Below, piece after piece: positions 1 through 64,000 of a stretch of DNA of 64,000 bases. This DNA comes from Mobula hypostoma (taxonomy: Eukaryota): positions 68,078,001-68,142,000 of the forward strand of contig NC_086097.1 of NCBI RefSeq assembly GCF_963921235.1, given 5' to 3'. Numbering within the stretch: the first letter of the stretch is position 1; every line of letters begins with the position of its first letter. The notes below the pieces were generated by a model. The model was not told the origin of the DNA. It worked only from the letters and a program-made list of their open reading frames with translations, and ran no database searches. The position numbers were made by a program, and so were the translations under genes.

Positions 1-150
1 CTGATTGTTTCCTTTTCGGTCAGAGCATCAAGGGATATGGTGAGAAGACAGGTGTATAGAGTTGAGTGGGATCTGGGATCAGCCATGATAGATTGGCAGA
101 GCAGACTTGATGGGCTGAATGGCCTAATGTTGCTCCTATGTCTTGTGGAA
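1..150 (+). mobile_element. CR1-type LINE 3' end fragment
   Basis: 'atcaagggatatgg...gggatcagccatgat...ggcagagcagacttgatgggctgaatggcct' matches the CR1 3' UTR also seen at 44460-44590, and in reverse at 7380-7500. Confidence 0.75.
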
Positions 151-394
151 CCTCCTGGTTCATCCATGACTTTTGATTTGGGAATATACAGCAAGCTTTT
201 GAAGGCACACACGCATCCACAGTCCTTCGATTCAAAGCAGTACTGTAAGTGCTCCTGTGCCTCCCTTGCTCATACCTTCTTGGTGCTCACTACTGAGTCA
301 TCAGTCTCTGCCTATACTCAGGGAGTGGAATTACAACCAGGTGATCAGACTTTCTGAAGTGTGAGCATGGAAACGCACTGCATGCATCCTTGAT

Positions 395-785
395 GGTGGT
401 GTAACAGTAGTGTAACACATTCAAAAAGATAACACCTCAAAAAGGTGACACCCATCATTAAGGACTCCCCCCCCCCGGCACCCAGGACATGCCCCCTTCT
501 CATTGCTACCATCAAGCAGGAGGTACATAAGCCTGAAGGCACACACTCAATGATTCAGGAGCTGCTTCTTCCCCTCTGCCATATGATTTCTGAAAGGACA
601 TTGAGCCCATGAACACTTCTCACTACTTTTTCTGCACTACTTGTATATCTATACTGTATATAAAAAGTTAAATTAAATATTTACTGTTACGAGTTTTTAT
701 TACTATGTATTGCACTGTACTGCTGCTGCATAACACCAAATTTCACAACATATACCAATGATATTAAAGTTGATTCTGACTCAAG
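395..785 (+). mobile_element. Rex1/Babar-type LINE 3' fragment
   Basis: RT C-terminus and 3' UTR 'cacactcaatgattcagga...ttcttcccctctgcc' ending in a 'gattctgac' tail. The same family recurs at 4790-5278, 40390-40625, 48830-49020 and 57040-57340. Confidence 0.7.
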
Positions 786-822
786 AATATTAAAAACAAT
801 TTTATTTGTGCAGTACATGCCT

Positions 823-823
<1 letters not shown>

Positions 824-872
<49 letters not shown>
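824..872. repeat. (CA)n microsatellite
   Basis: Uninterrupted AC run of about 24 units. Confidence 0.98.
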
Positions 873-873
<1 letters not shown>

Positions 874-989
874 CCACATCTTTGGGAAGTGAAACCAATG
901 TGTTCAGGTGCACCACAAATGACTACACCTGTGGATTCAGGGCTCTCAGCCACTTCCTCGTTGGTCAAAAAAGCACACAGCATCTGCAG

Positions 990-2415
990 CTCCTGAGGAG
1001 ACCGAGACGAGTGAGGCTCTCCCACCATCACATTTTAATGAGCACCATCAAGAGTGTCCGGACCAGCTGCATCACCACATCACCACTTGGTAGGGAATTG
1101 CTAGGCAGCTGACTTCAAATCCCCACAAAGGATTGTGAGATAACATACACAAAAAGCACAAAGAGACCAGGGAAGAAAGGAAAGGGGGAGGAGCACCAGA
1201 GGGAGGTGATGGGCAGGTAAGTAGGTAAGATAAGAGGGGGAAACAGGAATGGGGAGTGGGGGGGGGGCAATTACCAGAAGTTAGAAAAATCAATGCTTAT
1301 TCAATCAGGTTGGAGGCTACCCAGGCGGAGTACAAGATGGTTGCTCCTCCAATTTGAGTGTGGCCTCATCATGGCAGTATAGGCCATGGACTGACATGTC
1401 AGAATGGAAATGGGAAGTAGAGTTGAAATGGGTGGCCACCAGGAGATCACACTTTTTGTGGCGGATGGAGCAAAGGTGCTCAGTGAAGCAGTCCCCCAAT
1501 CTAAGTCGGGTTTCACTGATATATCGGAGGCCACACTGGAAGCACTGGATATAGTAGATGATCCCAGCTGGATAATTATAGTAGATGTCACCTCACCTGG
1601 AAGGACTGTTTGGGGCCCTGAATAGTAGTGAAGGAGGAGGTGTAGGGACAGGTGTGGCACTTGTTCCGCTTGCAAGGGTAGATGCTAGCAGGGAGATCAG
1701 TGGGAAGCGACAAGTGGACTAAGGAGTTGTGTAGGGAGCAAGCCCTGCAGAAAGTCCTTCTCTTTCTTCCATGGTCATTTGTTCTATTCTATCAGATTCC
1801 CCCTTCTCCAGCCCTTTACTTCTTTCATCAATCAACTTCCCCCAGATATTTACTTCACCCCTCCCCCTCTCAGTTTCACCTATCACCTGCCACCCTGTAC
1901 TTCTTGCTTCTCTCCTCCCACCTCCTTACTCTGAGTTCTCCCCTTCCTTTTCAATCCTGATGAAGGAACTCAGAACGGACCACTGACTGTTTACTTTTTT
2001 TTTTCCACAGATGCTGTCTGGCTTGCTGAGCTCCGCCAGTATTTTGTGTGTGTTGTTTTGGATTTCCGGCATCTGCGGATTTTCTTGTGTAAAGATTGTG
2101 AGGATCATCGGACTCTCTTCCACCTACTAGAGATATTTATCAGGAGCGCTGCGTACACAGGGTCCTTAGCATGGTCAATGATCCCTCCCATTCATCCAAC
2201 AATCTCTTTGAACCCCTACCATCAGGGAGGAGGTTCCATAGCATTAGGACAAGAACTGTTAGGCTTCTTCCCCCACGCCACAAGACAACTGAACTCCCTG
2301 CCATCATCCAGGACTCAGCATGTATGAATCTTTGTACTGTTTTGTGCACTTGGTCCAGAGGAACATTGTCTTATTTGATGGCATGCATGTGTCTGGTTAA
2401 GTCACAATAAATGAA
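990..2415 (+). mobile_element. Rex1/Babar LINE fragment (990-1139 and 2091-2415) split by a Penelope-like insertion
   Basis: Decayed 'TIKSVRTSCIT' and 'LFEPLPSGRRFHSIRTRT' RT C-terminal motifs either side. Target duplicated as aaaggattgtgag (1127-1139) and aaagattgtgag (2091-2102). Confidence 0.7.
1140..2090. mobile_element. Penelope-like element remnant: minus-strand GIY-YIG C-terminus joined to a plus-strand pseudo-LTR (inverted arrangement)
   Basis: Minus ORF 1317..1499 'FTEHLCSIRHKKCDLLVATHFNSTSHFHSDMSVHGL' parallels ORF 10248..10724. Plus-strand pLTR carries a decayed CTGATGA core at 1957. Confidence 0.8.
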
Positions 2416-2474
2416 CTTAATATCAAGTCACAAGCACAGCAAAATCCAGAGTAGGGAAATAACAATATAACTAC

Positions 2475-2504
2475 CTTACTTATTCCAGCTGTGGCACGAG
2501 GCAG
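2475..2504 (-). other. Candidate 30-nt (or 25-nt) microexon of an unidentified host gene
   Basis: Minus strand reads ctctctgacttcctttcag|CTGCCTCGTGCCACAGCTGGAATAAGTAAG|gtagtt, with an alternative donor TAA|gtaagg 5 nt earlier. The 30-nt form reads LPRATAGISK in phase 0. It lies in non-repetitive sequence. Confidence 0.35.
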
Positions 2505-2840
2505 CTGAAAGGAAGTCAGAGAGTGGAACATTTAATATATAACTGATGAAAAAATGACACACATCCATTTATCATTTTTGGGATATAAGTATTTGGCTAT
2601 ATTTTAAATGGCCTCTGTCCAAAGAATTCCACATATGCATGGGGATTTTCTGTATGGTATTGGATAATTATTCAGCAGAGGGAAGGCATGGGGTTCAAAA
2701 TATGGATGAATAATTAGATAGGTGGCAATTGTTTGGGAACGGTGTGCTGAAGATTTAACAAAAAAGAACATGCAAAATATTGGGTGGGGGGGGAGAATGA
2801 AAAATTATTAACTTCCACATAATGTTATTAAAAAAAAACA

Positions 2841-2912
2841 AAATTATCCTGCTTCACCTGTTCATTCTCATATTGGTCAAATTATCCTGCTTCACCTGTT
2901 CATTCTCATATT
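2841..2912. repeat. Local tandem duplication, 34-bp identical core with 38-bp period
   Basis: aaattatcctgcttcacctgttcattctcatatt occurs at 2841 and again at 2879. Confidence 0.95.
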
Positions 2913-4190
2913 TCTCATACTGCTCACAGGTCAATAGCTCCATCACAAATTTCTTCAGGGCTTCCACTAATCTGCTGCTGTAACTGTGGTGAAGAGCAGT
3001 GCTTGTACCTACTGGCTTCTTTCAATCAGTGAACTATTTCTGCAATCTCCTTCCAGAACAGTGCATGTGAGATTTTCAGAGTTCACGTTCATGTAAATAA
3101 AAGTTAATCATTTTTATGTAAATAAACCATCCTGGAAATCAGTGATTTGCTCAGTCTTCCCAAATTAATAGGGAGAAGATAATGACACTGTATTAACCTT
3201 CCTAGCTTATTATCCAGCCTCTACATTGTAAAGAAAATGCATTTACTCAGAAAAGAAAGGATACTCAATGTCAAAGAAAGTGGATATTGTGTAAAATGGG
3301 TTGGAGATTTGCTCTCTCCTGTTTAATGCTAACAACAAATAACAATTTCAGTTCCTTGGTACCCTACATCAAATAGAATTACCATTATAATATTGTACAG
3401 AGGACAACATACTAGATTGTGGAAAACAATTTTGACTTTTTTTCTGATTAACGCAATTTATAGCATGCCTCTACAGCTTTGGCCACCTACATTTTCTTCT
3501 CTGTTGGTACTTATGAGCCGTAAATCAATACATAAAAGAATTTCTCAGGAAAAAAAAGTTAGTTCTCTAAATTGGTATCAAATTGTTGCAATTCTAGGCA
3601 GAATTACTGCATAGATTTCGAAATGTTTCAGACTTATCAGGGTATCTACAAAGCTAATGCACTTTTGCAAAATTGCAAGGATTTAATTGCCAATTACCTT
3701 ACATCACATACGTAGCACTAGCATTTCATTTCATTTATTTCATTGCTTTGATAAGGTTACAGTGACCTATGAATATCTATTAAGTACTGTATCACTTGAT
3801 CTGGTGTCATATGTAAAGCTTTCTCTGATAGCTTATCTCTTTATACATCAAAATACATACTATTGCAAATCACAAAAAAACAATTCTTATATATTAGATC
3901 ATGAGAGAAGTTCATTTCTTACTTTCTTGACAATACTGCCAAAACAAAACATTTTTTGCACATTTTCATTGCTGTCAGATTTTAGGTTCCTAGTTATTAT
4001 AATGCGCATAGCAACTCCAAGTCATTGTTAACTTGCATAAACATATTCTCCAGTATACAATTTACTATAACTTGAAGGTAAATGATACTGGTATATACAA
4101 GATATTAAACAAACAACAATCAGAGATAATTGATGTACTGCCTATGAAATCACTAATAGCTAGTCAAATTACAATATTTCAAATACTTAC

Positions 4191-4224
4191 CTGGCGATAA
4201 AATACTTCCGGATATCCTGAGATT
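4191..4224 (-). other. Candidate 34-nt internal exon of an unidentified host gene
   Basis: Minus strand reads cattttcattgcaactttcag|AATCTCAGGATATCCGGAAGTATTTTATCGCCAG|gtaagtat. Consensus CAG|GTAAGT donor, pyrimidine-rich acceptor, no stop in any frame, and two CpGs in a CpG-poor context. Confidence 0.55.
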
Positions 4225-4289
4225 CTGAAAGTTGCAATGAAAATGCGAGGTATTTTTCTATCTATATGCTACTAAAATAACTAGAACTA

Positions 4290-5460
4290 CAACACCTCAG
4301 CTATCCTCAATGTGTAAAAGTACCCTTCAGGTCTTCATTAAATTTCTCCCATCTCAGCTTGAACCTGTACCCTCCAATTCTATACTGCCTTGTCCTGTGA
4401 AAAAGACACCAACTATCTATGCTCATCAAAATTTTATAAATTTCTATAAGGTCACCCCTCTACATTCTGGTGAGAATAAAGAGAGCCTGTTCAATCACCC
4501 CTTATGACTACAGCTCCACCTTCCAGGCAACATCCTGGTGAATCTTCCTGCAACCTCACAATTGTTACCATATCCTTCCTGTTATGTGGCGACTGGAACT
4601 GTATATAATACTACAAGTACAGTCTAAGCAATGTTTCATACAGCCACAACATGATCTCCCAACTATTATACTCAATCCTTCAGTATGTGAAAGCAAGCAT
4701 ATTAAATGCCTTCTTCATGATTCTATCCTCCCACATTGCCACTTTCAGTAAGTTAAGGACATACATAGCAAGGTCCTTCTGTACATCAAAGTCACCAAAG
4801 ACTTTTGCAAATTTCTATAGATGTATCATGGAGAGCATTCTAACTCATTGCAGCACCACCTAGCGTGGAGGGGACACTGAACAGGATTGGAAAAAGCTGC
4901 AGTAAGTTGCCAATTCAGCCAGCTCTATCATGAGCATCAAAATGGGATGAGTCAGAAAGGCTGCGTCCATCATTAAGTACACCCATCACCCAAGACATGT
5001 CTGCTTCTCGTTGCTCCACCAAGGAGCCTGAAAACACACACTCAACATTTTAGCAACAGTTTCTTTTCCTCCGTCATAAGATTTCTGAACAGACAATGAA
5101 CCCTTGTACCCTACCTCACTATCTCTTTCTTTTTGGCTCTCTTTGTCATACTTACTTAATTTTTATATACATTTTCTTAATGTAATTAGTTTTCTATTGC
5201 ACTGTACTGCTGATGCAAAACAACAAATTTCACGACATCTGCCAGTGATATTAAACTTGGTTCTGATTCTGATTCTCAAGATCCCTGCCATTTATCCTAT
5301 ATATCCCTTCAGAATTTGATTTACCAAAGTGCATTACATTATACTAATCTGGATAAAATTCCATGTGCCATTGCTTTGTCAAACTTTCCAGTTCACCTAT
5401 ATCCCCTTGTATTCTCAGACAACCTTCTCTACCAATTTTCATGTTACAAATGAAAACTTA
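4290..5460 (-). mobile_element. Old CR1 fragment interrupted by a plus-strand Rex1/Babar fragment (about 4790-5278)
   Basis: Antisense CR1 text resembles 40833-42178. The insert encodes 'SPKTFANFYRCIMESILTHCSTT' and ends in a (gattct)n tail. Confidence 0.7.
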
Positions 5461-7374
5461 CAAATTAGACTGTTGTGACTATGATCGAAGTCACCAGAGA
5501 GACACTGAAGCTGGTGACAAATAAAGACCTCTATATCATGACAAGTAGGCATTCTTCTGGAGAACCTCGTGGTAGAGTCTCCAAACTCAAAAATACATCA
5601 CATTTTAATACCCTTAAGATCAATAGTAACAGGAGATTCAATGCAATCTCAGTTATAATGACGCTGTTTACTTCAATATTTTGAGTTGACAACACTTCCT
5701 TTGCATTACATATCTACAGTGGGAAACACCTCTGAATGTTCAAGCACCCTTGCTGGGACAAAATTATTGACATAGATGGAATGAGTCTGCTCTACAAGCT
5801 TTCTTGAACTTTAAGTTACTTAAACCCATCGTTGCCTGGAGTGATGCATACCCCATTGTCTTAACGATTGGCTGACGTATATGCAAAATCTCAGTCACCA
5901 TTTTGCAAGCTATATCTCTTAGTTTGTGGACCAACCTGTTCTTTTAACTTCAAATTACTGCTTGCAATTTGCATTACAAATTCATGACTAGTTCTTGCTT
6001 GAATGAATATTTGCTATACTGTATTCGCATAACTCCAAAATACTCCTTAACATAGACCATGGATATTCGCATCCAAGTCATTTACATACATTACAAACAT
6101 CGAAGATGTCAGCACCAATCCCTGTAGCACAACACTTGTTACAACATCCTCTAGCTCATTTATTGACCAGAAACTTAATGGAATTTGATGTGGAGCAAGT
6201 GAGAGGCTGAGCAATGCGGATTTGAGTGCCTCATCTCCTGACACTCCAGAGGTTTCCACCATCTTTCTATTAAAAAGACAAAGCAAAAGTCAGGACCATG
6301 AAAGAAGATTCTCCACTTACATTATCAGCAACAGCACTTCCCATAAAAATAATAAACAAGAGAGAAGCTGAATTAATTTTTCATATCAATTGCCTTTCAT
6401 CAATTACAATGAAAGGTCATTATCCTAATATTAATCTAATATTAATTGTTTCTTTCCCTACAGATGTTACCTGAACTATTCAACATTTCTTGCATTTTAT
6501 TTTGTAATTCATTGCCTAGAATAAGCACCTGGCAGAATCAACACCATGGTTGCCTGAATGAATTCAAGTACTTTTAAATGATATAGATGGATATTCAAAT
6601 TTGTAGCCTTTTTTGAAAGCTATTTAGTGTGACTTTCCTAATTTATTGATATGATTTTGGGAAGTTTTGGGTAATGCAGCAATGCCTGAAAATAATTATC
6701 ACTAAGAATCAACTATAATTTAAATATTTACAACTTCTTCCTTAACTGCTGAAAGCTTATAAAGGAAGACACAAGGAGGAGCAACTTCGCCTTTGTAAGA
6801 GCTTTGGAAATGACAGTGCTTTTTTTTTTGAGGCTGCAGAGTGACATGGCTGTTGTCAATTTGAAATAAGTGATGAGATATTCATCCCAAATATAATAAT
6901 AGATGGCACAAGATAAAAGGTGGCCATCAAGGAAACCAAGAGGCACTACAGCCAGATGAGAAAAAAACATCATGCCGCAAACAATCTCCATAGGAATGAG
7001 TGAACTGTCTTGGCAAGAACAAAGAGAAGTTAAGTAACATGAAGGGAAAAGATAAGAAAGGCTAAAATTAAAGGATTAAATCATAGTATTATAGAGATTT
7101 TGTGGTGTATAATCGTTAGCATAGATCAGCAAGGATGAATAGCTTGTTTCTGTCATGTAAATTTTGCTTTTATTTTCTCTTCTTATAGAGTCCCTCAGGA
7201 TTGAGGATGATTTGTTTACAAGTCATTGCAGTATAGTGGGTTTTCAAGTACAAAATATGACTTAAACACAATCCATAGATTGCCAAAAATGGACAGGTGG
7301 CACTTGATGGTGTGAGAGGATTGTTTAGGTTATTGCACATTCTTTTCCTTGTGTGTGCTTGGCCTCCACATGAC

Positions 7375-9217
7375 CATAAGACATAGAAGAATTAGGCCAT
7401 TCAGCACATCAAGTCTGCTCCACCATTCCATCACAGCTGATCCTGGAACCCCTCGAACCCATACACCTGCCTTCACGCCATAATCCTTTGATGCCCTGAT
7501 TGATCAGGATACACTCAACTTCGGCCTCAAATATACCCATGGACAGCCTCCAGTGCAGTCTGTGGCAGAGCACTCTGGCTAAAAAAAAATCTCCTTACCT
7601 CTGTTCTAAAGGGTCGTCCCTTAATTTTGAGGGTGTGCCCTCTAGTTCTGGATAAGCCCACCACAGGAAACATCCTCTCCACATCCAGCTTCTCTACTTC
7701 TTTGAATATTGGGTAGGTTTCAATAAAAATCCCCCACAATGTTCTAAATTCCAGTGAGTACAGGCCCAAAGCTGCCAAACGCCCCTCATGTTAACCCCTT
7801 CATTCCCAGAATCATCCTCGTGAACCTCCTCTGACTTTCTCCGTTGACAACATATCCTTTCTGAGATATGGGGCCCAAAACCCTTGACAATACTCTAAGT
7901 GTGGACTGACTAGTGTCTTATATAGGCTCAGCATTATCTCCTTGTTTTTATATTCTATTCCCTTTGAAATAAATGCCAACATTGCATTTGCCTTCTTGAC
8001 TACAAACTCAACCTGTAAATTAATCTCCTGGGAGTCTTGAACAAGGACTCCCAAGTCTCTCTGCACCTCTGATGTTTGAACCTTCTCCTTATTTAGATAA
8101 TAGTCTGCACTATTGTTCCTTTATCAAAATGTATTATCATACATTTCCCAACACTACATTCCATCTGCCAGCTTTTAGCCCATTCTTCCAATTTGTCTAA
8201 GGCCTGCTGCAATTGTATTGTTTCCGCAGTACTACCTACCCCTCCACCTATCTTCATATCATCCACAAACTTTGCCACAAAGCCTTCGATTCCATTGTCT
8301 AAATCACTGACAAACAATGTGAAAAGCAGCAGTCCCAATACTGACCCCTGAGAAACACCACTAGTCAGTAGCAGCCAACCAGAAAATGCCCCTTTTATTC
8401 CCATTCGCTGCCTCCTGCCTGTCAGCCATTCCGCTATCTATGACAGTGTCTTTCCTGTAACACCATAGGATTTTATCTTGTTAACCAGCCTCATGTGTGG
8501 CACCTTATTAAACGCCTTCTGAAAATCCAAATAAATAACATCCACTGTCTCTCCTTTGTCCACCCTGCTTGTAATTTTCTCAAAGAACTCTAACAGATTG
8601 GCCAGGTAAAATTTCTCTTTACAGAAATCATGTTGACTTTGACTTACTTTATCATTAGTCTCCAAGTACCCCGAAACTTCATCCTTAATAACAGGCTCCA
8701 AGACATTCCCAACCACATCGGTTAGGCTAACTGACCTATAATTTCCTTTCTTTTGTCTTCTTCACTTCTTAAAGAGTAGAGTGACATTTGTGATCTTCCA
8801 GTCCTCCGCGACCAGGCCAGGATCAAGTGATTCTTCAAAGATCATCCATTATCTCTTCAACAACCTCTCTCAGGCTCTGGAATATAGTCCATCTGGCTGA
8901 GGTGGCTTATTCATTTTAAGACCTTTGAGTTTTCCCTTTGTAATAGCAATGGCTCTCACTCCTGCTTCCTGACATTCACAGACCGCTGGCACACTGCTAA
9001 TGTCTTCCACAGTGAGGACAGATGCTAAGTACCCATTTAGTTCATCTGCCATTTCTTTGTCCCCCATTACTACATCACCAGCTTCTTTTTCCAGAGGTTT
9101 AATATCAATTCTCACCTCCCTTTTACCCTTTATATAACTGAAAAAACTTTTGGTATCCTGCTTTATATTATTTTCTGTCTAGATATTTCATCCTTTCCCT
9201 TCTTATAGCTTTTTTTT
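7375..9217 (-). mobile_element. CR1 LINE ORF2 (RT) and 3' UTR, frameshifted; continues at 10964-11345
   Basis: ORFs 8438..8716 (VDVIYLDFQKAFNKVPH), 8093..8404 (SGVSQGSVLG, KFVDDMKIGG), 7812..8066 (LYKTLVSPHLEYC) and 7527..7778 (RTRGHTLKI). Confidence 0.92.
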
Positions 9218-10963
9218 CAGAGCCACGGTCTGAAACTTTTCGATGATTTTAAGTTCCCTGGCCCCCACCACTTTATTTTCACCATGGATGTCCAGTCCCT
9301 ATATACTACCATCCCCCATCAGGAAGGTCTCAAAGCTCTCCGCTTCTTTTTGGATTCCAGACCTAACTAGTTCCCCTCTACCACCACTCTGCTCCGTCCA
9401 GCGACATTAGTCCTTACTCTTAATAATTTCTCCTTTGACTCCTCCCACTTCCTCCAAACTAAACGTGTAGCCATGGGCACCCATATGGGTCCCAGCTATG
9501 CCTGCCTTTTTGTTGGCTTTGTGGAACAATCTATGTTCCAAACCTATTCTGGTATCTGCCCCCACTTTTCCTTCGCTACATCGACGACTGCATTGGCGCT
9601 GCTTCCTGCACACATGCTGAGCTCGTTGACTTCATTAACTTTGCCTCCAACTTTCACCCTGCCCTCAAATTTACCTGTTCCATTTCTGACACCTCCCTCC
9701 CCTTTTTAGATCTTTCTGTCTCTGGAGACAGCTTATCTACTCCTGTCTGCTATAAGCCTACTGACTCTCACAGCTATCAAGACTGTTCCTCTTCTCACCC
9801 TGTCTCTTGCAAAAATGCCATCCCCTTCTCGCAGTTCCTCTGTCTCCGCCGCATCTGCTCTCAGGATGAGGCTTTTCATTCCAGGACGAAGGAGGTGTCC
9901 TCCTTTTTTAAAGAAAGGGGCTTCCCTTCCTCCACCAACAACTCTGCTCTCAAACGCATCTCCCCCATTTCACGCACATCTGTTCTCACTCCATCCTCCC
10001 GCCACCCCACTAGGAATAGGGTTCCCCTTGCCCTCACCTACCACCCTACCAGCCTCCGGGTCCAACATATAATGCTCCGTAACTTCCGTCACCTCCAACG
10101 GGATCCCACTACTAAGCACATCTTTCCCTCCCCTCCGTCCCCACCGATCTCTCTCCTGGCACTTATCCTTGTAAGCGGAACAAGTGCTACACATGCCCTT
10201 ACACTTCCTCCCTCACCACCATTCAGGGCCCCAGACAGTCCTTCCAGGTGAGGCGACACTTCACCTGTGAGTCGGCTGGGGTGATATACTGCGTCCGGTG
10301 CTCCCGATGCTGCCTTCTATATATTGGCGAGACCCGACATAGACTGGGAGATCATTTCGCTGAACACCTACGCTCTTTCCGCCAGAGAAAGCAGGATCTC
10401 CCAGTGGCCACACATTTTAATTCCACGTCCCATTCCCATTCTGATATGTCTATCCACAGCCTCTTCTACTGTAAAGATGAAGCCACACTCAGGTTGGAGG
10501 AACAAAACCTTATATTCCGTCTGGGTAGCCTCCAACCTGATGGCATGAACATTGACTTCTCAAACTTCCGCTATGCCCCACCTCCCCCTCGTACTCCATC
10601 TGTTATTTATTTATTTATATACACACATTCTTTTTCTCTCTCTCCTTTTTCTCCCTCTGTCCCTCTCACTATACCCCTTGCCCATCCTCTGGGCTTCCCC
10701 CCTTCCCCTTTTCTTTCTCCCTAGGCCTCCTGTCCCATGATCCTCTCATATCCCTTTTGCCAATCAACTGTCCAGCTCTTGGCTCCATCCCTCCCCCTCC
10801 TGTCTTCTTCTATCATTTCGGATCTCCCCCTCTCCCTCTCAAATCTCTTACTAGCTCTTCTTTCAGTTAGTCCTGATGAAGGGTCTCGGCCCGAAACGTC
10901 TACTGTACCTCTTCCTAGAGATGCTGCCTGGCTTGCTGCGTTCACCAGCAACTTTTATGTGTG
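9218..10963 (+). mobile_element. 5'-truncated Penelope-like element (RT, Cys linker, GIY-YIG, pseudo-LTR), probably Neptune-type, with stops and frameshifts
   Basis: MDVQSLYTTIPHQEGL, AMGTHMGPSYACLFVGFVE, FLRYIDD (about 9570), linker PCKRNKCYTCP (about 10170), and GIY-YIG VIYCVRCSRCCLLYIGET..RLGDHFAEH. Inserted into CR1 at an approximate tagctt(T)n duplication. Confidence 0.93.
10869..10904 (+). ncRNA. Minimal type I hammerhead ribozyme motif in the Penelope pseudo-LTR
   Basis: agtc-CTGATGA-a-GGGT(ctcg)GCCC-GAAA-C-GTC^tact. Catalytic boxes, 4-bp stem II, palindromic ACGT stem III and a GUC triplet. Other copies have gact, which closes stem I. Confidence 0.8.
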
Positions 10964-11345
10964 TAGCTTCTTTTTTTAGTTGCCTTTTGTTGGATTTTAA
11001 ATGCTTCCCAGTCATCCAACTTCCACTCACTTTTGTTACCTTATACGACCTTTCCTTGTCTTTTATGCAGTCCTTAACTTCCTTTCTCAACCTACCCCCG
11101 CCAGTTGAGAACTTCTCCCTCGGTGGGACATCATAAGCGGCGGGATAGTTTACTATTTGCAGAAACTTCAGCCATCTCTGCTCTGCCGTCATCCCCTCCA
11201 GTAACCCCCCTCCAATCCACCTGGGCAAGGTGCTCTCTTGTGCCTCTGTAATTCCCTTTATTCCATTGCGACATAGATACATGTGTGTTATGCTTCTCCC
11301 TTTCAAATTGCAGTATGAATTTAATTATATTATGATCACTGCTTG
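10964..11345 (-). mobile_element. CR1 ORF2 upstream continuation
   Basis: Minus ORF 10863..11306 (AEQRWLKFLQIV..KEVKDCIKDKERSYK) continues the 7375-9217 element across the Penelope insertion. Confidence 0.8.
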
Positions 11346-11841
11346 GCAGGACATATTCAAATTTTTCAGTGGCTTCCCAGATTTTTCAGTGCCTACATAT
11401 GGAACGTTGTAGGCTCAAATCTCATACACCACGGTGCAAAGTACAAACATCCAAGCTGATGTCCCAGTGCTATAATGAGGAAATGGTGCTTAGTTATAGG
11501 TGTTGCCTCTCAAATAGGAAATGGAACAAGTATTCTCCTGATCATTTAAGAGGGCTGTAAGTGGTCTGTAACTGAGGCCTTAATGCAAAAATTGTCTTTA
11601 CTGCTTCTAATTGCTCTTTCAAAAGGCCTTTTCAATTACTTCTAAATGCTCTGGTTATTTAGAAAGTTGTAAAAACATGAGTTGAATAAAATTTAAAAAA
11701 ATATTAAAAATTCAAAATAATAAGTGAACTTAAAAACATTCAACTTGATGTTAATTAAATTAAAACCTTAATTGAAATAAGATAAAAAGTCAACACACCT
11801 TTTAACAAGGCTTTCATCATTAGAAGCAAAGATCCACCCGC

Positions 11842-12450
11842 CACTCCAGTGATGAATATTTGTTATTTGTCAAGTAGGGTGCCGTGCACAATTCTGATTT
11901 GATGGAGGCAGACGTGAGAGCATGGAGGAATATCTGGTGAAACTTCTGAAATGCCTGTTTCACTGCCGCTGCTACTGTGTGATCCGAAATCTCTGGAGGG
12001 GAAGGCCCTGAATCCTGGCTTTGCTTGTTGCTTGGCAGCTGGGGTGGGTTCGAAGCGCAAGGCAGAGATGGTGCTCAGTGCTCGGTGTCGGAGGGCTGGT
12101 CGGAGGCTCGAAGTTTTCGAACAGACTCAGAGTTGGGTGCTTCCAGGATGCTGCATCGGCAAGTTTGCAGCGCTGGAAGCTCATGACAGGGAGAGGTTCT
12201 CCTTTCTACCCTCTGCGTGAGATGATGGAGCTATAAGGACTTTGAGACTTTTTTTTACCGTGCCCATGGTCTGCTCTTATCAAATTACGGTATTGCTTTA
12301 CACTGTTGTAATTATGTGGTTTTTGTCAGTTTTAGTCTTGGTCTGTCCTGTGTTTCTGTGATATCATACTGGAGGAACATTGTATCATTTTTAATGCATA
12401 CATTTCTAAATGACAATAAACGACAACTGAGTGTCCTCATAATCTAATCT
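11842..12450 (+). mobile_element. Unclassified ~610-bp non-coding interspersed element, copy 1
   Basis: Highly similar to the inverted copy at 13886-14519. Ends aataaa...cataatctaatct. Confidence 0.8.
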
Positions 12451-12499
12451 GGCAACATTCTGTTGCAAGTAACAAAACCAGCTTTTAGAAATAATAATA

Positions 12500-13025
12500 G
12501 CTTTGTTGAGCACCTCGGCCTCATCCACCAAAAGCATAATTTTCCACTGGCCATCCATTTTAATTCCTATTCCCGATCCCATTCTGACACGCTGCTCCAT
12601 GGTCTCCCTTTCAGGGTGGAAGAGCAACATTTCTTATTTTGTCACGGTAGCCTCCAACCCGATGAAACAAACATAGATTTCTCCATCCGGTAATTTTTCA
12701 GATTTTCTCTCTTTTCTTTTCTTTTCCTCTCCAGATTCACTCTTCTGCTATTGCCCACTCTGGCCTCTTCAATCAGGTTCCTTCTTCTCCGGCCCTTTAC
12801 CTTTCCCAGACATCTGGCTGCACCTATCACCTTCTGGCTTGCCCTCCTTCCCCTTCTCCCACCTTTTTATTCTGCATCTTCTCCCTTCCTTTCCAGACCC
12901 GATGAATGATCTCAGCGTGAAACATCGACTGTTATTCATTTTCACAGATGCTACCTGACTTGTTGAGTTCCTCCATCATTTTGCGTGCATTGCTTTGGAT
13001 TTCCAGCATCTTTAAAATTCCTTCT
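12500..13025 (+). mobile_element. Penelope-like 3' fragment with decayed hammerhead at about 12894-12931
   Basis: ORF 12463..12693 'FVEHLGLIHQK..PLAIHFNSYSRSHSD..GSLQPDETNIDFS' followed by pLTR text. Confidence 0.8.
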
Positions 13026-13454
13026 GTTTATAATAACTTCTTGACTCTCAGAACACAAACTGTGGTAGAATTTGACAACATAAAGTGGTGTACAAGAAAG
13101 GGAGAGTTATAATTAGTGTAACCGATGTTTGTATGGTTGCTTATGTACTATATGGGTACATAAGGTGGTGAACAAGACAAAAACAGAAAGATAGCACAAG
13201 TCCTAATCTTTAACAAAATTTACAGCATCATGACTTTCTACCTCTCTCAGTTCATGGATGACCATTTGGCCTTGAATAAATGCCACATTGTCATAGGGAC
13301 AGAGAATCAAATAATCTTAACATGGTGTATTGTCTCAAGTTAAAAGTAAAGACTTAAATTAATAAATTACCTTTCATAACCTTGAAACCACAGATTTCTC
13401 TTCAGCCAGAAAGGCACTATAATAGTATGGTTACTATTTTAATCATGAACACCT

Positions 13455-13600
13455 GTCAGCCTATTTGCACACACCATGGTTTCACAAACAGCTGTGTGAT
13501 AATGATCAATTAACCTATTATGCTGTTAATGATTCAGATATAAATATTGATTGGCCAAGAAAACTCACCTGCTCTTCTTTGAATATAGCTCTAGTCAGAA
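13455..13600 (-). mobile_element. Ancient Deu-domain SINE remnant (SacSINE1/AmnSINE1-like)
   Basis: 'cagcctatttgcacac...cacaaacagctgtgtgataatga...ataaatattg..ggcc...aactcacctgctcttctttgaa' resembles the antisense Deu domain as I recall it. Not aligned. Confidence 0.5.
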
Positions 13601-13885
13601 TCTCTCACGTTACAAGTGTTGGTAGGATTTCAATAATTTTGTTAGAATTGATTACTTCCTTAGAATTAGAGCTAATAGTTAAATTCTTGTCATCAGTAAA
13701 CTAATGTAATTGGTTTATAGAGATATAAAAAGATGCCTTACCAGAAGAATTAACAGTGAGGTTGTTATAAGTCAGGTAAAGAGCAAGTTTTGATGTCTGA
13801 GAGAAGTGTGTCAAAACTATAGTCTTCAAATTCACAAGTTGATAGAACATATTCTTGTCCAAAATTGGTTGAAAACATTTTTTTA

Positions 13886-14519
13886 GATTAGATTATGAGG
13901 ACACTCAGTCCTTGTTTATTGTCATTTAGAAATGCATGCATTAAGAAATGATACACTGTTCCTCCAGTATGATATCACAGAAACACAAGACAGACCAAGA
14001 CTAAACCTGACAAAAACCACATAATTATAACATATAGTTACAACAGTGCAAAGCAATACCGTAATTTGATAAAGAGCAGACCATAGGCACGGTAAAAAAA
14101 GTCTCAAAGTCCTGATAGCCCCATCATCTCACGCAGACGGTAGAAGGGAGAAACTCCCCCTACCATGAACCTCCAGCACCACAAACTTGCCAATGCAGCA
14201 TCCTGGAAGCACCCGACCACAGCCGACTCTGAGTCCGTCCGAAAACTTTGAGCCTCTGACCAGCCCTCCGACACCGAGCACTGAGCACCATCTCTGCTGA
14301 GCGCTTCGACCCCGCCCTGGCTGCCGAGCAACAAGCAAAGCCGAGGACTTGGGGCCTTCCCCACCGGAGATTCTGGATCTCACAGTAGCAGCGGCAACGA
14401 AACAGGCATTTCAGAAGTTTCGCCAGATGTTCCTCTGTGCTTCTCACGTCTGCCTCCATCAAATCAGGATTGTGCATGGCATCCTACTTGACAAATAACA
14501 GATATTCATCACCAGAATG
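13886..14519 (-). mobile_element. Unclassified ~630-bp element, copy 2 (inverted)
   Basis: Begins agattagattatgaggacactcag, the reverse complement of the copy 1 end, and shares the same 5' boundary. Confidence 0.8.
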
Positions 14520-14726
14520 ATGATAAATAAATTTGTTTTATTTTTGTTGAGCTGAGCAAAGATTTAGTTTCAGCATATCTCCCTCTATGTGGAGAGTTAA
14601 TAATAGCTAATGTTTTGGTCAAATATGAATTAAACAGCTTCACATTTACTCCTTGTGGATAGGGAAACAATGGATCAATCATGGATTTTTCTCTGGTCTC
14701 ATTCATAACTCTCCCATTGGCTAATA

Positions 14727-15323
14727 TCGTGGTCGTCAACCTTTTTAAGCCCAACATCCCCTACCTCGGCCTTAGTGAAAGGCAAGATCGACCTACTAAA
14801 TTGGTTAGTCACACGCATGTGCACCAGGCAGAAAGGACCGGAAGTAAAACCCCGCCACCCAGTTAAGATAATGACACCACTGTTTTTTGTTTCCCAGTTA
14901 TTATATTTGGGGAATGTTGGAATTTAAAGGGGGAGAAGTGTTGTAATGTGAGCATTATAAAGATAAATACAAATTAGGATAATGGTAATATAGCAATATG
15001 CCCACTATGAAAAGCTGTTTGTAAAGAGAGGTTGCTTCCGGGTTGCAGGGTTTTACTTCCGGTCTTTTCTACCGCGGTGCATGGTGGGGGAGCTACACAC
15101 ATGCGCACTAGGCAGGAAAAATGGAATTAAAACCCCGCAACCCGGAAACAATCTCTCTTTACAACAGCTTTCAGTATCGGCAGTATTGCTATATTACCAC
15201 TATTCAAATTAGTATTACTTATTTTTATAATGCTCACATTACAACAGTATTTGTGTATTTATTTTTCACTTTTTTCAGGATCTACTGGGAAAGTCTCAAA
15301 GATCGACCGGTTGGCGACTACTA
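14727..15323. mobile_element. hAT-type MITE with a large internal palindrome
   Basis: TIRs tcgtggtcgtcaacc and ggttggcgactacta. 8-bp TSD ggctaata (14719-26) and ggctacta (15324-31). Confidence 0.85.
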
Positions 15324-15717
15324 GGCTACTATATAAAATGGAGCTCTGATCTTGACTTCAGTACTTAGCAACTTAACTGAACTGCAGAAACCCTCATATT
15401 TGCTGACCATGTTCTTGCTTGGAGGTTTCTCCTACCTCATTTGCAAGCGAACCACAGCCACCTGGCTAGTCCTTCACCTCAGCCTCACCACATGCCTCAG
15501 ATGGCCCATGGTCACCAGCCTGCCCTTTCAGATCTGCATTCCCAGATCTAACCCCGGCTCTGGGCAACATTGTCCTTTTTTTCCACTTGTACAGTTGTGC
15601 CCAACACCTTGGACCTGAATTGCTATTGAAAGTTATAGTGATGGGCAAACAAACAAAACAATTATTTGGCACAATCCTGCTGTGAACATCTGGTTCACTG
15701 ATTTTGATGTATTAGAA

Positions 15718-15935
15718 TGTTGTTGTTGAGTGCAGTTGAGCTGTTGCTGACTGGTGGCGACCCGATAGATAGTGTAGTTGTCCATCGGATTTTCGTGGCA
15801 AGATATGGAAGTAGATTTCCAGGCCTTTCTTCTATGCAGATACTGCTGCTACCCAGGTTGGGACCTGGCCGGGTTTGAACTCAGGACCATCTGCCTTGAA
15901 ATCCAGTGCTGATGCCACTGCACCACTGCCCAGCC
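15718..15935 (-). mobile_element. tRNA-derived SINE with an RTE/Bov-B-like (CAA)n tail
   Basis: Minus strand has A box tggtgcagtgg and B box gagttcaaacc. The 3' end reads gggtcgcc...gcactcaacaacaac. Confidence 0.7.
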
Positions 15936-18900
15936 CAAAAATTTAACATTACAATTTTATAGACTCACAAATTCCTGCTCCTTAAAAGAAATGCCATGTA
16001 AAATACTAGGCATTAAACAATTAAATATCTATCCATTTTCTAGAATAACAAACAGATATGCACAATATTTTTGACAGCAATATGAAACTCCAAATACTTT
16101 GAAAGTACTATAAGGAATGGATCCAAGAAAAACACATTGGCCCTGACCAGGATAGTCTAATTATGCTAATTGCTTCATACCCACACTTTATTTATGCTAA
16201 GTAGCTCAGATAAATAAAATGAAATTGCTTTGGGTCTAATTTTATTCATTTTTAATGCAAAATAGCTTGTGTTTGTTATGTGTGAGCTGAGCTATTTACA
16301 TTAAATTCCGCAGGTAATTGCAGTTTGTCTGCACATTTATTGGTTTCTGCACTGAGCTCAAGACAAAGTCCATCTGTTTTATGATGAAACTGTTTGCATT
16401 ACTTGGATTACAAATCAGACAAATGATGCTGTAATTGTTTATGTATCTGGCTTGACAGTTACAATGTGATGCTTGCAAAATGTATAAATTTAACTTAGGC
16501 TTTCTGAATATAAAATTTCTGAACAAAATTAGTCAAAGCAATATGAGAAAAAGGAAAAATTAGGCATGCAGTTAAGCAGGTTTGTTTTCATGAGGCAGAC
16601 GATTTTCTAAACTGCAATGCTTTCCAAGAGATTCCAAGAGATTTGTCACTTAATTTTTCTGTTTTTAGCAAAGACTAGAAACTAATTCAGAAATAAAGAC
16701 ATTAAACTATATGCAAGAAAAACTGATATATTGAAGTCTCTCAAGCTCAGGTTCTAATCACCATAGAATTAAATCATTTAAATCCTGAAGGTGAGTGTAA
16801 TGTATTAGAATTTATGTACACCCAACTTGTAGAGGTAAGAGATAGCAATCCCTCTCAAAATAAATAGAATGAACAATGTTTGAAGCAGGAGAACAGCATA
16901 CATAACAGCATGCATGCATTTTATGTTATCGTAATAGAAAAAATAATAATCTGCTTTATGTGAAGTTGTGGCATTAGTGGCTTGCAGTATGTTTTGTTGA
17001 CTACACCATAACATTGGTAATTTTGTGGAGTCCACCAAGTATAGGTAAAATTACATCAATTCCCTTTCTTTTATAATAGAAAATTCCTCTCAAACCTGCA
17101 GCAGAATAGTCCTGGTATGGTAGTTACATCCTCATTCAATTCAATAGAAGATGTTGAGTGTGGAGAACTGAGTCATTAATATTCTTAGCTGATGGTTTGA
17201 TGATTTAGAGTGGATGCAAGTATTCTAAGTCTTCTTAAGTGTAGTTTCCTTTAGATTTTAAACAAGAAGTTATTGTGTTATTTTTTGATAAAGAGGAAAA
17301 ATACAAACTGCATACAGGCTGCACCCATGATCAGGATCAAACTTGGATTCCTGCAGAAGCAAGACAGCCCATTAATCTCTCAGAATAAGCTGGTAAGCAC
17401 TTTATCACAGATAAATGCAGCTCTGAAAGCATAACTGTTAATAACTGGGGACAAAGTGACTATTTAGGTGCGAAACCCCATTTGATAAATAAATGATGTC
17501 TCTCAAGAGGTCATCTGGATCTTGGTGAATAATGGGTCATAATTCCACCTCCTTTATCAATAAATTAAAAAAGACAGTGAAATAAACAGAGGAAAGACTG
17601 AAAACTAGCGACCGTGTTCAAGGGGAATAAAATTGGCTAAAGGGAAAATATTAATGATTTTTAAATTTTCAAACTTTCAATAATCTATTGAATGGAGCTT
17701 CAACTTTCAAATGGCCCCTTATATTATTCATTGTGGATTTAACCTTCTTAATGTACAACCACAGTACCTTTACAAAACTCTTGGGAAATTTATGCAAGAT
17801 GGCAATTTCCTACAATCCACAGGACATTTCTTCTTCACAAACAAATGACAGGTTAAAACATTTTGGAATGAAGATTGTACAACTCTAACTGATTGGGCAA
17901 CTGTGAAATGGTGAGCTCCAGGAAATTTTGAGATAGATAGATAGATACTTCATTGATCCCAAAGGAAATTACAGTGCACACTAGTCATGCAACTGTGCTT
18001 CACTGAGATCACCCAAGGCTGAAGTATATTTCAGTCTGATTCCTAAAACAGCTATAGATACACCCAACAGGTGGTTGGTTAGCTCACCAGCACTGTATAA
18101 AACTAAACTGTCTTGCATACTGAGCTCGATGGGTTTTATGGAGTACTGATTAAAAAATAAAAATATAATGATACAACCAGATGAAAGCTGAAGACACAAG
18201 GCACATTATTATAATGCTAATGCTGTAATTGGCAATTTTACAGAAACCTGCTATACTGCAAACTTCTCTCACCATTAGCAATTAGCCTTCAATTAACCTT
18301 TGGATGCATTATTTACTACAGTTGTTTTTGTGACCTTATAAGGACAGGCCGGTTAAATGCTTTTGGAATGGAACAATATTCTGTATGTCTCGCCACTGTA
18401 AAATAGTGCAACAAACTTCCTAGAAATTATACCAAGGAGAAAACATTCATTAAATTTAAATCATCAACATGCCAATTAATACAATACTCTTTTCTTTATA
18501 CCATGTATTTAGTTGGATAGATGTGCCCGTTCTAGCACTCTCAATATATAGCTTCATTACAAAAGTGAGTTTTGAATTTATATATCATAATCTACAATTA
18601 ACTTTATTTTTTATATTTTAACAGTTTTAACTACTGCAGATGCTATACAAAATACTGATCTTCATTAAATGTCCTCAGAAAAAAGTTTATTTATGTATTA
18701 CACGGTTCTCATGTAGTTAAAAGAACTCCTTGCTATGTTAGTACTTCTCAGTAAAATTTACTTTAAAAGTCATGACATGAGATGAACTGTTCAGTAACAA
18801 TATTCTCTGTTAAATGATTAAATAATGCATGTATCCAACACTTTCCAGAGCATCACCAAAATGCCCTTGCCTAAAGTCACAAATGATATTCTTTCCATTC

Positions 18901-20432
18901 TGTGCTTTACCCTTCCTCATCCTCATGAACTGCATGGCCATCTTTGTCCAGATAACCACACAATCCTCCTTCATTAACTTCTCTTTTGTCCAGTTCTTTT
19001 TTTTCCATTTTTACCAATTCAGTTACGGCAGAATATCTTGCCATGTGACTTCTCTTTCCAACCATATCCATTTTTTTCTGGAAGTTACCATGAATTTATC
19101 TTCAGACTCCCTCTTCCTCATCCAGGTGGTGCTCTTTGTAATATCTTCAAACATGGTTTCAGCTTCCAGATATTTGCTGATAACATTATTTCTTTCTTTC
19201 AATTTCTCTGAATTGAGCAGCTTTTTTAATTTAGCCACTGTCCATGTCTTTACATATTGTTTGTTTGTCTAATTTTTAACCTTTAATGAACCACATCTTT
19301 TTCCTGTTAAATAGTGTAAGGACATGTTCTAAGTTCCACACCTCAACATCTTTCTTTCTGTCCACCATCTCAGACTAATCAGACACATTATCAACTTGAT
19401 CACATTGTTGACTTAACCTCTCTATGCCCAAGAGCACTTTGTAACTTCTTTATTACTTGCAAAGAGTCTTTGGATGTGATTTCCATTAACTTCATGTTTC
19501 ATAATTAATTAATTTAATTTTTTATCCTTTGAAATTCTGTAATTATTTCTTCCCAAACCTCTACCCCCGATTTTAACCTTCTATCCCTCCTTCAACCCTC
19601 ATCACTCCACTCTGTGTTTCAGTTATCTGCTTACTTCACAACTTTCTTCATTTTATCTTCTTCAGCTTCATATCTACTTTCTTCTTTATGGACTATGGCA
19701 TGATGAGGGAAAGTTATTGTCAACCATTAAAACACTGTGCGAGTTAATTAATTTTGAAGAAATATACAACCTACAAACTTCATGGGTTTAGAAGTTACAG
19801 TTCATACAGGGATTGGAACTTTCTTGGCCACAGAGGAAAGACATCTGGTAGGATCATGATAGGTGGGAATAAAAAAGTCAATATGTATAGATAATTATTG
19901 ATGCAGGGAAAAGCATTCTGAGAAATCTCATTCCTATTTCCATAATCTACCATCCAAAACATTCTAGCACAAATCACAGTCAGTCAATTGCAGGGGCAGT
20001 TATGTGGCGTTGACACTAGGAAAAAACATAACACGTTTACAAATTATTATTACTCTTAGATTGAAAGCAATTGATGTCATATCCTTAGAGGTGATTCATA
20101 TCCATCTTCCTGCTAAAGATGATAACTGAACCAGCAAACGGCTTCAACTGGTCAGCTAATGCTATCACAGTACAATATATATCATAATATAAATTATGTG
20201 AAATAAACTCTTTAAGAAACCAAGGTTAACAATGTTATAGTTTGGAATCTGATAAAGAAATGAGTGACTCTGATATGGAAAACAATGGTGTTTTGAATGG
20301 ATCTCAGTTAAGATCACTGAAAGAACAAACAACATAAAGATTGCAAGGACGATGAATAAAAGAATCATGCAGATTTGAGTTGAAAAGAGTATTGAATATC
20401 ACGTTTCTGAGAAATGAAGGGCACTAACCTTA

Positions 20433-20969
20433 TGTAACACACTGTAAGGTTTCACTGCTAATGTAATGGCTATGACTAGAGATAACAGGGCTTTGGAATG
20501 TGGGGCTAGCCAATGAGAGGGATGATTTTCTTTCTTGTGGGTCTGGAAGAGAGATTTTCGGGGATTTTTTTGGTCAGCGAGGGAAGAAGAAAGAAGACAC
20601 GTGTGGAGAGAGCTGGCAGACCACTGGATGGAGTGGACTGGGAGCGAGGGTCCGACAGTCAGCGATGCTCGGAGGAGGTCGATGGTTGACGAACGGCTGT
20701 ATCAGTGAGCTCCAACATGCACCTTTGACTTTTTCCTTAAACTGGGCCCTTTTTCTTTTTATTTTCTTTACTAACCCTATATTTAGATTAAGATTTATAA
20801 AGTTCAATCATTTAATTGCATATGGTGTACTGCCTGATATTTTGCAGTGCAGATTTGTAACCGGGCAACATATCACGCAGCATCCACACAAATGAGATTT
20901 CTCAGTTTGAAGGGGCCAGAAGCTGCCTTGCCCTAGACGAACACGTGCTGGCTGAGCCTGAGGGTGACA
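20433..20969 (+). mobile_element. Solo LTR (Gypsy/ERV type)
   Basis: TGTAAC...GTGACA termini with an exact 4-bp TSD ctta (20429-32 and 20970-73). CpG-richer than flanks. CCAAT at about 20510. Orientation tentative. Confidence 0.8.
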
Positions 20970-21399
20970 CTTAGAATAGGAATTTGGATCAAATGTGTGT
21001 ATTGTGTTAAATTTTGTTGAAGAATTTTTATATAGGAATCCTTTCTGGCAGTTGAGGCTGGACAAGACACATCATCAGTACTAGAATATAATTTTATTGG
21101 AAATATGACCAAGAATAGCCATATTATTCAAAACAATGATCTGGCTCCTACTCATCTCAGGAAATGACCTCTCCATCTGCAGTTGAACACAGTAAATCAT
21201 TTCCACAAAAGGAAGTTACAATGATATTCCCCTTGAGAAATCTAGTATTTATGAAGGTTAAATTCTGGAAGGTAATTAAATTTGAATTTGGATAATTTAT
21301 TACCATCTTGAGTCAAATAGCATTGCTACTTTTCAGAAAATTCTTTTTCACTTGTTTCTTGGTTTTGATTTTCATCAACATAGTATTTATTTTATTTAG

Positions 21400-21655
21400 A
21401 GAGAGAGAGAACGCAGAATAGGCCTTCTCGTCCCTTCGAGATGTGCTGCCCAGCAACCCCCAATTTAACCCTAGCCAAATCATGGGACAATTTACAATGA
21501 CCTATTAACTGTCAGTGCAAGGAAACCAGAAGACCTGGAGAAAACCCATGCATTCTATGGGGAGGACGTACAAACTCCTTACAGGTGATGTTGGAATTGA
21601 ACTCTGAATTCCAACGCCCAGAGCTGTAATAGGGTCATGTTATCTGCTACATTAA
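21400..21655 (-). mobile_element. HE1-type V-SINE
   Basis: Antisense 'ggaaaccagaagacctggagaaaacccatgca..ggggaggacgtacaaactcctta..ggaattgaac'. Further copies at 24535-24770 and 38385-38610. Confidence 0.7.
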
Positions 21656-21859
21656 GGTATACCTTTTGTGCCCTCCTAATAAAATAAAATAAAAGCTAAA
21701 GATTTGGGTGCTCTTGCAGCGTACAAATTAAAGGGTCAGTGTGAAACTGGCTGCCTTAGTAATGAAGGTGCTCTTTTACTCAAATACATATCAAAGAGAA
21801 TAAAATCAACTCAATAGATCACAAAATATACCATTCTTAATAAGGTCTAAACCATAAAA

Positions 21860-22620
21860 CAAAAACAGAAATGCTGGAAGAGCTCAGCTGCAGAAAGAAA
21901 AATCAGTCAAAGTTTTGGATCAATGACTGTCCTTCAGAACTGGGAGAAGAGTGGGGATTTACAGTTTTCAATGCAGAGCTGGAGGGAGGAGTGAGGTATG
22001 AGACAAAAGTGATTGGTTAAGACAGATCAGGTGACAAGGAGCATAAGTACTAACTATTAGTGAAGAATTTTAAAGAATCATTCAGAGATTGGGTGATTGA
22101 TTTGCAGAGCCCAATACTCAGACTGCAGTGGTGACTCTGAATTTCCTGTTGTGTTGTACTTCTGTTCTCAATCTTACTTCATTTCTGACCTGTCTGTCTA
22201 CTGCCTCCTCCAAAGCCACAGTGAAACCAAACATAAGCTAGAAGAGCACCATTAAACTGTCCATCTGGGCACTCTGCAGTCTTTTGCACTGAACAGTACA
22301 TTTTCCAACTTCATGTAAACTGCCCTCTCATAATGACCATTAAAATGTTTTCGCATCCAGTTTCTTTAAAATGCTTCACTAATGGTTAGTACTCATGCTC
22401 CTTATCAATCTAAACCTCTCCCTCGCTTCAGTTTCTTTGGTCATTGTCTTTCACTTCCCTCCTCTCAGTTCTAAGGAAGAGGCCCTGCTTTGATTCTCCC
22501 AGTTCTAAGGAAGTGTTTTTGACTTTTCGTTGGCTTGTTTCTTTTTCCACAGATACTGCTTGCCAGGCTCAGTTCTTCCAACACTTTTGTTCTTGCTTCA
22601 GGTGTCAGCAATTGAAGCTT
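21860..22620. mobile_element. Old Penelope-like remnant, inverted (minus pLTR, then plus 3' end)
   Basis: 'aaatgctggaagagctcagc' arm at left. At right, 'gaagagcacc..ttccatctgggcactctgcag' and 'ttccacagatactgcttgccaggctcagtt'. Confidence 0.6.
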
Positions 22621-23009
22621 TATTTATTTTAACAATGCATATTATTTTTTTATTTCCAATACATACAGGTTTTGGGTTTCGATTTTTGAAATATATGAGA
22701 TAGCTTGGGATTGCATCATTTCCAACTCTGGAGTAATGTGCTACCAGTCTTTGCCTTACACTTTTTCATGACACAAATGCACTTAAAAATAAACAGTATT
22801 ACATACCATTAATAGTGAAAATACAATGTGCGCAGGGTAACAAAAGCAGCACAGCAGTATTGGGAGAATATCTGAATCAAACAACAGCAGGCTTTCAGTC
22901 TCCACCTATGATGCCGTGTTTTGATTAAAAGGTTACAGTACATTGTACTAGTATTTTTCTTTTTTTTTAGGTTTTATGTAAGCTATAAAAAAACAGCGTT
23001 AAAGACTTA

Positions 23010-23191
23010 CAAACAAGGGAAAATCTGCAAACGCTGAAAATCCAAGCAACACACACAAAATGCTGAAGGAATCCAGCAGTTCAGGCAACATCTATTGAAA
23101 AGAGTAAACAATTGATGTTTTGGGCTGTTTACTCTTTTCCATAGATGCTGCCTGACCTGCTGAGTTCTTCCAGCATTTTGTGTGTGTTGCT
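23010..23191. mobile_element. Fold-back Penelope pLTR-only insertion
   Basis: Inverted arms cacacacaaaatgctg...aagagtaaaca and tgtttactctt...cagcattttgtgtgtg. TSD agcgttaaagactta (22995-23009) and agcgttatagactta (23192-23206). Confidence 0.85.
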
Positions 23192-23206
23192 AGCGTTATA
23201 GACTTA

Positions 23207-24240
23207 GACCAAAGGTATAGGAACAGAATTTGGCCATTCAGCCCATCGAGGCTGCTCTGCTATTTCATCATGGCTGATCCTGGATCCCACTCAACCCCAT
23301 ACACCTGTCTTCCTGTTGTATCCTTTGATGCCCTGACTGATCAGAAAACGATTAACTTCCACCTTAAATATACACATGAACTTGGCCTCCTTTGCAGTCT
23401 GTGGCAGAGCATTCCACAGATTTACTACTATCTGGCTAAAAACATTCCTCCTTACCTCTGCCAAAAAGGGTCGCCCCTCAATTATGAAGCTGTGCCCTCT
23501 AGTTCTGGATACCCCTACCATAGGAAACATCCTCTCTAAATTCACCCTATCTAGTCACTTCAACATTCAATGAGTTTCAATGAGATCCCCACGCATTTGT
23601 CTAAATTCCAGTGAGTACAGGCCCAAACCTGCCAAACGCTCCTCGTATGTTAACAGCTTCATTCCCAGAATTATCCTCATGAACCTCCTCTGGGCTCTTT
23701 CTAGTGACAACACATCCTATCTGAGATACTGTTGACAATATTCCAAATGCGGCCTGACTGGTGTCTTATAAAGGCTTAGCATTATCTCCTTGAGTTGGGC
23801 ACGTGGCTAAGTGGTTAAGGCATTCGTCTAGTGATCTGAAGGTTGCTAGTTTGAGCCTCAGCTGTGGCAGCATGTTTGTATCCTTGAGCAAGGCACTTAA
23901 CATTGCTCTAGTGTCTGTGTGAGGAGGGGCGCCCCACACAGACTTCCAATCTGAGCCTTGTAAGGCATGAAAATGCCCGACGCAGGCCTCTCATGGTCTG
24001 AGTCAACGTTCCCTCCCTTCCCTCCCATTACTTCCTTACTTTTATATTCTATTCCCCTTGAAATAAATGCCAACATTGCATTTGCCTTCTTCACCGCAGA
24101 CCCAACCTGTAAATTAACCTTCTGGGAGTCTTGCATGAGGATTCCTAAGTCCCTCTTCATCTCTGATGTTTGAACCTACTCCTGGTTTAGATAATAGTCT
24201 GCACTATTGTTCCTTTTACCAAAACGCGTTATCATACATT
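23207..24240 (-). mobile_element. CR1 3' fragment interrupted by a SINE
   Basis: ORFs 23291..23545 (RTRGHSF..FSQIVVNLWNALP) and 23897..24160 (KKANAMLAFISRGIEYKS). Confidence 0.9.
23793..24025 (+). mobile_element. tRNA-derived SINE with a CORE-like central domain
   Basis: A box tggctaagtgg, B box agtttgagcc, CORE-like tccttgagcaaggcacttaac and a (ttccc)n tail. TSD cattatctcctt (23780-91) and cattacttcctt (24026-37). Confidence 0.8.
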
Positions 24241-24244
24241 TACC

Positions 24245-24534
24245 AGTGTTCTAGTGCTTGATTTTCATCAGCACCGATGTGCACAAATTCATCGATGAAT
24301 TTCTCTGCTGCTTTGTGATCATCAGATGCTTTATCCATAATTTTTAAAAATCTTTAGACTTTTAATACTGTGCCTATTCTCAGAACTGTCTATGGTGCAC
24401 AAAGACCTGTGCATCACCTGGGAACCTTCCCACCACCTTGTGGAATTTTCCATTTTTGACATCATGACAGTGCTTAAAAGAATTTTGGATTTCAGAGGTT
24501 TTCGGAATTTCAGACAAGGGGTACTCAACCTGTA
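24245..24534. mobile_element. Tigger/pogo-like DNA transposon end fragment
   Basis: Ends ...ttttcggaatttcagacaaggggtactcaacctg|ta, a CAGGTTGAGTA-type TIR followed by TA. Confidence 0.45.
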
Positions 24535-25049
24535 CCATTCAAGCCACACTGCCCCAGCAACCCCACAATCCCAATTAACCCTAATCTAATCACAGGGCAA
24601 TTTACAGTGACTAATTAACCTACCCAGTATGCCTTTGGATTATGGGGGGAAGCCGTAGCTCCTGGGGAATACCCAATCCACAGGGAGGACGCAGAGAGAC
24701 TCCTTTTGGGACAGCACCAGAATTGTACTATGAACCTAAGCTGTAATAGCACAGTGCTATCCACTACGCTACACTTGTTGTAAATCATAATTTGTCAATG
24801 AATCAATCAGCAATGAAGATGGGGAAATTGGAAGGCAAACTCTTGTTTATAACAAAAATAAGCACTTAATGTAAAGAGAAACCAGAAGAATTCAGCGGAT
24901 CATGCAGCAACTATGGAATGAAATGGATAGTCAACATTTCGGGTCAAGACCCTTCACCTCAACTCAGATGTAAAGAAAAGTTCTTTCAACAGTAAGAAGG
25001 GAAATTGAGCCAACAAAGGAGGAAGCAAAAATGGTGACTAACATCTTAG

Positions 25050-25800
25050 AATTATAGAGTTATAGAGGAATACAGAATGGAAACAGTCCCTGGAGCCCGA
25101 CAGGTCCATGCTTTCCACAGCATCCTCCCTGCTAGTCCAAGATGCCCCATTTGGCCCATAACCCTCCAAGCCCTTCCCCTCAGGTACCTATCCAAATGCC
25201 TCAGATGTTGCAATTGTACCCACCTGATCACTGCCCCTGTAGATCATTCTAGATACTCACTTCCCTCTGTTTATGGAAGTTACCTCTCTGATCTCTTTTA
25301 AATCTCTCCCCTCTTGTACTTGTGCCCTCTAATTTTGAACTCTCCGACCCAGGGGAAAAGACTATAACCTTATGCATGGCCCTCAAGATCTTATAAACTC
25401 CTTTGAGATCAGCCCTCACTCTCCTGCGCTCCAGGGCATAGAGGTTCACCATGGCCAACATATCCCCATAACTCAGGCCTTTATGTCCAGGTAGCCGGTC
25501 TCCTGCATCCTCTCCAGCTAGTCAATGTATTTCCTATAACAGGGTGACCAAAACTGTATACAATACTACAAGTGCTTCCTCACCAATGACTTACATAACT
25601 ACAACATAATGCCCCTCCTCCTAAGCTTGATGCACTAACTGATGAAGGACAGCATGCTAAAGACTTTCTTCACCATTCTGTGAACTCGCATGCCCACTTT
25701 CAGTGAACTACGCACCAGGTGCCTCTGTTGCTCGTCAGTGCTCTGCCATTCACTGTGTAGATCCTGTCCTGTCTGAAGTGTCCAAGATGTTGTTGCTGAA
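25050..25800 (-). mobile_element. CR1 3' fragment
   Basis: ORF 25249..25461 (LYALERRRVRADLKGVYKIL), with a 'tatagagttatagag' tail at the left. Confidence 0.8.
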
Positions 25801-26221
25801 GGACATAATGATGGTAACACCATTAAACATCAAGGGTAGGTGGCTAACAATGATTAACCTGGACTGTTGTGCTAACTGGTTGCTTAATGTGAGGTGACCT
25901 GAATGCTTTTGGTGCATCACTATAGACCAGAACTGCCTCCATAACATAGTGTGCATGTAAAAGTGATAACAATGATAAACTCCAGATAATGTTTAGGCCT
26001 AACATAAATACACAAAGATTCCAAAGTAGATAAATGAATAAATGTATATATAAATGGTAAATGGCGTGCTTGAGGTTGCTAATTCAGAATAATTAAGTTC
26101 TCTGAACCTTTATTGCTCTTGTTACACAGCTGCTTTTAGCTTCTGTGTTTAACAAGTACTGTAGATAGATTTACACAAACGATGAATAAACTGTCTGGTA
26201 TTTCCACATCACTCTACTTAC

Positions 26222-26365
26222 CACTGAAGTGCAGGCAAAGCACTCCATGTTGTCAGCGAATTGGTTTTATGGAGGTTCTTGTTGAAATAGGGAGCAGGAA
26301 GTGTCGAGAACCTGCGGCATTTCTGTCAATAACTGGGATAAAGGCATGGGATTACTGACAAGAAA
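26222..26365 (-). other. Candidate 144-nt exon carrying 5' UTR and a possible start codon (MECFACTSV)
   Basis: ctttgttccatatgtttcag| ... GACAACATGG (ATG at 26248, A at -3, G at +4) ... CAGTG|gtaagtag. Nine codons to a phase-0 donor. Unique sequence with several CpGs. An upstream ORF precedes it. Confidence 0.45.
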
Positions 26366-26519
26366 CTGAAACATATGGAACAAAGTCCTAAAAGTTCTTC
26401 TCTACAAAGGAAGGTGGATTAGCCATACAACACATGATGAACCAACATGTTTTGAGTGAGGGTTATTCTACTGTGCACGAAGCCAGCGATGTCATCGTCA
26501 AAGAGTCGCAGATTCAGAC

Positions 26520-27570
26520 AACCATATGGCACTGAAATGGGCCCTCTGGAATGCTCAGATCATCCACTTTGCTCATTTACACTAATTCCATTTGCCAGCA
26601 TCAAGTCTGTATTGATCAATCACCTTACATGTCTTGATCTCTCTTAAATGTAATGATTGTATCTGATTTCACCACCTCCTCTGGCAGAGTGTCCCAGATA
26701 ACAATAATTATCTGTGCAGACAACCTTCCTCTCAAATCCATTTTAATGCTTCTAATCTCATCTTAAACCTATGCCCTCTTGTCTTTAGTATTCCTATTAT
26801 AGGAAAACTATTCTGACTATCAATCCTATTCATGCCTTTTATAGTTTTACATACATGTCAGGTCACTCCTGAATCCCTTGTGTTCCTGGGAAAACAAGCC
26901 TAATGAACCAGTCTCTCCCTATAACAGAAGTCCTCCAACATCCCATGAATCTCCTCTGCTGCATTTTCTCTAGCACAACCACATTCTTCCTCAGGTTCAG
27001 TGAGCAGAATATGCACATAATTCTTCAACTGCTATATAACCAATATTTTGTAAAGTTGCAAAAAAATGTCCTAACTCTCATATTCAATGCTCCGGCTTCT
27101 GAAGGCAAGCGTGTCTTCTTTACCAATGTTATTGCCACATACAGGATCTATAAACAAGAACCCCAAAGTCCTTCTGTTCATCAATATTTCTTAGTTCTTA
27201 GAAATCATACCTTCCATATTCATATCTAAGTCTTTAATTTATATAGCAGAGTCCTAAAACCAACCCATGTGATCACAGATTTCAATTCAGAAAAGCACCA
27301 CTGTCTCCAATCAAACCAATTTTGCACTTAATTCAGCAACTCAACTCATATCCCATGTGCCTTAACATACTGGACGATTCTCCATGTGGGACCTAGTCAA
27401 GTGTCTTACTATAGCCTATATCAGGGGTTCCCAACTTTTTTTTATGCCATGGACCTCTACCATTAACTGAAGGGTCTGTGATCCCTAGGCTGGGAACCAC
27501 TAGTCTATACAAACAATGCCTACCACCCTGACTTCATTAATGTTCTTAGTTACTCTCTCAAAAAATATGT
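26520..27570 (-). mobile_element. Old CR1 fragment(s)
   Basis: Antisense CR1 text (ttaaacctatgccctct..., gtcaagtgtcttact) similar to other copies. Confidence 0.65.
27422..27502. mobile_element. 81-bp hAT MITE
   Basis: TIR caggggttcccaac and gctgggaaccacta. 8-bp TSD gcctatat and gtctatac. Confidence 0.7.
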
Positions 27571-27639
27571 GCAATAGAACAAGCCTCCATTTAAAATGCA
27601 CAATAGCCTTTTCTCCACTTTCATTGTCATTGCTTCAAA

Positions 27640-28815
27640 ACCTGGGCCTCTGTACTTCCCTCTACAATTAGAACCTCCACTTATTGGGAGACCACAGTCA
27701 GTGCAGATCAGTAAAAATATATCCTCCTTACTGACAGTCAACACAGGCACACCTCAAGGACTCATGCTTAGCCCACTGCTCTACCCTATCTGCTCTCATG
27801 GCTGTGTGGCAAAGTACAGCTCAAATCTCATGGTGATGAAGAGGCACACAGGAGTGAGATAGATGGGCTAGCTGAGTGACATTGCAACAATAAACTCACT
27901 CAGCATCAGCAAGACTAAAGAAATGATCGTAGACTTCAGGACAGGGAAGTTGGGAGAACATACACTAGTTCGCCTAGAGGGATCAGTGCCAAAAAGGCTG
28001 AACAGCTTTAAGTTCTTGGGCATCAATATTTCAGAAGGTCTATACTGGGCTCAATACCATCATGACGCAATCATGAAGAAGACATGCCAACAGACCTGCT
28101 TTGTTAGGGATCTGAGGGGATTCAGTCTGTCACCAAAGACTCTTAAAAATTTCTATAGCTGTGTCGTGGAGATCATTGTGACTAGTTGCATCACAGTCTG
28201 TCATGGAGCTTCCAGTGCACGAGATTATAAGAAGATGCAGAAGATTGTAGACTCAGCCATCTCCAACATGGCTTTCCACACCATTGAGGAAGACATCAAG
28301 AGACAGTACCTCAAGATGGCCGCATCCATCACTAAGAACCCTCACCATTCGGGGCATTTCTTCTCCTCGTTACTACACTGGGGAGAAGCTGCATGCAACT
28401 ATTTAGAAAAGACTTCTTGATCTCTGCCATCAGACTCCTGAATTGTCCATGAAACTATGAATCTTATCTCATTATTCCTTACAATATACACAAAATGCTG
28501 GAGGAACACAGCAGGCCAGACTGCATCTATGGAAAAGAGTAAACAACAGTTGACATTTCAGGCTGAGACCATTCATCTCTGCCCAAAATGTTGACTGTTT
28601 ACTCTTTTCCATTGATGCTGCCTGACCTGCTGAGTTCCTCCAGCATTGTGTGTGTGTTGCTTGGATTTCCAGCATCTGCAGAATTATTTGTGTCTTTGCC
28701 CTATTTATTTATTGTTGTAATTTATACTAATATTTATGTCTTTGCATTGTACTGCTGATGCAAACCAAGAAATTTCATACTATCTAATTAAGTGGTAATA
28801 AATCTGATTCTGATT
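27640..28815 (+). mobile_element. Rex1/Babar LINE RT 3' half and UTR
   Basis: 'LTVNTGTPQGLMLSPLLY' and ORF 27923..28420 'MIVDFR..FKFLGINIS..LKNFYSCVVEIIVTSCITV'. Ends in a ctgattctgatt tail. Confidence 0.88.
28487..28698. mobile_element. Fold-back Penelope pLTR insertion inside the Rex1 3' UTR
   Basis: Short left arm tacacaaaatgctggagg..., long right arm ...ggatttccagcatctgcaga. Decayed hammerhead halves at the centre (28548-28596). Confidence 0.85.
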
Positions 28816-30059
28816 GTAGAGAGAGCAAATCAAGGGATGGGAGTGCAAGAAAGCCTTGGTAAATGCAGAGTACCAGTTGTGGGAAAAGGAGAATAATCAA
28901 TCAGGATTATGTCAGTACATTGTGTGGGGGCACATTCAGATTGGTTGCCAGGTAGAAGGTAGATGGGGGTTATATTGTGGCATCCTTTAGTCACAACTTT
29001 TAAGTGGTTAAAATGTAAACCATGCTGAGAGAGATTAAAGGAGTGTTTTCCATTTGTGGATAATTTATCATATTATTCCAGCAAAATCAGTATAGTAATT
29101 AGCTGAAAATGCTAGTTAAGTATCCAGCAAAGAACAGGAGTGAAGATTATCAGAATGGACACAGATCATAAAATTTCAATAAAGCACTGTGGTGTGTGGG
29201 ATGATGCATGAATCATTTTCAAACCTCAGCTGACCAAAGTTGAATTGTGCAGATTGAAAGGTTGGAGATTTGCATCATTACCTTTGAGGTTCAAGAAGAG
29301 TTTTCTGTAAATTCTCAGCTCTGGATGTTTTCTGTGTTTGGTCATTCCTCTTGGGAAGACAGATTGCCAAGATATGGAATGCTTTTGTACACACTTGGAC
29401 AAAAAGAACTTTCTCTTATTCCATTAATAGGGCAGATTTTAATGATGCCAATCTTTGTTGCTGCACAGTTTTGCATTCAGGTGGCACCGACTTCTTTGCA
29501 GACTACAAGTGGCAACCAGGTCACAGGAGGAGAGAAATAAGACCTCACTTTTGTACCACCATAATTACCTTCTGGAAGTGCAAATATCAAAAGGTATTTT
29601 CAGCATTTATAAATGTATTGCTAATCAGAAACATTTAGAACCAGTGTGAAAATATAAATGATTAAAATATGTAAAATTTAAAAGAAGAATGAGTTTTTAA
29701 AAAAAAACTCATCAAATGCTGTGAATTTTCTAAACACTTGAGTATACTTTGAAATAAAGAAAAAAGTATTTCAATTTACTTTTTTAAATGAAGATACTTT
29801 AAGATGTTTTCATCATTCAAACAAACAGGTCTGTACTAGCAGGAGTGTCTATGCATAGCATCAGACCTACAGAACACTGTCAAAGGTGAGTCTAAGGCAG
29901 ACAAACACTGGTGTAAAGGTTATAATTTATTTCCACATTAGTCTCTGCAGACACCCATGTCCACTGTTTGACTGGATTTCCAGGGAAATTGAAGCAAAGT
30001 GGTTTGGGGTTACACTGTGGAGAGAGCCACCAGTCCACTAAAATAAAATACCAGTGAAT

Positions 30060-30465
30060 TGGAGGACTAGAGAGTCCTTCTCCGAACTCATCATTCTTGA
30101 CTCGAGGTACTTGAAGTCAAAGACTTTCTTAATGGTATCATTCTTTACGGTCTTGAGAGTACCTTCGTCGCAGTTAAACGCCATGTACTCTGTCTTTTTA
30201 GCGTTTAGGTGAAGTCCAACTTCATTGCACTCAATTTCCACTTTTGTCAGTAGCTGCTGTGCTTCCTCCATCTGGTCAGAGAGCAGGACTATGTCATCTG
30301 CAAAATCGAGATCCGTGAGTGCAACTGGTCTGACCCTTTGGTTCATCCTGGTTTTATGATAAAACCAAGCTTGTCATGATCTTTGGTAGCTTGACGCAGA
30401 GCGTAATCAAGGACGATTTTAAAGATGTAGGGTGCCAGGGTGTCTCCTTGCAGCACACCTTGAAG
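30060..30465 (-). mobile_element. RTE-clade LINE RT fragment
   Basis: GVLQGDTLAPYIF.IVLDYALR followed by ORF 30038..30346 'DLDFADDIVLLS..GLHLNAKKTEYM..FKYL'. Confidence 0.85.
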
Positions 30466-30469
30466 TCAA

Positions 30470-30765
30470 TGTTAAGCTATTTTGTTTTGTTGGCATAGAA
30501 GGAAAGGTTGTTGTCATGACACCATGTTGCTAAGCTCTCTATCTCCTTCCTGTACTCTGTCTCATCTTCCTTTAAGATATGGCTCACTGCAGTGGTATCA
30601 TCTGCAAACTTGTAGATGGAGTTGTATCCGAATCTGGTCACACAGTCAAGAGTGTGCATGGAGTGTGAGCAAGGGGTTGAGGATGCAGCCTTGTGGAGCA
30701 CCAATGTTTAGAATAATTGAGGCAGAGTTTTTCTGCCTATCCCTACTGATTGCAATCCGTTGTTC
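30470..30765 (-). mobile_element. Rex1/Babar RT fragment
   Basis: ORF 30477..30704 'IYKFADDTTAV..DETEYRKEIESLATWCHDNNL'. Confidence 0.85.
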
Positions 30766-30769
30766 AGGA

Positions 30770-32040
30770 ACTGTATTGTACACAGTTTTGGTCACCATGG
30801 TATAGAAAGGACACAGTTAAACTGGAAGGAGGGCAGAAAAGATTTACAAAGATGTTGCCAGGACTAGAGAGCCTAAGGTTGGACAAGCCAGGGCTTTACT
30901 CCTTGGAATGTAGAAAAACAAGAGGTGACTTTACAGAAATACAGTGGAATCCAGTTTCGTTCAGATTCCCTTCACTTAACTGGGACACTACGCTCTTTCA
31001 TTGGGACAAAAGGCTGTTGCCGAACAGTTTCCAACTAACATCAGTTGCGTGCACTTGCGCGGTCATTATATGCTAAACAGTGCTTATAGTGAACAGCTTT
31101 TAATTAGCCTCAATTGCACTGCTTTTGTTTGTGTTCAAAAGCAGTGATTTTTGCCACCGATAGTTAGCAAGAAATAAGGAGTAAGACAATTCAGAACGAT
31201 TTTGCTGTGGTTTCAAGCATTCAGGCCCAGCAATGCAAGAAACGCTAGGAGTCAAAATGAAATGATTTAACTATTTCAACAAGTTAGGCACTCAAAGACA
31301 TTGCAGATATTGACAATCATCTTGAATGTTTCAAAGAAAATGAATACTTGAAAGATGCAATCACTGAAAGGATTGATTGAAGGCCGTCCATTATCTGCAC
31401 GAGATGGCTGCACTGATCTTATTCATTTACAGTCGATCAAAAGAATACGGCAGTGTACACTGAATTCCTCCATCAATAACTATTAGGAACTAATACATAG
31501 TTTTATAGTGCTGCTGTGGTACCGATAATGTTCTGATTTGTTCTGTATTTCATTTAAATACATAATTTCTTACTTAGTTAAAATTAGTTTGTGTTTAAAT
31601 ATCTTTTTAACTATTTCCATAAAATTTTGACTAATTGGGGCAGCCACTTAATTGGGCCAAAATTTACTGGTCCCAGTAAGTTCCAGTTAATCGGAATCCA
31701 CTGTATTTAAAAATATGACATGCATATGTAACTGAGATGGTAACAGTTGTTTTTCCACAGTGTGGGGGAGTCCAAAACTAGGGGCATACATTCAGGGTGA
31801 GAGTGAAAAGATTTAACAGGAACCTGAGTTTGGTGAGTATATTGAATGAGCTGCCAGAGTAAGTGTTTAAAGCAAGGACAACAGCATCATTTAAGAAGCA
31901 CTTGGAAAGCTACGTAGAGTGGTGATTAATAAACAGATATGGGCATCTAAGACAGAGATGTGGGTCCTTAAGGAGACTGTGTCAACTCGACTGGTTGGGC
32001 CAATGAACCTGTAACAGTGCTGTAATATTCTATGACTTCA
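30770..32040 (+). mobile_element. CR1 3' fragment split by a Tigger-like transposon
   Basis: 'YCTQFWSPWYRKD..RFTKMLPGL'. Resumes after 31705. Confidence 0.8.
30942..31703. mobile_element. Non-autonomous Tigger/pogo-like DNA transposon
   Basis: ta|cagtggaatccag...cggaatccactg|ta gives CAGTGG TIRs and a TA TSD. Confidence 0.85.
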
Positions 32041-32139
32041 TACGAAGATGATATAAACCACAAGCATACAGAAATCTGAAACTAACTTTGTAAAAGCTTT
32101 ATAAAATTGAAACCAGATCAGTACCATTTAATAAAGAAA

Positions 32140-33050
32140 CATAGTTAGCACCATTGGGCAGTACCTGTGGGGGAAGAGATGGTGGAGAGAGGATTAGTCG
32201 ATGTTTTGGGTTGTGATCCAGGACTGAATGGAGAGGGAAGATAGCCAGTATAAAGAGGAGAGGGGCTGTGGGGGGGGGGGGGGAGACCAAGGTGGGGTAA
32301 AAATGATGGGTGGAAGTAGACAGATATGGAAGAGGAGGAGCAGAGTTGTGAGACATAAGCAGGTAGGTGAAAGGTGGAAGCAGACAAGGGGAAAAAGATA
32401 GGCAGATGGGCCCAGATGAGGAGAGGGGAGTGTGTAAAGTGGAGACAGATGCTGGAGGGATTAAGCAAGGAGACAGAAACTACAGTTGCTGCAATCCAAT
32501 AACTAAACAAGGTTCTAAAAATCATTAAGGGCAAGATGAAGGTCAGATGAAACCAAGAGGGGGAGGAGGCTGAAAATGGCTTGAGGAGGGTTATGGGAAA
32601 GGCAACAAAAATTGGACAATGGAAGATAACCAAATGGCTTGTTGCTTTGAAGGAAGTACAGGTTGCAATTGTGCCCTTGCTTATCACCATTCATCCTCTC
32701 AGTCCACTGTTCACTCCACCTGTCTCCCTCTGCCATCTTTTTTTCTTGTTTCCTTCCACCCATCACCCATCTGCCTCTGTCTCCTAATTCTATCCCTCAC
32801 TCACCCATTCACCTGTCTCCTTTATCCTTCCTCTGCCCACTTATAACCTACCAGCCTCTGTTTCACCCCTTTGCCTCTTTTCATTATACAATCTATTTCA
32901 TCCTCCACTTTCACTCCTGCTTCATGGACCTGACCTGAAATGTTGACAATTGCTCTCCCAGCCACAGATGCTGTTTGATATGCTGAGTTTCTCCAGCAGT
33001 TTCTTTTCTTTTTGCTCCAGATTCTAGCATCTGTAGTCTTTTGCATCTCA
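32140..33050. mobile_element. Inverted pair of old Penelope pLTR fragments
   Basis: Purine-rich minus pLTR with decayed hammerhead at about 32196-32226. Pyrimidine-rich plus pLTR ends ccacagatgctg...gagtttctccagca. Confidence 0.6.
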
Positions 33051-34902
33051 ACAATTAACATTGTGTCTCCCAAATTCCCAAGTGAATATATTCTTTCTAG
33101 AACACATAGTGCACATTATCAAAAATCATTAACATCTATGATTGTTGCTTTAGGTCAGAAGGAACTATTTTTGAAATTATATTTTGAAATGTCATATTCA
33201 TTTTCACAAGATTATGGTTTCTGCATTATAGATTCCATTATCAAATATTATAAACTTCAAGGCTTTGCTACTTTAGTGTTTTGGAATGCACACTACCAGT
33301 TTCTACAGATGCAATAAAGAACCTTCCATGCTATTATTGGAACAAGGTAATAAATAAATGTAGCATATTTGCACAGAAATTGTACTTGACCAAAATAAGA
33401 TTTATCATTTAAGAGAAATTCCAATTAACAATTTTCAGAATTTGTAACCAGGATTTTCATCTGTTTACATCTTACACCCATGAATCAATCTGATTACAAC
33501 CAATCTAGTTAGAAGCATTTAAACTTGTTAAGTTGGAATTTGGCATTGATTATGCAACTGGGACATAAAAGAATAGAAATTGCTGTGATGCATTTCCATT
33601 GAATAAGTAGATCCATTCCATTGAGAGATTCAATTTGCTGGTTTCTGTGTACTAATTAGTTGCTTTGAAATTATTTGTTTCTAGAAAACAGGCCTTCAAA
33701 ATTAACATTCCAACCTTCTACACCATCTTGAAATCCTTAGCAGTAAGGGCCAAAGATGAACAAGGATCCTTTATAAGCAGCAGAGCAAAAAAGTTGTATA
33801 ATAATTTCCTTCTGTTACGTAAGTTGTATTATGTTGCATATACTGTACAAATTGTGTATAACGCCCACTTGCAGCAAGTAATTAGTCGATTATATTCTGC
33901 TTATTTCACCACCAGGTTTGCATATTAATTTGTACCCCAAATAATTGCAATGGAGATTTAATGCCTTAATGTTCAACATTTACGAATATACAAATTATAC
34001 CTTTAAATATTAAAATAGTTTACATTAATTTCAAAGGGTAAGTGGAAAACATTAAAACCCTATATTTACAAATGCATTTTCCACTAGTTATTCAAACATA
34101 TGACAACCATGGTGTAAACTGAATACATTACAAGTTGTATTAATGTAATAACTATTGTGAAATATGACAGTACAATCAAGGTGCTAAAATAATTCTGATT
34201 GTATATTGGTTTTGTGTCCCTTAAAAGCAGGCAGCTGGAATATCACAATAAACGCATTTATATGTTTCGACCCTTGCTTCACCACACTCAGTTTGTCAGT
34301 ATGCTAGATTGTTTTAGAGCTTGATATTTAAACAGTCAGCCTTTGTTGATTTTAAAGTTGGCAGCTCTACTGACATCAGCACAGCGGAGTTGACAACTTC
34401 AAAATCAACATACAGAGGCTGCCTGTTTAAATGTCTTACTGTGCCAATAAGTGATTTGTACATTGGTTTTAACACCAACTGATACAGAGGCTCAGCTCTT
34501 CCATGAACAGATGCAGGAGTGCAGTTAATTGCATCAGTGCAGAATGCATCTGCAGGAGAAACAGAAAGCTTGGAAAAATAACTCTCTGTGTGAAGAGCAT
34601 AGCAGTATTTGCTGATGCAAATAGAGCATGATATACACACAATCTTCCTGGAAACTACAGCAAGTGGTACAAATAAAAAAAAGTTTACAGGGTTTCAAAT
34701 ATATTCAGTTTAAAACCTAAATAAAACAATTGGTGATAATTGTGGTTAATTGATTAATTAAAGAAGCACCTGTGTCTTGTGTAAAAAGTTACTAGTTTGG
34801 AATGTAAAGTATAATTCAGAATATCTATCTACATCAACAGTAGGAATAATGCATAGCTAACATTTAAACTAGCTGGCTAGCTGCTAAGGAGCTACTCTAT
34901 TG

Positions 34903-34986
34903 CAGACATCCCACCTTTCCCGGGAGTCTCCCGCAAATTGATAGTGCTACCTCCCTGAAATGAGTTTTTGCAGGGTGGGATGCCTG
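34903..34986. mobile_element. 84-bp MITE-like element
   Basis: TIR cagacatcccacc and ggtgggatgcctg (12 of 13 match). No TSD visible. Confidence 0.55.
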
Positions 34987-35535
34987 TGTTCCCCTTAAAC
35001 ATTTTACCTTTCACCCTTAACCCAAGACCTCTAGTTGTAGTCTCACCCAACCTCAATGGAAAATGCCTGCTTGCACTTCCCTATCTATACCCCTCAGAAT
35101 TTTATAAACCTCTTAATTCTCCCCTCAATATTCTACATTCTTGGGAATAAAGTCCCAACCTATGCAATCTCTCCATAATACTCAGGCCCTCAAGTCCCGG
35201 CAACATCTTTGTAAATTTTCTCTGCACTCATTCAATCTTATTGACATCTTTCCTGTAGGTAGGTGACCAAAACTGAACACAATACACCGAAATAGGCCTC
35301 ACCAATGTCTCATATAATTTCAGCATAACATCCCAACTCCTGTACTCAATATATTGACTTATGAAGGCCAACCTGCTGAAAGATCTCTTTACAACCCTAT
35401 CTACCTGTGACACTTTTGATTAATTATGGATCCATATTCCCAGATCCTTCTGTTCTATCGCATTCCTCAGTGCCCTACAACTCACGGTGTAAGATCTACT
35501 TGGTTGGTCCTCCCAAAGTGCAACACCTCACCTTG
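34987..35535 (-). mobile_element. CR1 fragment
   Basis: ORF 35228..35413 'LAFISQYIEYRSWDVMLKLYETLVRP..YCVQFWSP'. Confidence 0.85.
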
Positions 35536-35536
35536 T

Positions 35537-36539
35537 CAAGCTGGGAGTGGAAATGAAATGATTTCACTACTTCAACAAGTTAGGAGCTGCAAGGAATTTG
35601 AAGATACCAACAATCATCTTGAATGTTACAATGAAAATGAAGATTTGAAGATTGGAAGGATGCAATCATCGAAGGCATTATATGAAGGCAGTTTATTATC
35701 TGCACTAGGTGCCTGTGCTAATTTTGTTCATTTACAGTCTATCCGAAGAACACAACAGTGTGTTGTTTGTCCGTCATATCCAACAATAGCAGTGAAGGCT
35801 GTGCACTAGAGATTTTAAAGTGGAAAAGCCATTGCACTGGGACAGTTCCACTCTAAACCTTGGAAGATCAGGTCTGGTGGGACGAGTAGTCTTCACAAAC
35901 TGAGGCCTTCCTTGGTTGCAGTGGATGACCATGACTTCTTCTGTGCCTCATAATCCCCTCACTCTCCACAACGTGTTGCAGAACCACCTTCTTGGCTGTT
36001 GTATCTCACTGTTGATTACCCGCCCAATTCAGCGGAGCTGACTTCACATACTAACACAGACATGTCCCTATTTCACTGGTGTATGAAGCCTGCTGAGTAT
36101 CTTCACTTGTTTTAGCCCATCTCACAAAGTGGTGCACCAGGGTATGGCCGCTGTCACATGCAAACAGCTACTTGGAGCCACAGGTGTGAGCTGAGTGTCC
36201 AGTGAGTGAGCTGCCCCAGAATGGACACGACAAGCCCCTTCACCCAGCTGCTTCCTCTCCCTGGACACCCCACAATTGGCAGCATATATGGTATGAATTC
36301 TTCCATTGATATCTACAAGGAACTAATACCACTGTTTTATGGTACTGTAGTAGCAATGATGGTATTCTAATTTGTTCTGTATTTCATTTAAGTACATAAT
36401 TTGTTACTCAGTTAAATGGTAGTTTGTCTTTTTTATACTTTTTTAACTATTTCCATGAAACTTTGGCTAATTGGGGCAGCCACTTAATTGGACCAAAATA
36501 TACTGGTCCCGATATGTCTCAATTAACTGGAATCCACTG
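35537..36539. mobile_element. Second, left-truncated copy of the Tigger-like element, carrying a ~510-bp insertion (about 35761-36272)
   Basis: Shares 'caatcatcttgaatgtt' and the right end 'ggaatccactg|ta' with 30942-31703. A third fragment at about 37190-37555 is split by a CR1 3' end (37275-37440). Confidence 0.8.
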
Positions 36540-36840
36540 TATAAGATTTCAATGATTAGATCCTGGTAAGAGATTAAATGCAGGTATTAACTGTAACAGT
36601 GAAATTCCTCTGTTCTTGAAAAGTGGGATATGCAAATGAAATTACTGTAATGCTTAATCGGGTTCACAAGTCTGGCAAGTGAGACAGGAAATGAACTGAC
36701 ATTGAATGGGTATATTAATAACTTATTTTAAAACAATAAAAATTTGACCAAACATGTGGAAGACGCCACAAAGCTGAATATTCAAAAAACATACATGCAT
36801 TCAACAAACATATTTAGTTAAAAGTGTACGTAGAGCCTAC

Positions 36841-37035
36841 CTTCTAAATTGTCACGTGCAGCCTTGCCTTAAACAAAGGAAGAGAGTAAGCCCCTTCCAT
36901 GTGCTATTTTATATACCCAGGACATTTGAAACTGGACACCAGGCAGATATCCAATGAGAAAAGCAGTTGCAGTTTCTAAATGAACCAATCACAACAGAAG
37001 CAACTTTTGACGATCAGAATAAGGCACACCCCCAC
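36841..37035 (-). promoter_or_regulatory. Candidate Pol II core promoter and short non-coding first exon
   Basis: Minus strand has TATATAAAA at 36915-36907, CCAAT boxes at 36951 and 36985, and CACACCCC at 37025. E-box GTCACGTG at 36851. Donor AAG|gtaggc at 36841/36840. Spacing is canonical for a TSS near 36885. Confidence 0.55.
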
Positions 37036-38919
37036 AGGACAATTCCTGTAATGGATCTCTAATAAAGATCGGGAATGCATCATATTTCAGGTGAAGCAAC
37101 TTATTCAAATAAAGAAGCATATCACTAAATCATAACAAACACAAAATTTATCAATTTGTAGTTGTTGAAGCAATTGTTTTATAAATGCATTAATGGTGAT
37201 TCACCAAAACTTCAAAACGACTTTACAACTATGAAGAATTTAAGGTATTGACAATCATCTTGAATGTTACAATCATTGAGGGTGTTTAAGGAGGAGATTG
37301 ATAGGCATCTAATTAGTCAGGGGATCAAGGGATATGGGGAAAAAGCCAGAAATTGGAACTAGATGGGAGAGTGGTTTAGCTCATGGTGGAGTGGTGGAGC
37401 AGATTCGATGGGCCGAATGGCTCCTTTGTCTTGTAATCTTGTAAAATGAAGATCAATAGTATGCATTGTATGAAGACAACACATTATCTGCAATAGGTGC
37501 CTGTGCAGGTTGTTCATTTACGGTCAATCAAAAGTACACAGCAGTGTGCCATTGATAAGTAGTAGGTTCAGCTTGGAGTAGAAAGAAGATGAATAGGATT
37601 AGGTCAAATGCTTGGTAGTTTTGCTTGAATAAAACTGCTAATTTGCAATATTGTCAGCAGGCTGTTAAAAAGAAACTTATTGTCAAATAATTGTATGTAT
37701 TACATTGTATTGTGGCCAAAATAAGAACAATTGATCAGACTTCACTGTGGGTGCGTGCATTCACCTTCAAAGAGCTGACAGAGTCAGTTTGCTGCAAACT
37801 GCAGCTTCTTAATCTAAGGCCATGTTTTAAATTGTTAACTGGACAGTGGCTCTGCAGCTTGCCAAAGCCGAATTATCTGAAAGTGTGAGACAGATGCCCT
37901 TCAGAAGTAACAAATCAGACTTCCGTGTACTGTTGTCAGATGTTCAGTGTACATTCCTGCATGTGCTACTTATGTACCATCTTAGAAAATTTCTGAAGAT
38001 CGGCTGATGGTACTTAGGCAGCAGCTGCATGAATGTACCTTAGTATGATACCCTAAATGAAGCTACATATAACAATTAGAGTCATTAAGCAACTAAAATA
38101 ATCTTACATTTAATTACATTATTAATAGTGCTTTCAATATTTTGCCTTTAATTTTCTATTGTTTGTTGTAAATGAAAAACAATTAAATTTCTCATCACTT
38201 CATGCCCTAAAATTCTTATTATTGTCCAAACCCTCTGTAGGGTTGCCCTACTTCTGTAATTTCTCATGTAACTGCCTAATATCATGATTCCTCCAATTCT
38301 GGTCTCTCACATCCCCAATTTTCTTCTTCTCACCACTGTAGACCATTGGCTCATTAACTTTGTTTTATGTTTTATTTTTATTTATTCATTTAGAGATACA
38401 GCACAGAACAGGCCTAACGAGCTGCGCTGCCCAGCAACCCAACTATTTAACACGAGCCAAATCACTGTGGGAAGAAACCAGCTCATCTGGAGGAAACCCA
38501 TGCAGTCCTTGGGAGAACTGACAAACTCCCTACAGATGGTCCTGGAACTGAACTCTGACACCCTGAGCTGTAAATGTGCCAGAATAAATGCTAAGCTACC
38601 ATGGCACCCGATTTCTTTTAAGGTGAGCATCACAAAGCAAGGTGAGCAAGGAGCCCAGCACCTGGGTCCAGTTCCATGGCAGTTTTCAGCAAGGAAGGAG
38701 GTAGAGTGAAAGTGAAGGTAGAAACGTGGAGTGATTGGGGGAAATGCAGAGAGGGAGATGGAGATATGGGAGACGGTGGAGGGAAGGGTGGTAGAGGGAA
38801 AAGGTGGAGGAGAATGGGGAGGGGAAGTGATCGGGGGAATAGGAGAGGGGGAAGGGTGAGGGGAGAATAGGGCAAGGGAAAGGGGTGGGGTGGGGGAGTT
38901 GGAGGGGGGAAGAGAGTAA

Positions 38920-39580
38920 ATGTGTATGCTCAGTCCCCTATACTTCCACCCTGATGATAGGATTGAGAGCAGAGCATGCCTGGATGGTGAGACTCTTTAG
39001 CGGTGGATGCTGCCTTCTTGACGCCTCACCTCTTGAAAAAGTTCTTGGTGGAAGGGTTGTTCCTTGATGGAGCTAAATTAGTCTATGATCCTCTGCAGCC
39101 CCTTGCAATACTGTGCATTAAAGCCTCCATACCAGGTAGTGATGCAACCAGTCAGAAGACCCTCCACTGTACATCATTAGCAATTTGTAATCGTCTTTAA
39201 CAACACCACCAAATCATCTCAAACTCAATGACTTGCATGCCTTCTCAATGATTGCATCAATGTGTTGGGCCCAGAACAGATGCTCTGAGATGTTGATAAC
39301 CAGGAACATGACACTGCTCACCCTTTATATTGCTAACCCCTCATTGAGGACTGCTGGGAGTTACCCTGACTTCTCCTTCCTGAGCTCCACAACTAAATGA
39401 ATTCTTTGGTTGTGCTGACGATGAGTGTGAAGTAGTTGTAGCAACCTATCTCAATCCTGTAAGTCTCCCTACTGCCATTTCAGATTCTACCAACAATACT
39501 GATGATATCGGCAGATTTATAGATCGTATTTTAGCTGGACTCAGCCACACAATCTTGAGTTTAAGAGAGTAAAGCAGTGG
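38920..39580 (-). mobile_element. Old Rex1/Babar fragment
   Basis: Antisense RT text (cttctccttcctgagctccaca, ggcagatttatagat). Preceded by a polypurine tract at 38690-38915. Confidence 0.65.
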
Positions 39581-39769
39581 GATTCATCTTAAAAGTCCTG
39601 TTTATTTGAACACTTTTGCTGAAATAGCAAATTGGGATATGTTACAAGTACATTATATCTTTCAACACTGGAGTAAATTAGATGATATTGATTTGGCTGC
39701 TTATACACACTGTCTGAACAGTGCTCAAACTGCTAATATAAGAAAAAGAGAAAACAATTCCTGAAACCT

Positions 39770-39960
39770 CAATGATTTATCTTTTGGCTCCTCCCACTTT
39801 CTCCAAACTGAAGGTGTAACCGTGGGCATCTGCATGGGCCCCAGCCCGAAATGTTGACTGCTTATTCATTTCCATAGATGCTGCCTGACCTGCTGAGTTC
39901 CTCCAGCATTTTACATGTGTTACTCTGGATTTTCAGCATCAGCAGGGTCTCTTGTGTTTA
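39770..39960 (+). mobile_element. Internally deleted Penelope fragment (RT motif fused to pLTR)
   Basis: cccactttctccaaactgaaggtgtaaccgtgggcatctgcatgggccccag (compare 9443-9495) joined directly to cccgaaatgttgactg pLTR text. Confidence 0.75.
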
Positions 39961-40832
39961 ATATAAAAAAAAGTCATTTTAACTTTTTCTGTTTTAAAGT
40001 TTTGAAAAACAGATATTTGATTGATGCAAGTTTGATTGTTTTTATAACAATAAGCAGGAACATATTTCAATGTTATCCCTCAGCAAAGCAAAATCCAAGG
40101 TCTTGCTTTGATGATTGGTAAGCTATCTAGAATTTGCTTATTTAAAAATATGAAGAGAGCTTTGGCTTGTGCCAAAAATATTTCTTGCCTCAGGACATTA
40201 TGCATTAGAAGAGAGGAAGAATTTTTAACAGCATACTGTTCTCAGTTGCAGGATGAGCTACGTATATTGTTGTTAGCTGGGATTTCAATTCCCCAGCCAA
40301 TGATACAAGCAACTTTGCAGCAGCTCAGTAAAAAGAGAAACTTGATCCAATAATGATAGACCAGTATAAATGAAGTAAACTTTAGAAACACTATCATTAG
40401 GAAGGAAGTAGAAGAGTCTGAAGACCCATACTCAACGATTCAGGAACAGCTTCCCCTCTGCCATCAGATTTCTGAATGGTCCAAGGCTACCTCGTTATTC
40501 TCTTCTTTTTGCATTATTTTATTTAGTTTTGAAATTTATAGTGATTTTTATTATTGCACTGTATGGCTGATGTAAAGCAGCTAATTTTATGTTGTCTGTC
40601 GGTAATGATAGATCTGATTCTGATTAATACACTCAGTAACTGAGCACCAACAGCTCTCGATAGAGATCACCAAAGAATATTTGAAAGAAAGCAATTGGTA
40701 ATTCAATTGGTCCTATCTTTAGAATGTGACTCTTATTGCCACAGCCAGCAGAAATTTCTTCTCTGCATTTACCCTTCCCAAATACAAAATGTGATAGTCA
40801 CTAATAATACATCAGCTTTTCATAATGCTTTA

Positions 40833-42178
40833 GAAACATAGAAAACCTACAGCACAATACAGGTCCTTCAGCCCACAATTCTGTGCCGAATATGTACTTA
40901 CTTTAGAAATTACCTAGGGTTACCCAGAGCCCTCTATTTTTCTAAGCTCCATGTGCCCATCAAGGAGTCTCTTCAAAGACCCTATCATATCCACCTCCAC
41001 CACTGGCTGGTAGTCTATTCCACGCACTCACCACTCTCTGCGTAAAAAACTTACCCCTGACATCTCCTCTGTACCTACTTCCAAGCACCTTAAAACTATG
41101 CCCTCTCGTGTTAGCCATGTCAGCCCTGAGTAAAACCCTCCAACGATCCACATGATCAGTGCCTCTCATCATCTTGTACACCTCTATCAGGTCTCCTCTT
41201 ATCCTCCATTGCTCCAAGCAGAAAAGGCCGAGTTCTCTCAACCTATTCTAATAAGTCATGCTCCCCAATCCAGGCAACATCCTTGTAAATTTCCTCTGCA
41301 CCCTTTCTATAGTTTCTACATCCTTCCTGTAGTGAGGCGACCAGAACTGAGCACAGTACTCCAAGTGGGGTCTGACCAGGGTCCTATACAGCTGTAACAT
41401 TACCTGTGTATAGGACCCTGGTCAGACCCCACTTGAAGACCAATGCACTGTATGCTGGCTTAACCACACAGTCAACCTGCACAGCAGCTTTGAGTGTCCT
41501 ATGGACACAGACCCCATGATCCCTCTGATCCTCCACACTGCCAAGAGTCTTACCATTAATACTATATTCTGCCATCATAATTAACCTACCAAAATAAATC
41601 ACCTTATGCTTATCTGAGTTGAACTCCATTTGTCACTTCTCAGCCCAATTTTGCATCCTATCAATGACCCGCTGGAACCTCTGACAGCCCTCCACACTAT
41701 CCACAACTCCCCCAACCTTTGTGTCATCAGCAAATTTACTAACCCATCCCTCCACTTCCTCATCCAGGTCATTTATAAAAATCACAAAGAGAAGGGGTCC
41801 CAGAACAGATTCCTGAGGCACACCACTAGTCACCGGCCTCCATGCAGAATATGACATGTCTACAACCACTCTTTACCTTCTGTGGGCAAGCCAATTCTCG
41901 ATCCACAAAGCAAGGTCCCCTTGGATCCCATGCCTCCTTACTTTCTCAATAAGCCTTGCATGGGGTACCTTATCAAATGCCTTGCTGAAATCCATATACA
42001 GCTATTGCTCTACCTTCATTAACGTGTTTAGTCACATCCTCAAAAAATTGAATCAGGCTCGTAAGGCACGACCTGCCTTTCACAAAGCTATGCTACCTAT
42101 TCCTAATCATATTGTGCCTCTCCAAATGTTCATAAATCCTGCCTTTCAAGATCTTTTCCATCAACTTACCAACCACTT
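40833..42178 (-). mobile_element. CR1 ORF2 3' region and (atagaaac)-type tail
   Basis: ORFs 41633..41869 (SGVPQESVLGPLLFVIFINDLD..KFADDTKVGG) and 40960..41241. Confidence 0.92.
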
Positions 42179-42874
42179 TATGTCTGCATCTCTACAGTTC
42201 AAGGCACACTGAGTTTCTTGAAACTCTTACCGTTTATTCTGCAGTACCAAAGCTGCCTGGCAGAATACTATATGACTGCAGCATGCACAAATGAGGTTTC
42301 TTAAAATTACAACTAAAATACGGAGAATGCCATTCAAGATTTTAACTTCCATCAGGGGATCTGAGATCATTGTGTCAAGCAATGTAAACAGAAAGACAAC
42401 AATGACAAGTCACTGTTTGCTTAATTGTCCTTTGTCTGATCTCAGTCTACTGTGAATTCCTCTGTGATGATTGCTTGGAATGTCAGTGCATTCAAATCAA
42501 TCTACCTGAAATTTCCTCTGGCTGGTGCAATAAGAGTCACATTCTCAAGATAGGACCAATTGAAGTATCAATTTACATAATTAATCTTCAAACAGGGTTA
42601 ATCTGCTAATGGCTAAAAGCATCTTTTGTAAGCTAGATGCAGATGTTGATCAATTGGAGAATTAAAGGAAAATTCAAGTCAGCTGGCTCTAGAGCTCTGA
42701 TTCCAGTTTATTGGAAAGACAACGTGGAGGCCAATGAAATCTAATGTAAATAGCTCTCTCAACTTTCTGCTACTTTAAGTGCCATGCTAAATGGCTGGCA
42801 CTTAAATTCAGGTGCATCAAACAATAACTTCACCTAATTGTTAACTGATTTCTATAGTTCTGACATAGAAAAGA

Positions 42875-43710
42875 GGCAGTTTCAGTCTAAGGGTGAAGTC
42901 TCCATTAGTACTTTCTACAGCATCCTGACGGAATGTACTTGTGGAAAGGCTGAGCAGCTGGGAAGGGTCCGGGAGGAAGAGCTGGGAATACAAATTACAG
43001 CTGAAAAATGGGAAGACATCTGTGATAATGCAAAGAAAGTTTCAGTTTGTAATAGAACTAAAGCATTGCAACTCAAAATTCTGCATAGATCCCATCTGAC
43101 TCCAGATCGTCTCTCGAAATTTAAGATGGGGGCTTCTCCAATGTGTTCTAAATGTAAAGTAAATACTGGAACATTCACCCACTGTTTTTGGACTTGGTCC
43201 CAAACTTCAGGCATACTGGAGTGATATTTTGGGTGAAATGGAAAAGATTCTGAAGATGGAGCTTGAACTGGACCCAGTTTCTTTTCTTTTAGGCTTACCC
43301 TGCAGTCGTATTATTAATGCACATCAGAAAAAACTTTCTAACATCCTGACTTTTTGTGCGAGGAAGAACATTTTACTTCGTTAGATATCCGATAAGGCCT
43401 CTGGACTTTTTGGTTGGCGTAAATTAATCATGGAATACATTCCATTGGACTCTTTGACATGTACGGTACACTCAAAAACAAATAGTTTTCATAAAACATG
43501 GTAACCTTTTCTGCAGTATATAGATATAAATCTGTCTGCTATACTAATAAGGGCTTTTGTATAGGATGTTGTGGTGATGTCTATATTTTGATGAAAGTGT
43601 TCTGATACCTGATATCTCTGAGGGGAAGAAATGGAAGTGTATCTGGAAATTGAAAGTTTTGTTATGCTGAGCAAAAAAAAACTTTTTTAGAAATACAATA
43701 AAATAAAAAC
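42875..43710 (+). mobile_element. L1-clade LINE ORF2 C-terminus (CCHC) and 3' UTR
   Basis: ORF 42838..43224 'QLKILHRSHLTPDRLSKF..CSKC..GTFTHCFW'. A-rich end aataaaataaaaa. Confidence 0.85.
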
Positions 43711-44174
43711 ATTTATCTAAGTTCTGTGAATTACTTCAGTATTGGTTTTCCTTTTCAGCATTTGATTTCCAGTTTGGGCACCCTGGGAGGGAGGCTGGTA
43801 TAAGAGTAGAACATGCGAGAAGTTCGTCCCCTTTCTTTCCTGCCATCCATGGGGGCTGCTTCGGACTGACGTTGTGACCAGCGCTGAAGAACCATTGAGA
43901 AAGAGCATTGCAGATGTCGATTGACCCCCCCCCCCCGCAATAGTTTAGTTAAGTATCTGTTTGTAGCATACTCAGTTCTCCAGTTCTATAATTTGGTTAA
44001 GATTCAGCAGAGTATCAGTTTATAATTAAAAGGTAACTGAATGTACAGTAGAGTGGTCTTGGGTAGTTTAGACTAATACTTGTTGGCTTTGGTTTAGTGT
44101 TCTACTGTTCATTTTAAAATAAATAGTTAATGTACCCATTTTTTCATTTGTGCCCTCTATTTCACTCATTGGAT

Positions 44175-44595
44175 TCTCACCACCACTGGAATTTAGAAGG
44201 ATGAGAGGGGATCTGATTGAAACATATAAGATTATTAACGGATTGGACACGCTGGAGGCAGGAAACATGTTCCCGATGTTGGGGGAGTCCAGAACCAGAG
44301 GCCACAGTTTAAGAATAAAGGGTAGGCTATTTAGAACAGAGTTGAGGAAAAATCTTTTCACCCATAGAGTTGTGGATCTGTGGAATGCTCTGCCTCAGAA
44401 GGCAGTAGAGGGCAATTCTCTGGATGCTTTCAAGAGAGAGTTAGGTAGAGCCCTTAATGATAGCGGAGTCAAGGGATATGGGGAAATGGCAGGAACGGGG
44501 TACTGATTGCGGATGATCAGCCATGATCACAGTGAATGGTGGTGCTGGCTCAAAGGGCCAAATGGCCTACTCCTGCAACTATTATCTATTGTCAA
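44175..44595 (+). mobile_element. Relatively young CR1 3' end
   Basis: ORF 44150..44506 'LEFRRMRGDLIETYKI..RTRGHSLRI..RVVDLWNALP' is open to the natural stop, followed by UTR and an attatctattgt tail. Confidence 0.92.
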
Positions 44596-44697
44596 ACCTG
44601 CCCCCCGCCACCCAAGTTACAGATACCTAAAGTGAAAGACTGGTAAATTAGTTTATTGTTGTCACATGTGCTGAGGTACAGTGAAGCACGTGTAAGA

Positions 44698-47160
44698 TAC
44701 ACACACAAAATACTGGAGGAAGTTAGCAGGTGAGGCAGCATCTATGGAGAGGAATAAACAGTCAACATTTTAGGTCAAGACCCTTCATCAGGACTAGAAA
44801 GGAAGGGAAAAGAAGATAGGAGGAGGGGAAGGAGTATGAACTGGAAGCTGAGGAGGATGTTAGGTAAGTGTGGAGAGGGAGATGAAGTGAGAAGCTAGGA
44901 GGTGAGAGGTGGAAAAGGTAAAGTGCAGAACAAGGAATCTGATAGGAGCATGGAACGTAGGAGAAAAGGAAGGAGGAAGGGAACTAGAGGGAGGTGATAG
45001 GCAGATGAGGAGAAGGGAAGGGGTAACAGGGGAGCCAGAATGGGGAATGGAAAAAGAAAGAAGAGGGAGGGGGCAAAATTACTGGAAGTTAGAGAATTTG
45101 ATGTTCATATGTCAGGTTGGAGGTTAACCAGGTGGAATGAGGTGTTGCTCCACCAACCTGAGTGTGGTCTCATTCTGGCAGTACAGAAGGCCATGGACTG
45201 GCGTATCGGAATGGGAATGGGAAATCTAATTAAAATGGGTGACTATTTTAATTCTGCTTCCCATTCCTGCCTCTTGTGGATGGAGTGAAGTTGCTCGACA
45301 AAGCGGTCCCCCAATCTACGTCGGGTCTCACCAATGTAGAAGAGGCTACACTAGAAGAATCGGATACAGTAGATGACCCTGAACATGCCAGAGGGGTGAT
45401 CAGTGGGCAAGGGAGTCACAGAGAGAGCAATCCCTTTGGAAAGTAGACAGTGGAGGGGGAGTGAAGATGTGATGAGTGGTAGGATCTAGTTGAGGATGGC
45501 AGAACTTATGGAGAATGATGAGCTGGATTGAGAGGCTTATAGTGTGGAAAGTACAGTAATGACAAGGGGAGCTTGATCTCCATTATGATGGTGGGAAGAT
45601 TGGGTGAGGAAATGGAGAAAATGCAGATGAGGGCAGCATCAATGGTAAAGGAAGGGAAACTCTACTCTTTGAATAAGGAGGACATCTCAGATGTTCTGGA
45701 ATGGAAGATCTCATCCTGTGAACAGATGTAGTGGAGACAGAGGAACTGAGAAAAGGGAATAGCATTTTTACAAATGATAAGATGGGAAGAGATTTAGTCA
45801 AGATAGCTGTAAGAGTCAGTAGGTATATAAAAGACAGTCTATGTCCAGAAATGGACAGAGATATTGAGGTGTCAGAGATGGACCAAGTAAATTTGAGGGT
45901 GGTTGGAAGCTGGAGTCAAGGTTGATGAAATTGACAACCTCCGCATGGGTGCAGAAAGCAGCACTGATGCAGTCGTCAACGTAGCACAGAAAGAATTGAG
46001 ATGAGTTACCAAAGAAGGCTTGGAACATGGACTGTTCAAAGTTCAAATTGTATGTCACCACATACAACCCTGAGACTTATTTTCTTGAGGGCATACTCAG
46101 TAAATCAAGAACCATAATAGAATCAATGAAAGACCATACACAACAGGGAAGACAAGCGACCAATGTGCAATAGACAACCAACTATGTAAATACAAAAAGA
46201 AAAAAAGAAATAATAATAATAAAGAAATAAGCAATAATTATCAAGAACATGAGATGAAGTGTCCTTGAAAATGAGTCCATAGTTTGTGGGAACAGTTCAG
46301 AAATGGGGCAGGTGAAGATATTCCCACTGGTTCAAGAGCCTGATAGTTGAGGGGTAGTAACTGTTCCTGAACCTGGTGATGTGAGTCCTGAGGCTCCCAT
46401 GCTGCCTTCTTGATGGCATCAGTGAGACGAGAGCATGATCTGGTTGGTGGGGGTCTCTGCTGATGGATGAATATTGCTTTTCTGTGACAGCATTTAATGT
46501 AGATGTGCTCAATGGTGGGGTGGTTGGGGTCTCTGATAATGGATGCTGCTTTCCTGCAACTGCGCTCTGTGTAGATGTGCACAGTGGTGGGGAGGGCTTT
46601 ACCCATGATGGACTGCGCCATACCCACTACTTTTTGTAGGATTTTCCATTCAAGGGCATTGGTGGTTCCATACCTGGCTGTGATTCAAGCAGTTAATATA
46701 CTCTCCACCACACATCTATAGAAGTTTGTCAAAGTTTTAGATGTCATGCCATATCTGCAAGCTTCTAAGCAAGTAGAGGCACTGCTATGCTCTCTTCATA
46801 ATTGTATTTATGTGTAGGTCCTCCAAAATAATAACACTGAAGAATTTAAAGTTGCTGACCCTCTCCACCTCTCATCCCCTGATGAGGACTGGCTCATGGA
46901 GCTCCAGTTTCCTCCTCCTGAAGTCAACAATCAGCTTCTTGGTCTTGCTGACATTGAGAAAGAGGCAAGATGGTGCCAGAGAACCATGGCGACGCTCTGC
47001 AGGATGCTTACAAAACTTCTAAATAAACTTCTGCTTACTGTTTCATGAAGCCAATGAAAAGGCAAGCATAGCTGGGGCCCATGCAACTTCCCATGGCTAC
47101 ATTGTGAGTTTGGAGAAAGTGAAAGGAGCCAAAACAGAGGAAGGTGGTGGTGAAGGGAAC
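44698..47160 (-). mobile_element. Penelope-like element (RT to pLTR), decayed, split by a Rex1 insertion
   Basis: pLTR and hammerhead at 44759-44796. ORF 45816..46067 'FEQSMFQ..FLCYVDDCI'. RT 'AMG..MGPSYA' resumes at about 47050-47120. Confidence 0.85.
46038..46960 (-). mobile_element. Rex1/Babar 3' fragment nested in Penelope
   Basis: ORF 46297..46512 'LRTHITRFRNSYYPSTIRLLN'. Tail (aagttc) at the left. Confidence 0.85.
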
Positions 47161-47389
47161 TGGTTACGTCTGTGAAAAGCTTGTCTTGCATACCGTCCAT
47201 ATGGATTGTTGCATTACAACAGTGTATTAAGGTAGCTTAAGGCAAAAACAACAACAGAATACAGATTAGTGTTACAGTTACAGAGAATATACAGTGCAGG
47301 TAGATAATAAGCACAAGTCTTTTAATTGTGCTCATCAAGAATTTATTTGTGAAAAAGCTCACAATGGGCCTACAATGGTGAGTGGACAG

Positions 47390-48125
47390 TTTACCTCTCA
47401 GTCAAGACTCTTCATCTGGACTAAAAGATAAAAGGAAGATAGCCAGTAAATAAAAGATGGAGGGAATTGATGGAACGAGAGTGGAAGGTGATAGTTGGTA
47501 GGTCCAGGGAAGAGAGGAAATAGTAGCAGAAAATGGGACGAGATAGGGTAAGTGATACAATCTAATGGGAGAGGAAGGTTAAACATAGAATAAAGGAAGG
47601 GAGGTGAGGAGTAGTGGGGGAAGGAGTGTGTGTATGATGGGCAGATAGAATGGTTGGAAGAGTAGAAAAGTTATGGTGATGGGGGCCACATAGATCAGGA
47701 GGGAAGGGAAAAGGGAGTGGGAGGGGGATCAGATTTTGGAAGTTGGCATATTTGGTGATTATTCTGCCGAGTTGTAATCTGCCCAGGAGGAATACTAGGT
47801 GCTGTTTCTCAAGTTAGGAATACAACTATATTTAAAATTGGTTACCTTTCCTCTATTTCTTAGTCCAAATGAAGGGAAAGGTCTTATCCAAAATGTTGAC
47901 TGCCTAGTTCCCTCCATAGATACTGCTTGACCTGCTGAGTTCTACCAACGTTTTGCGTTTTGTTCAAAATTCCAGTGTCTGCACTTCAGGACTTGGTCCC
48001 AAAGAAGGATCTCAGCCCAAAACATCGACTGTTTATTCATTTCCATAGATGCTGCCTGACCTGCTGAGTTCCTCCAGCATTTTGTGTGTGTTGCTTTGGA
48101 TTTCCAGCATCTGCAGAGTTCCTCA
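47390..48125. mobile_element. Penelope pLTR cluster (one minus, two tandem plus copies)
   Basis: Decayed hammerhead cores at about 47400-47422 (minus), 47862-47902 (plus) and 47996-48031 (plus). Confidence 0.75.
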
Positions 48126-51100
48126 TGCCATTGATTCTACGTTTGTTACTTTCTAATCTTTCCACTAATGGTAAAAGGCCTTGCAAATGACATGTGAGAT
48201 GGGGTTACATGGACTCCCTTTCTGATTACAAGTATGCCATTATCTAATTTCAAATATCTCTTGTGTCTTCAACAAGTCTTGTTTAACTTGGAGGAAATAC
48301 TGTATCTATGCACGTTCTTTTCTGGGGGAAGCTTTTGTGGCCGTTAGAAATGAAGGTCAAGATTAATTTGCTATAAAGAAGGTTAACCTTCTGAACTATA
48401 TTATGTAATGGGAGAGTATTGTACCTTCACCCAACAATGGTCATTCTATTGAAAGAGGCCACAGGGCTACTCTGAAGTCTGAATAAATATCCTACATTTA
48501 ATTATTTTTGATGGCAAATTATTTATTGCCTTATTACAATGAGTTTCCAATTATCTCCTTTTTGCAAGGGTGTTCAAGACTAACTTGGTCCCAAAAGCTT
48601 CATCTCTTCACTGGAAGTATTTCACTTTCACACTTTCTTTAACCCTGGTGTAAGATAAGTATTAATGTAAGAAAGCAATAACATTAAAAAAGAAATGTTT
48701 AATTAATTAAATGGCCTTTCATTCAAGAGAATACAATTTTTTTAAAATAACACATAAAACACAACCTAGATCACAAAATTTTCCTGCAATTTTTGAAAGC
48801 AGCTTAGTGAAATACTCTGAAAACGAAGCAAATTCTTCCCTTTGTTATATGATTTCTGAATAGTTCATGAATGGATGAACACCACCTTATTATTTCTTCT
48901 TTTGCATTATTTATTTATTTCATAATTTATAGTCGATTTTTGTGTTTGCACAGTACTGTTGCCACAGAACAAAGCAAAATCATGTCTTAGAAGACAATGA
49001 CAATAAACCCGATTCTGAAATTAATTTCTCCATACTTCTAAGATGTTGGTTGGGTACTGAAAATACTACCATCTCAGCTGCCAGGCAAAATACAGCCGTG
49101 ACAGATGGTTTCCCAATCACATTGTTAAAAAAATTGCAATATAGTTTTCATCTTCTGTTTAGTGTTTCTAAAAAATAAACCTACATTTTAAGCTGGATAC
49201 CTAATGCTACTGAAACACCCTCTGACACCTATTAACTGATTAATTGATTTGGAAGCATCTTTTTCTTAGAACTTTTGAAAAATAAATTATGTTCTTACAG
49301 ATATTACTTTCTTAGATTGCTTAGTAAACTTTGGGAAAAGTTAGAAGAACAGCAATCTTTTGCAAACAAATAAATCAGCAAAGTCAGAAAACATCATGGT
49401 ATATCTGCTACAACTATTTTCTGGCCAATGTTTAGATACATTAAGTGAAGGGTTACCTTGACATTCTGTGCACAAAGGTCAGTGTTCTTGGTCCACAATG
49501 TCGAGATGACAACTGAACTATCATTACAAAGACAAAGGTCAGACCTAAGGTGATTGGTGATAGAACTATCAAATTAACCAGTCAATACTAGCAAGTAGTC
49601 ATGTCTCCGGGGGCTTTCACTGGACAAATACCAGCTTGTCAATAAGAAACTAAAGCAATTGTTATGACATATTTCCATAAAATGTGAAATTTTGTTTCCC
49701 ATACCCAAAAATGATTTACATACACTAATGTGTTCTGAAATGCATAATTCTACCAAAGCAATTATTCAAGAGTGAAAGAGAAGTTCAACCATGAACTAAA
49801 CTAAATATGTCTTCCTATCTCAGGGTGGAAGATAAGCAATTAGCTAACAACATCACTGAAAGTATTTAGGTTGCAATTTTGCAAGCCATTCTTTGTCACT
49901 TTCATAACCCAAAGAATAACTACTTAATCAGTCCCAGTCTCATTCCATTATTATACTGTGCAAACTGGCTAAAACCAGTGAGATCCTCTGACACTATAAA
50001 ATTAATTCAATAACATACATTATTTACATGTAGCTATAATTAGCTATGGCACTTTTATTTTTCCAAATTCATCTAAAATGTGAAACCAGATGTATTTCTT
50101 TGGAGAAGGCATTACCTTGTATCTGTGATTTAATCATATTAAACTAGGAAAGTCTTAAATTACAGAATTTGTTGGAAAATAATTCAGACGTATAAACTTT
50201 TTTGGTTTGATTGATGATGCTGGACTATGTGTGCACTGCCTTGTCAAATCATGCAGAGGTTGGACGACTGATGGACTTAACCTTTGGTCCCACTCTATAA
50301 TCGTCTTGCAGCATAACCTTAGTTTGCTAGACAGCCCACAATTAGAAAGTCTAAACAGTTCATCTCTAAAATACAATGGATCAAAAAGAACTTGATATGT
50401 TAATTTAAATACAGAAGCAAGTAACAAGAACTCTATGAGCTCTTAAATGTCATCTTGTGTTATGCATGGCAACATCTGATTGACTGAATTACTAATTTAG
50501 CTGTCTTCTTTACAGTACCACATCTAAATGTTTTATAGGAATATAGCTTTTATACAGACAGAATTGAATGTTACACCAAATCTCTCAATACTGCATTGTT
50601 GTCAACCAATCTTATCTTTTTGCTCAGGCTCCTTAAAGACAGCCACCTAATGCATGTTCAGTCGGAGCTGTGCTTAAGATTATAAAACTAATTTAAAATA
50701 TTACGTTCTGGCTAAAATCACATTTGATTATGTTTAACTAGATAGGCTTGGAACAAACCTTCAGGTGAAAATTCTGAATAATAGTCAATATTTCTTTTTA
50801 TATGAATATCACAATTAATAATGATTTTTTCTTTCATATTTTAATTTTTTTGGTGTTTGGAATAACAAGGACTAATGCATTGTGAAAAATAACTTATTTC
50901 TAAACCCTGCAGTTAACAACACAACACTACACAACTAAATAATTTAAAAAGATGAAAAATGTGCACAAGGCTAATTAAAATTTTCATCTGAATTTTGAAT
51001 AACAATAACATAATCTGTTAAGAATTTATAACAATTTAGAAATTATCAAATGTGGTTTCAATTCATTATCGAAAGTGTATGATTCTCAAATGGTTATAGG

Positions 51101-51253
51101 GTATCATGTTTTGCTACAATTAAACTACCAATTTTAAGTCATGTTCTATATATTTTCAAAGACAAAAAGTGTTAACACTGATCGTGCTATATTTCCAGCA
51201 AATGTTTGACATGTGTTTGGCAGTAAATTCTGCTGTCATTATTGAAATTAATA

Positions 51254-51819
51254 CACAATCGGTGGCCAATTTATTAGGCACCTCCTGTACCTAATAAAGA
51301 GGCCACTGAGTATACGTTGGTGACCTTCTGCTTCTGGAACTCATTCACTTCAAGGTTCGATGTTCTGTGCATTCAGAGATGCTCTTCTGCAAACCACTGT
51401 TGTAACACGTGGTTAGTTGAGATACTGTCACCTTCCTATCAGCTTGAACCAGTTTGGCCATTCTCCTCTGACCTTTCTCAACAACAAGGTCTTTTCACCC
51501 ACAGAACTGACACTCACTGGATGTCTTTTGTTCTTCACAGCATTCTCTGTAAACTCTAGTGACAGTTATGTGTGAAAGTCCCAGGAGATCAGCAGGCTCT
51601 GAGAAATTCAAACCACCCCCTCTGGCACCAACAATTATTTCACAAAGTCACTTGGATACATTTCTTCCCCATTCTGATGTCTGGCCTGAACAGCAACTGA
51701 ACCTCTTGACCACATCTGCATGCTTTTATACGTTGAGTTGCTGCCAAATGATTAACTAATTAGATATTTGTTTTAACAAGCAGGTATACCAGGCTACCTA
51801 ATAAAGTGGCCACTGAGTG
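51254..51819 (-). mobile_element. Internally deleted Tc1-family transposon retaining the N-terminal HTH region
   Basis: TIR (c)actcagtggccactttattagg at both ends, TA flank at 51820. Homologous to 58354-58882. Confidence 0.85.
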
Positions 51820-52554
51820 TAATTACTTAGGCCAATCCAAATTTAATAAAATGTTTATTTATATACTAAGTAACAAACTATCTTATATTTATCTTGATGC
51901 AGAAAATGTAAATTCAAATATTAATGTTGATTTCAGGAATTACTAGCCAATTTTAAGCTTGTTCAAATAAATTATAATGTTTAGGTTCTAAGTAAGCTAA
52001 TGTGGTTACCATCAAGGCATAGAAAGCTGCAGCAGTTGACAGTGGGACAAGATTATGATAGCAACAAGTATGTATCTCGTTGTGAGCTGGCCCGAGGAGG
52101 GAAATTGAAAAGAGGAAGAATTAAAAGTTCACAGGGTCAAGATAAGCAGAGAAACTGAAAATTGAACAATTGCAATGGAGAAAAAAAAAGAAAATACATG
52201 CAAGAACTTTTTTTTTACATTGATGCTATGCAGTATCATTATAAGACAAAAAAATCATCAAAGAAGAATGAAGACTGCTAACCTTGGCTCATTATAATTT
52301 ATACAAAAGCACTTCACTTCATATTGTTTCCTCAAACCTTTTCAGAAATTACTTTTAAACCTAAAGTGTTTCTTTAAATATTGAAGTAATATTAAACTAG
52401 ACAGTTTTGTATAAATGCAATTATCTAGCCTGATTAAAAGTCATAGTTACAGTTACTGTAAAGGTATTTTGTTTAAAAAAATCTACTCTTCATAGATTAC
52501 ATTAAGATCACTGAATAAAATCACATACAGAATCCAGGTCATAAAATTTTCAAG

Positions 52555-54345
52555 AGAAAGAGAATTAAGGAGAAGGTGCTTAAGGAGCTGAAAGGGCTGA
52601 AGGTAAATAAATCAGATGGTCTACATCCCAGAGCAGATGGACTACACCCCCGATTTCTGAAAGAGGTACCTGAAGAGATTTTGCAGGCAGTAAAAGTGAT
52701 CTTTCAAGCATCACTGGAGTCAGGGAGGTTCTCAGAGAACCGGAAAATTGCAAATATAACATCTCTATTTAAGACGGAGGGAGGCAAAGGCAGAAAATTA
52801 TAAGCCAGTTACCCTGACCTCAGCACTTAGCATGATTTTAAAGTCCATTAATGGTGAAATTTTGGAGTACATGGAACTACATGATAAAATAGGATAACGT
52901 CAGCATGGTCTCATTAAGGGGAGATTTGCTTGACAAATACGTTAGAATTCCTTGAGGAGATAACAAGCAGGTTAGTTAAAGAAATGTCAATGGGCATTAT
53001 GTCCTTGGATTTTCAGAAGCCCCTACAAGACTGCTGAACAAGATAAAAGTCCCTGGTGTTAGAGGCAAGCTCCTATCATGGATAGAAGATAGGCTGACTG
53101 ACTGAAGACAAGTGGGGATGAAAGGGTCCTTTTCAGGATGGCTGCCAGTGATTGACAGAGTTCTGCAGGGATTGGTGTTGGGACCATAGCTTTTCACTTT
53201 ATATATTAATAATCTGGATGAAAGAACTGATAGAATTCAGGCCAAGTTTGAGATGATACAAAGACAGGTGGATGGGCAGGTAATATTGTGGAGGCAGCAA
53301 ATCCGCAGAAGGACTTTGCCAAGTTGAGGAGCAGGCAAAGAAGTGGCAGATGGAATACAGTATAGGGAAGTCCAATCACAAAAGAGCGAAAATCTGCAGA
53401 GGCTGGAAATCCAAGTAACACGCACAAGATGCTGGAGGAACGAAGCTGGCCAGGCAGCATCTATGGAAAAGAATACAGTCGATGTTTCAAGCTGTGACCC
53501 TTAAGCAGGACTGCTGAAGGGTCTTGGCCCAAAACGTAGACTGTACCCTTTTCCATAGATGCTGCCTGGCCTGCTGAGTTCCTCTAGCATTTTGTGTGTG
53601 TTACCAGTATAGGGAAATGTAAGTTTATGCACTTTGGTTGGAAGAATAAAGATGTAGACTATTTTGTAATTTGAGAAATAATTCAGAAATTGGAGGTGCA
53701 AAGGGGGGAGTCAAAACTTAGGATTCCCCCAAGGTTAACTTACAGTTGAGGAAGGTAAATGCTTCATTTCATTAGTATTTATTTCGATATGTATTGCAGA
53801 AGTTTTATAAGGCATTTGTATGACTGGATTTGGAATGTTGTGAGAAATTTTGGTTCCTCATCTGGGGAAGGATGTACTGGCCTTGCAGAGGGTCCGGAGG
53901 TGGTTTACTTAGAATGGCCCCAAGAATGAACGGTTAAGAACAATGCGTGTTTGATGGCTCCCGGCCTACACTTGATGGAGTTCAGAAGGATGGCTGGAAA
54001 TTTCATTGAAACCTATGGCATATGAAAGCTCTGAGTAGAGTGGGCATGGGGAGAATGTTTCCATTAGTAGGGAAAACTTTTCCATTAGGATCAAAGGACA
54101 CAGTCTCAGAATAAAGGGATGTCCCTTTAGAACAGAAACAAGGAGGAATTTTTTCACCTGGAGGATGGTGAATCTGTTGAACTCATTGCCACAGAGGGTG
54201 GTGGAGTTCAATTTATTGAGTGTATTTTAGGCAGAGACTGATAGGTTCTTCATTGGTAAGAGAGTTAAGGATTACAGGGACAGTACAGGAAAATGGGGTT
54301 GAGGAAGCAAAATCCTATATCTACTGTAAATTCTTATGGTCTAAG
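52555..54345 (+). mobile_element. CR1 ORF2 RT region and 3' UTR, decayed
   Basis: ORF 52576..52803 'LKGLKVNKSDGLHPR..LKEV', then ttggattttcagaagccc (LDFQK), then the CR1 UTR. Confidence 0.85.
53370..53604. mobile_element. Fold-back Penelope pLTR insertion in CR1
   Basis: Inverted arms with two opposed decayed hammerheads (53476-53545). Exact 12-bp TSD cagtatagggaa (53358-69 and 53605-16). Confidence 0.88.
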
Positions 54346-54424
54346 ATATTTACCGACACACATACTACTCCACTGCAGGACAACATGATGCACATCTAAA
54401 GCAGCATATTCTATCTGACAGAAG

Positions 54425-55065
54425 AGAGGCTTGGTACATATTGGAAAAAAAGCTTGTGTTTCCCCTAGACATTGCAGCTACAACACTCCGGCCAGACATG
54501 GCCCTGTGGTCTACAACAGCCAAGCTGACATATGTTGTGGAATTGACAGTACCATGGGAAGATGGCGTCGAAGAAGCTTATGAGAGGAAAAAGATCAAGT
54601 ACTCTGAACTGGCAACTGAAGCTGCCCAGAATGGCTGGAAGACCAAGATTTTCCCTGTAGAAGTGGGATGCAGGGGGTTCGTTGCTACATCTACGACCAG
54701 TCTATTGAAGAAGATGGGGGTGAGGGGTCACTCCCTCCAACAAGCAATCAAGTCCTTCTCAAATGCAGCAGAAGGAAGCAGCAATTGGATTTGGATTAAA
54801 AGGAAAGACAACAACTGGGCTGCAAGATAAAGACAGGAGGGTATGGAACTGAGGGGGGTGTATCTGGGACGCCACGTTGCACCGCTGAGCCCTCTGGAGA
54901 CATCGTGGGCTTATCAACGAAACGTCAAAGGAGGGTGCCCACCTGATGACCCCGATGACGTACCTACCCTCCCTCCTTGTCACCACTCCAAACCCACTGC
55001 CAACATCGAGAGTGCCAACTTACCATCGGGATTGAAACATCAAGTCCTGGTAGCTCTACTCTACT
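54425..55065 (+). mobile_element. HERO-like (R2-group) non-LTR retrotransposon: restriction-like endonuclease C-terminus and 3' UTR
   Basis: ORF 54441..54830 'LRPDMALWS..VELTVPWE..AYERKKIKY..PVEVGCRGF' has the RPD/E/K.KY RLE motifs. Ends ctctactctact. Confidence 0.85.
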
Positions 55066-56739
55066 TTTGTAAAAGGAAGAAAATACTGTCCAATAGTGCA
55101 GTAAACATTGCTGAAACTGTGACCACTTGCAAGATGTCAATATTCTCTAAGCTAATTCTTTTTTCATAGTTTAGTTCTTGTTATTCTATTACCAATTTCC
55201 ACTAACTTGGAAGCTATAGATAATGTAACCATGTGCCTTTACTTGAAACAATGACAGTCGAGTCTGTAATAAGACATTGACAAAGTTGGCGGAGATCTAG
55301 CTTTTAGAAAGTTGATTTATTTTGTATTAAGACAAAGCTCCAATTTTCTAGCACCATCAACCTTGGATAATTTTGTGAAATAACAAACAGATAAAGACAT
55401 TTTGGGGAAAAGGGCTTATTTGCTAAAGATAGAAAGAGAACTGTAAATGATGGTTACAATGTTATCCAACCAGGATAAAGTCAACTTTCAATCATGAAAA
55501 GAACAAGATCAAATGTTGAAGCCCATGTCTTTTGTTTCGACTGTCAATTGTGGTCCAGTATTATTGCAGCCTTCTATACTTTGTATCATGATACTGGACT
55601 GAAATCTCTTAAGTTAATGTGAACTTAGAAGATCAAATCCATGCTATAAACTTTAAAATAATGCCTGTATTTTTGTCAAATTTTGGAGTTTATCCTTTCC
55701 TTACTCATTTATCTTATTCAACTGCCTCTCTGAAGCTGACATAAAAAACAGCTATTCACATTGCCTCTGGGCAAATAGGGATGTTTTGACAGATAACTGT
55801 ATTTCAAATCCACACAAGCTTTCTCAGCAGGTTTTATGACAGTACTCTGTGGCAATGCTGGCAATGTGCTTTATAAAATGCCCTATTCACTGTGGTAATT
55901 CCATCTCCCAAGCAAAGATTAGTTCTTTTTCCCCAGATAGAACAATGTCAGAAGAGATGCTCGGGGTATTATCAAATCATCTATCACTTTACAACACTTT
56001 GCCATTTATTTAAATACTGCAGCTTTCCTGACACTACACTCAACAACAAAATTATAAATAGAGATATTTCTGCAACATTTTTATTGAATCATAGCAATTT
56101 TAAAAGTCAAAAATACCACTGATCCTTTCAGAATGCAGAAGTATTTTTCTAGTATGATTCAATATTATTTTAGATAAAATGCTATGGGATCATCTTATGC
56201 ATTGGAAGAAAATTAAATAATATTCACATACAAATAAGAATTACTACCTTCCCAGAATATTTTTCTTCAATAAAGGAATGTTCTTAGCTTTTGGGAAGGA
56301 AATTTTCTTTAACATTTATCTAGTTTAAATTATTTTTGATTTAGCCTGCAAAGTTCACGCTAATTTCTTATTTTATAAATCTAAAATATGCAACTGGTTG
56401 TGGACGGTACTATATAAATGCAAATCTTCCTTTTTTATTATTCACAAGTGCCCTTTTTTGTAGTAAAATACTGTAGTCAATCAACCAGTTCAAGACTGAT
56501 GAAACTGTTTTCAGTCAATTTTCACTGCAGTCACCAACTCTTGCCAATAGTTATTTTAAATTTTGTTTTCTGCACTATAGTCCCTTCTCAGTAACTATTA
56601 CAACATGACCACCCTGTATGTGAAAGATGACATTACTTGGCAGAGAGAATATTGGCTTGACGTTCAGCAAGGAATTAGTCAACAATTTCTAGGTTGGATA
56701 AGAATGAAAGACCAGCAGGGCACACTCATAGATAATTCC

Positions 56740-59700
56740 TTTAACGCTAAATTACCTGCAGTAGATAGATGGAAAGATTGAGTGACTGGGTCAACAAGGC
56801 AAATGGATTTCAAATGGAAAAGTGTGAGATCATGAACTTCAGTTCCAAGAATCAAAAGGTGATTATCCTTTAAAAGTGAGGATTGTTTTTGTTTAAAGTT
56901 CAGAGGAATCTTGGTGTTCTAGTCCACTTATCACAAAATGTTAGTTAGCGGCCTGGTCAAACAAGCATTCAAGGGAAAAAAGGGATTTGTTGGTCTTGAT
57001 TGTGAAGTCGTCGGCACTTAAGAACAGGGAGGTTTTATAAGTGGGTTAGACACCGGAAGGATTGAAAGAGGCTGCAGTAAATGCTAGACTCGGCAGCTCC
57101 TCCATGGGCACAACCCTCCCACCATCAAAGGCATCTTCAAAAGGCAAGAAAGTGATATCCACCATTAAGGAATGCCAGGGAGGAGGTCTATGATTCCATG
57201 AACTTTATCTTGATATTCCACTTTAGCACTATTTATTTATTGTAACTTAAGAGTAATTTTATGCTTTTCAGTGTACTGCGGACACAAAACAACAAATTTC
57301 ATTACACGTTCAGTGATAATAAGCCTGATTCTGATTCAGTCTCCTCCTGTGCACATTCTATGGAGAACTGTTGAGAACATTTGGGTGAGATGAGGTGTAT
57401 AGCTGTTTAATATGACAGGGATCCAGTGATAAGAGTACAAAGTAAAATAAACTTATGAAATCCGCAGTCCTGACAGGAAGCACAGAAGATATTAAAGGGT
57501 TAAAGGAATAAGTGTAACTGCTGAATATCTGTGAATATGAAAATGATGATGATTAGATGTACAAGTTGCCAGAAGATCCTGATGGAGTAGTCCTTGGAGA
57601 ATAGAAACCAAACCAGAGGGAAATTGAGACACAGCCCATGGGGATGCTATTAGAAAGTTTCAAAAGGTAAAGAAGTCTGTGATCTTTGTTCAACATAGGA
57701 GATCAAGAATAACGTTAAATTGAAAAATAGGAAATACAAAGTAACTAGGGTTTGTAATAGGCCAGAGAAAAAGGATGTTTTTAGGATCCAGCAAATCTAA
57801 AAGGTTTATAAGAAGGAAAACATTGATTTTGAGAGAAAACCCGCCTGTAATATCAAAACAACCAGTGAGTTTCGATGGATATATAAATAGGAAGAAGCGG
57901 GACCTCTAGAGAATAAAGCTAGTGGATTAATAAGAGGAACCAGAGGAATGGCAAATATTTTAAATCAATTTTGTGCAGCATGGAAAACATTGCGATTATC
58001 CCCCAGATAGTAGATGGCTTAATTTTAAATAACACAGAAGAACATACAAAAATCCTAGACACAAGGGATAAAGTATTAGAGAAATTAATGGGGCTAAAGG
58101 AGTACAAATTACCAAGATCCAAGATCTTAAAGGAAGTGGCTGCTTTGACGATGTGATTATTATTTTAAAACCTATTTAATTATCAGAAGATTGGAAAACA
58201 ATCAATGTGACTTCCTCATTCAAAAAGAGAAAAAACAGAAGGTGGGGAACTATTGTTCAGTTTGTTTAATATCAATTGTTGGCAATATGCCAGAGTCAAA
58301 AGTCAAAGAGAAAATAACTAATGATTTGGGAAAGCTTAATATAATAAAATCTATACTCACTGGCCACTTTATTAGGTACAGGAGTGAAATCCAGTGCAGC
58401 CTTCTCCTACTGTAGCCTATTCGTTTCAAGATTCGACATGTGTATTCAGAGATGCTCTTCCGTAAACCACTGTTATAATGTGTGGTTATCTGAGTTACTG
58501 TCAGCTTGAAACCATCTGGCCATACTCTTCTGACCTCTCTCATTAACCAGGTGTTTTTACCCACACAATTGCCATGCACTGTATTTTTTTTTGCTTTTCA
58601 CACCATTTTCTGTAACCTCTAGAGACTATTGTGCTTGAGAATCGCAGAAGATCAGCAGTTTTTGAGACACTCAAACCACCCCGCCTGCCACCAACAACCA
58701 TTCCACTGTCAAAGTCACTTAGATCACCATTTTTTTTCTCCATACTGATGTTTGGGCTGAACAACAAATGAACCTCTTGATCATGTCTGCATGCTTTTAT
58801 GCATTGAGTTGTTGCCACAGAGTTGGCTGATTTGATATATGCATTAACGAGCCGGTGTACAAGTGTACATAATAAAGTGGACAACCAACATAACTTTATG
58901 AATGCCAAATTATATTTGATAAACTTGCTTGAATTCTTTAAGGATGTGGAAAGGAACCTGTAGAAGTTCTGTATTTAGATTTCTAAATGCTAATTCCTTA
59001 CCGTTTCAAATATTTATCCATTTCCACCTTAATAACAGCCAATGACCTAGCCTCCACTACCTTTGGGCAGATAGTTCCAGAAATTCACAACCTGCTGAGA
59101 CAAGAGATGTCCACATATCTCTTTCTTAAATGGATAGGCCCTTCTTGTAGATATGTCCCCTAGCTTGTGACTTTCCCACTAGTGAAACCTTCTCAACATC
59201 TACACTGTGAAGCTCCATTAGCATCTTGCATGTTTGAATGAAGTAATTTCTCATTCCTCTAATTCCCAGAAATACAGGTCCAAACTGTCTAGTTGGATGA
59301 AGCTCCATAACATGAATTTAGGGAGCTGGGTAGCAGGTAAAAATCAGAAACACTAAGATTGTTGTCTCTGAATTATTTCAATGCTACATGATACTGTCAG
59401 CTGACTTTGGGTCTAAAGAGATAGTGCAAGAGAGAGTTTTTTAGATTTCTAAATCATTGGTACCCTTTCTCTGGAAGGTGGGACATCTACAAGCTGAACA
59501 GGAGTATCTACATCAAAGTAGATCCAATATTATTTTGTTAGTTCTGTTGCAAATGGTTCAAAATAGTTTGCCAGGGGAATAGCATGTTAATAGTCAGGGG
59601 TGGGGGGGGGGTGGGTGCAGATGTAAAGAGGTATAGTCACATGTAGAAGGAAATCGAGTCCATGCAGATGGCTGAGTAATGAGGCACTTGAGAGGCTAAA

Positions 59701-60270
59701 TTGTATCTATTTTAATGACGGGAAGGGCAGATGAATCGAGAGCTTGATAAGTACAAGGTACTTTGCTGTCAAAATGATATGGTTGAAAGAAGGGCAGGAC
59801 AGACAACTCAACATTTTAGGGTATAAATTCTTCAGGCATGATGGGGCATAATGTAAAGGAGTAAATGGTATTACAAAACCAATTCAGAAGACCACAATGT
59901 AATAATGAGAGAGGATATCAAAGAAGACTCTTCAAGTCAGGACATCAGGATGCAGCTTAGATTATAAAAAAGAGGCAATCACTTTGTTGAAGATTTACTA
60001 TAGACCACCTGACCTCAGGGAGGTTAGAGAAGTAAATATGCAGATTTCTGAGAGAGTGGTGTTGGAATGATAAGGTTATAAGAGTAGAAGTTTCACCTTC
60101 CCCAAAATTAACTGGGACTGAATTTCTAAGACAAGTTACCATCTCCAAAGGATGGTATTTTATGTTTCAGCAGGTGGACAAACACACAGAGCCAATGCAA
60201 TGTATCCCAGGCTGTGAGAGGTGGCAAGGGAGCAAATTGCTGATACTCTGACAAAGATTTTTGAATTGTC
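56740..60270. mobile_element. Cluster of old CR1 fragments (plus and minus) with a Rex1 3' end at about 57040-57340
   Basis: 'KVLEKLMGLK', 'KQKVGNYCSV' and antisense 59000-59310 'ARGHIYK'. Heavily decayed. Confidence 0.6.
58354..58882 (-). mobile_element. Second internally deleted Tc1 copy
   Basis: ORF 58543..58908 'DLSDFDSGMVVGGRRGGLSVSKTADLLRFSSTIVSRGYRKW' (Tc1 paired-like HTH). Left TIR ta|tactcactggccactttattaggtac. Confidence 0.88.
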
Positions 60271-60279
60271 TCTGGTCAT

Positions 60280-61180
60280 CATGATCATCATCATTGTGTG
60301 CTGTGTTGTATGATGTCGGCGATCATGGTCTTCCATCTGTCTCTAATAGATAGGTAGATACTTTATTGATCCCAAAGGAGATTACAGTGTCACAGTAGCA
60401 TTACAAGTACACAGATATACAAAAATTAGAAGAGATGTAAGAAAGAATAAAAAATAAGTTACATCAAACAGCTTAAAGAAGGGGTCATCACTTCCCTGGC
60501 TATAGGTTGACTCATTATAGAGCCTGAAGGCTGAGGGTAAGAATGACTTCATATAGTGCTCTTCCGAGCAATTTTGAATAAACTCTTCAAAATTTTTGCA
60601 TATCCATCCTTTGATGTAACTCATGAATCTCATGCACTGTCGACCGCTACTTTTTCTTTCATCAGTTTTTCTGGTAACTGCAAGGTGTTCGAGCTTCTCT
60701 TTCCTCAGTACACGTTCCAGAAATTCCAGCCACTGTTTCCCAGTTAATGATATCAGTCTCTTCTTATTTCGGCTTTTCATAACACTTCCTCATTTGTTAC
60801 GCTGTCCTTCCATGATATTCTCATCATTCTTCTCAAAGAACACATTTCTGTTTTCTGAGTTTGTGCTTTGATATTGTTCAACATTCACTTCCATATGTTA
60901 GTGTGGAAAGAATGTAGTACCGCAACACTCTGAATTTCACACCCATAGAAATTATGTAACTCTTTAGTAGCTTGCTCAAACACTTGAACGTTCATTTAGC
61001 AATCCCAATCTTTCTTCTTATTCCAACATCAGCCTGGTCATCAGATGCTATTGTGCTCCCCAAGTAATTAAAATGCCGTACTTGTTTAATTGTTTTGATT
61101 GCTTACTTTCAGTTCGCTTTTCTGTATTTATTTCTTCTTTGGGACAACCATATATTCGGTCTTTTTGCAGTTGATAGTGG
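60280..61180 (-). mobile_element. RTE-clade LINE 3' fragment with a Rex1 3' end inserted (about 60340-60555)
   Basis: 'KKTEYMVV', 'HFNYLGSTI' and 'LEHLAVT..RKSSGRQ'. (gat)n tail near 60280-60295. Confidence 0.75.
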
Positions 61181-61815
61181 TAGGAATGTTATTAGCAAAA
61201 CATTGAGAGGTTGAATTAATCTGCACTTTAAAGGTGGAGATTAATTGTAGATGGTCAACATGGCTTTGAGCAGGAGAAATCCTGTATAACCAATTTGACT
61301 CACACATCAGCAAGCACTGGATACAAAGCAAAATCAAAATCCTATGCCAAATGGTGGACCACAGGAATTGATGCTGAGCCATCAACTACTGGCTACATCC
61401 ATTTAACAACTTGGACAATCATGAGATATGATTAGTAAGTTTACAGATAATACAATAATTGGTGATATTGTTAAAAGTAAAAAGATTGGTCTTAGGCTAC
61501 AATATGATGAATTTGTAAAATGGGCAGAGAAATGGAAGATGGAATTTAATCTTGATCAGTTTGAGATAATGCATTTAGGAGCACAAATAAAACAAAGACA
61601 TTCACAATGAATAATATGGACCTACAGATATTGAAGAATAGAGAGATCTTCATGTACAAGTCCAAAAATCACTGAAGATGACTGCACAGACAAATAAGAG
61701 AATGAAGAAGTCATTCAGGATAATTGCGTTCATTAGCCTGGCATAGAATAAAAGGGCAGAGTGGTTTTGATACAACCTTATAAAGCATAAGCTTTGTAAA
61801 ACATAGCTTGAATAT

Positions 61816-62110
61816 TTATCACAAACAAGAGAAAATCTGCAGATGCTGGAAATCTAAGTGAGACACACAAAATGCTGGAGCAACTCAGCAGGCCAGACAG
61901 CATCTATGGAAAAAAGTAAAGTCGATGATTTAGACTGTCTCCCTTCAGCAAGACTGGAGAAAAATAAAATGATTTAAAAAAAAGATGAGGAGTACTCCTC
62001 ATCTTTTTCCCTCCAGTCCTGGTGAAGGGTCTCAGCCCTAAACATCAACTTTACTCTTTTCCATAGATGCTACCTGGCCTGCTGAGTTCCTCCAGTATTT
62101 TGTGTGTGTT
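61816..62110. mobile_element. Fold-back Penelope pLTR insertion in CR1
   Basis: Long inverted arms centred on aaagatgaggagtactcctcatcttt. Exact 10-bp TSD gcttgaatat (61806-15 and 62111-20). Confidence 0.9.
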
Positions 62111-62292
62111 GCTTGAATATGCTCCTTTGGCTGTCATACTATAGGAAGGACATGATGGCACTGCCAAGGTTGCAAAGGAGAATCATTAGGACATTGTTTT
62201 GGATAGAGATTTCATTTAGGAGAAAAGACTCAATTATCAATGGGCTTATTTTCCATGAAGCACAGAGATTTAGGGGGGGCCTGAATGAAGTA

Positions 62293-62690
62293 CAGTAAAA
62301 CTCTGATAATCCACCATTCGATTGTTTGAAATTCAACTGGTTTAACATCTGCCTTAACTGTTCTCTTTTCCATGCTCACGAGGGCCCATTTCCAGCACTC
62401 CATTTAAACACACTCACTCTGCTGGCACTATTTCCTCTGTACAGTTTAAATTCACTGAGGTCCAATTTCCCATGATACTTTTAAGCACAATGGAGCCTTG
62501 TTTTCCATGCCCTGACTAAAACTCACCTAGTTCACTGGGAAATACATTACACCACTGTGTAACATCTTTAAAAATAATGAATTGTAAGTGTTTTGGAATA
62601 TCAAGAGGAGTACTATCCACTAATTTGAAAATCTGCTGTACATCACCAACAAAGCCCTAATGGTGCTGTGTTTTTATTTGAATTTTATTG
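62293..62690. mobile_element. Tigger-like non-autonomous DNA transposon
   Basis: ta|cagtaaaactc ... gaattttattg (9 of 11 TIR match). CR1 text resumes after it. Confidence 0.5.
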
Positions 62691-64000
62691 AGTCAAAATT
62701 ATGAAGGCCATAAACAGGATAGATGGAATGAAATTCCACAGCAAAAATTATAAACCAATAATCTACAGATTGAAGGTAAAAGGTCTGGCTAGAATTTAGG
62801 AAGGAGTTTTTCACAACAAAGATGGTTGGTTATCTAAAACGTACAGCCTGAAAGACTGATATAGGCAAGTACTCTCACTTATTTAAGATGGACAGTATCT
62901 CTACAAGCATTTCAATTGTTAAGGCATGGAAGACTTGTCAAGTGCTGAAAAATGGGATTACCATAGATAGGCATTCAATGGTCAGTTTGGTCATGATCAC
63001 CTGTTTCCATGTTATATAACTGTACAACTCTGGTTATGCATGTTGAATTTGTAATTGAGATATTTCAGACAGTGCTGACTGAAGTATGACGTTTTCAACC
63101 ACTTCATCAAACAGGTATCAATTAAACTACATGATATTAATGAGGTAGCTACTGAAACATGAATGTTTTAGCCCATCTCCACTAGTAGTGTGGATTTCTT
63201 TCTTCAATGGATCACCACATTTTATCCTTCAGAGTTTTCACCCATAACTTATGCAATGTGATTAGCTTTATGGAACATATTCAATCATTTAGCTGAAGTT
63301 CAAAATACTTCTTGCATTCTATCACATTTACTGCATTTTCCAATGAACCCACATGGTACTTCTTGCTTCTGCATTGAGAGATTTACCTTCTATTTTGCTT
63401 TACTTTTCATAAATTCATAGATTTACCAGCCTCATTCTAGCAGTTGCTTCATTAGTGCCCTTTCTTCCATCATAGAGCCAAAAGTGAGGATATTTGCTAA
63501 TTGATTCCACAAGGGTTAATTTAATTTCCAACTTTTCAAGAAATTAGGAGCTCTTGCCCGCTTGCAGAAAGATCTCAACAACAACTAGGCAAGTAATATC
63601 TGTGCAACATAGGCAATGACCATCTCCAATACTTAAGCACCCAACTGGAGTCTAAACTTCAATGCTTGATATTCTAAAGGCAGCACCATTCTCAAATTCC
63701 CCACTATCAATAGCCTGAGGTGGGAATGGAAGGAAAGGGAAGAAGTACCAATGACCAGGAGATCTACTGGACCAGACAAATATATACCGCAATTACAAGG
63801 GCAGATAAGAAGTTGGTATCTTGTTGTCATTGACTCACCCCCTGACACCCCAAAGCCTTTTATCCTTCTACAAAGTTCAAGGAATACAATGCAATATAGT
63901 TTACTTACTGGATAAGTGTAGGTTCATAGCCCTGAAGGACTGAGTGGTCTACTTGATTGGTACACAGTCCATGACCCTGAACATTCATTCCCTCAACCAG

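Follow-up and report, generated by a model that had tools for sequence, protein, structure and literature searches.

Minimal hammerhead ribozymes (min-HHRs) have been described in the pseudo-LTRs of metazoan Penelope-like elements (PLEs), including Xena, Poseidon and Neptune of fish, and were reported to be inactive as monomers and to show low activity as dimers (Cervera and De la Pena 2014, PMC4209133). In PAc, a Poseidon element of Anolis carolinensis, the motif was cut only in the presence of the element protein (Frangieh et al. 2024, PMC11167929). Animal non-LTR retrozymes carry a type I motif that comes from PLE pseudo-LTRs, and one chondrichthyan genome is among their reported hosts (bioRxiv 10.64898/2026.07.22.740005).

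The motif analyzed here lies at positions 10869-10904 of the window, by which we mean the whole 64-kb stretch of DNA under study. Its initial identification as the minimal type I hammerhead of a PLE agrees with all features listed for the published min-HHRs: type I, no helix III, a palindromic 15.2-16.2 segment, an extra base between positions 9 and 10.1, a G10.1-C11.1 pair, a helix I of 4-5 bp, mostly solitary copies in truncated elements, and close pairs on opposite strands (PMC4209133). With the small PLE-associated hammerheads of Lunse, Weinberg and Breaker (2016) it shares the short palindromic stem III and the dimer model (PMC6765202), and with PAc the placement of stems I and II within the terminal repeat, copies that end past the cut site, and an AT-rich insertion site (PMC11167929). 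On the other hand, its stem II has 4 bp, in contrast to 7-8 bp in the Schistosoma motifs, and it differs from the published min-HHRs in its cartilaginous-fish host and in a mismatch at position 1.1 that is private to the window copy (PMC4209133). Whereas in PAc, a Poseidon element, the ORF starts inside stem II (PMC11167929), here the linker is of the Neptune type and the ATG at 10876-78 is lost in most copies; unlike the non-LTR retrozymes, which form non-coding tandem arrays, the window copy is solitary and joined to RT and endonuclease coding sequence. One of the two supplement files of PMC4209133 makes no mention of shark, Callorhinchus or Leucoraja, and the literature searched, with most subscription journals and Repbase outside its scope, yielded no paper on this Neptune family of sharks and rays. 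Hammerheads in PLE terminal repeats have been known since 2014, with thousands of copies per genome, and the locus adds little as a discovery; it adds another family to the published PLE hammerheads, represented by a dead copy. We consider it probable, at roughly four chances in five, that the motif is a minimal type I hammerhead in the terminal region of a Neptune-type retroelement, and that in this dead copy its own site is most likely uncut.

The element and its terminal motif

The host element has the layout of EN+ PLEs, in which a PLE-type RT is followed by a C-terminal GIY-YIG endonuclease (Table 1). A tblastn comparison extends the ORF over 9221-10586, with 61-75% identity to shark proteins (62-75% to P0001/P0002 across the RT), and among the 21 matches from 1468 candidates in a protein search the top ones come from Rhincodon, Chiloscyllium and Stegostoma (55-65% identity), which points to a cartilaginous fish as host. 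The copy begins within the RT, just upstream of the MDV motif, and its ORF is broken by an in-frame stop (9368-70), by a frameshift near 9560-68, and by a second frameshift with the loss of about 21 codons at 10125. The location of the motif downstream of a GIY-YIG stretch, claimed in the preliminary description, is borne out: Pfam PF01541 matches with an E value of 0.0058 and 17.3 bits, below its curated cut-off of 22.6, and the hammerhead sits about 300 nt downstream of the end of that domain. The zinc-finger-like motif of the linker reads CKRNKCYTC, which fits the Neptune pattern C-x2-5-C-x2-C; such a linker between RT and endonuclease is a mark of Neptune and Nematis (PMC8557442). The element is therefore best described as Neptune-type, a label that rests on this linker motif, which Nematis shares. 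In the zebra shark the protein translates through its own motif at the equivalent place (LMKGLRPKRQ, compared with LMKGLGPKRL in the window copy).

The term "pseudo-LTR", used in the same description, is appropriate for the motif's surroundings by position but not in the sense of a paired repeat: the 3' terminal repeat alone is present, and no upstream terminal repeat of the element was found in the window. PLE copies are mostly truncated and retain a single terminal repeat (PMC8557442), and in one relative (locus L057) both terminal repeats are present, 3152 nt apart. At the 3' end, the depth of family contigs drops more than 10-fold at 10970. The element interrupts the remnant of an older LINE, which we take to be CR1-like, and a search of the window for a second copy of the interrupted LINE stretch, which would provide the empty site for the putative target-site duplication, found none.

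On the forward strand, 10869-10904 reads AGTC CTGATGA A GGGT CTCG GCCC GAAA C GTC TACT. The catalytic boxes, the 4-bp stem II, the GUC triplet, the extra A and the palindromic ACGT that had been claimed for it can all be read in this sequence. Stem II of the window copy comprises the pairs G-C, G-C, G-C and U-G (4 bp), while in stem I three of the four pairs are formed and 1.1-2.1 is broken. An ATG is present at 10876-78, inside the first catalytic box. From the hammerhead numbering, the cut is predicted to fall 3' of C17 (10900).

Table 1. Coordinates of the Penelope-like element, its hammerhead motif and the flanking features, as positions in the window
Feature	Positions	Strand	Remarks
Older LINE RT remnant, interrupted by the element	7812-9178	-	Pfam RVT_1 in two minus-strand frames
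Likely target-site duplication, left	9206-9217	+	TAGC then T8; inferred
Penelope-like element, 5'-truncated, ORF broken	9221-10963	+	Neptune-type
Penelope-like reverse transcriptase, 5'-truncated	9221-10125	+	MDV at 9284, YIDD at 9577-88, thumb region
Linker and GIY-YIG endonuclease	10125-10575	+	C-x4-C-x2-C at 10170-96; entered via frameshift
Pyrimidine-rich 3' untranslated stretch, endonuclease to hammerhead	10576-10868	+
Stem I, 5' arm AGTC	10869-10872	+	C10872 = position 2.1
Catalytic box CTGATGA	10873-10879	+	C3-U4-G5-A6-N7-G8-A9
Extra A between A9 and 10.1	10880	+
Stem II, GGGT (10881-84)/GCCC (10889-92), loop CTCG	10881-10892	+	G10.1-C11.1 closing pair
Catalytic box GAAA	10893-10896	+	G12-A13-A14 and A15.1
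Palindromic ACGT replacing stem III	10896-10899	+	A15.1-U16.1; pairing possible only with a second copy
GUC triplet	10898-10900	+	G 10898, T 10899, C17 = 10900; preceded by C 10897
Stem I, 3' arm TACT	10901-10904	+	T10901 breaks pair 1.1-2.1; private to the window copy
Conserved 3' tail past the cut site	10905-10963	+	repeat end near 10963-10969
Likely target-site duplication, right	10964-10977	+	one additional C; inferred

Conservation among relatives and within the family

When both strands of the window were scanned with a strict descriptor, which demands the core, a stem II of 4 bp, a palindrome at 15/16 and at least three of four stem I pairs, the sole match was that at 10869-10904; 300 dinucleotide shuffles of the window gave a mean of 0.01 matches, with any match at all in 3 of the 300. 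It could be argued that repeat DNA merely happens to look like a hammerhead here, as the Rfam hammerhead families have no match in the window or in 10800-10980 up to an E value of 10, and a loose core pattern matches nine times in the window. Rfam hammerhead models expect a closed helix III. The chance interpretation is nevertheless refuted by the shuffles, by the descriptor matches at a fixed place after the endonuclease in related loci and by the covarying stems of these relatives, and we regard it as scarcely credible. A search of viral contigs with the exact motif pattern returned no match.

The relatives are the best 80 of 469 confirmed from metagenome contigs; 34 of these 80 include the end of the endonuclease, and 27 of the 34 continue for at least 300 nt beyond it. 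In 11 of these 27 loci a minimal hammerhead is found on the same strand, 87-301 nt after the endonuclease, compared with 7 of 5400 shuffled segments and none of the 27 opposite strands. The remaining 16 loci, in which there is no strict match, comprise ten with damaged look-alikes (one of them unconvincing) and six with nothing. Three descriptor matches in the related loci, with U3-A8 and long loops, were excluded as likely chance, and 21 with C3-G8 were counted; the extra A after A9 occurs in all 21, though it is optional in the descriptor, and the palindromic 15/16 segment in 17. Two loci of a related family have intact stems and G or A at the C17 position (L049 near 6312 and L051 near 2857; GTG, GTA), where G is normally not cut.

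The predicted stem covariation across relatives was seen both in a 12-row alignment and in a search that required no pairing. In the alignment, whose rows were picked by the pairing descriptor and half of which (6/12) come from one family, seven of the nine pairs vary on both sides, and the window copy is the sole row that breaks 1.1-2.1. The core-only search gave 27 matches in the 80 loci (293,371 nt; again the best 80 of 469), with a stem II of 3-4 bp in 26 of them and the 1.1-2.1 pair in 24. The 17 distinct pairs of stem I arms have on average 2.94 of 4 positions paired, as opposed to 1.54 after permutation (0/10000). The covariation shows that the motif is kept under selection across related elements.

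Variation within the family was assessed with assembled contigs of 4 of 23 listed sequencing runs, placed on 10760-11040 at 80% likeness. The number of fitting contigs, from 6,081 to 73,802 per run, indicates a very abundant repeat and is not a copy number. At 10901, G accounts for 82, 83, 79 and 86% of depth in the four runs and A, the product of CpG decay, for 13-20%, so that G and A together reach 98.9-99.5%. This confirms the reported change of the stem I arm from gact to tact: T10901 is private to the window copy, and with G at this position the family has the 4-5 bp of helix I, of which the window copy retains 3/4. At N7 the family has C in 61-82% of depth, and this base abolishes the ATG at 10876-78. 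At position 11.1 (10892), T makes up 39, 37, 18 and 52% of depth, against 12, 12, 19 and 10% for the change at its CpG partner base; the U is thus found at 37-39% in the DNA runs X1 and X5 and at 52% in X15, an RNA run by our guess, while X9 has no excess. Where present, the excess of U is three- to fivefold over the change at the CpG partner, as if stem II were closed by G-U in a sub-lineage of the family. The literature examined gives no cleavage rate for G-U at 10.1-11.1.

Above the CpG background the motif varies only at N7 and 11.1, and in both cases the fold is retained; two variable positions do not suffice as proof of selection, and the CpG at 10819-20, outside the motif, is similarly asymmetric. 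Preferential conservation of core bases among the copies, whose absence had been set in advance as a refutation, was not seen. Decay amounts to 12.5% at G12, 13.0% at 15.2, 14.8% at 16.2 and 9.3% at C17, with 12.2-13.4% at an outside CpG; over all core CpGs it ranges from 9 to 17%, comparable with the 12-13% at 10939-40, a CpG that is not part of the motif. This is expected of dead copies, yet it offers no support for the hammerhead. Loose contig ends accumulate at 10869 and at 10905-06, and contigs of an older subfamily begin to fit at 10869; a subfamily other than that of the window copy matches just the block 10869-10905 without gaps, with different sequence on both sides, although the tail after 10919 is kept too. 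A block shared amid differing flanks fits selection on the motif in the parent elements. The depth of X15, about twice as high at 10920-49 as at 10880-909 (about 1.2 times in the other runs), was set aside as evidence, because contig depth cannot rank the parts of a repeat and because this is where subfamilies that carry an indel at 10906 come in.

Proposed cleavage and alternative roles of the fold

In active parent elements, tandem copies would place two motifs on one transcript, the ACGU palindromes of the two motifs could pair with each other to form stem III, and stem I would form between the arms. One copy would then contribute the core and 5' arm and the other the cut site, with a slow and probably protein-assisted cut after GUC, as in the published relatives. 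The window copy is a solitary, 5'-truncated and dead insertion, in which T in place of G at 1.1, a change private to it, disrupts the pair beside the scissile bond; its own site is most likely uncut, considering that a 1.1-2.1 mismatch slows cleavage at least 500-fold in trans-acting hammerheads (PMC3138052). The intact core and 5' arm could in principle cut the site of a partner, which would make the copy a poor substrate but a potential enzyme half of a dimer, but there is no intact neighbour. The inserted DNA extends 63 nt beyond the cut site; as the inserted copy spans this site, its RNA template was either uncut or rejoined, and cutting therefore does not precede every insertion.

It is tempting to go further and assume that the family efficiently processes its own RNA in vivo, from tandem transcripts via unit-length molecules to circles, and that the present copy is near-intact and still cleaves. 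All core bases of the copy are intact, the stems covary across relatives, such self-processing is the model put forward in PMC4209133, and the family is present in contigs of the one run guessed to be RNA. However, "near-intact", as the preliminary description put it, overstates the condition of a copy that has the 1.1-2.1 mismatch, a stop and two frameshifts in its ORF, and no intact partner motif on the same strand within the window, the nearest same-strand module (12891) being broken in both core and palindrome. Together with the insertion running across the cut site, and with RNA-seq of Anolis that lacks ends at the cut site (PMC11167929), this makes the stronger reading as a whole very unlikely.

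The fold could alternatively serve as a handle for dimerization or protein binding beside the start site of reverse transcription, its catalysis being vestigial or tuned down in this lineage. That copies run through the uncut site into a further 60-90 nt of conserved tail would suit such a role, as would the G10.1-U11.1 sub-lineage, which stands at 37-39% of depth in the two DNA runs over a CpG background of about 12%; moreover, catalytic mutants of the Anolis element insert normally (PMC11167929) and Naiad elements spread without the motif (PMC8557442). However, a mere handle needs none of C3, G5, G8, G12 or a cuttable triplet, all of which are kept in distant relatives, variants of G8 and G12 never rise above the CpG background, and the Anolis motif does cut when the protein is present (PMC11167929). 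We find this possibility unlikely, and prefer to regard the motif as a minimal hammerhead that would be catalytic in the parent elements and is situated here in a dead copy.

Folding predictions bear on a variant of these ideas. The double-hammerhead fold has a predicted energy of -9.3 kcal/mol compared with a minimum of -26.5 kcal/mol, and natural relatives lie 7-17 kcal/mol above their own minima; folding energies were rejected as a criterion of activity, as they fail to tell active motifs from inactive ones. In the predicted monomer minimum the core is buried in a GAUG/CGUC helix, and C at N7, the family majority and the base found in 15 of the 27 matches in relatives, makes GACG fully complementary to CGUC (10875-10878/10897-10900). 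In this model the GACG/CGUC helix is a possible built-in off state. One may speculate, though we doubt it, that a large and possibly the most transcribed sub-lineage has exchanged the highly conserved G10.1-C11.1 pair for G-U, and that this together with C at N7 has tuned the ribozyme into a protein-gated off switch, by which full-length RNA is spared for reverse transcription and cut only later. If this were true, the very many dated copies would constitute a natural test of hammerhead activity against the spread of the element. In any case the family, abundant in a vertebrate, varies naturally at 11.1 and N7, and the mismatch at 1.1 provides a control made by nature.

Other hammerhead modules in the window

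Twenty places in the window, including the copy at 10869-10904, match a profile of the 3' module, and the reversed window yields none. The remaining 19 modules are decayed or partial, mostly through CpG changes in CGAAACGTCGAC, and none of them matches the strict descriptor. Eight of the 19 make up four head-to-head pairs of a hammerhead plus tail (23046-23189, 28483-28659, 53416-53603 and 61860-62111), and in three of the four the junction falls within the motif or at its edge, with 4-12 bases shared. Inverted truncated copies are known for PLEs, and these junctions may be marks of reverse transcription stalling at the motif. Truncation at the cut site itself was considered and dismissed: of the eight arms in these pairs, one begins no more than a few bases away from that position, which is no signal.

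A second, older and broken PLE occupies 44698-47133 on the reverse strand, with an insertion between 46037 and 47038; towards its end at 44698 it has the same order of endonuclease, pyrimidine-rich stretch and hammerhead, the latter decayed through CpG changes. Other arrangements include a short RT fragment fused straight to a hammerhead module (39768-39922), which is an internal-deletion derivative; a direct tandem of two decayed modules spaced by about 135 nt (47858-48096), arranged as in a non-LTR retrozyme or a partial tandem; and an endonuclease remnant on the reverse strand (1254-1755) next to a module on the forward strand (1949-2054), in inverted arrangement. In older copies of the window, the subfamily tail after the module (e.g. 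48094-48118) runs on as TTGGATTTCCAGCATCTGCAG. This tail resembles splice acceptors, with a pyrimidine tract followed by AG, and the copy at 10869-10904 stops short of it. Finally, 51251-51317 is a long inverted repeat that gives weak scores with microRNA models on both strands, far under the cut-off, and is possibly a small inverted-repeat transposon.

Follow-up and report, generated by a model that had tools for sequence, protein, structure and literature searches.

Short head-to-head hairpins with hammerhead sequence as insertion stubs of Penelope-like elements

Introduction

Four short palindromes with hammerhead ribozyme sequence in their arms lie along the 64-kb stretch of DNA analysed here (the window), and they raise the question of whether they form a family of their own, driven by the ribozyme, or are left by the insertion of a known type of element. 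A sequence-only reading had favoured the former, seeing in them an under-described, retrozyme-like non-autonomous system templated by a short, ribozyme-processed RNA. The shape itself has precedents, since canonical, endonuclease-bearing (EN+) units of Penelope-like elements (PLEs), with an inverted 5′-truncated copy and a one-sided tail of 30-40 bp, are described in the parts of PMC8557442 and PMC3846280 available to us, and the architecture was already published. The hairpin type is a known insertion shape and no separate ribozyme-driven family. How that shape arises is another matter: the available part of PMC8557442 gives the origin of inverted PLE copies and one-sided tails as an unsolved question, and a literature search covering few subscription papers returned nothing on short PLE units of this head-to-head type in cartilaginous fish and nothing on a two-priming model.

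Four head-to-head insertions

All four palindromes (4/4) were found where the earlier reading had placed them in the 64-kb window. We call them E1 to E4; folded as RNA they reach -99 to -156 kcal/mol, and z-scores relative to 60 mononucleotide shuffles per unit run from -13.5 to -19.0. In E1, the tail-bearing arm (23010..23127, minus strand) spans about -14 to +103, counted from the hammerhead cut site, and the short-end arm (23125..23191, plus strand) starts at +3 to +6, ends at about +67 and overlaps the left arm by at most 3 nt. The short-end arm of E2 (28481..28577, minus strand) extends to -26, beyond the 5′ limit of its partner (centre judged by eye), and the tail-bearing arm (28576..28693, plus strand) starts at -17 with an overlap of 2 nt. 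E3 joins a tail-bearing arm that reaches -33 (53370..53513, minus strand) and holds a complete, though decayed, hammerhead whose core position 6 is C, to a short-end arm starting at -28 (53511..53604, plus strand), with an overlap of 3 nt. In E4 the tail-bearing arm (61816..61993, minus strand) contains a decayed hammerhead plus 3′ UTR sequence upstream of it, the short-end arm (61994..62110, plus strand) starts at about -53, and the junction is a perfect 30 bp palindrome (61979..62008). The centres differ in all four units, as had been noticed, and the joints are overlaps of 2-3 nt or a short perfect palindrome. The spacer variant that follows the cut site is identical on both arms in 4/4 units and takes three forms among them; the left arm of E2 has a 3 nt duplication within it, and the E2 arms also differ at one spacer-independent site (column 122).

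The target site duplications (TSDs) described earlier for three of the units were confirmed, all read on the plus strand: 15 bp with one mismatch in E1 (22995-23009/23192-23206), 12 bp exact in E3 (53358-53369/53605-53616) and 10 bp exact in E4 (61806-61815/62111-62120), where the first 3 nt fit the element end too. When 1,500 random flank pairs were scored against these repeats, as good a score was reached by 1 pair for E1, 2 for E3 and 7 for E4. The E2 flanks were searched and gave no TSD; this unit is an insertion inside another repeat, whose paralogues span its site. The 12-mer of E3 is single in a paralogous copy of its host LINE (8105-8235, minus strand), and paralogous empty sites were found for two of five units (E2 and E3). 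TSD length varies and the duplication is sometimes absent (15, 12, 10 and 0 bp in E1, E3, E4 and E2), as in canonical EN+ PLE units, and direct (non-inverted) insertions in the window bear TSDs of 12-15 bp too. The two arms of a unit differ at 32/246 core sites (13.0%), a divergence no lower than that between units (13.8%); the TSDs differ at 1/37 sites (P 0.038, a value biased by the choice of TSD ends on matches).

The left junction, centre and right junction of E4 occur with 0 differing letters in contigs of the run containing the window, and both junctions are also present in the run of a second organism with 6 and 4 differences, the centre lying outside the pieces listed there. E4, matched by contigs of that run and by a second organism, is therefore no assembly artefact. 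No empty orthologous site was found for it: organism B has E4, and X12 has no flank piece among the matches listed. Judged from the letters of the DNA, E1 to E4 are genuine insertions, each of two 5′-truncated PLE 3′ ends joined head to head.

Arm ends and hammerhead content

The arms are asymmetric, as reported before: exactly one arm in each of the four named units (4/4) carries a tail of ~35-45 nt, the right arm in E2 and the left arm in E1, E3 and E4, and the other arm comes to its end at about +67. A longer unit, E5 (described below), is apparently one-tailed as well, and one tail per unit in E1-E5 has by hand calculation a chance of at most 1 in 32 under independent choice of ends. In three DNA runs loose ends accumulate at each of the two end types, tail and short, with 1,220 and 1,390 records for these in run X1, and the short end coincides with the ends of solo copies (10963, 44693). 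Read depth along E4 was left out as a truncation profile, being confounded by subfamily divergence.

The other ends of the arms are scattered. With centres judged by eye and positions counted from the ribozyme cut site, the 5′ ends lie at about -14, +3, -26, -17, -33, -28, -62 to -70 and -53, so that all eight fall within about 70 nt of that site, and seven of the eight arms retain 14-70 nt of the sequence that precedes it; only the right arm of E1 (1/8) begins near the GUC cut. A loss of similarity somewhere between about -20 and -60 is likewise seen in non-hairpin ends at 39.8k, 47.9k, 48.0k and 24.9k. Tabulating arm end-points, centres relative to GUC and TSD lengths, as had been proposed for all genomic copies, gave no fixed centre and no fixed TSD for the units in the window.

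The hammerhead had been placed at or near the centre of every hairpin. The phrase is too loose: in E1 and E2 both arms hold core fragments only. The whole ribozyme is spanned by just three of the eight arms, none of the eight matches the exact minimal hammerhead core today, and a search with Rfam at the gathering threshold gave 0 matches. Six hammerhead stretches, folded as monomers, did no better than shuffles (z 0.46 to -1.88), as is expected for motifs that are minimal or decayed. E1 and E2 never contained a whole ribozyme.

The parent element and longer units

ORF-bearing copies in the window have the same pLTR end as the hairpins, which bears out the earlier assignment of the hairpin ends to a Penelope pLTR. 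A tblastn search placed an RT plus C-terminal GIY-YIG ORF at 9221-10586 and at 45082-47133, with a related pLTR end behind it in both places, and the closest named relatives of these copies are shark proteins (54-64% identity); the genome is probably that of a cartilaginous fish. One copy (9218..10963, plus strand) is a 5′-truncated, frameshifted, Neptune-type PLE of a sister subfamily, with RT, CX4CxxC linker, GIY-YIG and the short end; its TSD is T-rich and 12 bp long, with one mismatch, and the copy contains a minimal hammerhead of type I whose core is intact (10867..10905, plus strand; predicted cut after 10900). The other (44693..47133, minus strand), also 5′-truncated, links the hairpin-type pLTR end to RT/GIY-YIG coding sequence and is interrupted at about 46038-47037. 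The sequence upstream of the cut site in the hairpin arms is the 3′ UTR of these copies and not a circularly joined tail. The 10116-10724 frame holds CKRNKCYTC, an instance of the CX2-5CxxC RT-EN linker motif by which the Neptune clade is recognised, and by this motif the hairpin parent would fit a Neptune-type PLE. Pfam matched 0 of 5 long frames and 7 of 129 shorter ones (taken from the 158 frames of at least 75 aa), five RT-related and two below the cut-off, and identified no host gene among these 5 long and 129 shorter frames.

Longer head-to-head units occur in the same window. E5 combines a long arm (1140..1755, minus strand), which has a linker and GIY-YIG coding remnant, an apparent, degenerate short end and an internal deletion of the hammerhead region, with a tail-bearing arm (1756..2090, plus strand) starting at about -200; a 12 bp repeat with one mismatch flanks it (1128-1139/2091-2102). 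E6 (21858..22620) is an old unit with a minus arm (21858-22077) and a plus arm containing a GIY-YIG C-terminal remnant (22142-22312). A direct short insertion (39749..39958, plus strand) joins an RT fragment to a tail-bearing pLTR end within a 15 bp TSD with one mismatch (39734-39748/39959-39973), and two tail-bearing pLTR ends form a partial direct tandem (47856..48127, plus strand). A seventh head-to-head unit, pairing 47375-47830 (minus strand) with this tandem, was rejected as too decayed to count as one event. TSD searches for E6 and for the pairing at 44.7-48.1 kb found none.

Origin of the hairpins

We propose, with a probability of roughly 0.6, that each head-to-head pair comes from one insertion event in which the enzyme primes RT twice on uncut RNA, once per target nick. 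GIY-YIG would make staggered nicks 10-15 bp apart; one target 3′ end would prime at the outer start site and give the tail arm, and the other would prime at an inner site, about 35-45 nt upstream, and give the short arm. Both cDNAs would end early, often in or just beyond the hammerhead fold, and their 3′ ends would anneal by microhomology, in E4 perhaps after a short snap-back, repair then filling in. The presence of the hammerhead would follow from its position, 70-140 nt away from the start sites, and the hairpin units would be dead on arrival, with no replicating family.

The nesting of the arms bears most directly on this proposal. In E2 the short-end arm extends 9 nt further 5′ than the tail arm (8 of 9 matching), and in E5 it does so by several hundred nt, coding sequence included; neither arm is contained in the other, so a single fold-back cannot produce those units. 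The units range in size up to the ORF-bearing E5 and E6. Against two primings, only five to seven units were examined in full, E2 lacks a TSD and has arms set apart by the spacer-independent mismatch (column 122), arm divergence is no lower within units than between them, and the non-nesting may stem from later deletion at the hairpin centre, the long arm of E5 having another internal deletion.

A single priming, after which the cDNA turns back on its 3′ end and serves as its own template (a role given to an antisense RNA in the scheme put forward for rotifer PLEs), is an unlikely though serious rival. The perfect palindrome at the E4 joint fits it, palindromes at inverted junctions being taken as self-priming in the part of PMC3846280 available to us, and so do the single subfamily of both arms and the nested or nearly nested arms of E1, E3, E4 and E6. 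Yet it has to add a trimming of the copy at the inner site by the endonuclease, and later central deletions for E2 and E5, whereas the short end matches the ends of solo copies and, by analogy, the RT start site mapped in vitro, which makes the trimming step unnecessary. Less probable still is that the hairpins are long inverted PLE insertions whose middle was lost by microhomology-mediated deletion. Microhomology at the joints, the existence of E5 and E6 and the microhomology-like jump from RT to pLTR within 39749-39958 speak for such a collapse; however, several non-hairpin ends are short too, so that a short extent is general to the family, and the E4 junctions, the part of the unit covered there, are the same in the second organism.

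A retrozyme-like family templated by hammerhead-cut short or circular RNA, as first suggested, now seems very improbable. The right arm of E1 does start 2-5 nt from the cut site, all arm ends lie close to it, one deep contig of run X19 (presumed RNA) has a direct 'goes back' joint, and a pLTR origin has been argued for animal retrozymes. However, seven of eight arms cross the cut site into ordinary 3′ UTR, which tells against a ribozyme-processed template and against a unit that the cut site delimits or that is circularly permuted; neither arm of E1 or of E2 has a whole core; real retrozymes are tandems in direct orientation, every unit having its complete ribozyme, and E1-E4 are inverted pairs; and the same window holds longer head-to-head units with GIY-YIG coding sequence. 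Of the earlier proposal of fold-back or twin priming on processed RNA, twin priming survives as the better option and the processed template does not. De novo formation also stands, and a single master palindrome copied by a DNA transposase (a MITE) has next to no likelihood. The units are short, non-coding, inverted at their ends and present in very large numbers (E4 is matched by 138,794 contigs in run X1), but they show four different centres, unequal ends, three subfamilies and TSDs of 0, 10, 12 and 15 bp. Nine centre-crossing joints among the matches listed all lie at different places, and none recurs in the best-supported rows, the set compared (1,378 and 619 rows left out). With no fixed length or centre, no equal terminal repeats and no fixed TSD, a MITE was ruled out for E1-E4.

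The proposal of two primings has a biochemical parallel. In the available part of PMC11167929, a green anole Penelope protein (PAc, Poseidon clade) cleaves and extends both strands, is predicted to form a dimer and initiates at two internal sites that delimit the tail, without needing ribozyme cleavage in vitro; its two adjacent 3′ ends, which a minimal hammerhead precedes by about 70-110 nt, resemble ours, whereas the linker here is of Neptune type and that part of the paper reports no joined head-to-head double products in vitro. It is conceivable, at somewhat less than even odds, that PLEs in general integrate by a paired two-ended reaction, in which a dimer uses both nicks as primers and two start sites on the same RNA, complete events being one-tail head-to-head units. 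If so, cartilaginous-fish genomes would be a very large natural record of the reaction, and non-nested arms would supplant the self-priming account of inverted pLTRs.

Relation to known systems

LINE-1 twin priming is a related process: both target strands prime cDNA on the RNA and the products are joined by microhomology. There, the second primer lands far upstream and yields an inverted, non-overlapping 5′ part, whereas here both primings would begin close to a common 3′ site and run over the same stretch. As far as PMC8557442 and PMC3846280 were available, canonical EN+ PLE units share with the hairpins the head-to-head inverted copy (present in 4/4 named units, E5 and E6), the tail at one end, the overlap or palindrome at the junction, the partial tandems nearby and a similar TSD length (8-10 bp in the rotifer), and their minimal type I pLTR hammerhead is represented by the predicted intact core at 10873 and in decayed or partial form in the eight arms. 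They differ in that both copies are here cut to 70-180 nt, leaving a pure hairpin, at very high abundance and with two units non-nested. Dual minimal hammerheads on opposite strands, 100-700 bp apart, are ascribed to truncated PLEs in Schistosoma (PMC4209133, in part), a study whose scope, as far as seen, leaves tail, TSD and junction outside. Pattern scans of viral contigs and, run twice, of metagenome contigs gave 0 loci, and 11 bacterial matches of only 19-24 nt each were discarded as chance.

As a family the hairpins are ordinary, and their value is as test material for PLE insertion: in less than 300 bp, a short unit between TSDs preserves the two 3′ ends of one event together with its two points of truncation, and a genome-wide table of such units could discriminate between two-ended priming and fold-back. 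Repeat annotators may file such hairpins as Penelope insertion stubs, neither MITEs nor retrozymes. Animal non-LTR retrozymes, as the available parts of 10.64898/2026.07.22.740005 and PMC7761336 describe them, are likewise short, non-coding and pLTR-related with a type I hammerhead, but they are direct tandems with a whole ribozyme each and form circular RNAs, whereas the units described here are inverted pairs, mostly without a whole ribozyme.

Palindromic insertions and their parent elements

The four short palindromic insertions (E1–E4) previously proposed from the sequence alone are all present in the window at the places claimed. In each, an antisense arm precedes a sense arm, both taken from one and the same 3′ end of a Penelope-like element (PLE), so that the PLE 3′ ends face outwards, and each folds as a single long stem (z from −13.5 to −19.0 against 60 shuffles). 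The target-site duplications (TSDs) claimed for three units were also recovered, at E1 (23010–23191; 15 bp, one mismatch), E3 (53370–53604; 12 bp, exact) and E4 (61816–62110; 10 bp, exact), with equal scores in 1, 2 and 7 of 1,500 random flank pairs, respectively; none was found in the flanks of E2 (about 28481–28693). Older non-LTR repeats host E2 and E3, and such a repeat forms the right flank of E1. In comparisons within the window, the E3 TSD 12-mer occurs a single time in a paralogous LINE copy, and paralogues of the E2 host repeat cross the insertion site with no clear duplication there. Contigs of X1, the sequencing run containing the window, agree with both E4 junctions and its centre with 0 other letters, and both junctions are also present in X5, a run of a second organism.

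The PLE family supplying the arms is very abundant, since about 20 related ends were counted by hand in the 64-kb window and 138,794 X1 contigs match E4 at 80% likeness, a contig tally rather than a copy number. A 5′-truncated copy at 9218–10963, with RT and GIY-YIG coding sequence and a T-rich TSD of 12 bp, has its nearest named relatives among shark proteins (54–64% identity) and carries in its linker a CX4CxxC motif, a linker type that PMC8557442 gives as a mark of Neptune and Nematis. This copy terminates in a minimal type I hammerhead whose core is intact, predicted to cut after 10900, and in a version of the arm sequence that is sister to the arms, differing at 16 of 61 core sites; the end of a second ORF-bearing copy (44693–47133) is closer to the arms (10 of 62).

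A continuum of PLE insertions

The sequence-only reading regarded the hairpins as a family in their own right, a view that does not hold, as the same plan recurs in longer head-to-head units and direct insertions show TSDs of like size. E5 (1140–2090) has a long arm that retains coding sequence for the linker and GIY-YIG, and the unit is flanked by a 12 bp repeat (one mismatch); E6 (21858–22620) is an older pair in which a GIY-YIG remnant survives and for which no TSD was found. The direct insertions have TSDs of 12 bp (9218–10963) and 15 bp, the latter at 39749–39958, where RT coding sequence is joined straight to the hammerhead stem; about 1.4 kb of the element is missing between these two parts. 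Nine centre-crossing joints of paralogous copies, taken from the top of a list with many further rows, some of them uncounted, all fall at different places, with no fixed master centre among them. The short hairpins are part of a continuum of PLE insertions.

Their plan of an inverted copy and a one-sided tail is of a kind already described for PLEs. PMC8557442 reports inverted 5′-truncated copies adjoining at the 5′ end, with 30–40 bp tails that are often one-ended; PMC3846280 describes inverted units of the PLE end repeat (pLTR) with TSDs of 8–10 bp, a tail, a 15 bp overlap and 18–38 bp palindromes, and PMC4209133 mentions opposite-strand hammerhead pairs 100–700 bp apart. Retrozymes consist of directly repeated tandem units, each of which includes a whole ribozyme, whereas E1–E4 are inverted pairs, and the whole hammerhead core is absent from both arms of E1 and of E2.

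A partial tandem of PLE ends lies at 47856–48127; at 47375–48127 a decayed minus-strand PLE 3′ part with an endonuclease remnant adjoins this plus-strand tandem and its two pLTR ends, possibly as a further head-to-head unit.

Two primings or a single fold-back

The units have two fixed outer boundaries, a short end at around +67 and a tail end at around +103 to +111 from the hammerhead cut site, and loose ends pile up at both in three DNA runs. According to PMC11167929, such ends map to two internal start sites of the RT, both target strands are cleaved and extended, and the anole PLE enzyme is predicted to be a dimer. In the scheme that we favour, every enzymatic step of which is inferred, each nicked target strand would prime one cDNA and the 3′ ends of the two cDNAs would join, giving TSD, antisense arm, joint, sense arm and TSD, the order seen. 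Overlaps of 2–3 nt at the joints of E1, E2 and E3 are compatible with microhomology joining, and the 30 bp palindrome at the E4 joint would fit a short snap-back before joining. One tail per unit is seen in 5/5 units (E5 less surely), with a chance of at most 1/32 if ends were chosen independently. A spacer variant is identical on both arms in 4/4 units, which is suggestive of a single RNA or a single source locus.

Alternatively, one cDNA could prime itself, leaving one arm wholly inside the other; this single fold-back is compatible with three of the four named units, and junction palindromes are interpreted in PMC3846280 as products of self-priming on an antisense template. However, the tail-less arm reaches further 5′ than its partner in E2 (9 extra bases) and E5 (several hundred), while the tail is on the partner only. 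Because these arms are not contained in each other, both units need two primings, unless their centres were deleted later. Counting against two primings, in the few units of this one window, arms are no more alike within units than between them (13.0% vs 13.8% differences), the E2 arms differ from each other at one otherwise unit-specific site, and TSDs are better preserved than arms (1/37 differ; P 0.038, uncorrected for the choice of TSD ends on matches).

The role of the ribozyme

The earlier proposal of a ribozyme-processed RNA as template is not borne out. A template cut at the GUC would be expected to give arms starting at +1, and only the right arm of E1 is near this position among the eight arms. 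With centres judged by eye, as computed starts shift with the reference used, arms start at about −14 and +3 to +6 (E1), −26 and −17 (E2), −33 and −28 (E3), and −62 to −70 and −53 (E4). Moreover, the sequence upstream of the E4 hammerhead is not a rejoined tail, as it aligns, at 76% over 118 nt, with 3′ UTR sequence in the ORF-bearing copy at 44.7 kb. Core position 6 is C or G in E3 and E4; A predominates in the family (in X1, A 289,769 and C 66,213 of depth 385,453). For the anole PLE, PMC11167929 reports normal in vitro insertion with ribozyme mutants and no RNA reads ending at the cut site. The hammerhead is incidental to hairpin formation.

Run X19, which is guessed to be RNA, contains one deep contig with a centre-crossing joint (depth 725) and one with a direct joint that goes back (depth 1,167), both of them seen at contig level only. 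Tail ends joined to opposite-strand short ends recur, at 61818/61822 with 61863 and at 61854 with 61818 (10 and 12 contigs in X1, 3 and 7 in X5, 21 and 8 in a further run, X12). One form of tail-to-tail joint has only 2 letters between; such joints would be consistent with hairpin units in tandem, with a circular intermediate or with an insertion into the end of an element itself.

Arm divergence and other repeats

The arm antisense to the window's plus strand is the more diverged in 4/4 units, wherever the tail sits (E1–E4: 26/246 vs 10/246 core sites, two-sided P 0.011, post hoc; 31/228 vs 13/228 with solo copies as reference), and no host gene that could account for this bias was found in the window.

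Non-LTR retrotransposon ORF fragments with RVT_1 or zf-RVT matches (Pfam) lie at 8096–8761, 30041–30373, 41636–41872 and 42838–43221, and one without a Pfam match at 54345–54830. A 610 bp repeat, with no third copy found within the window, occurs at 11842–12450 and 13885–14519, the copies being 87% alike, face to face and 1.4 kb apart. Each terminates in short TAATC repeats, and between them sits a PLE 3′ fragment (about 12463–13036).
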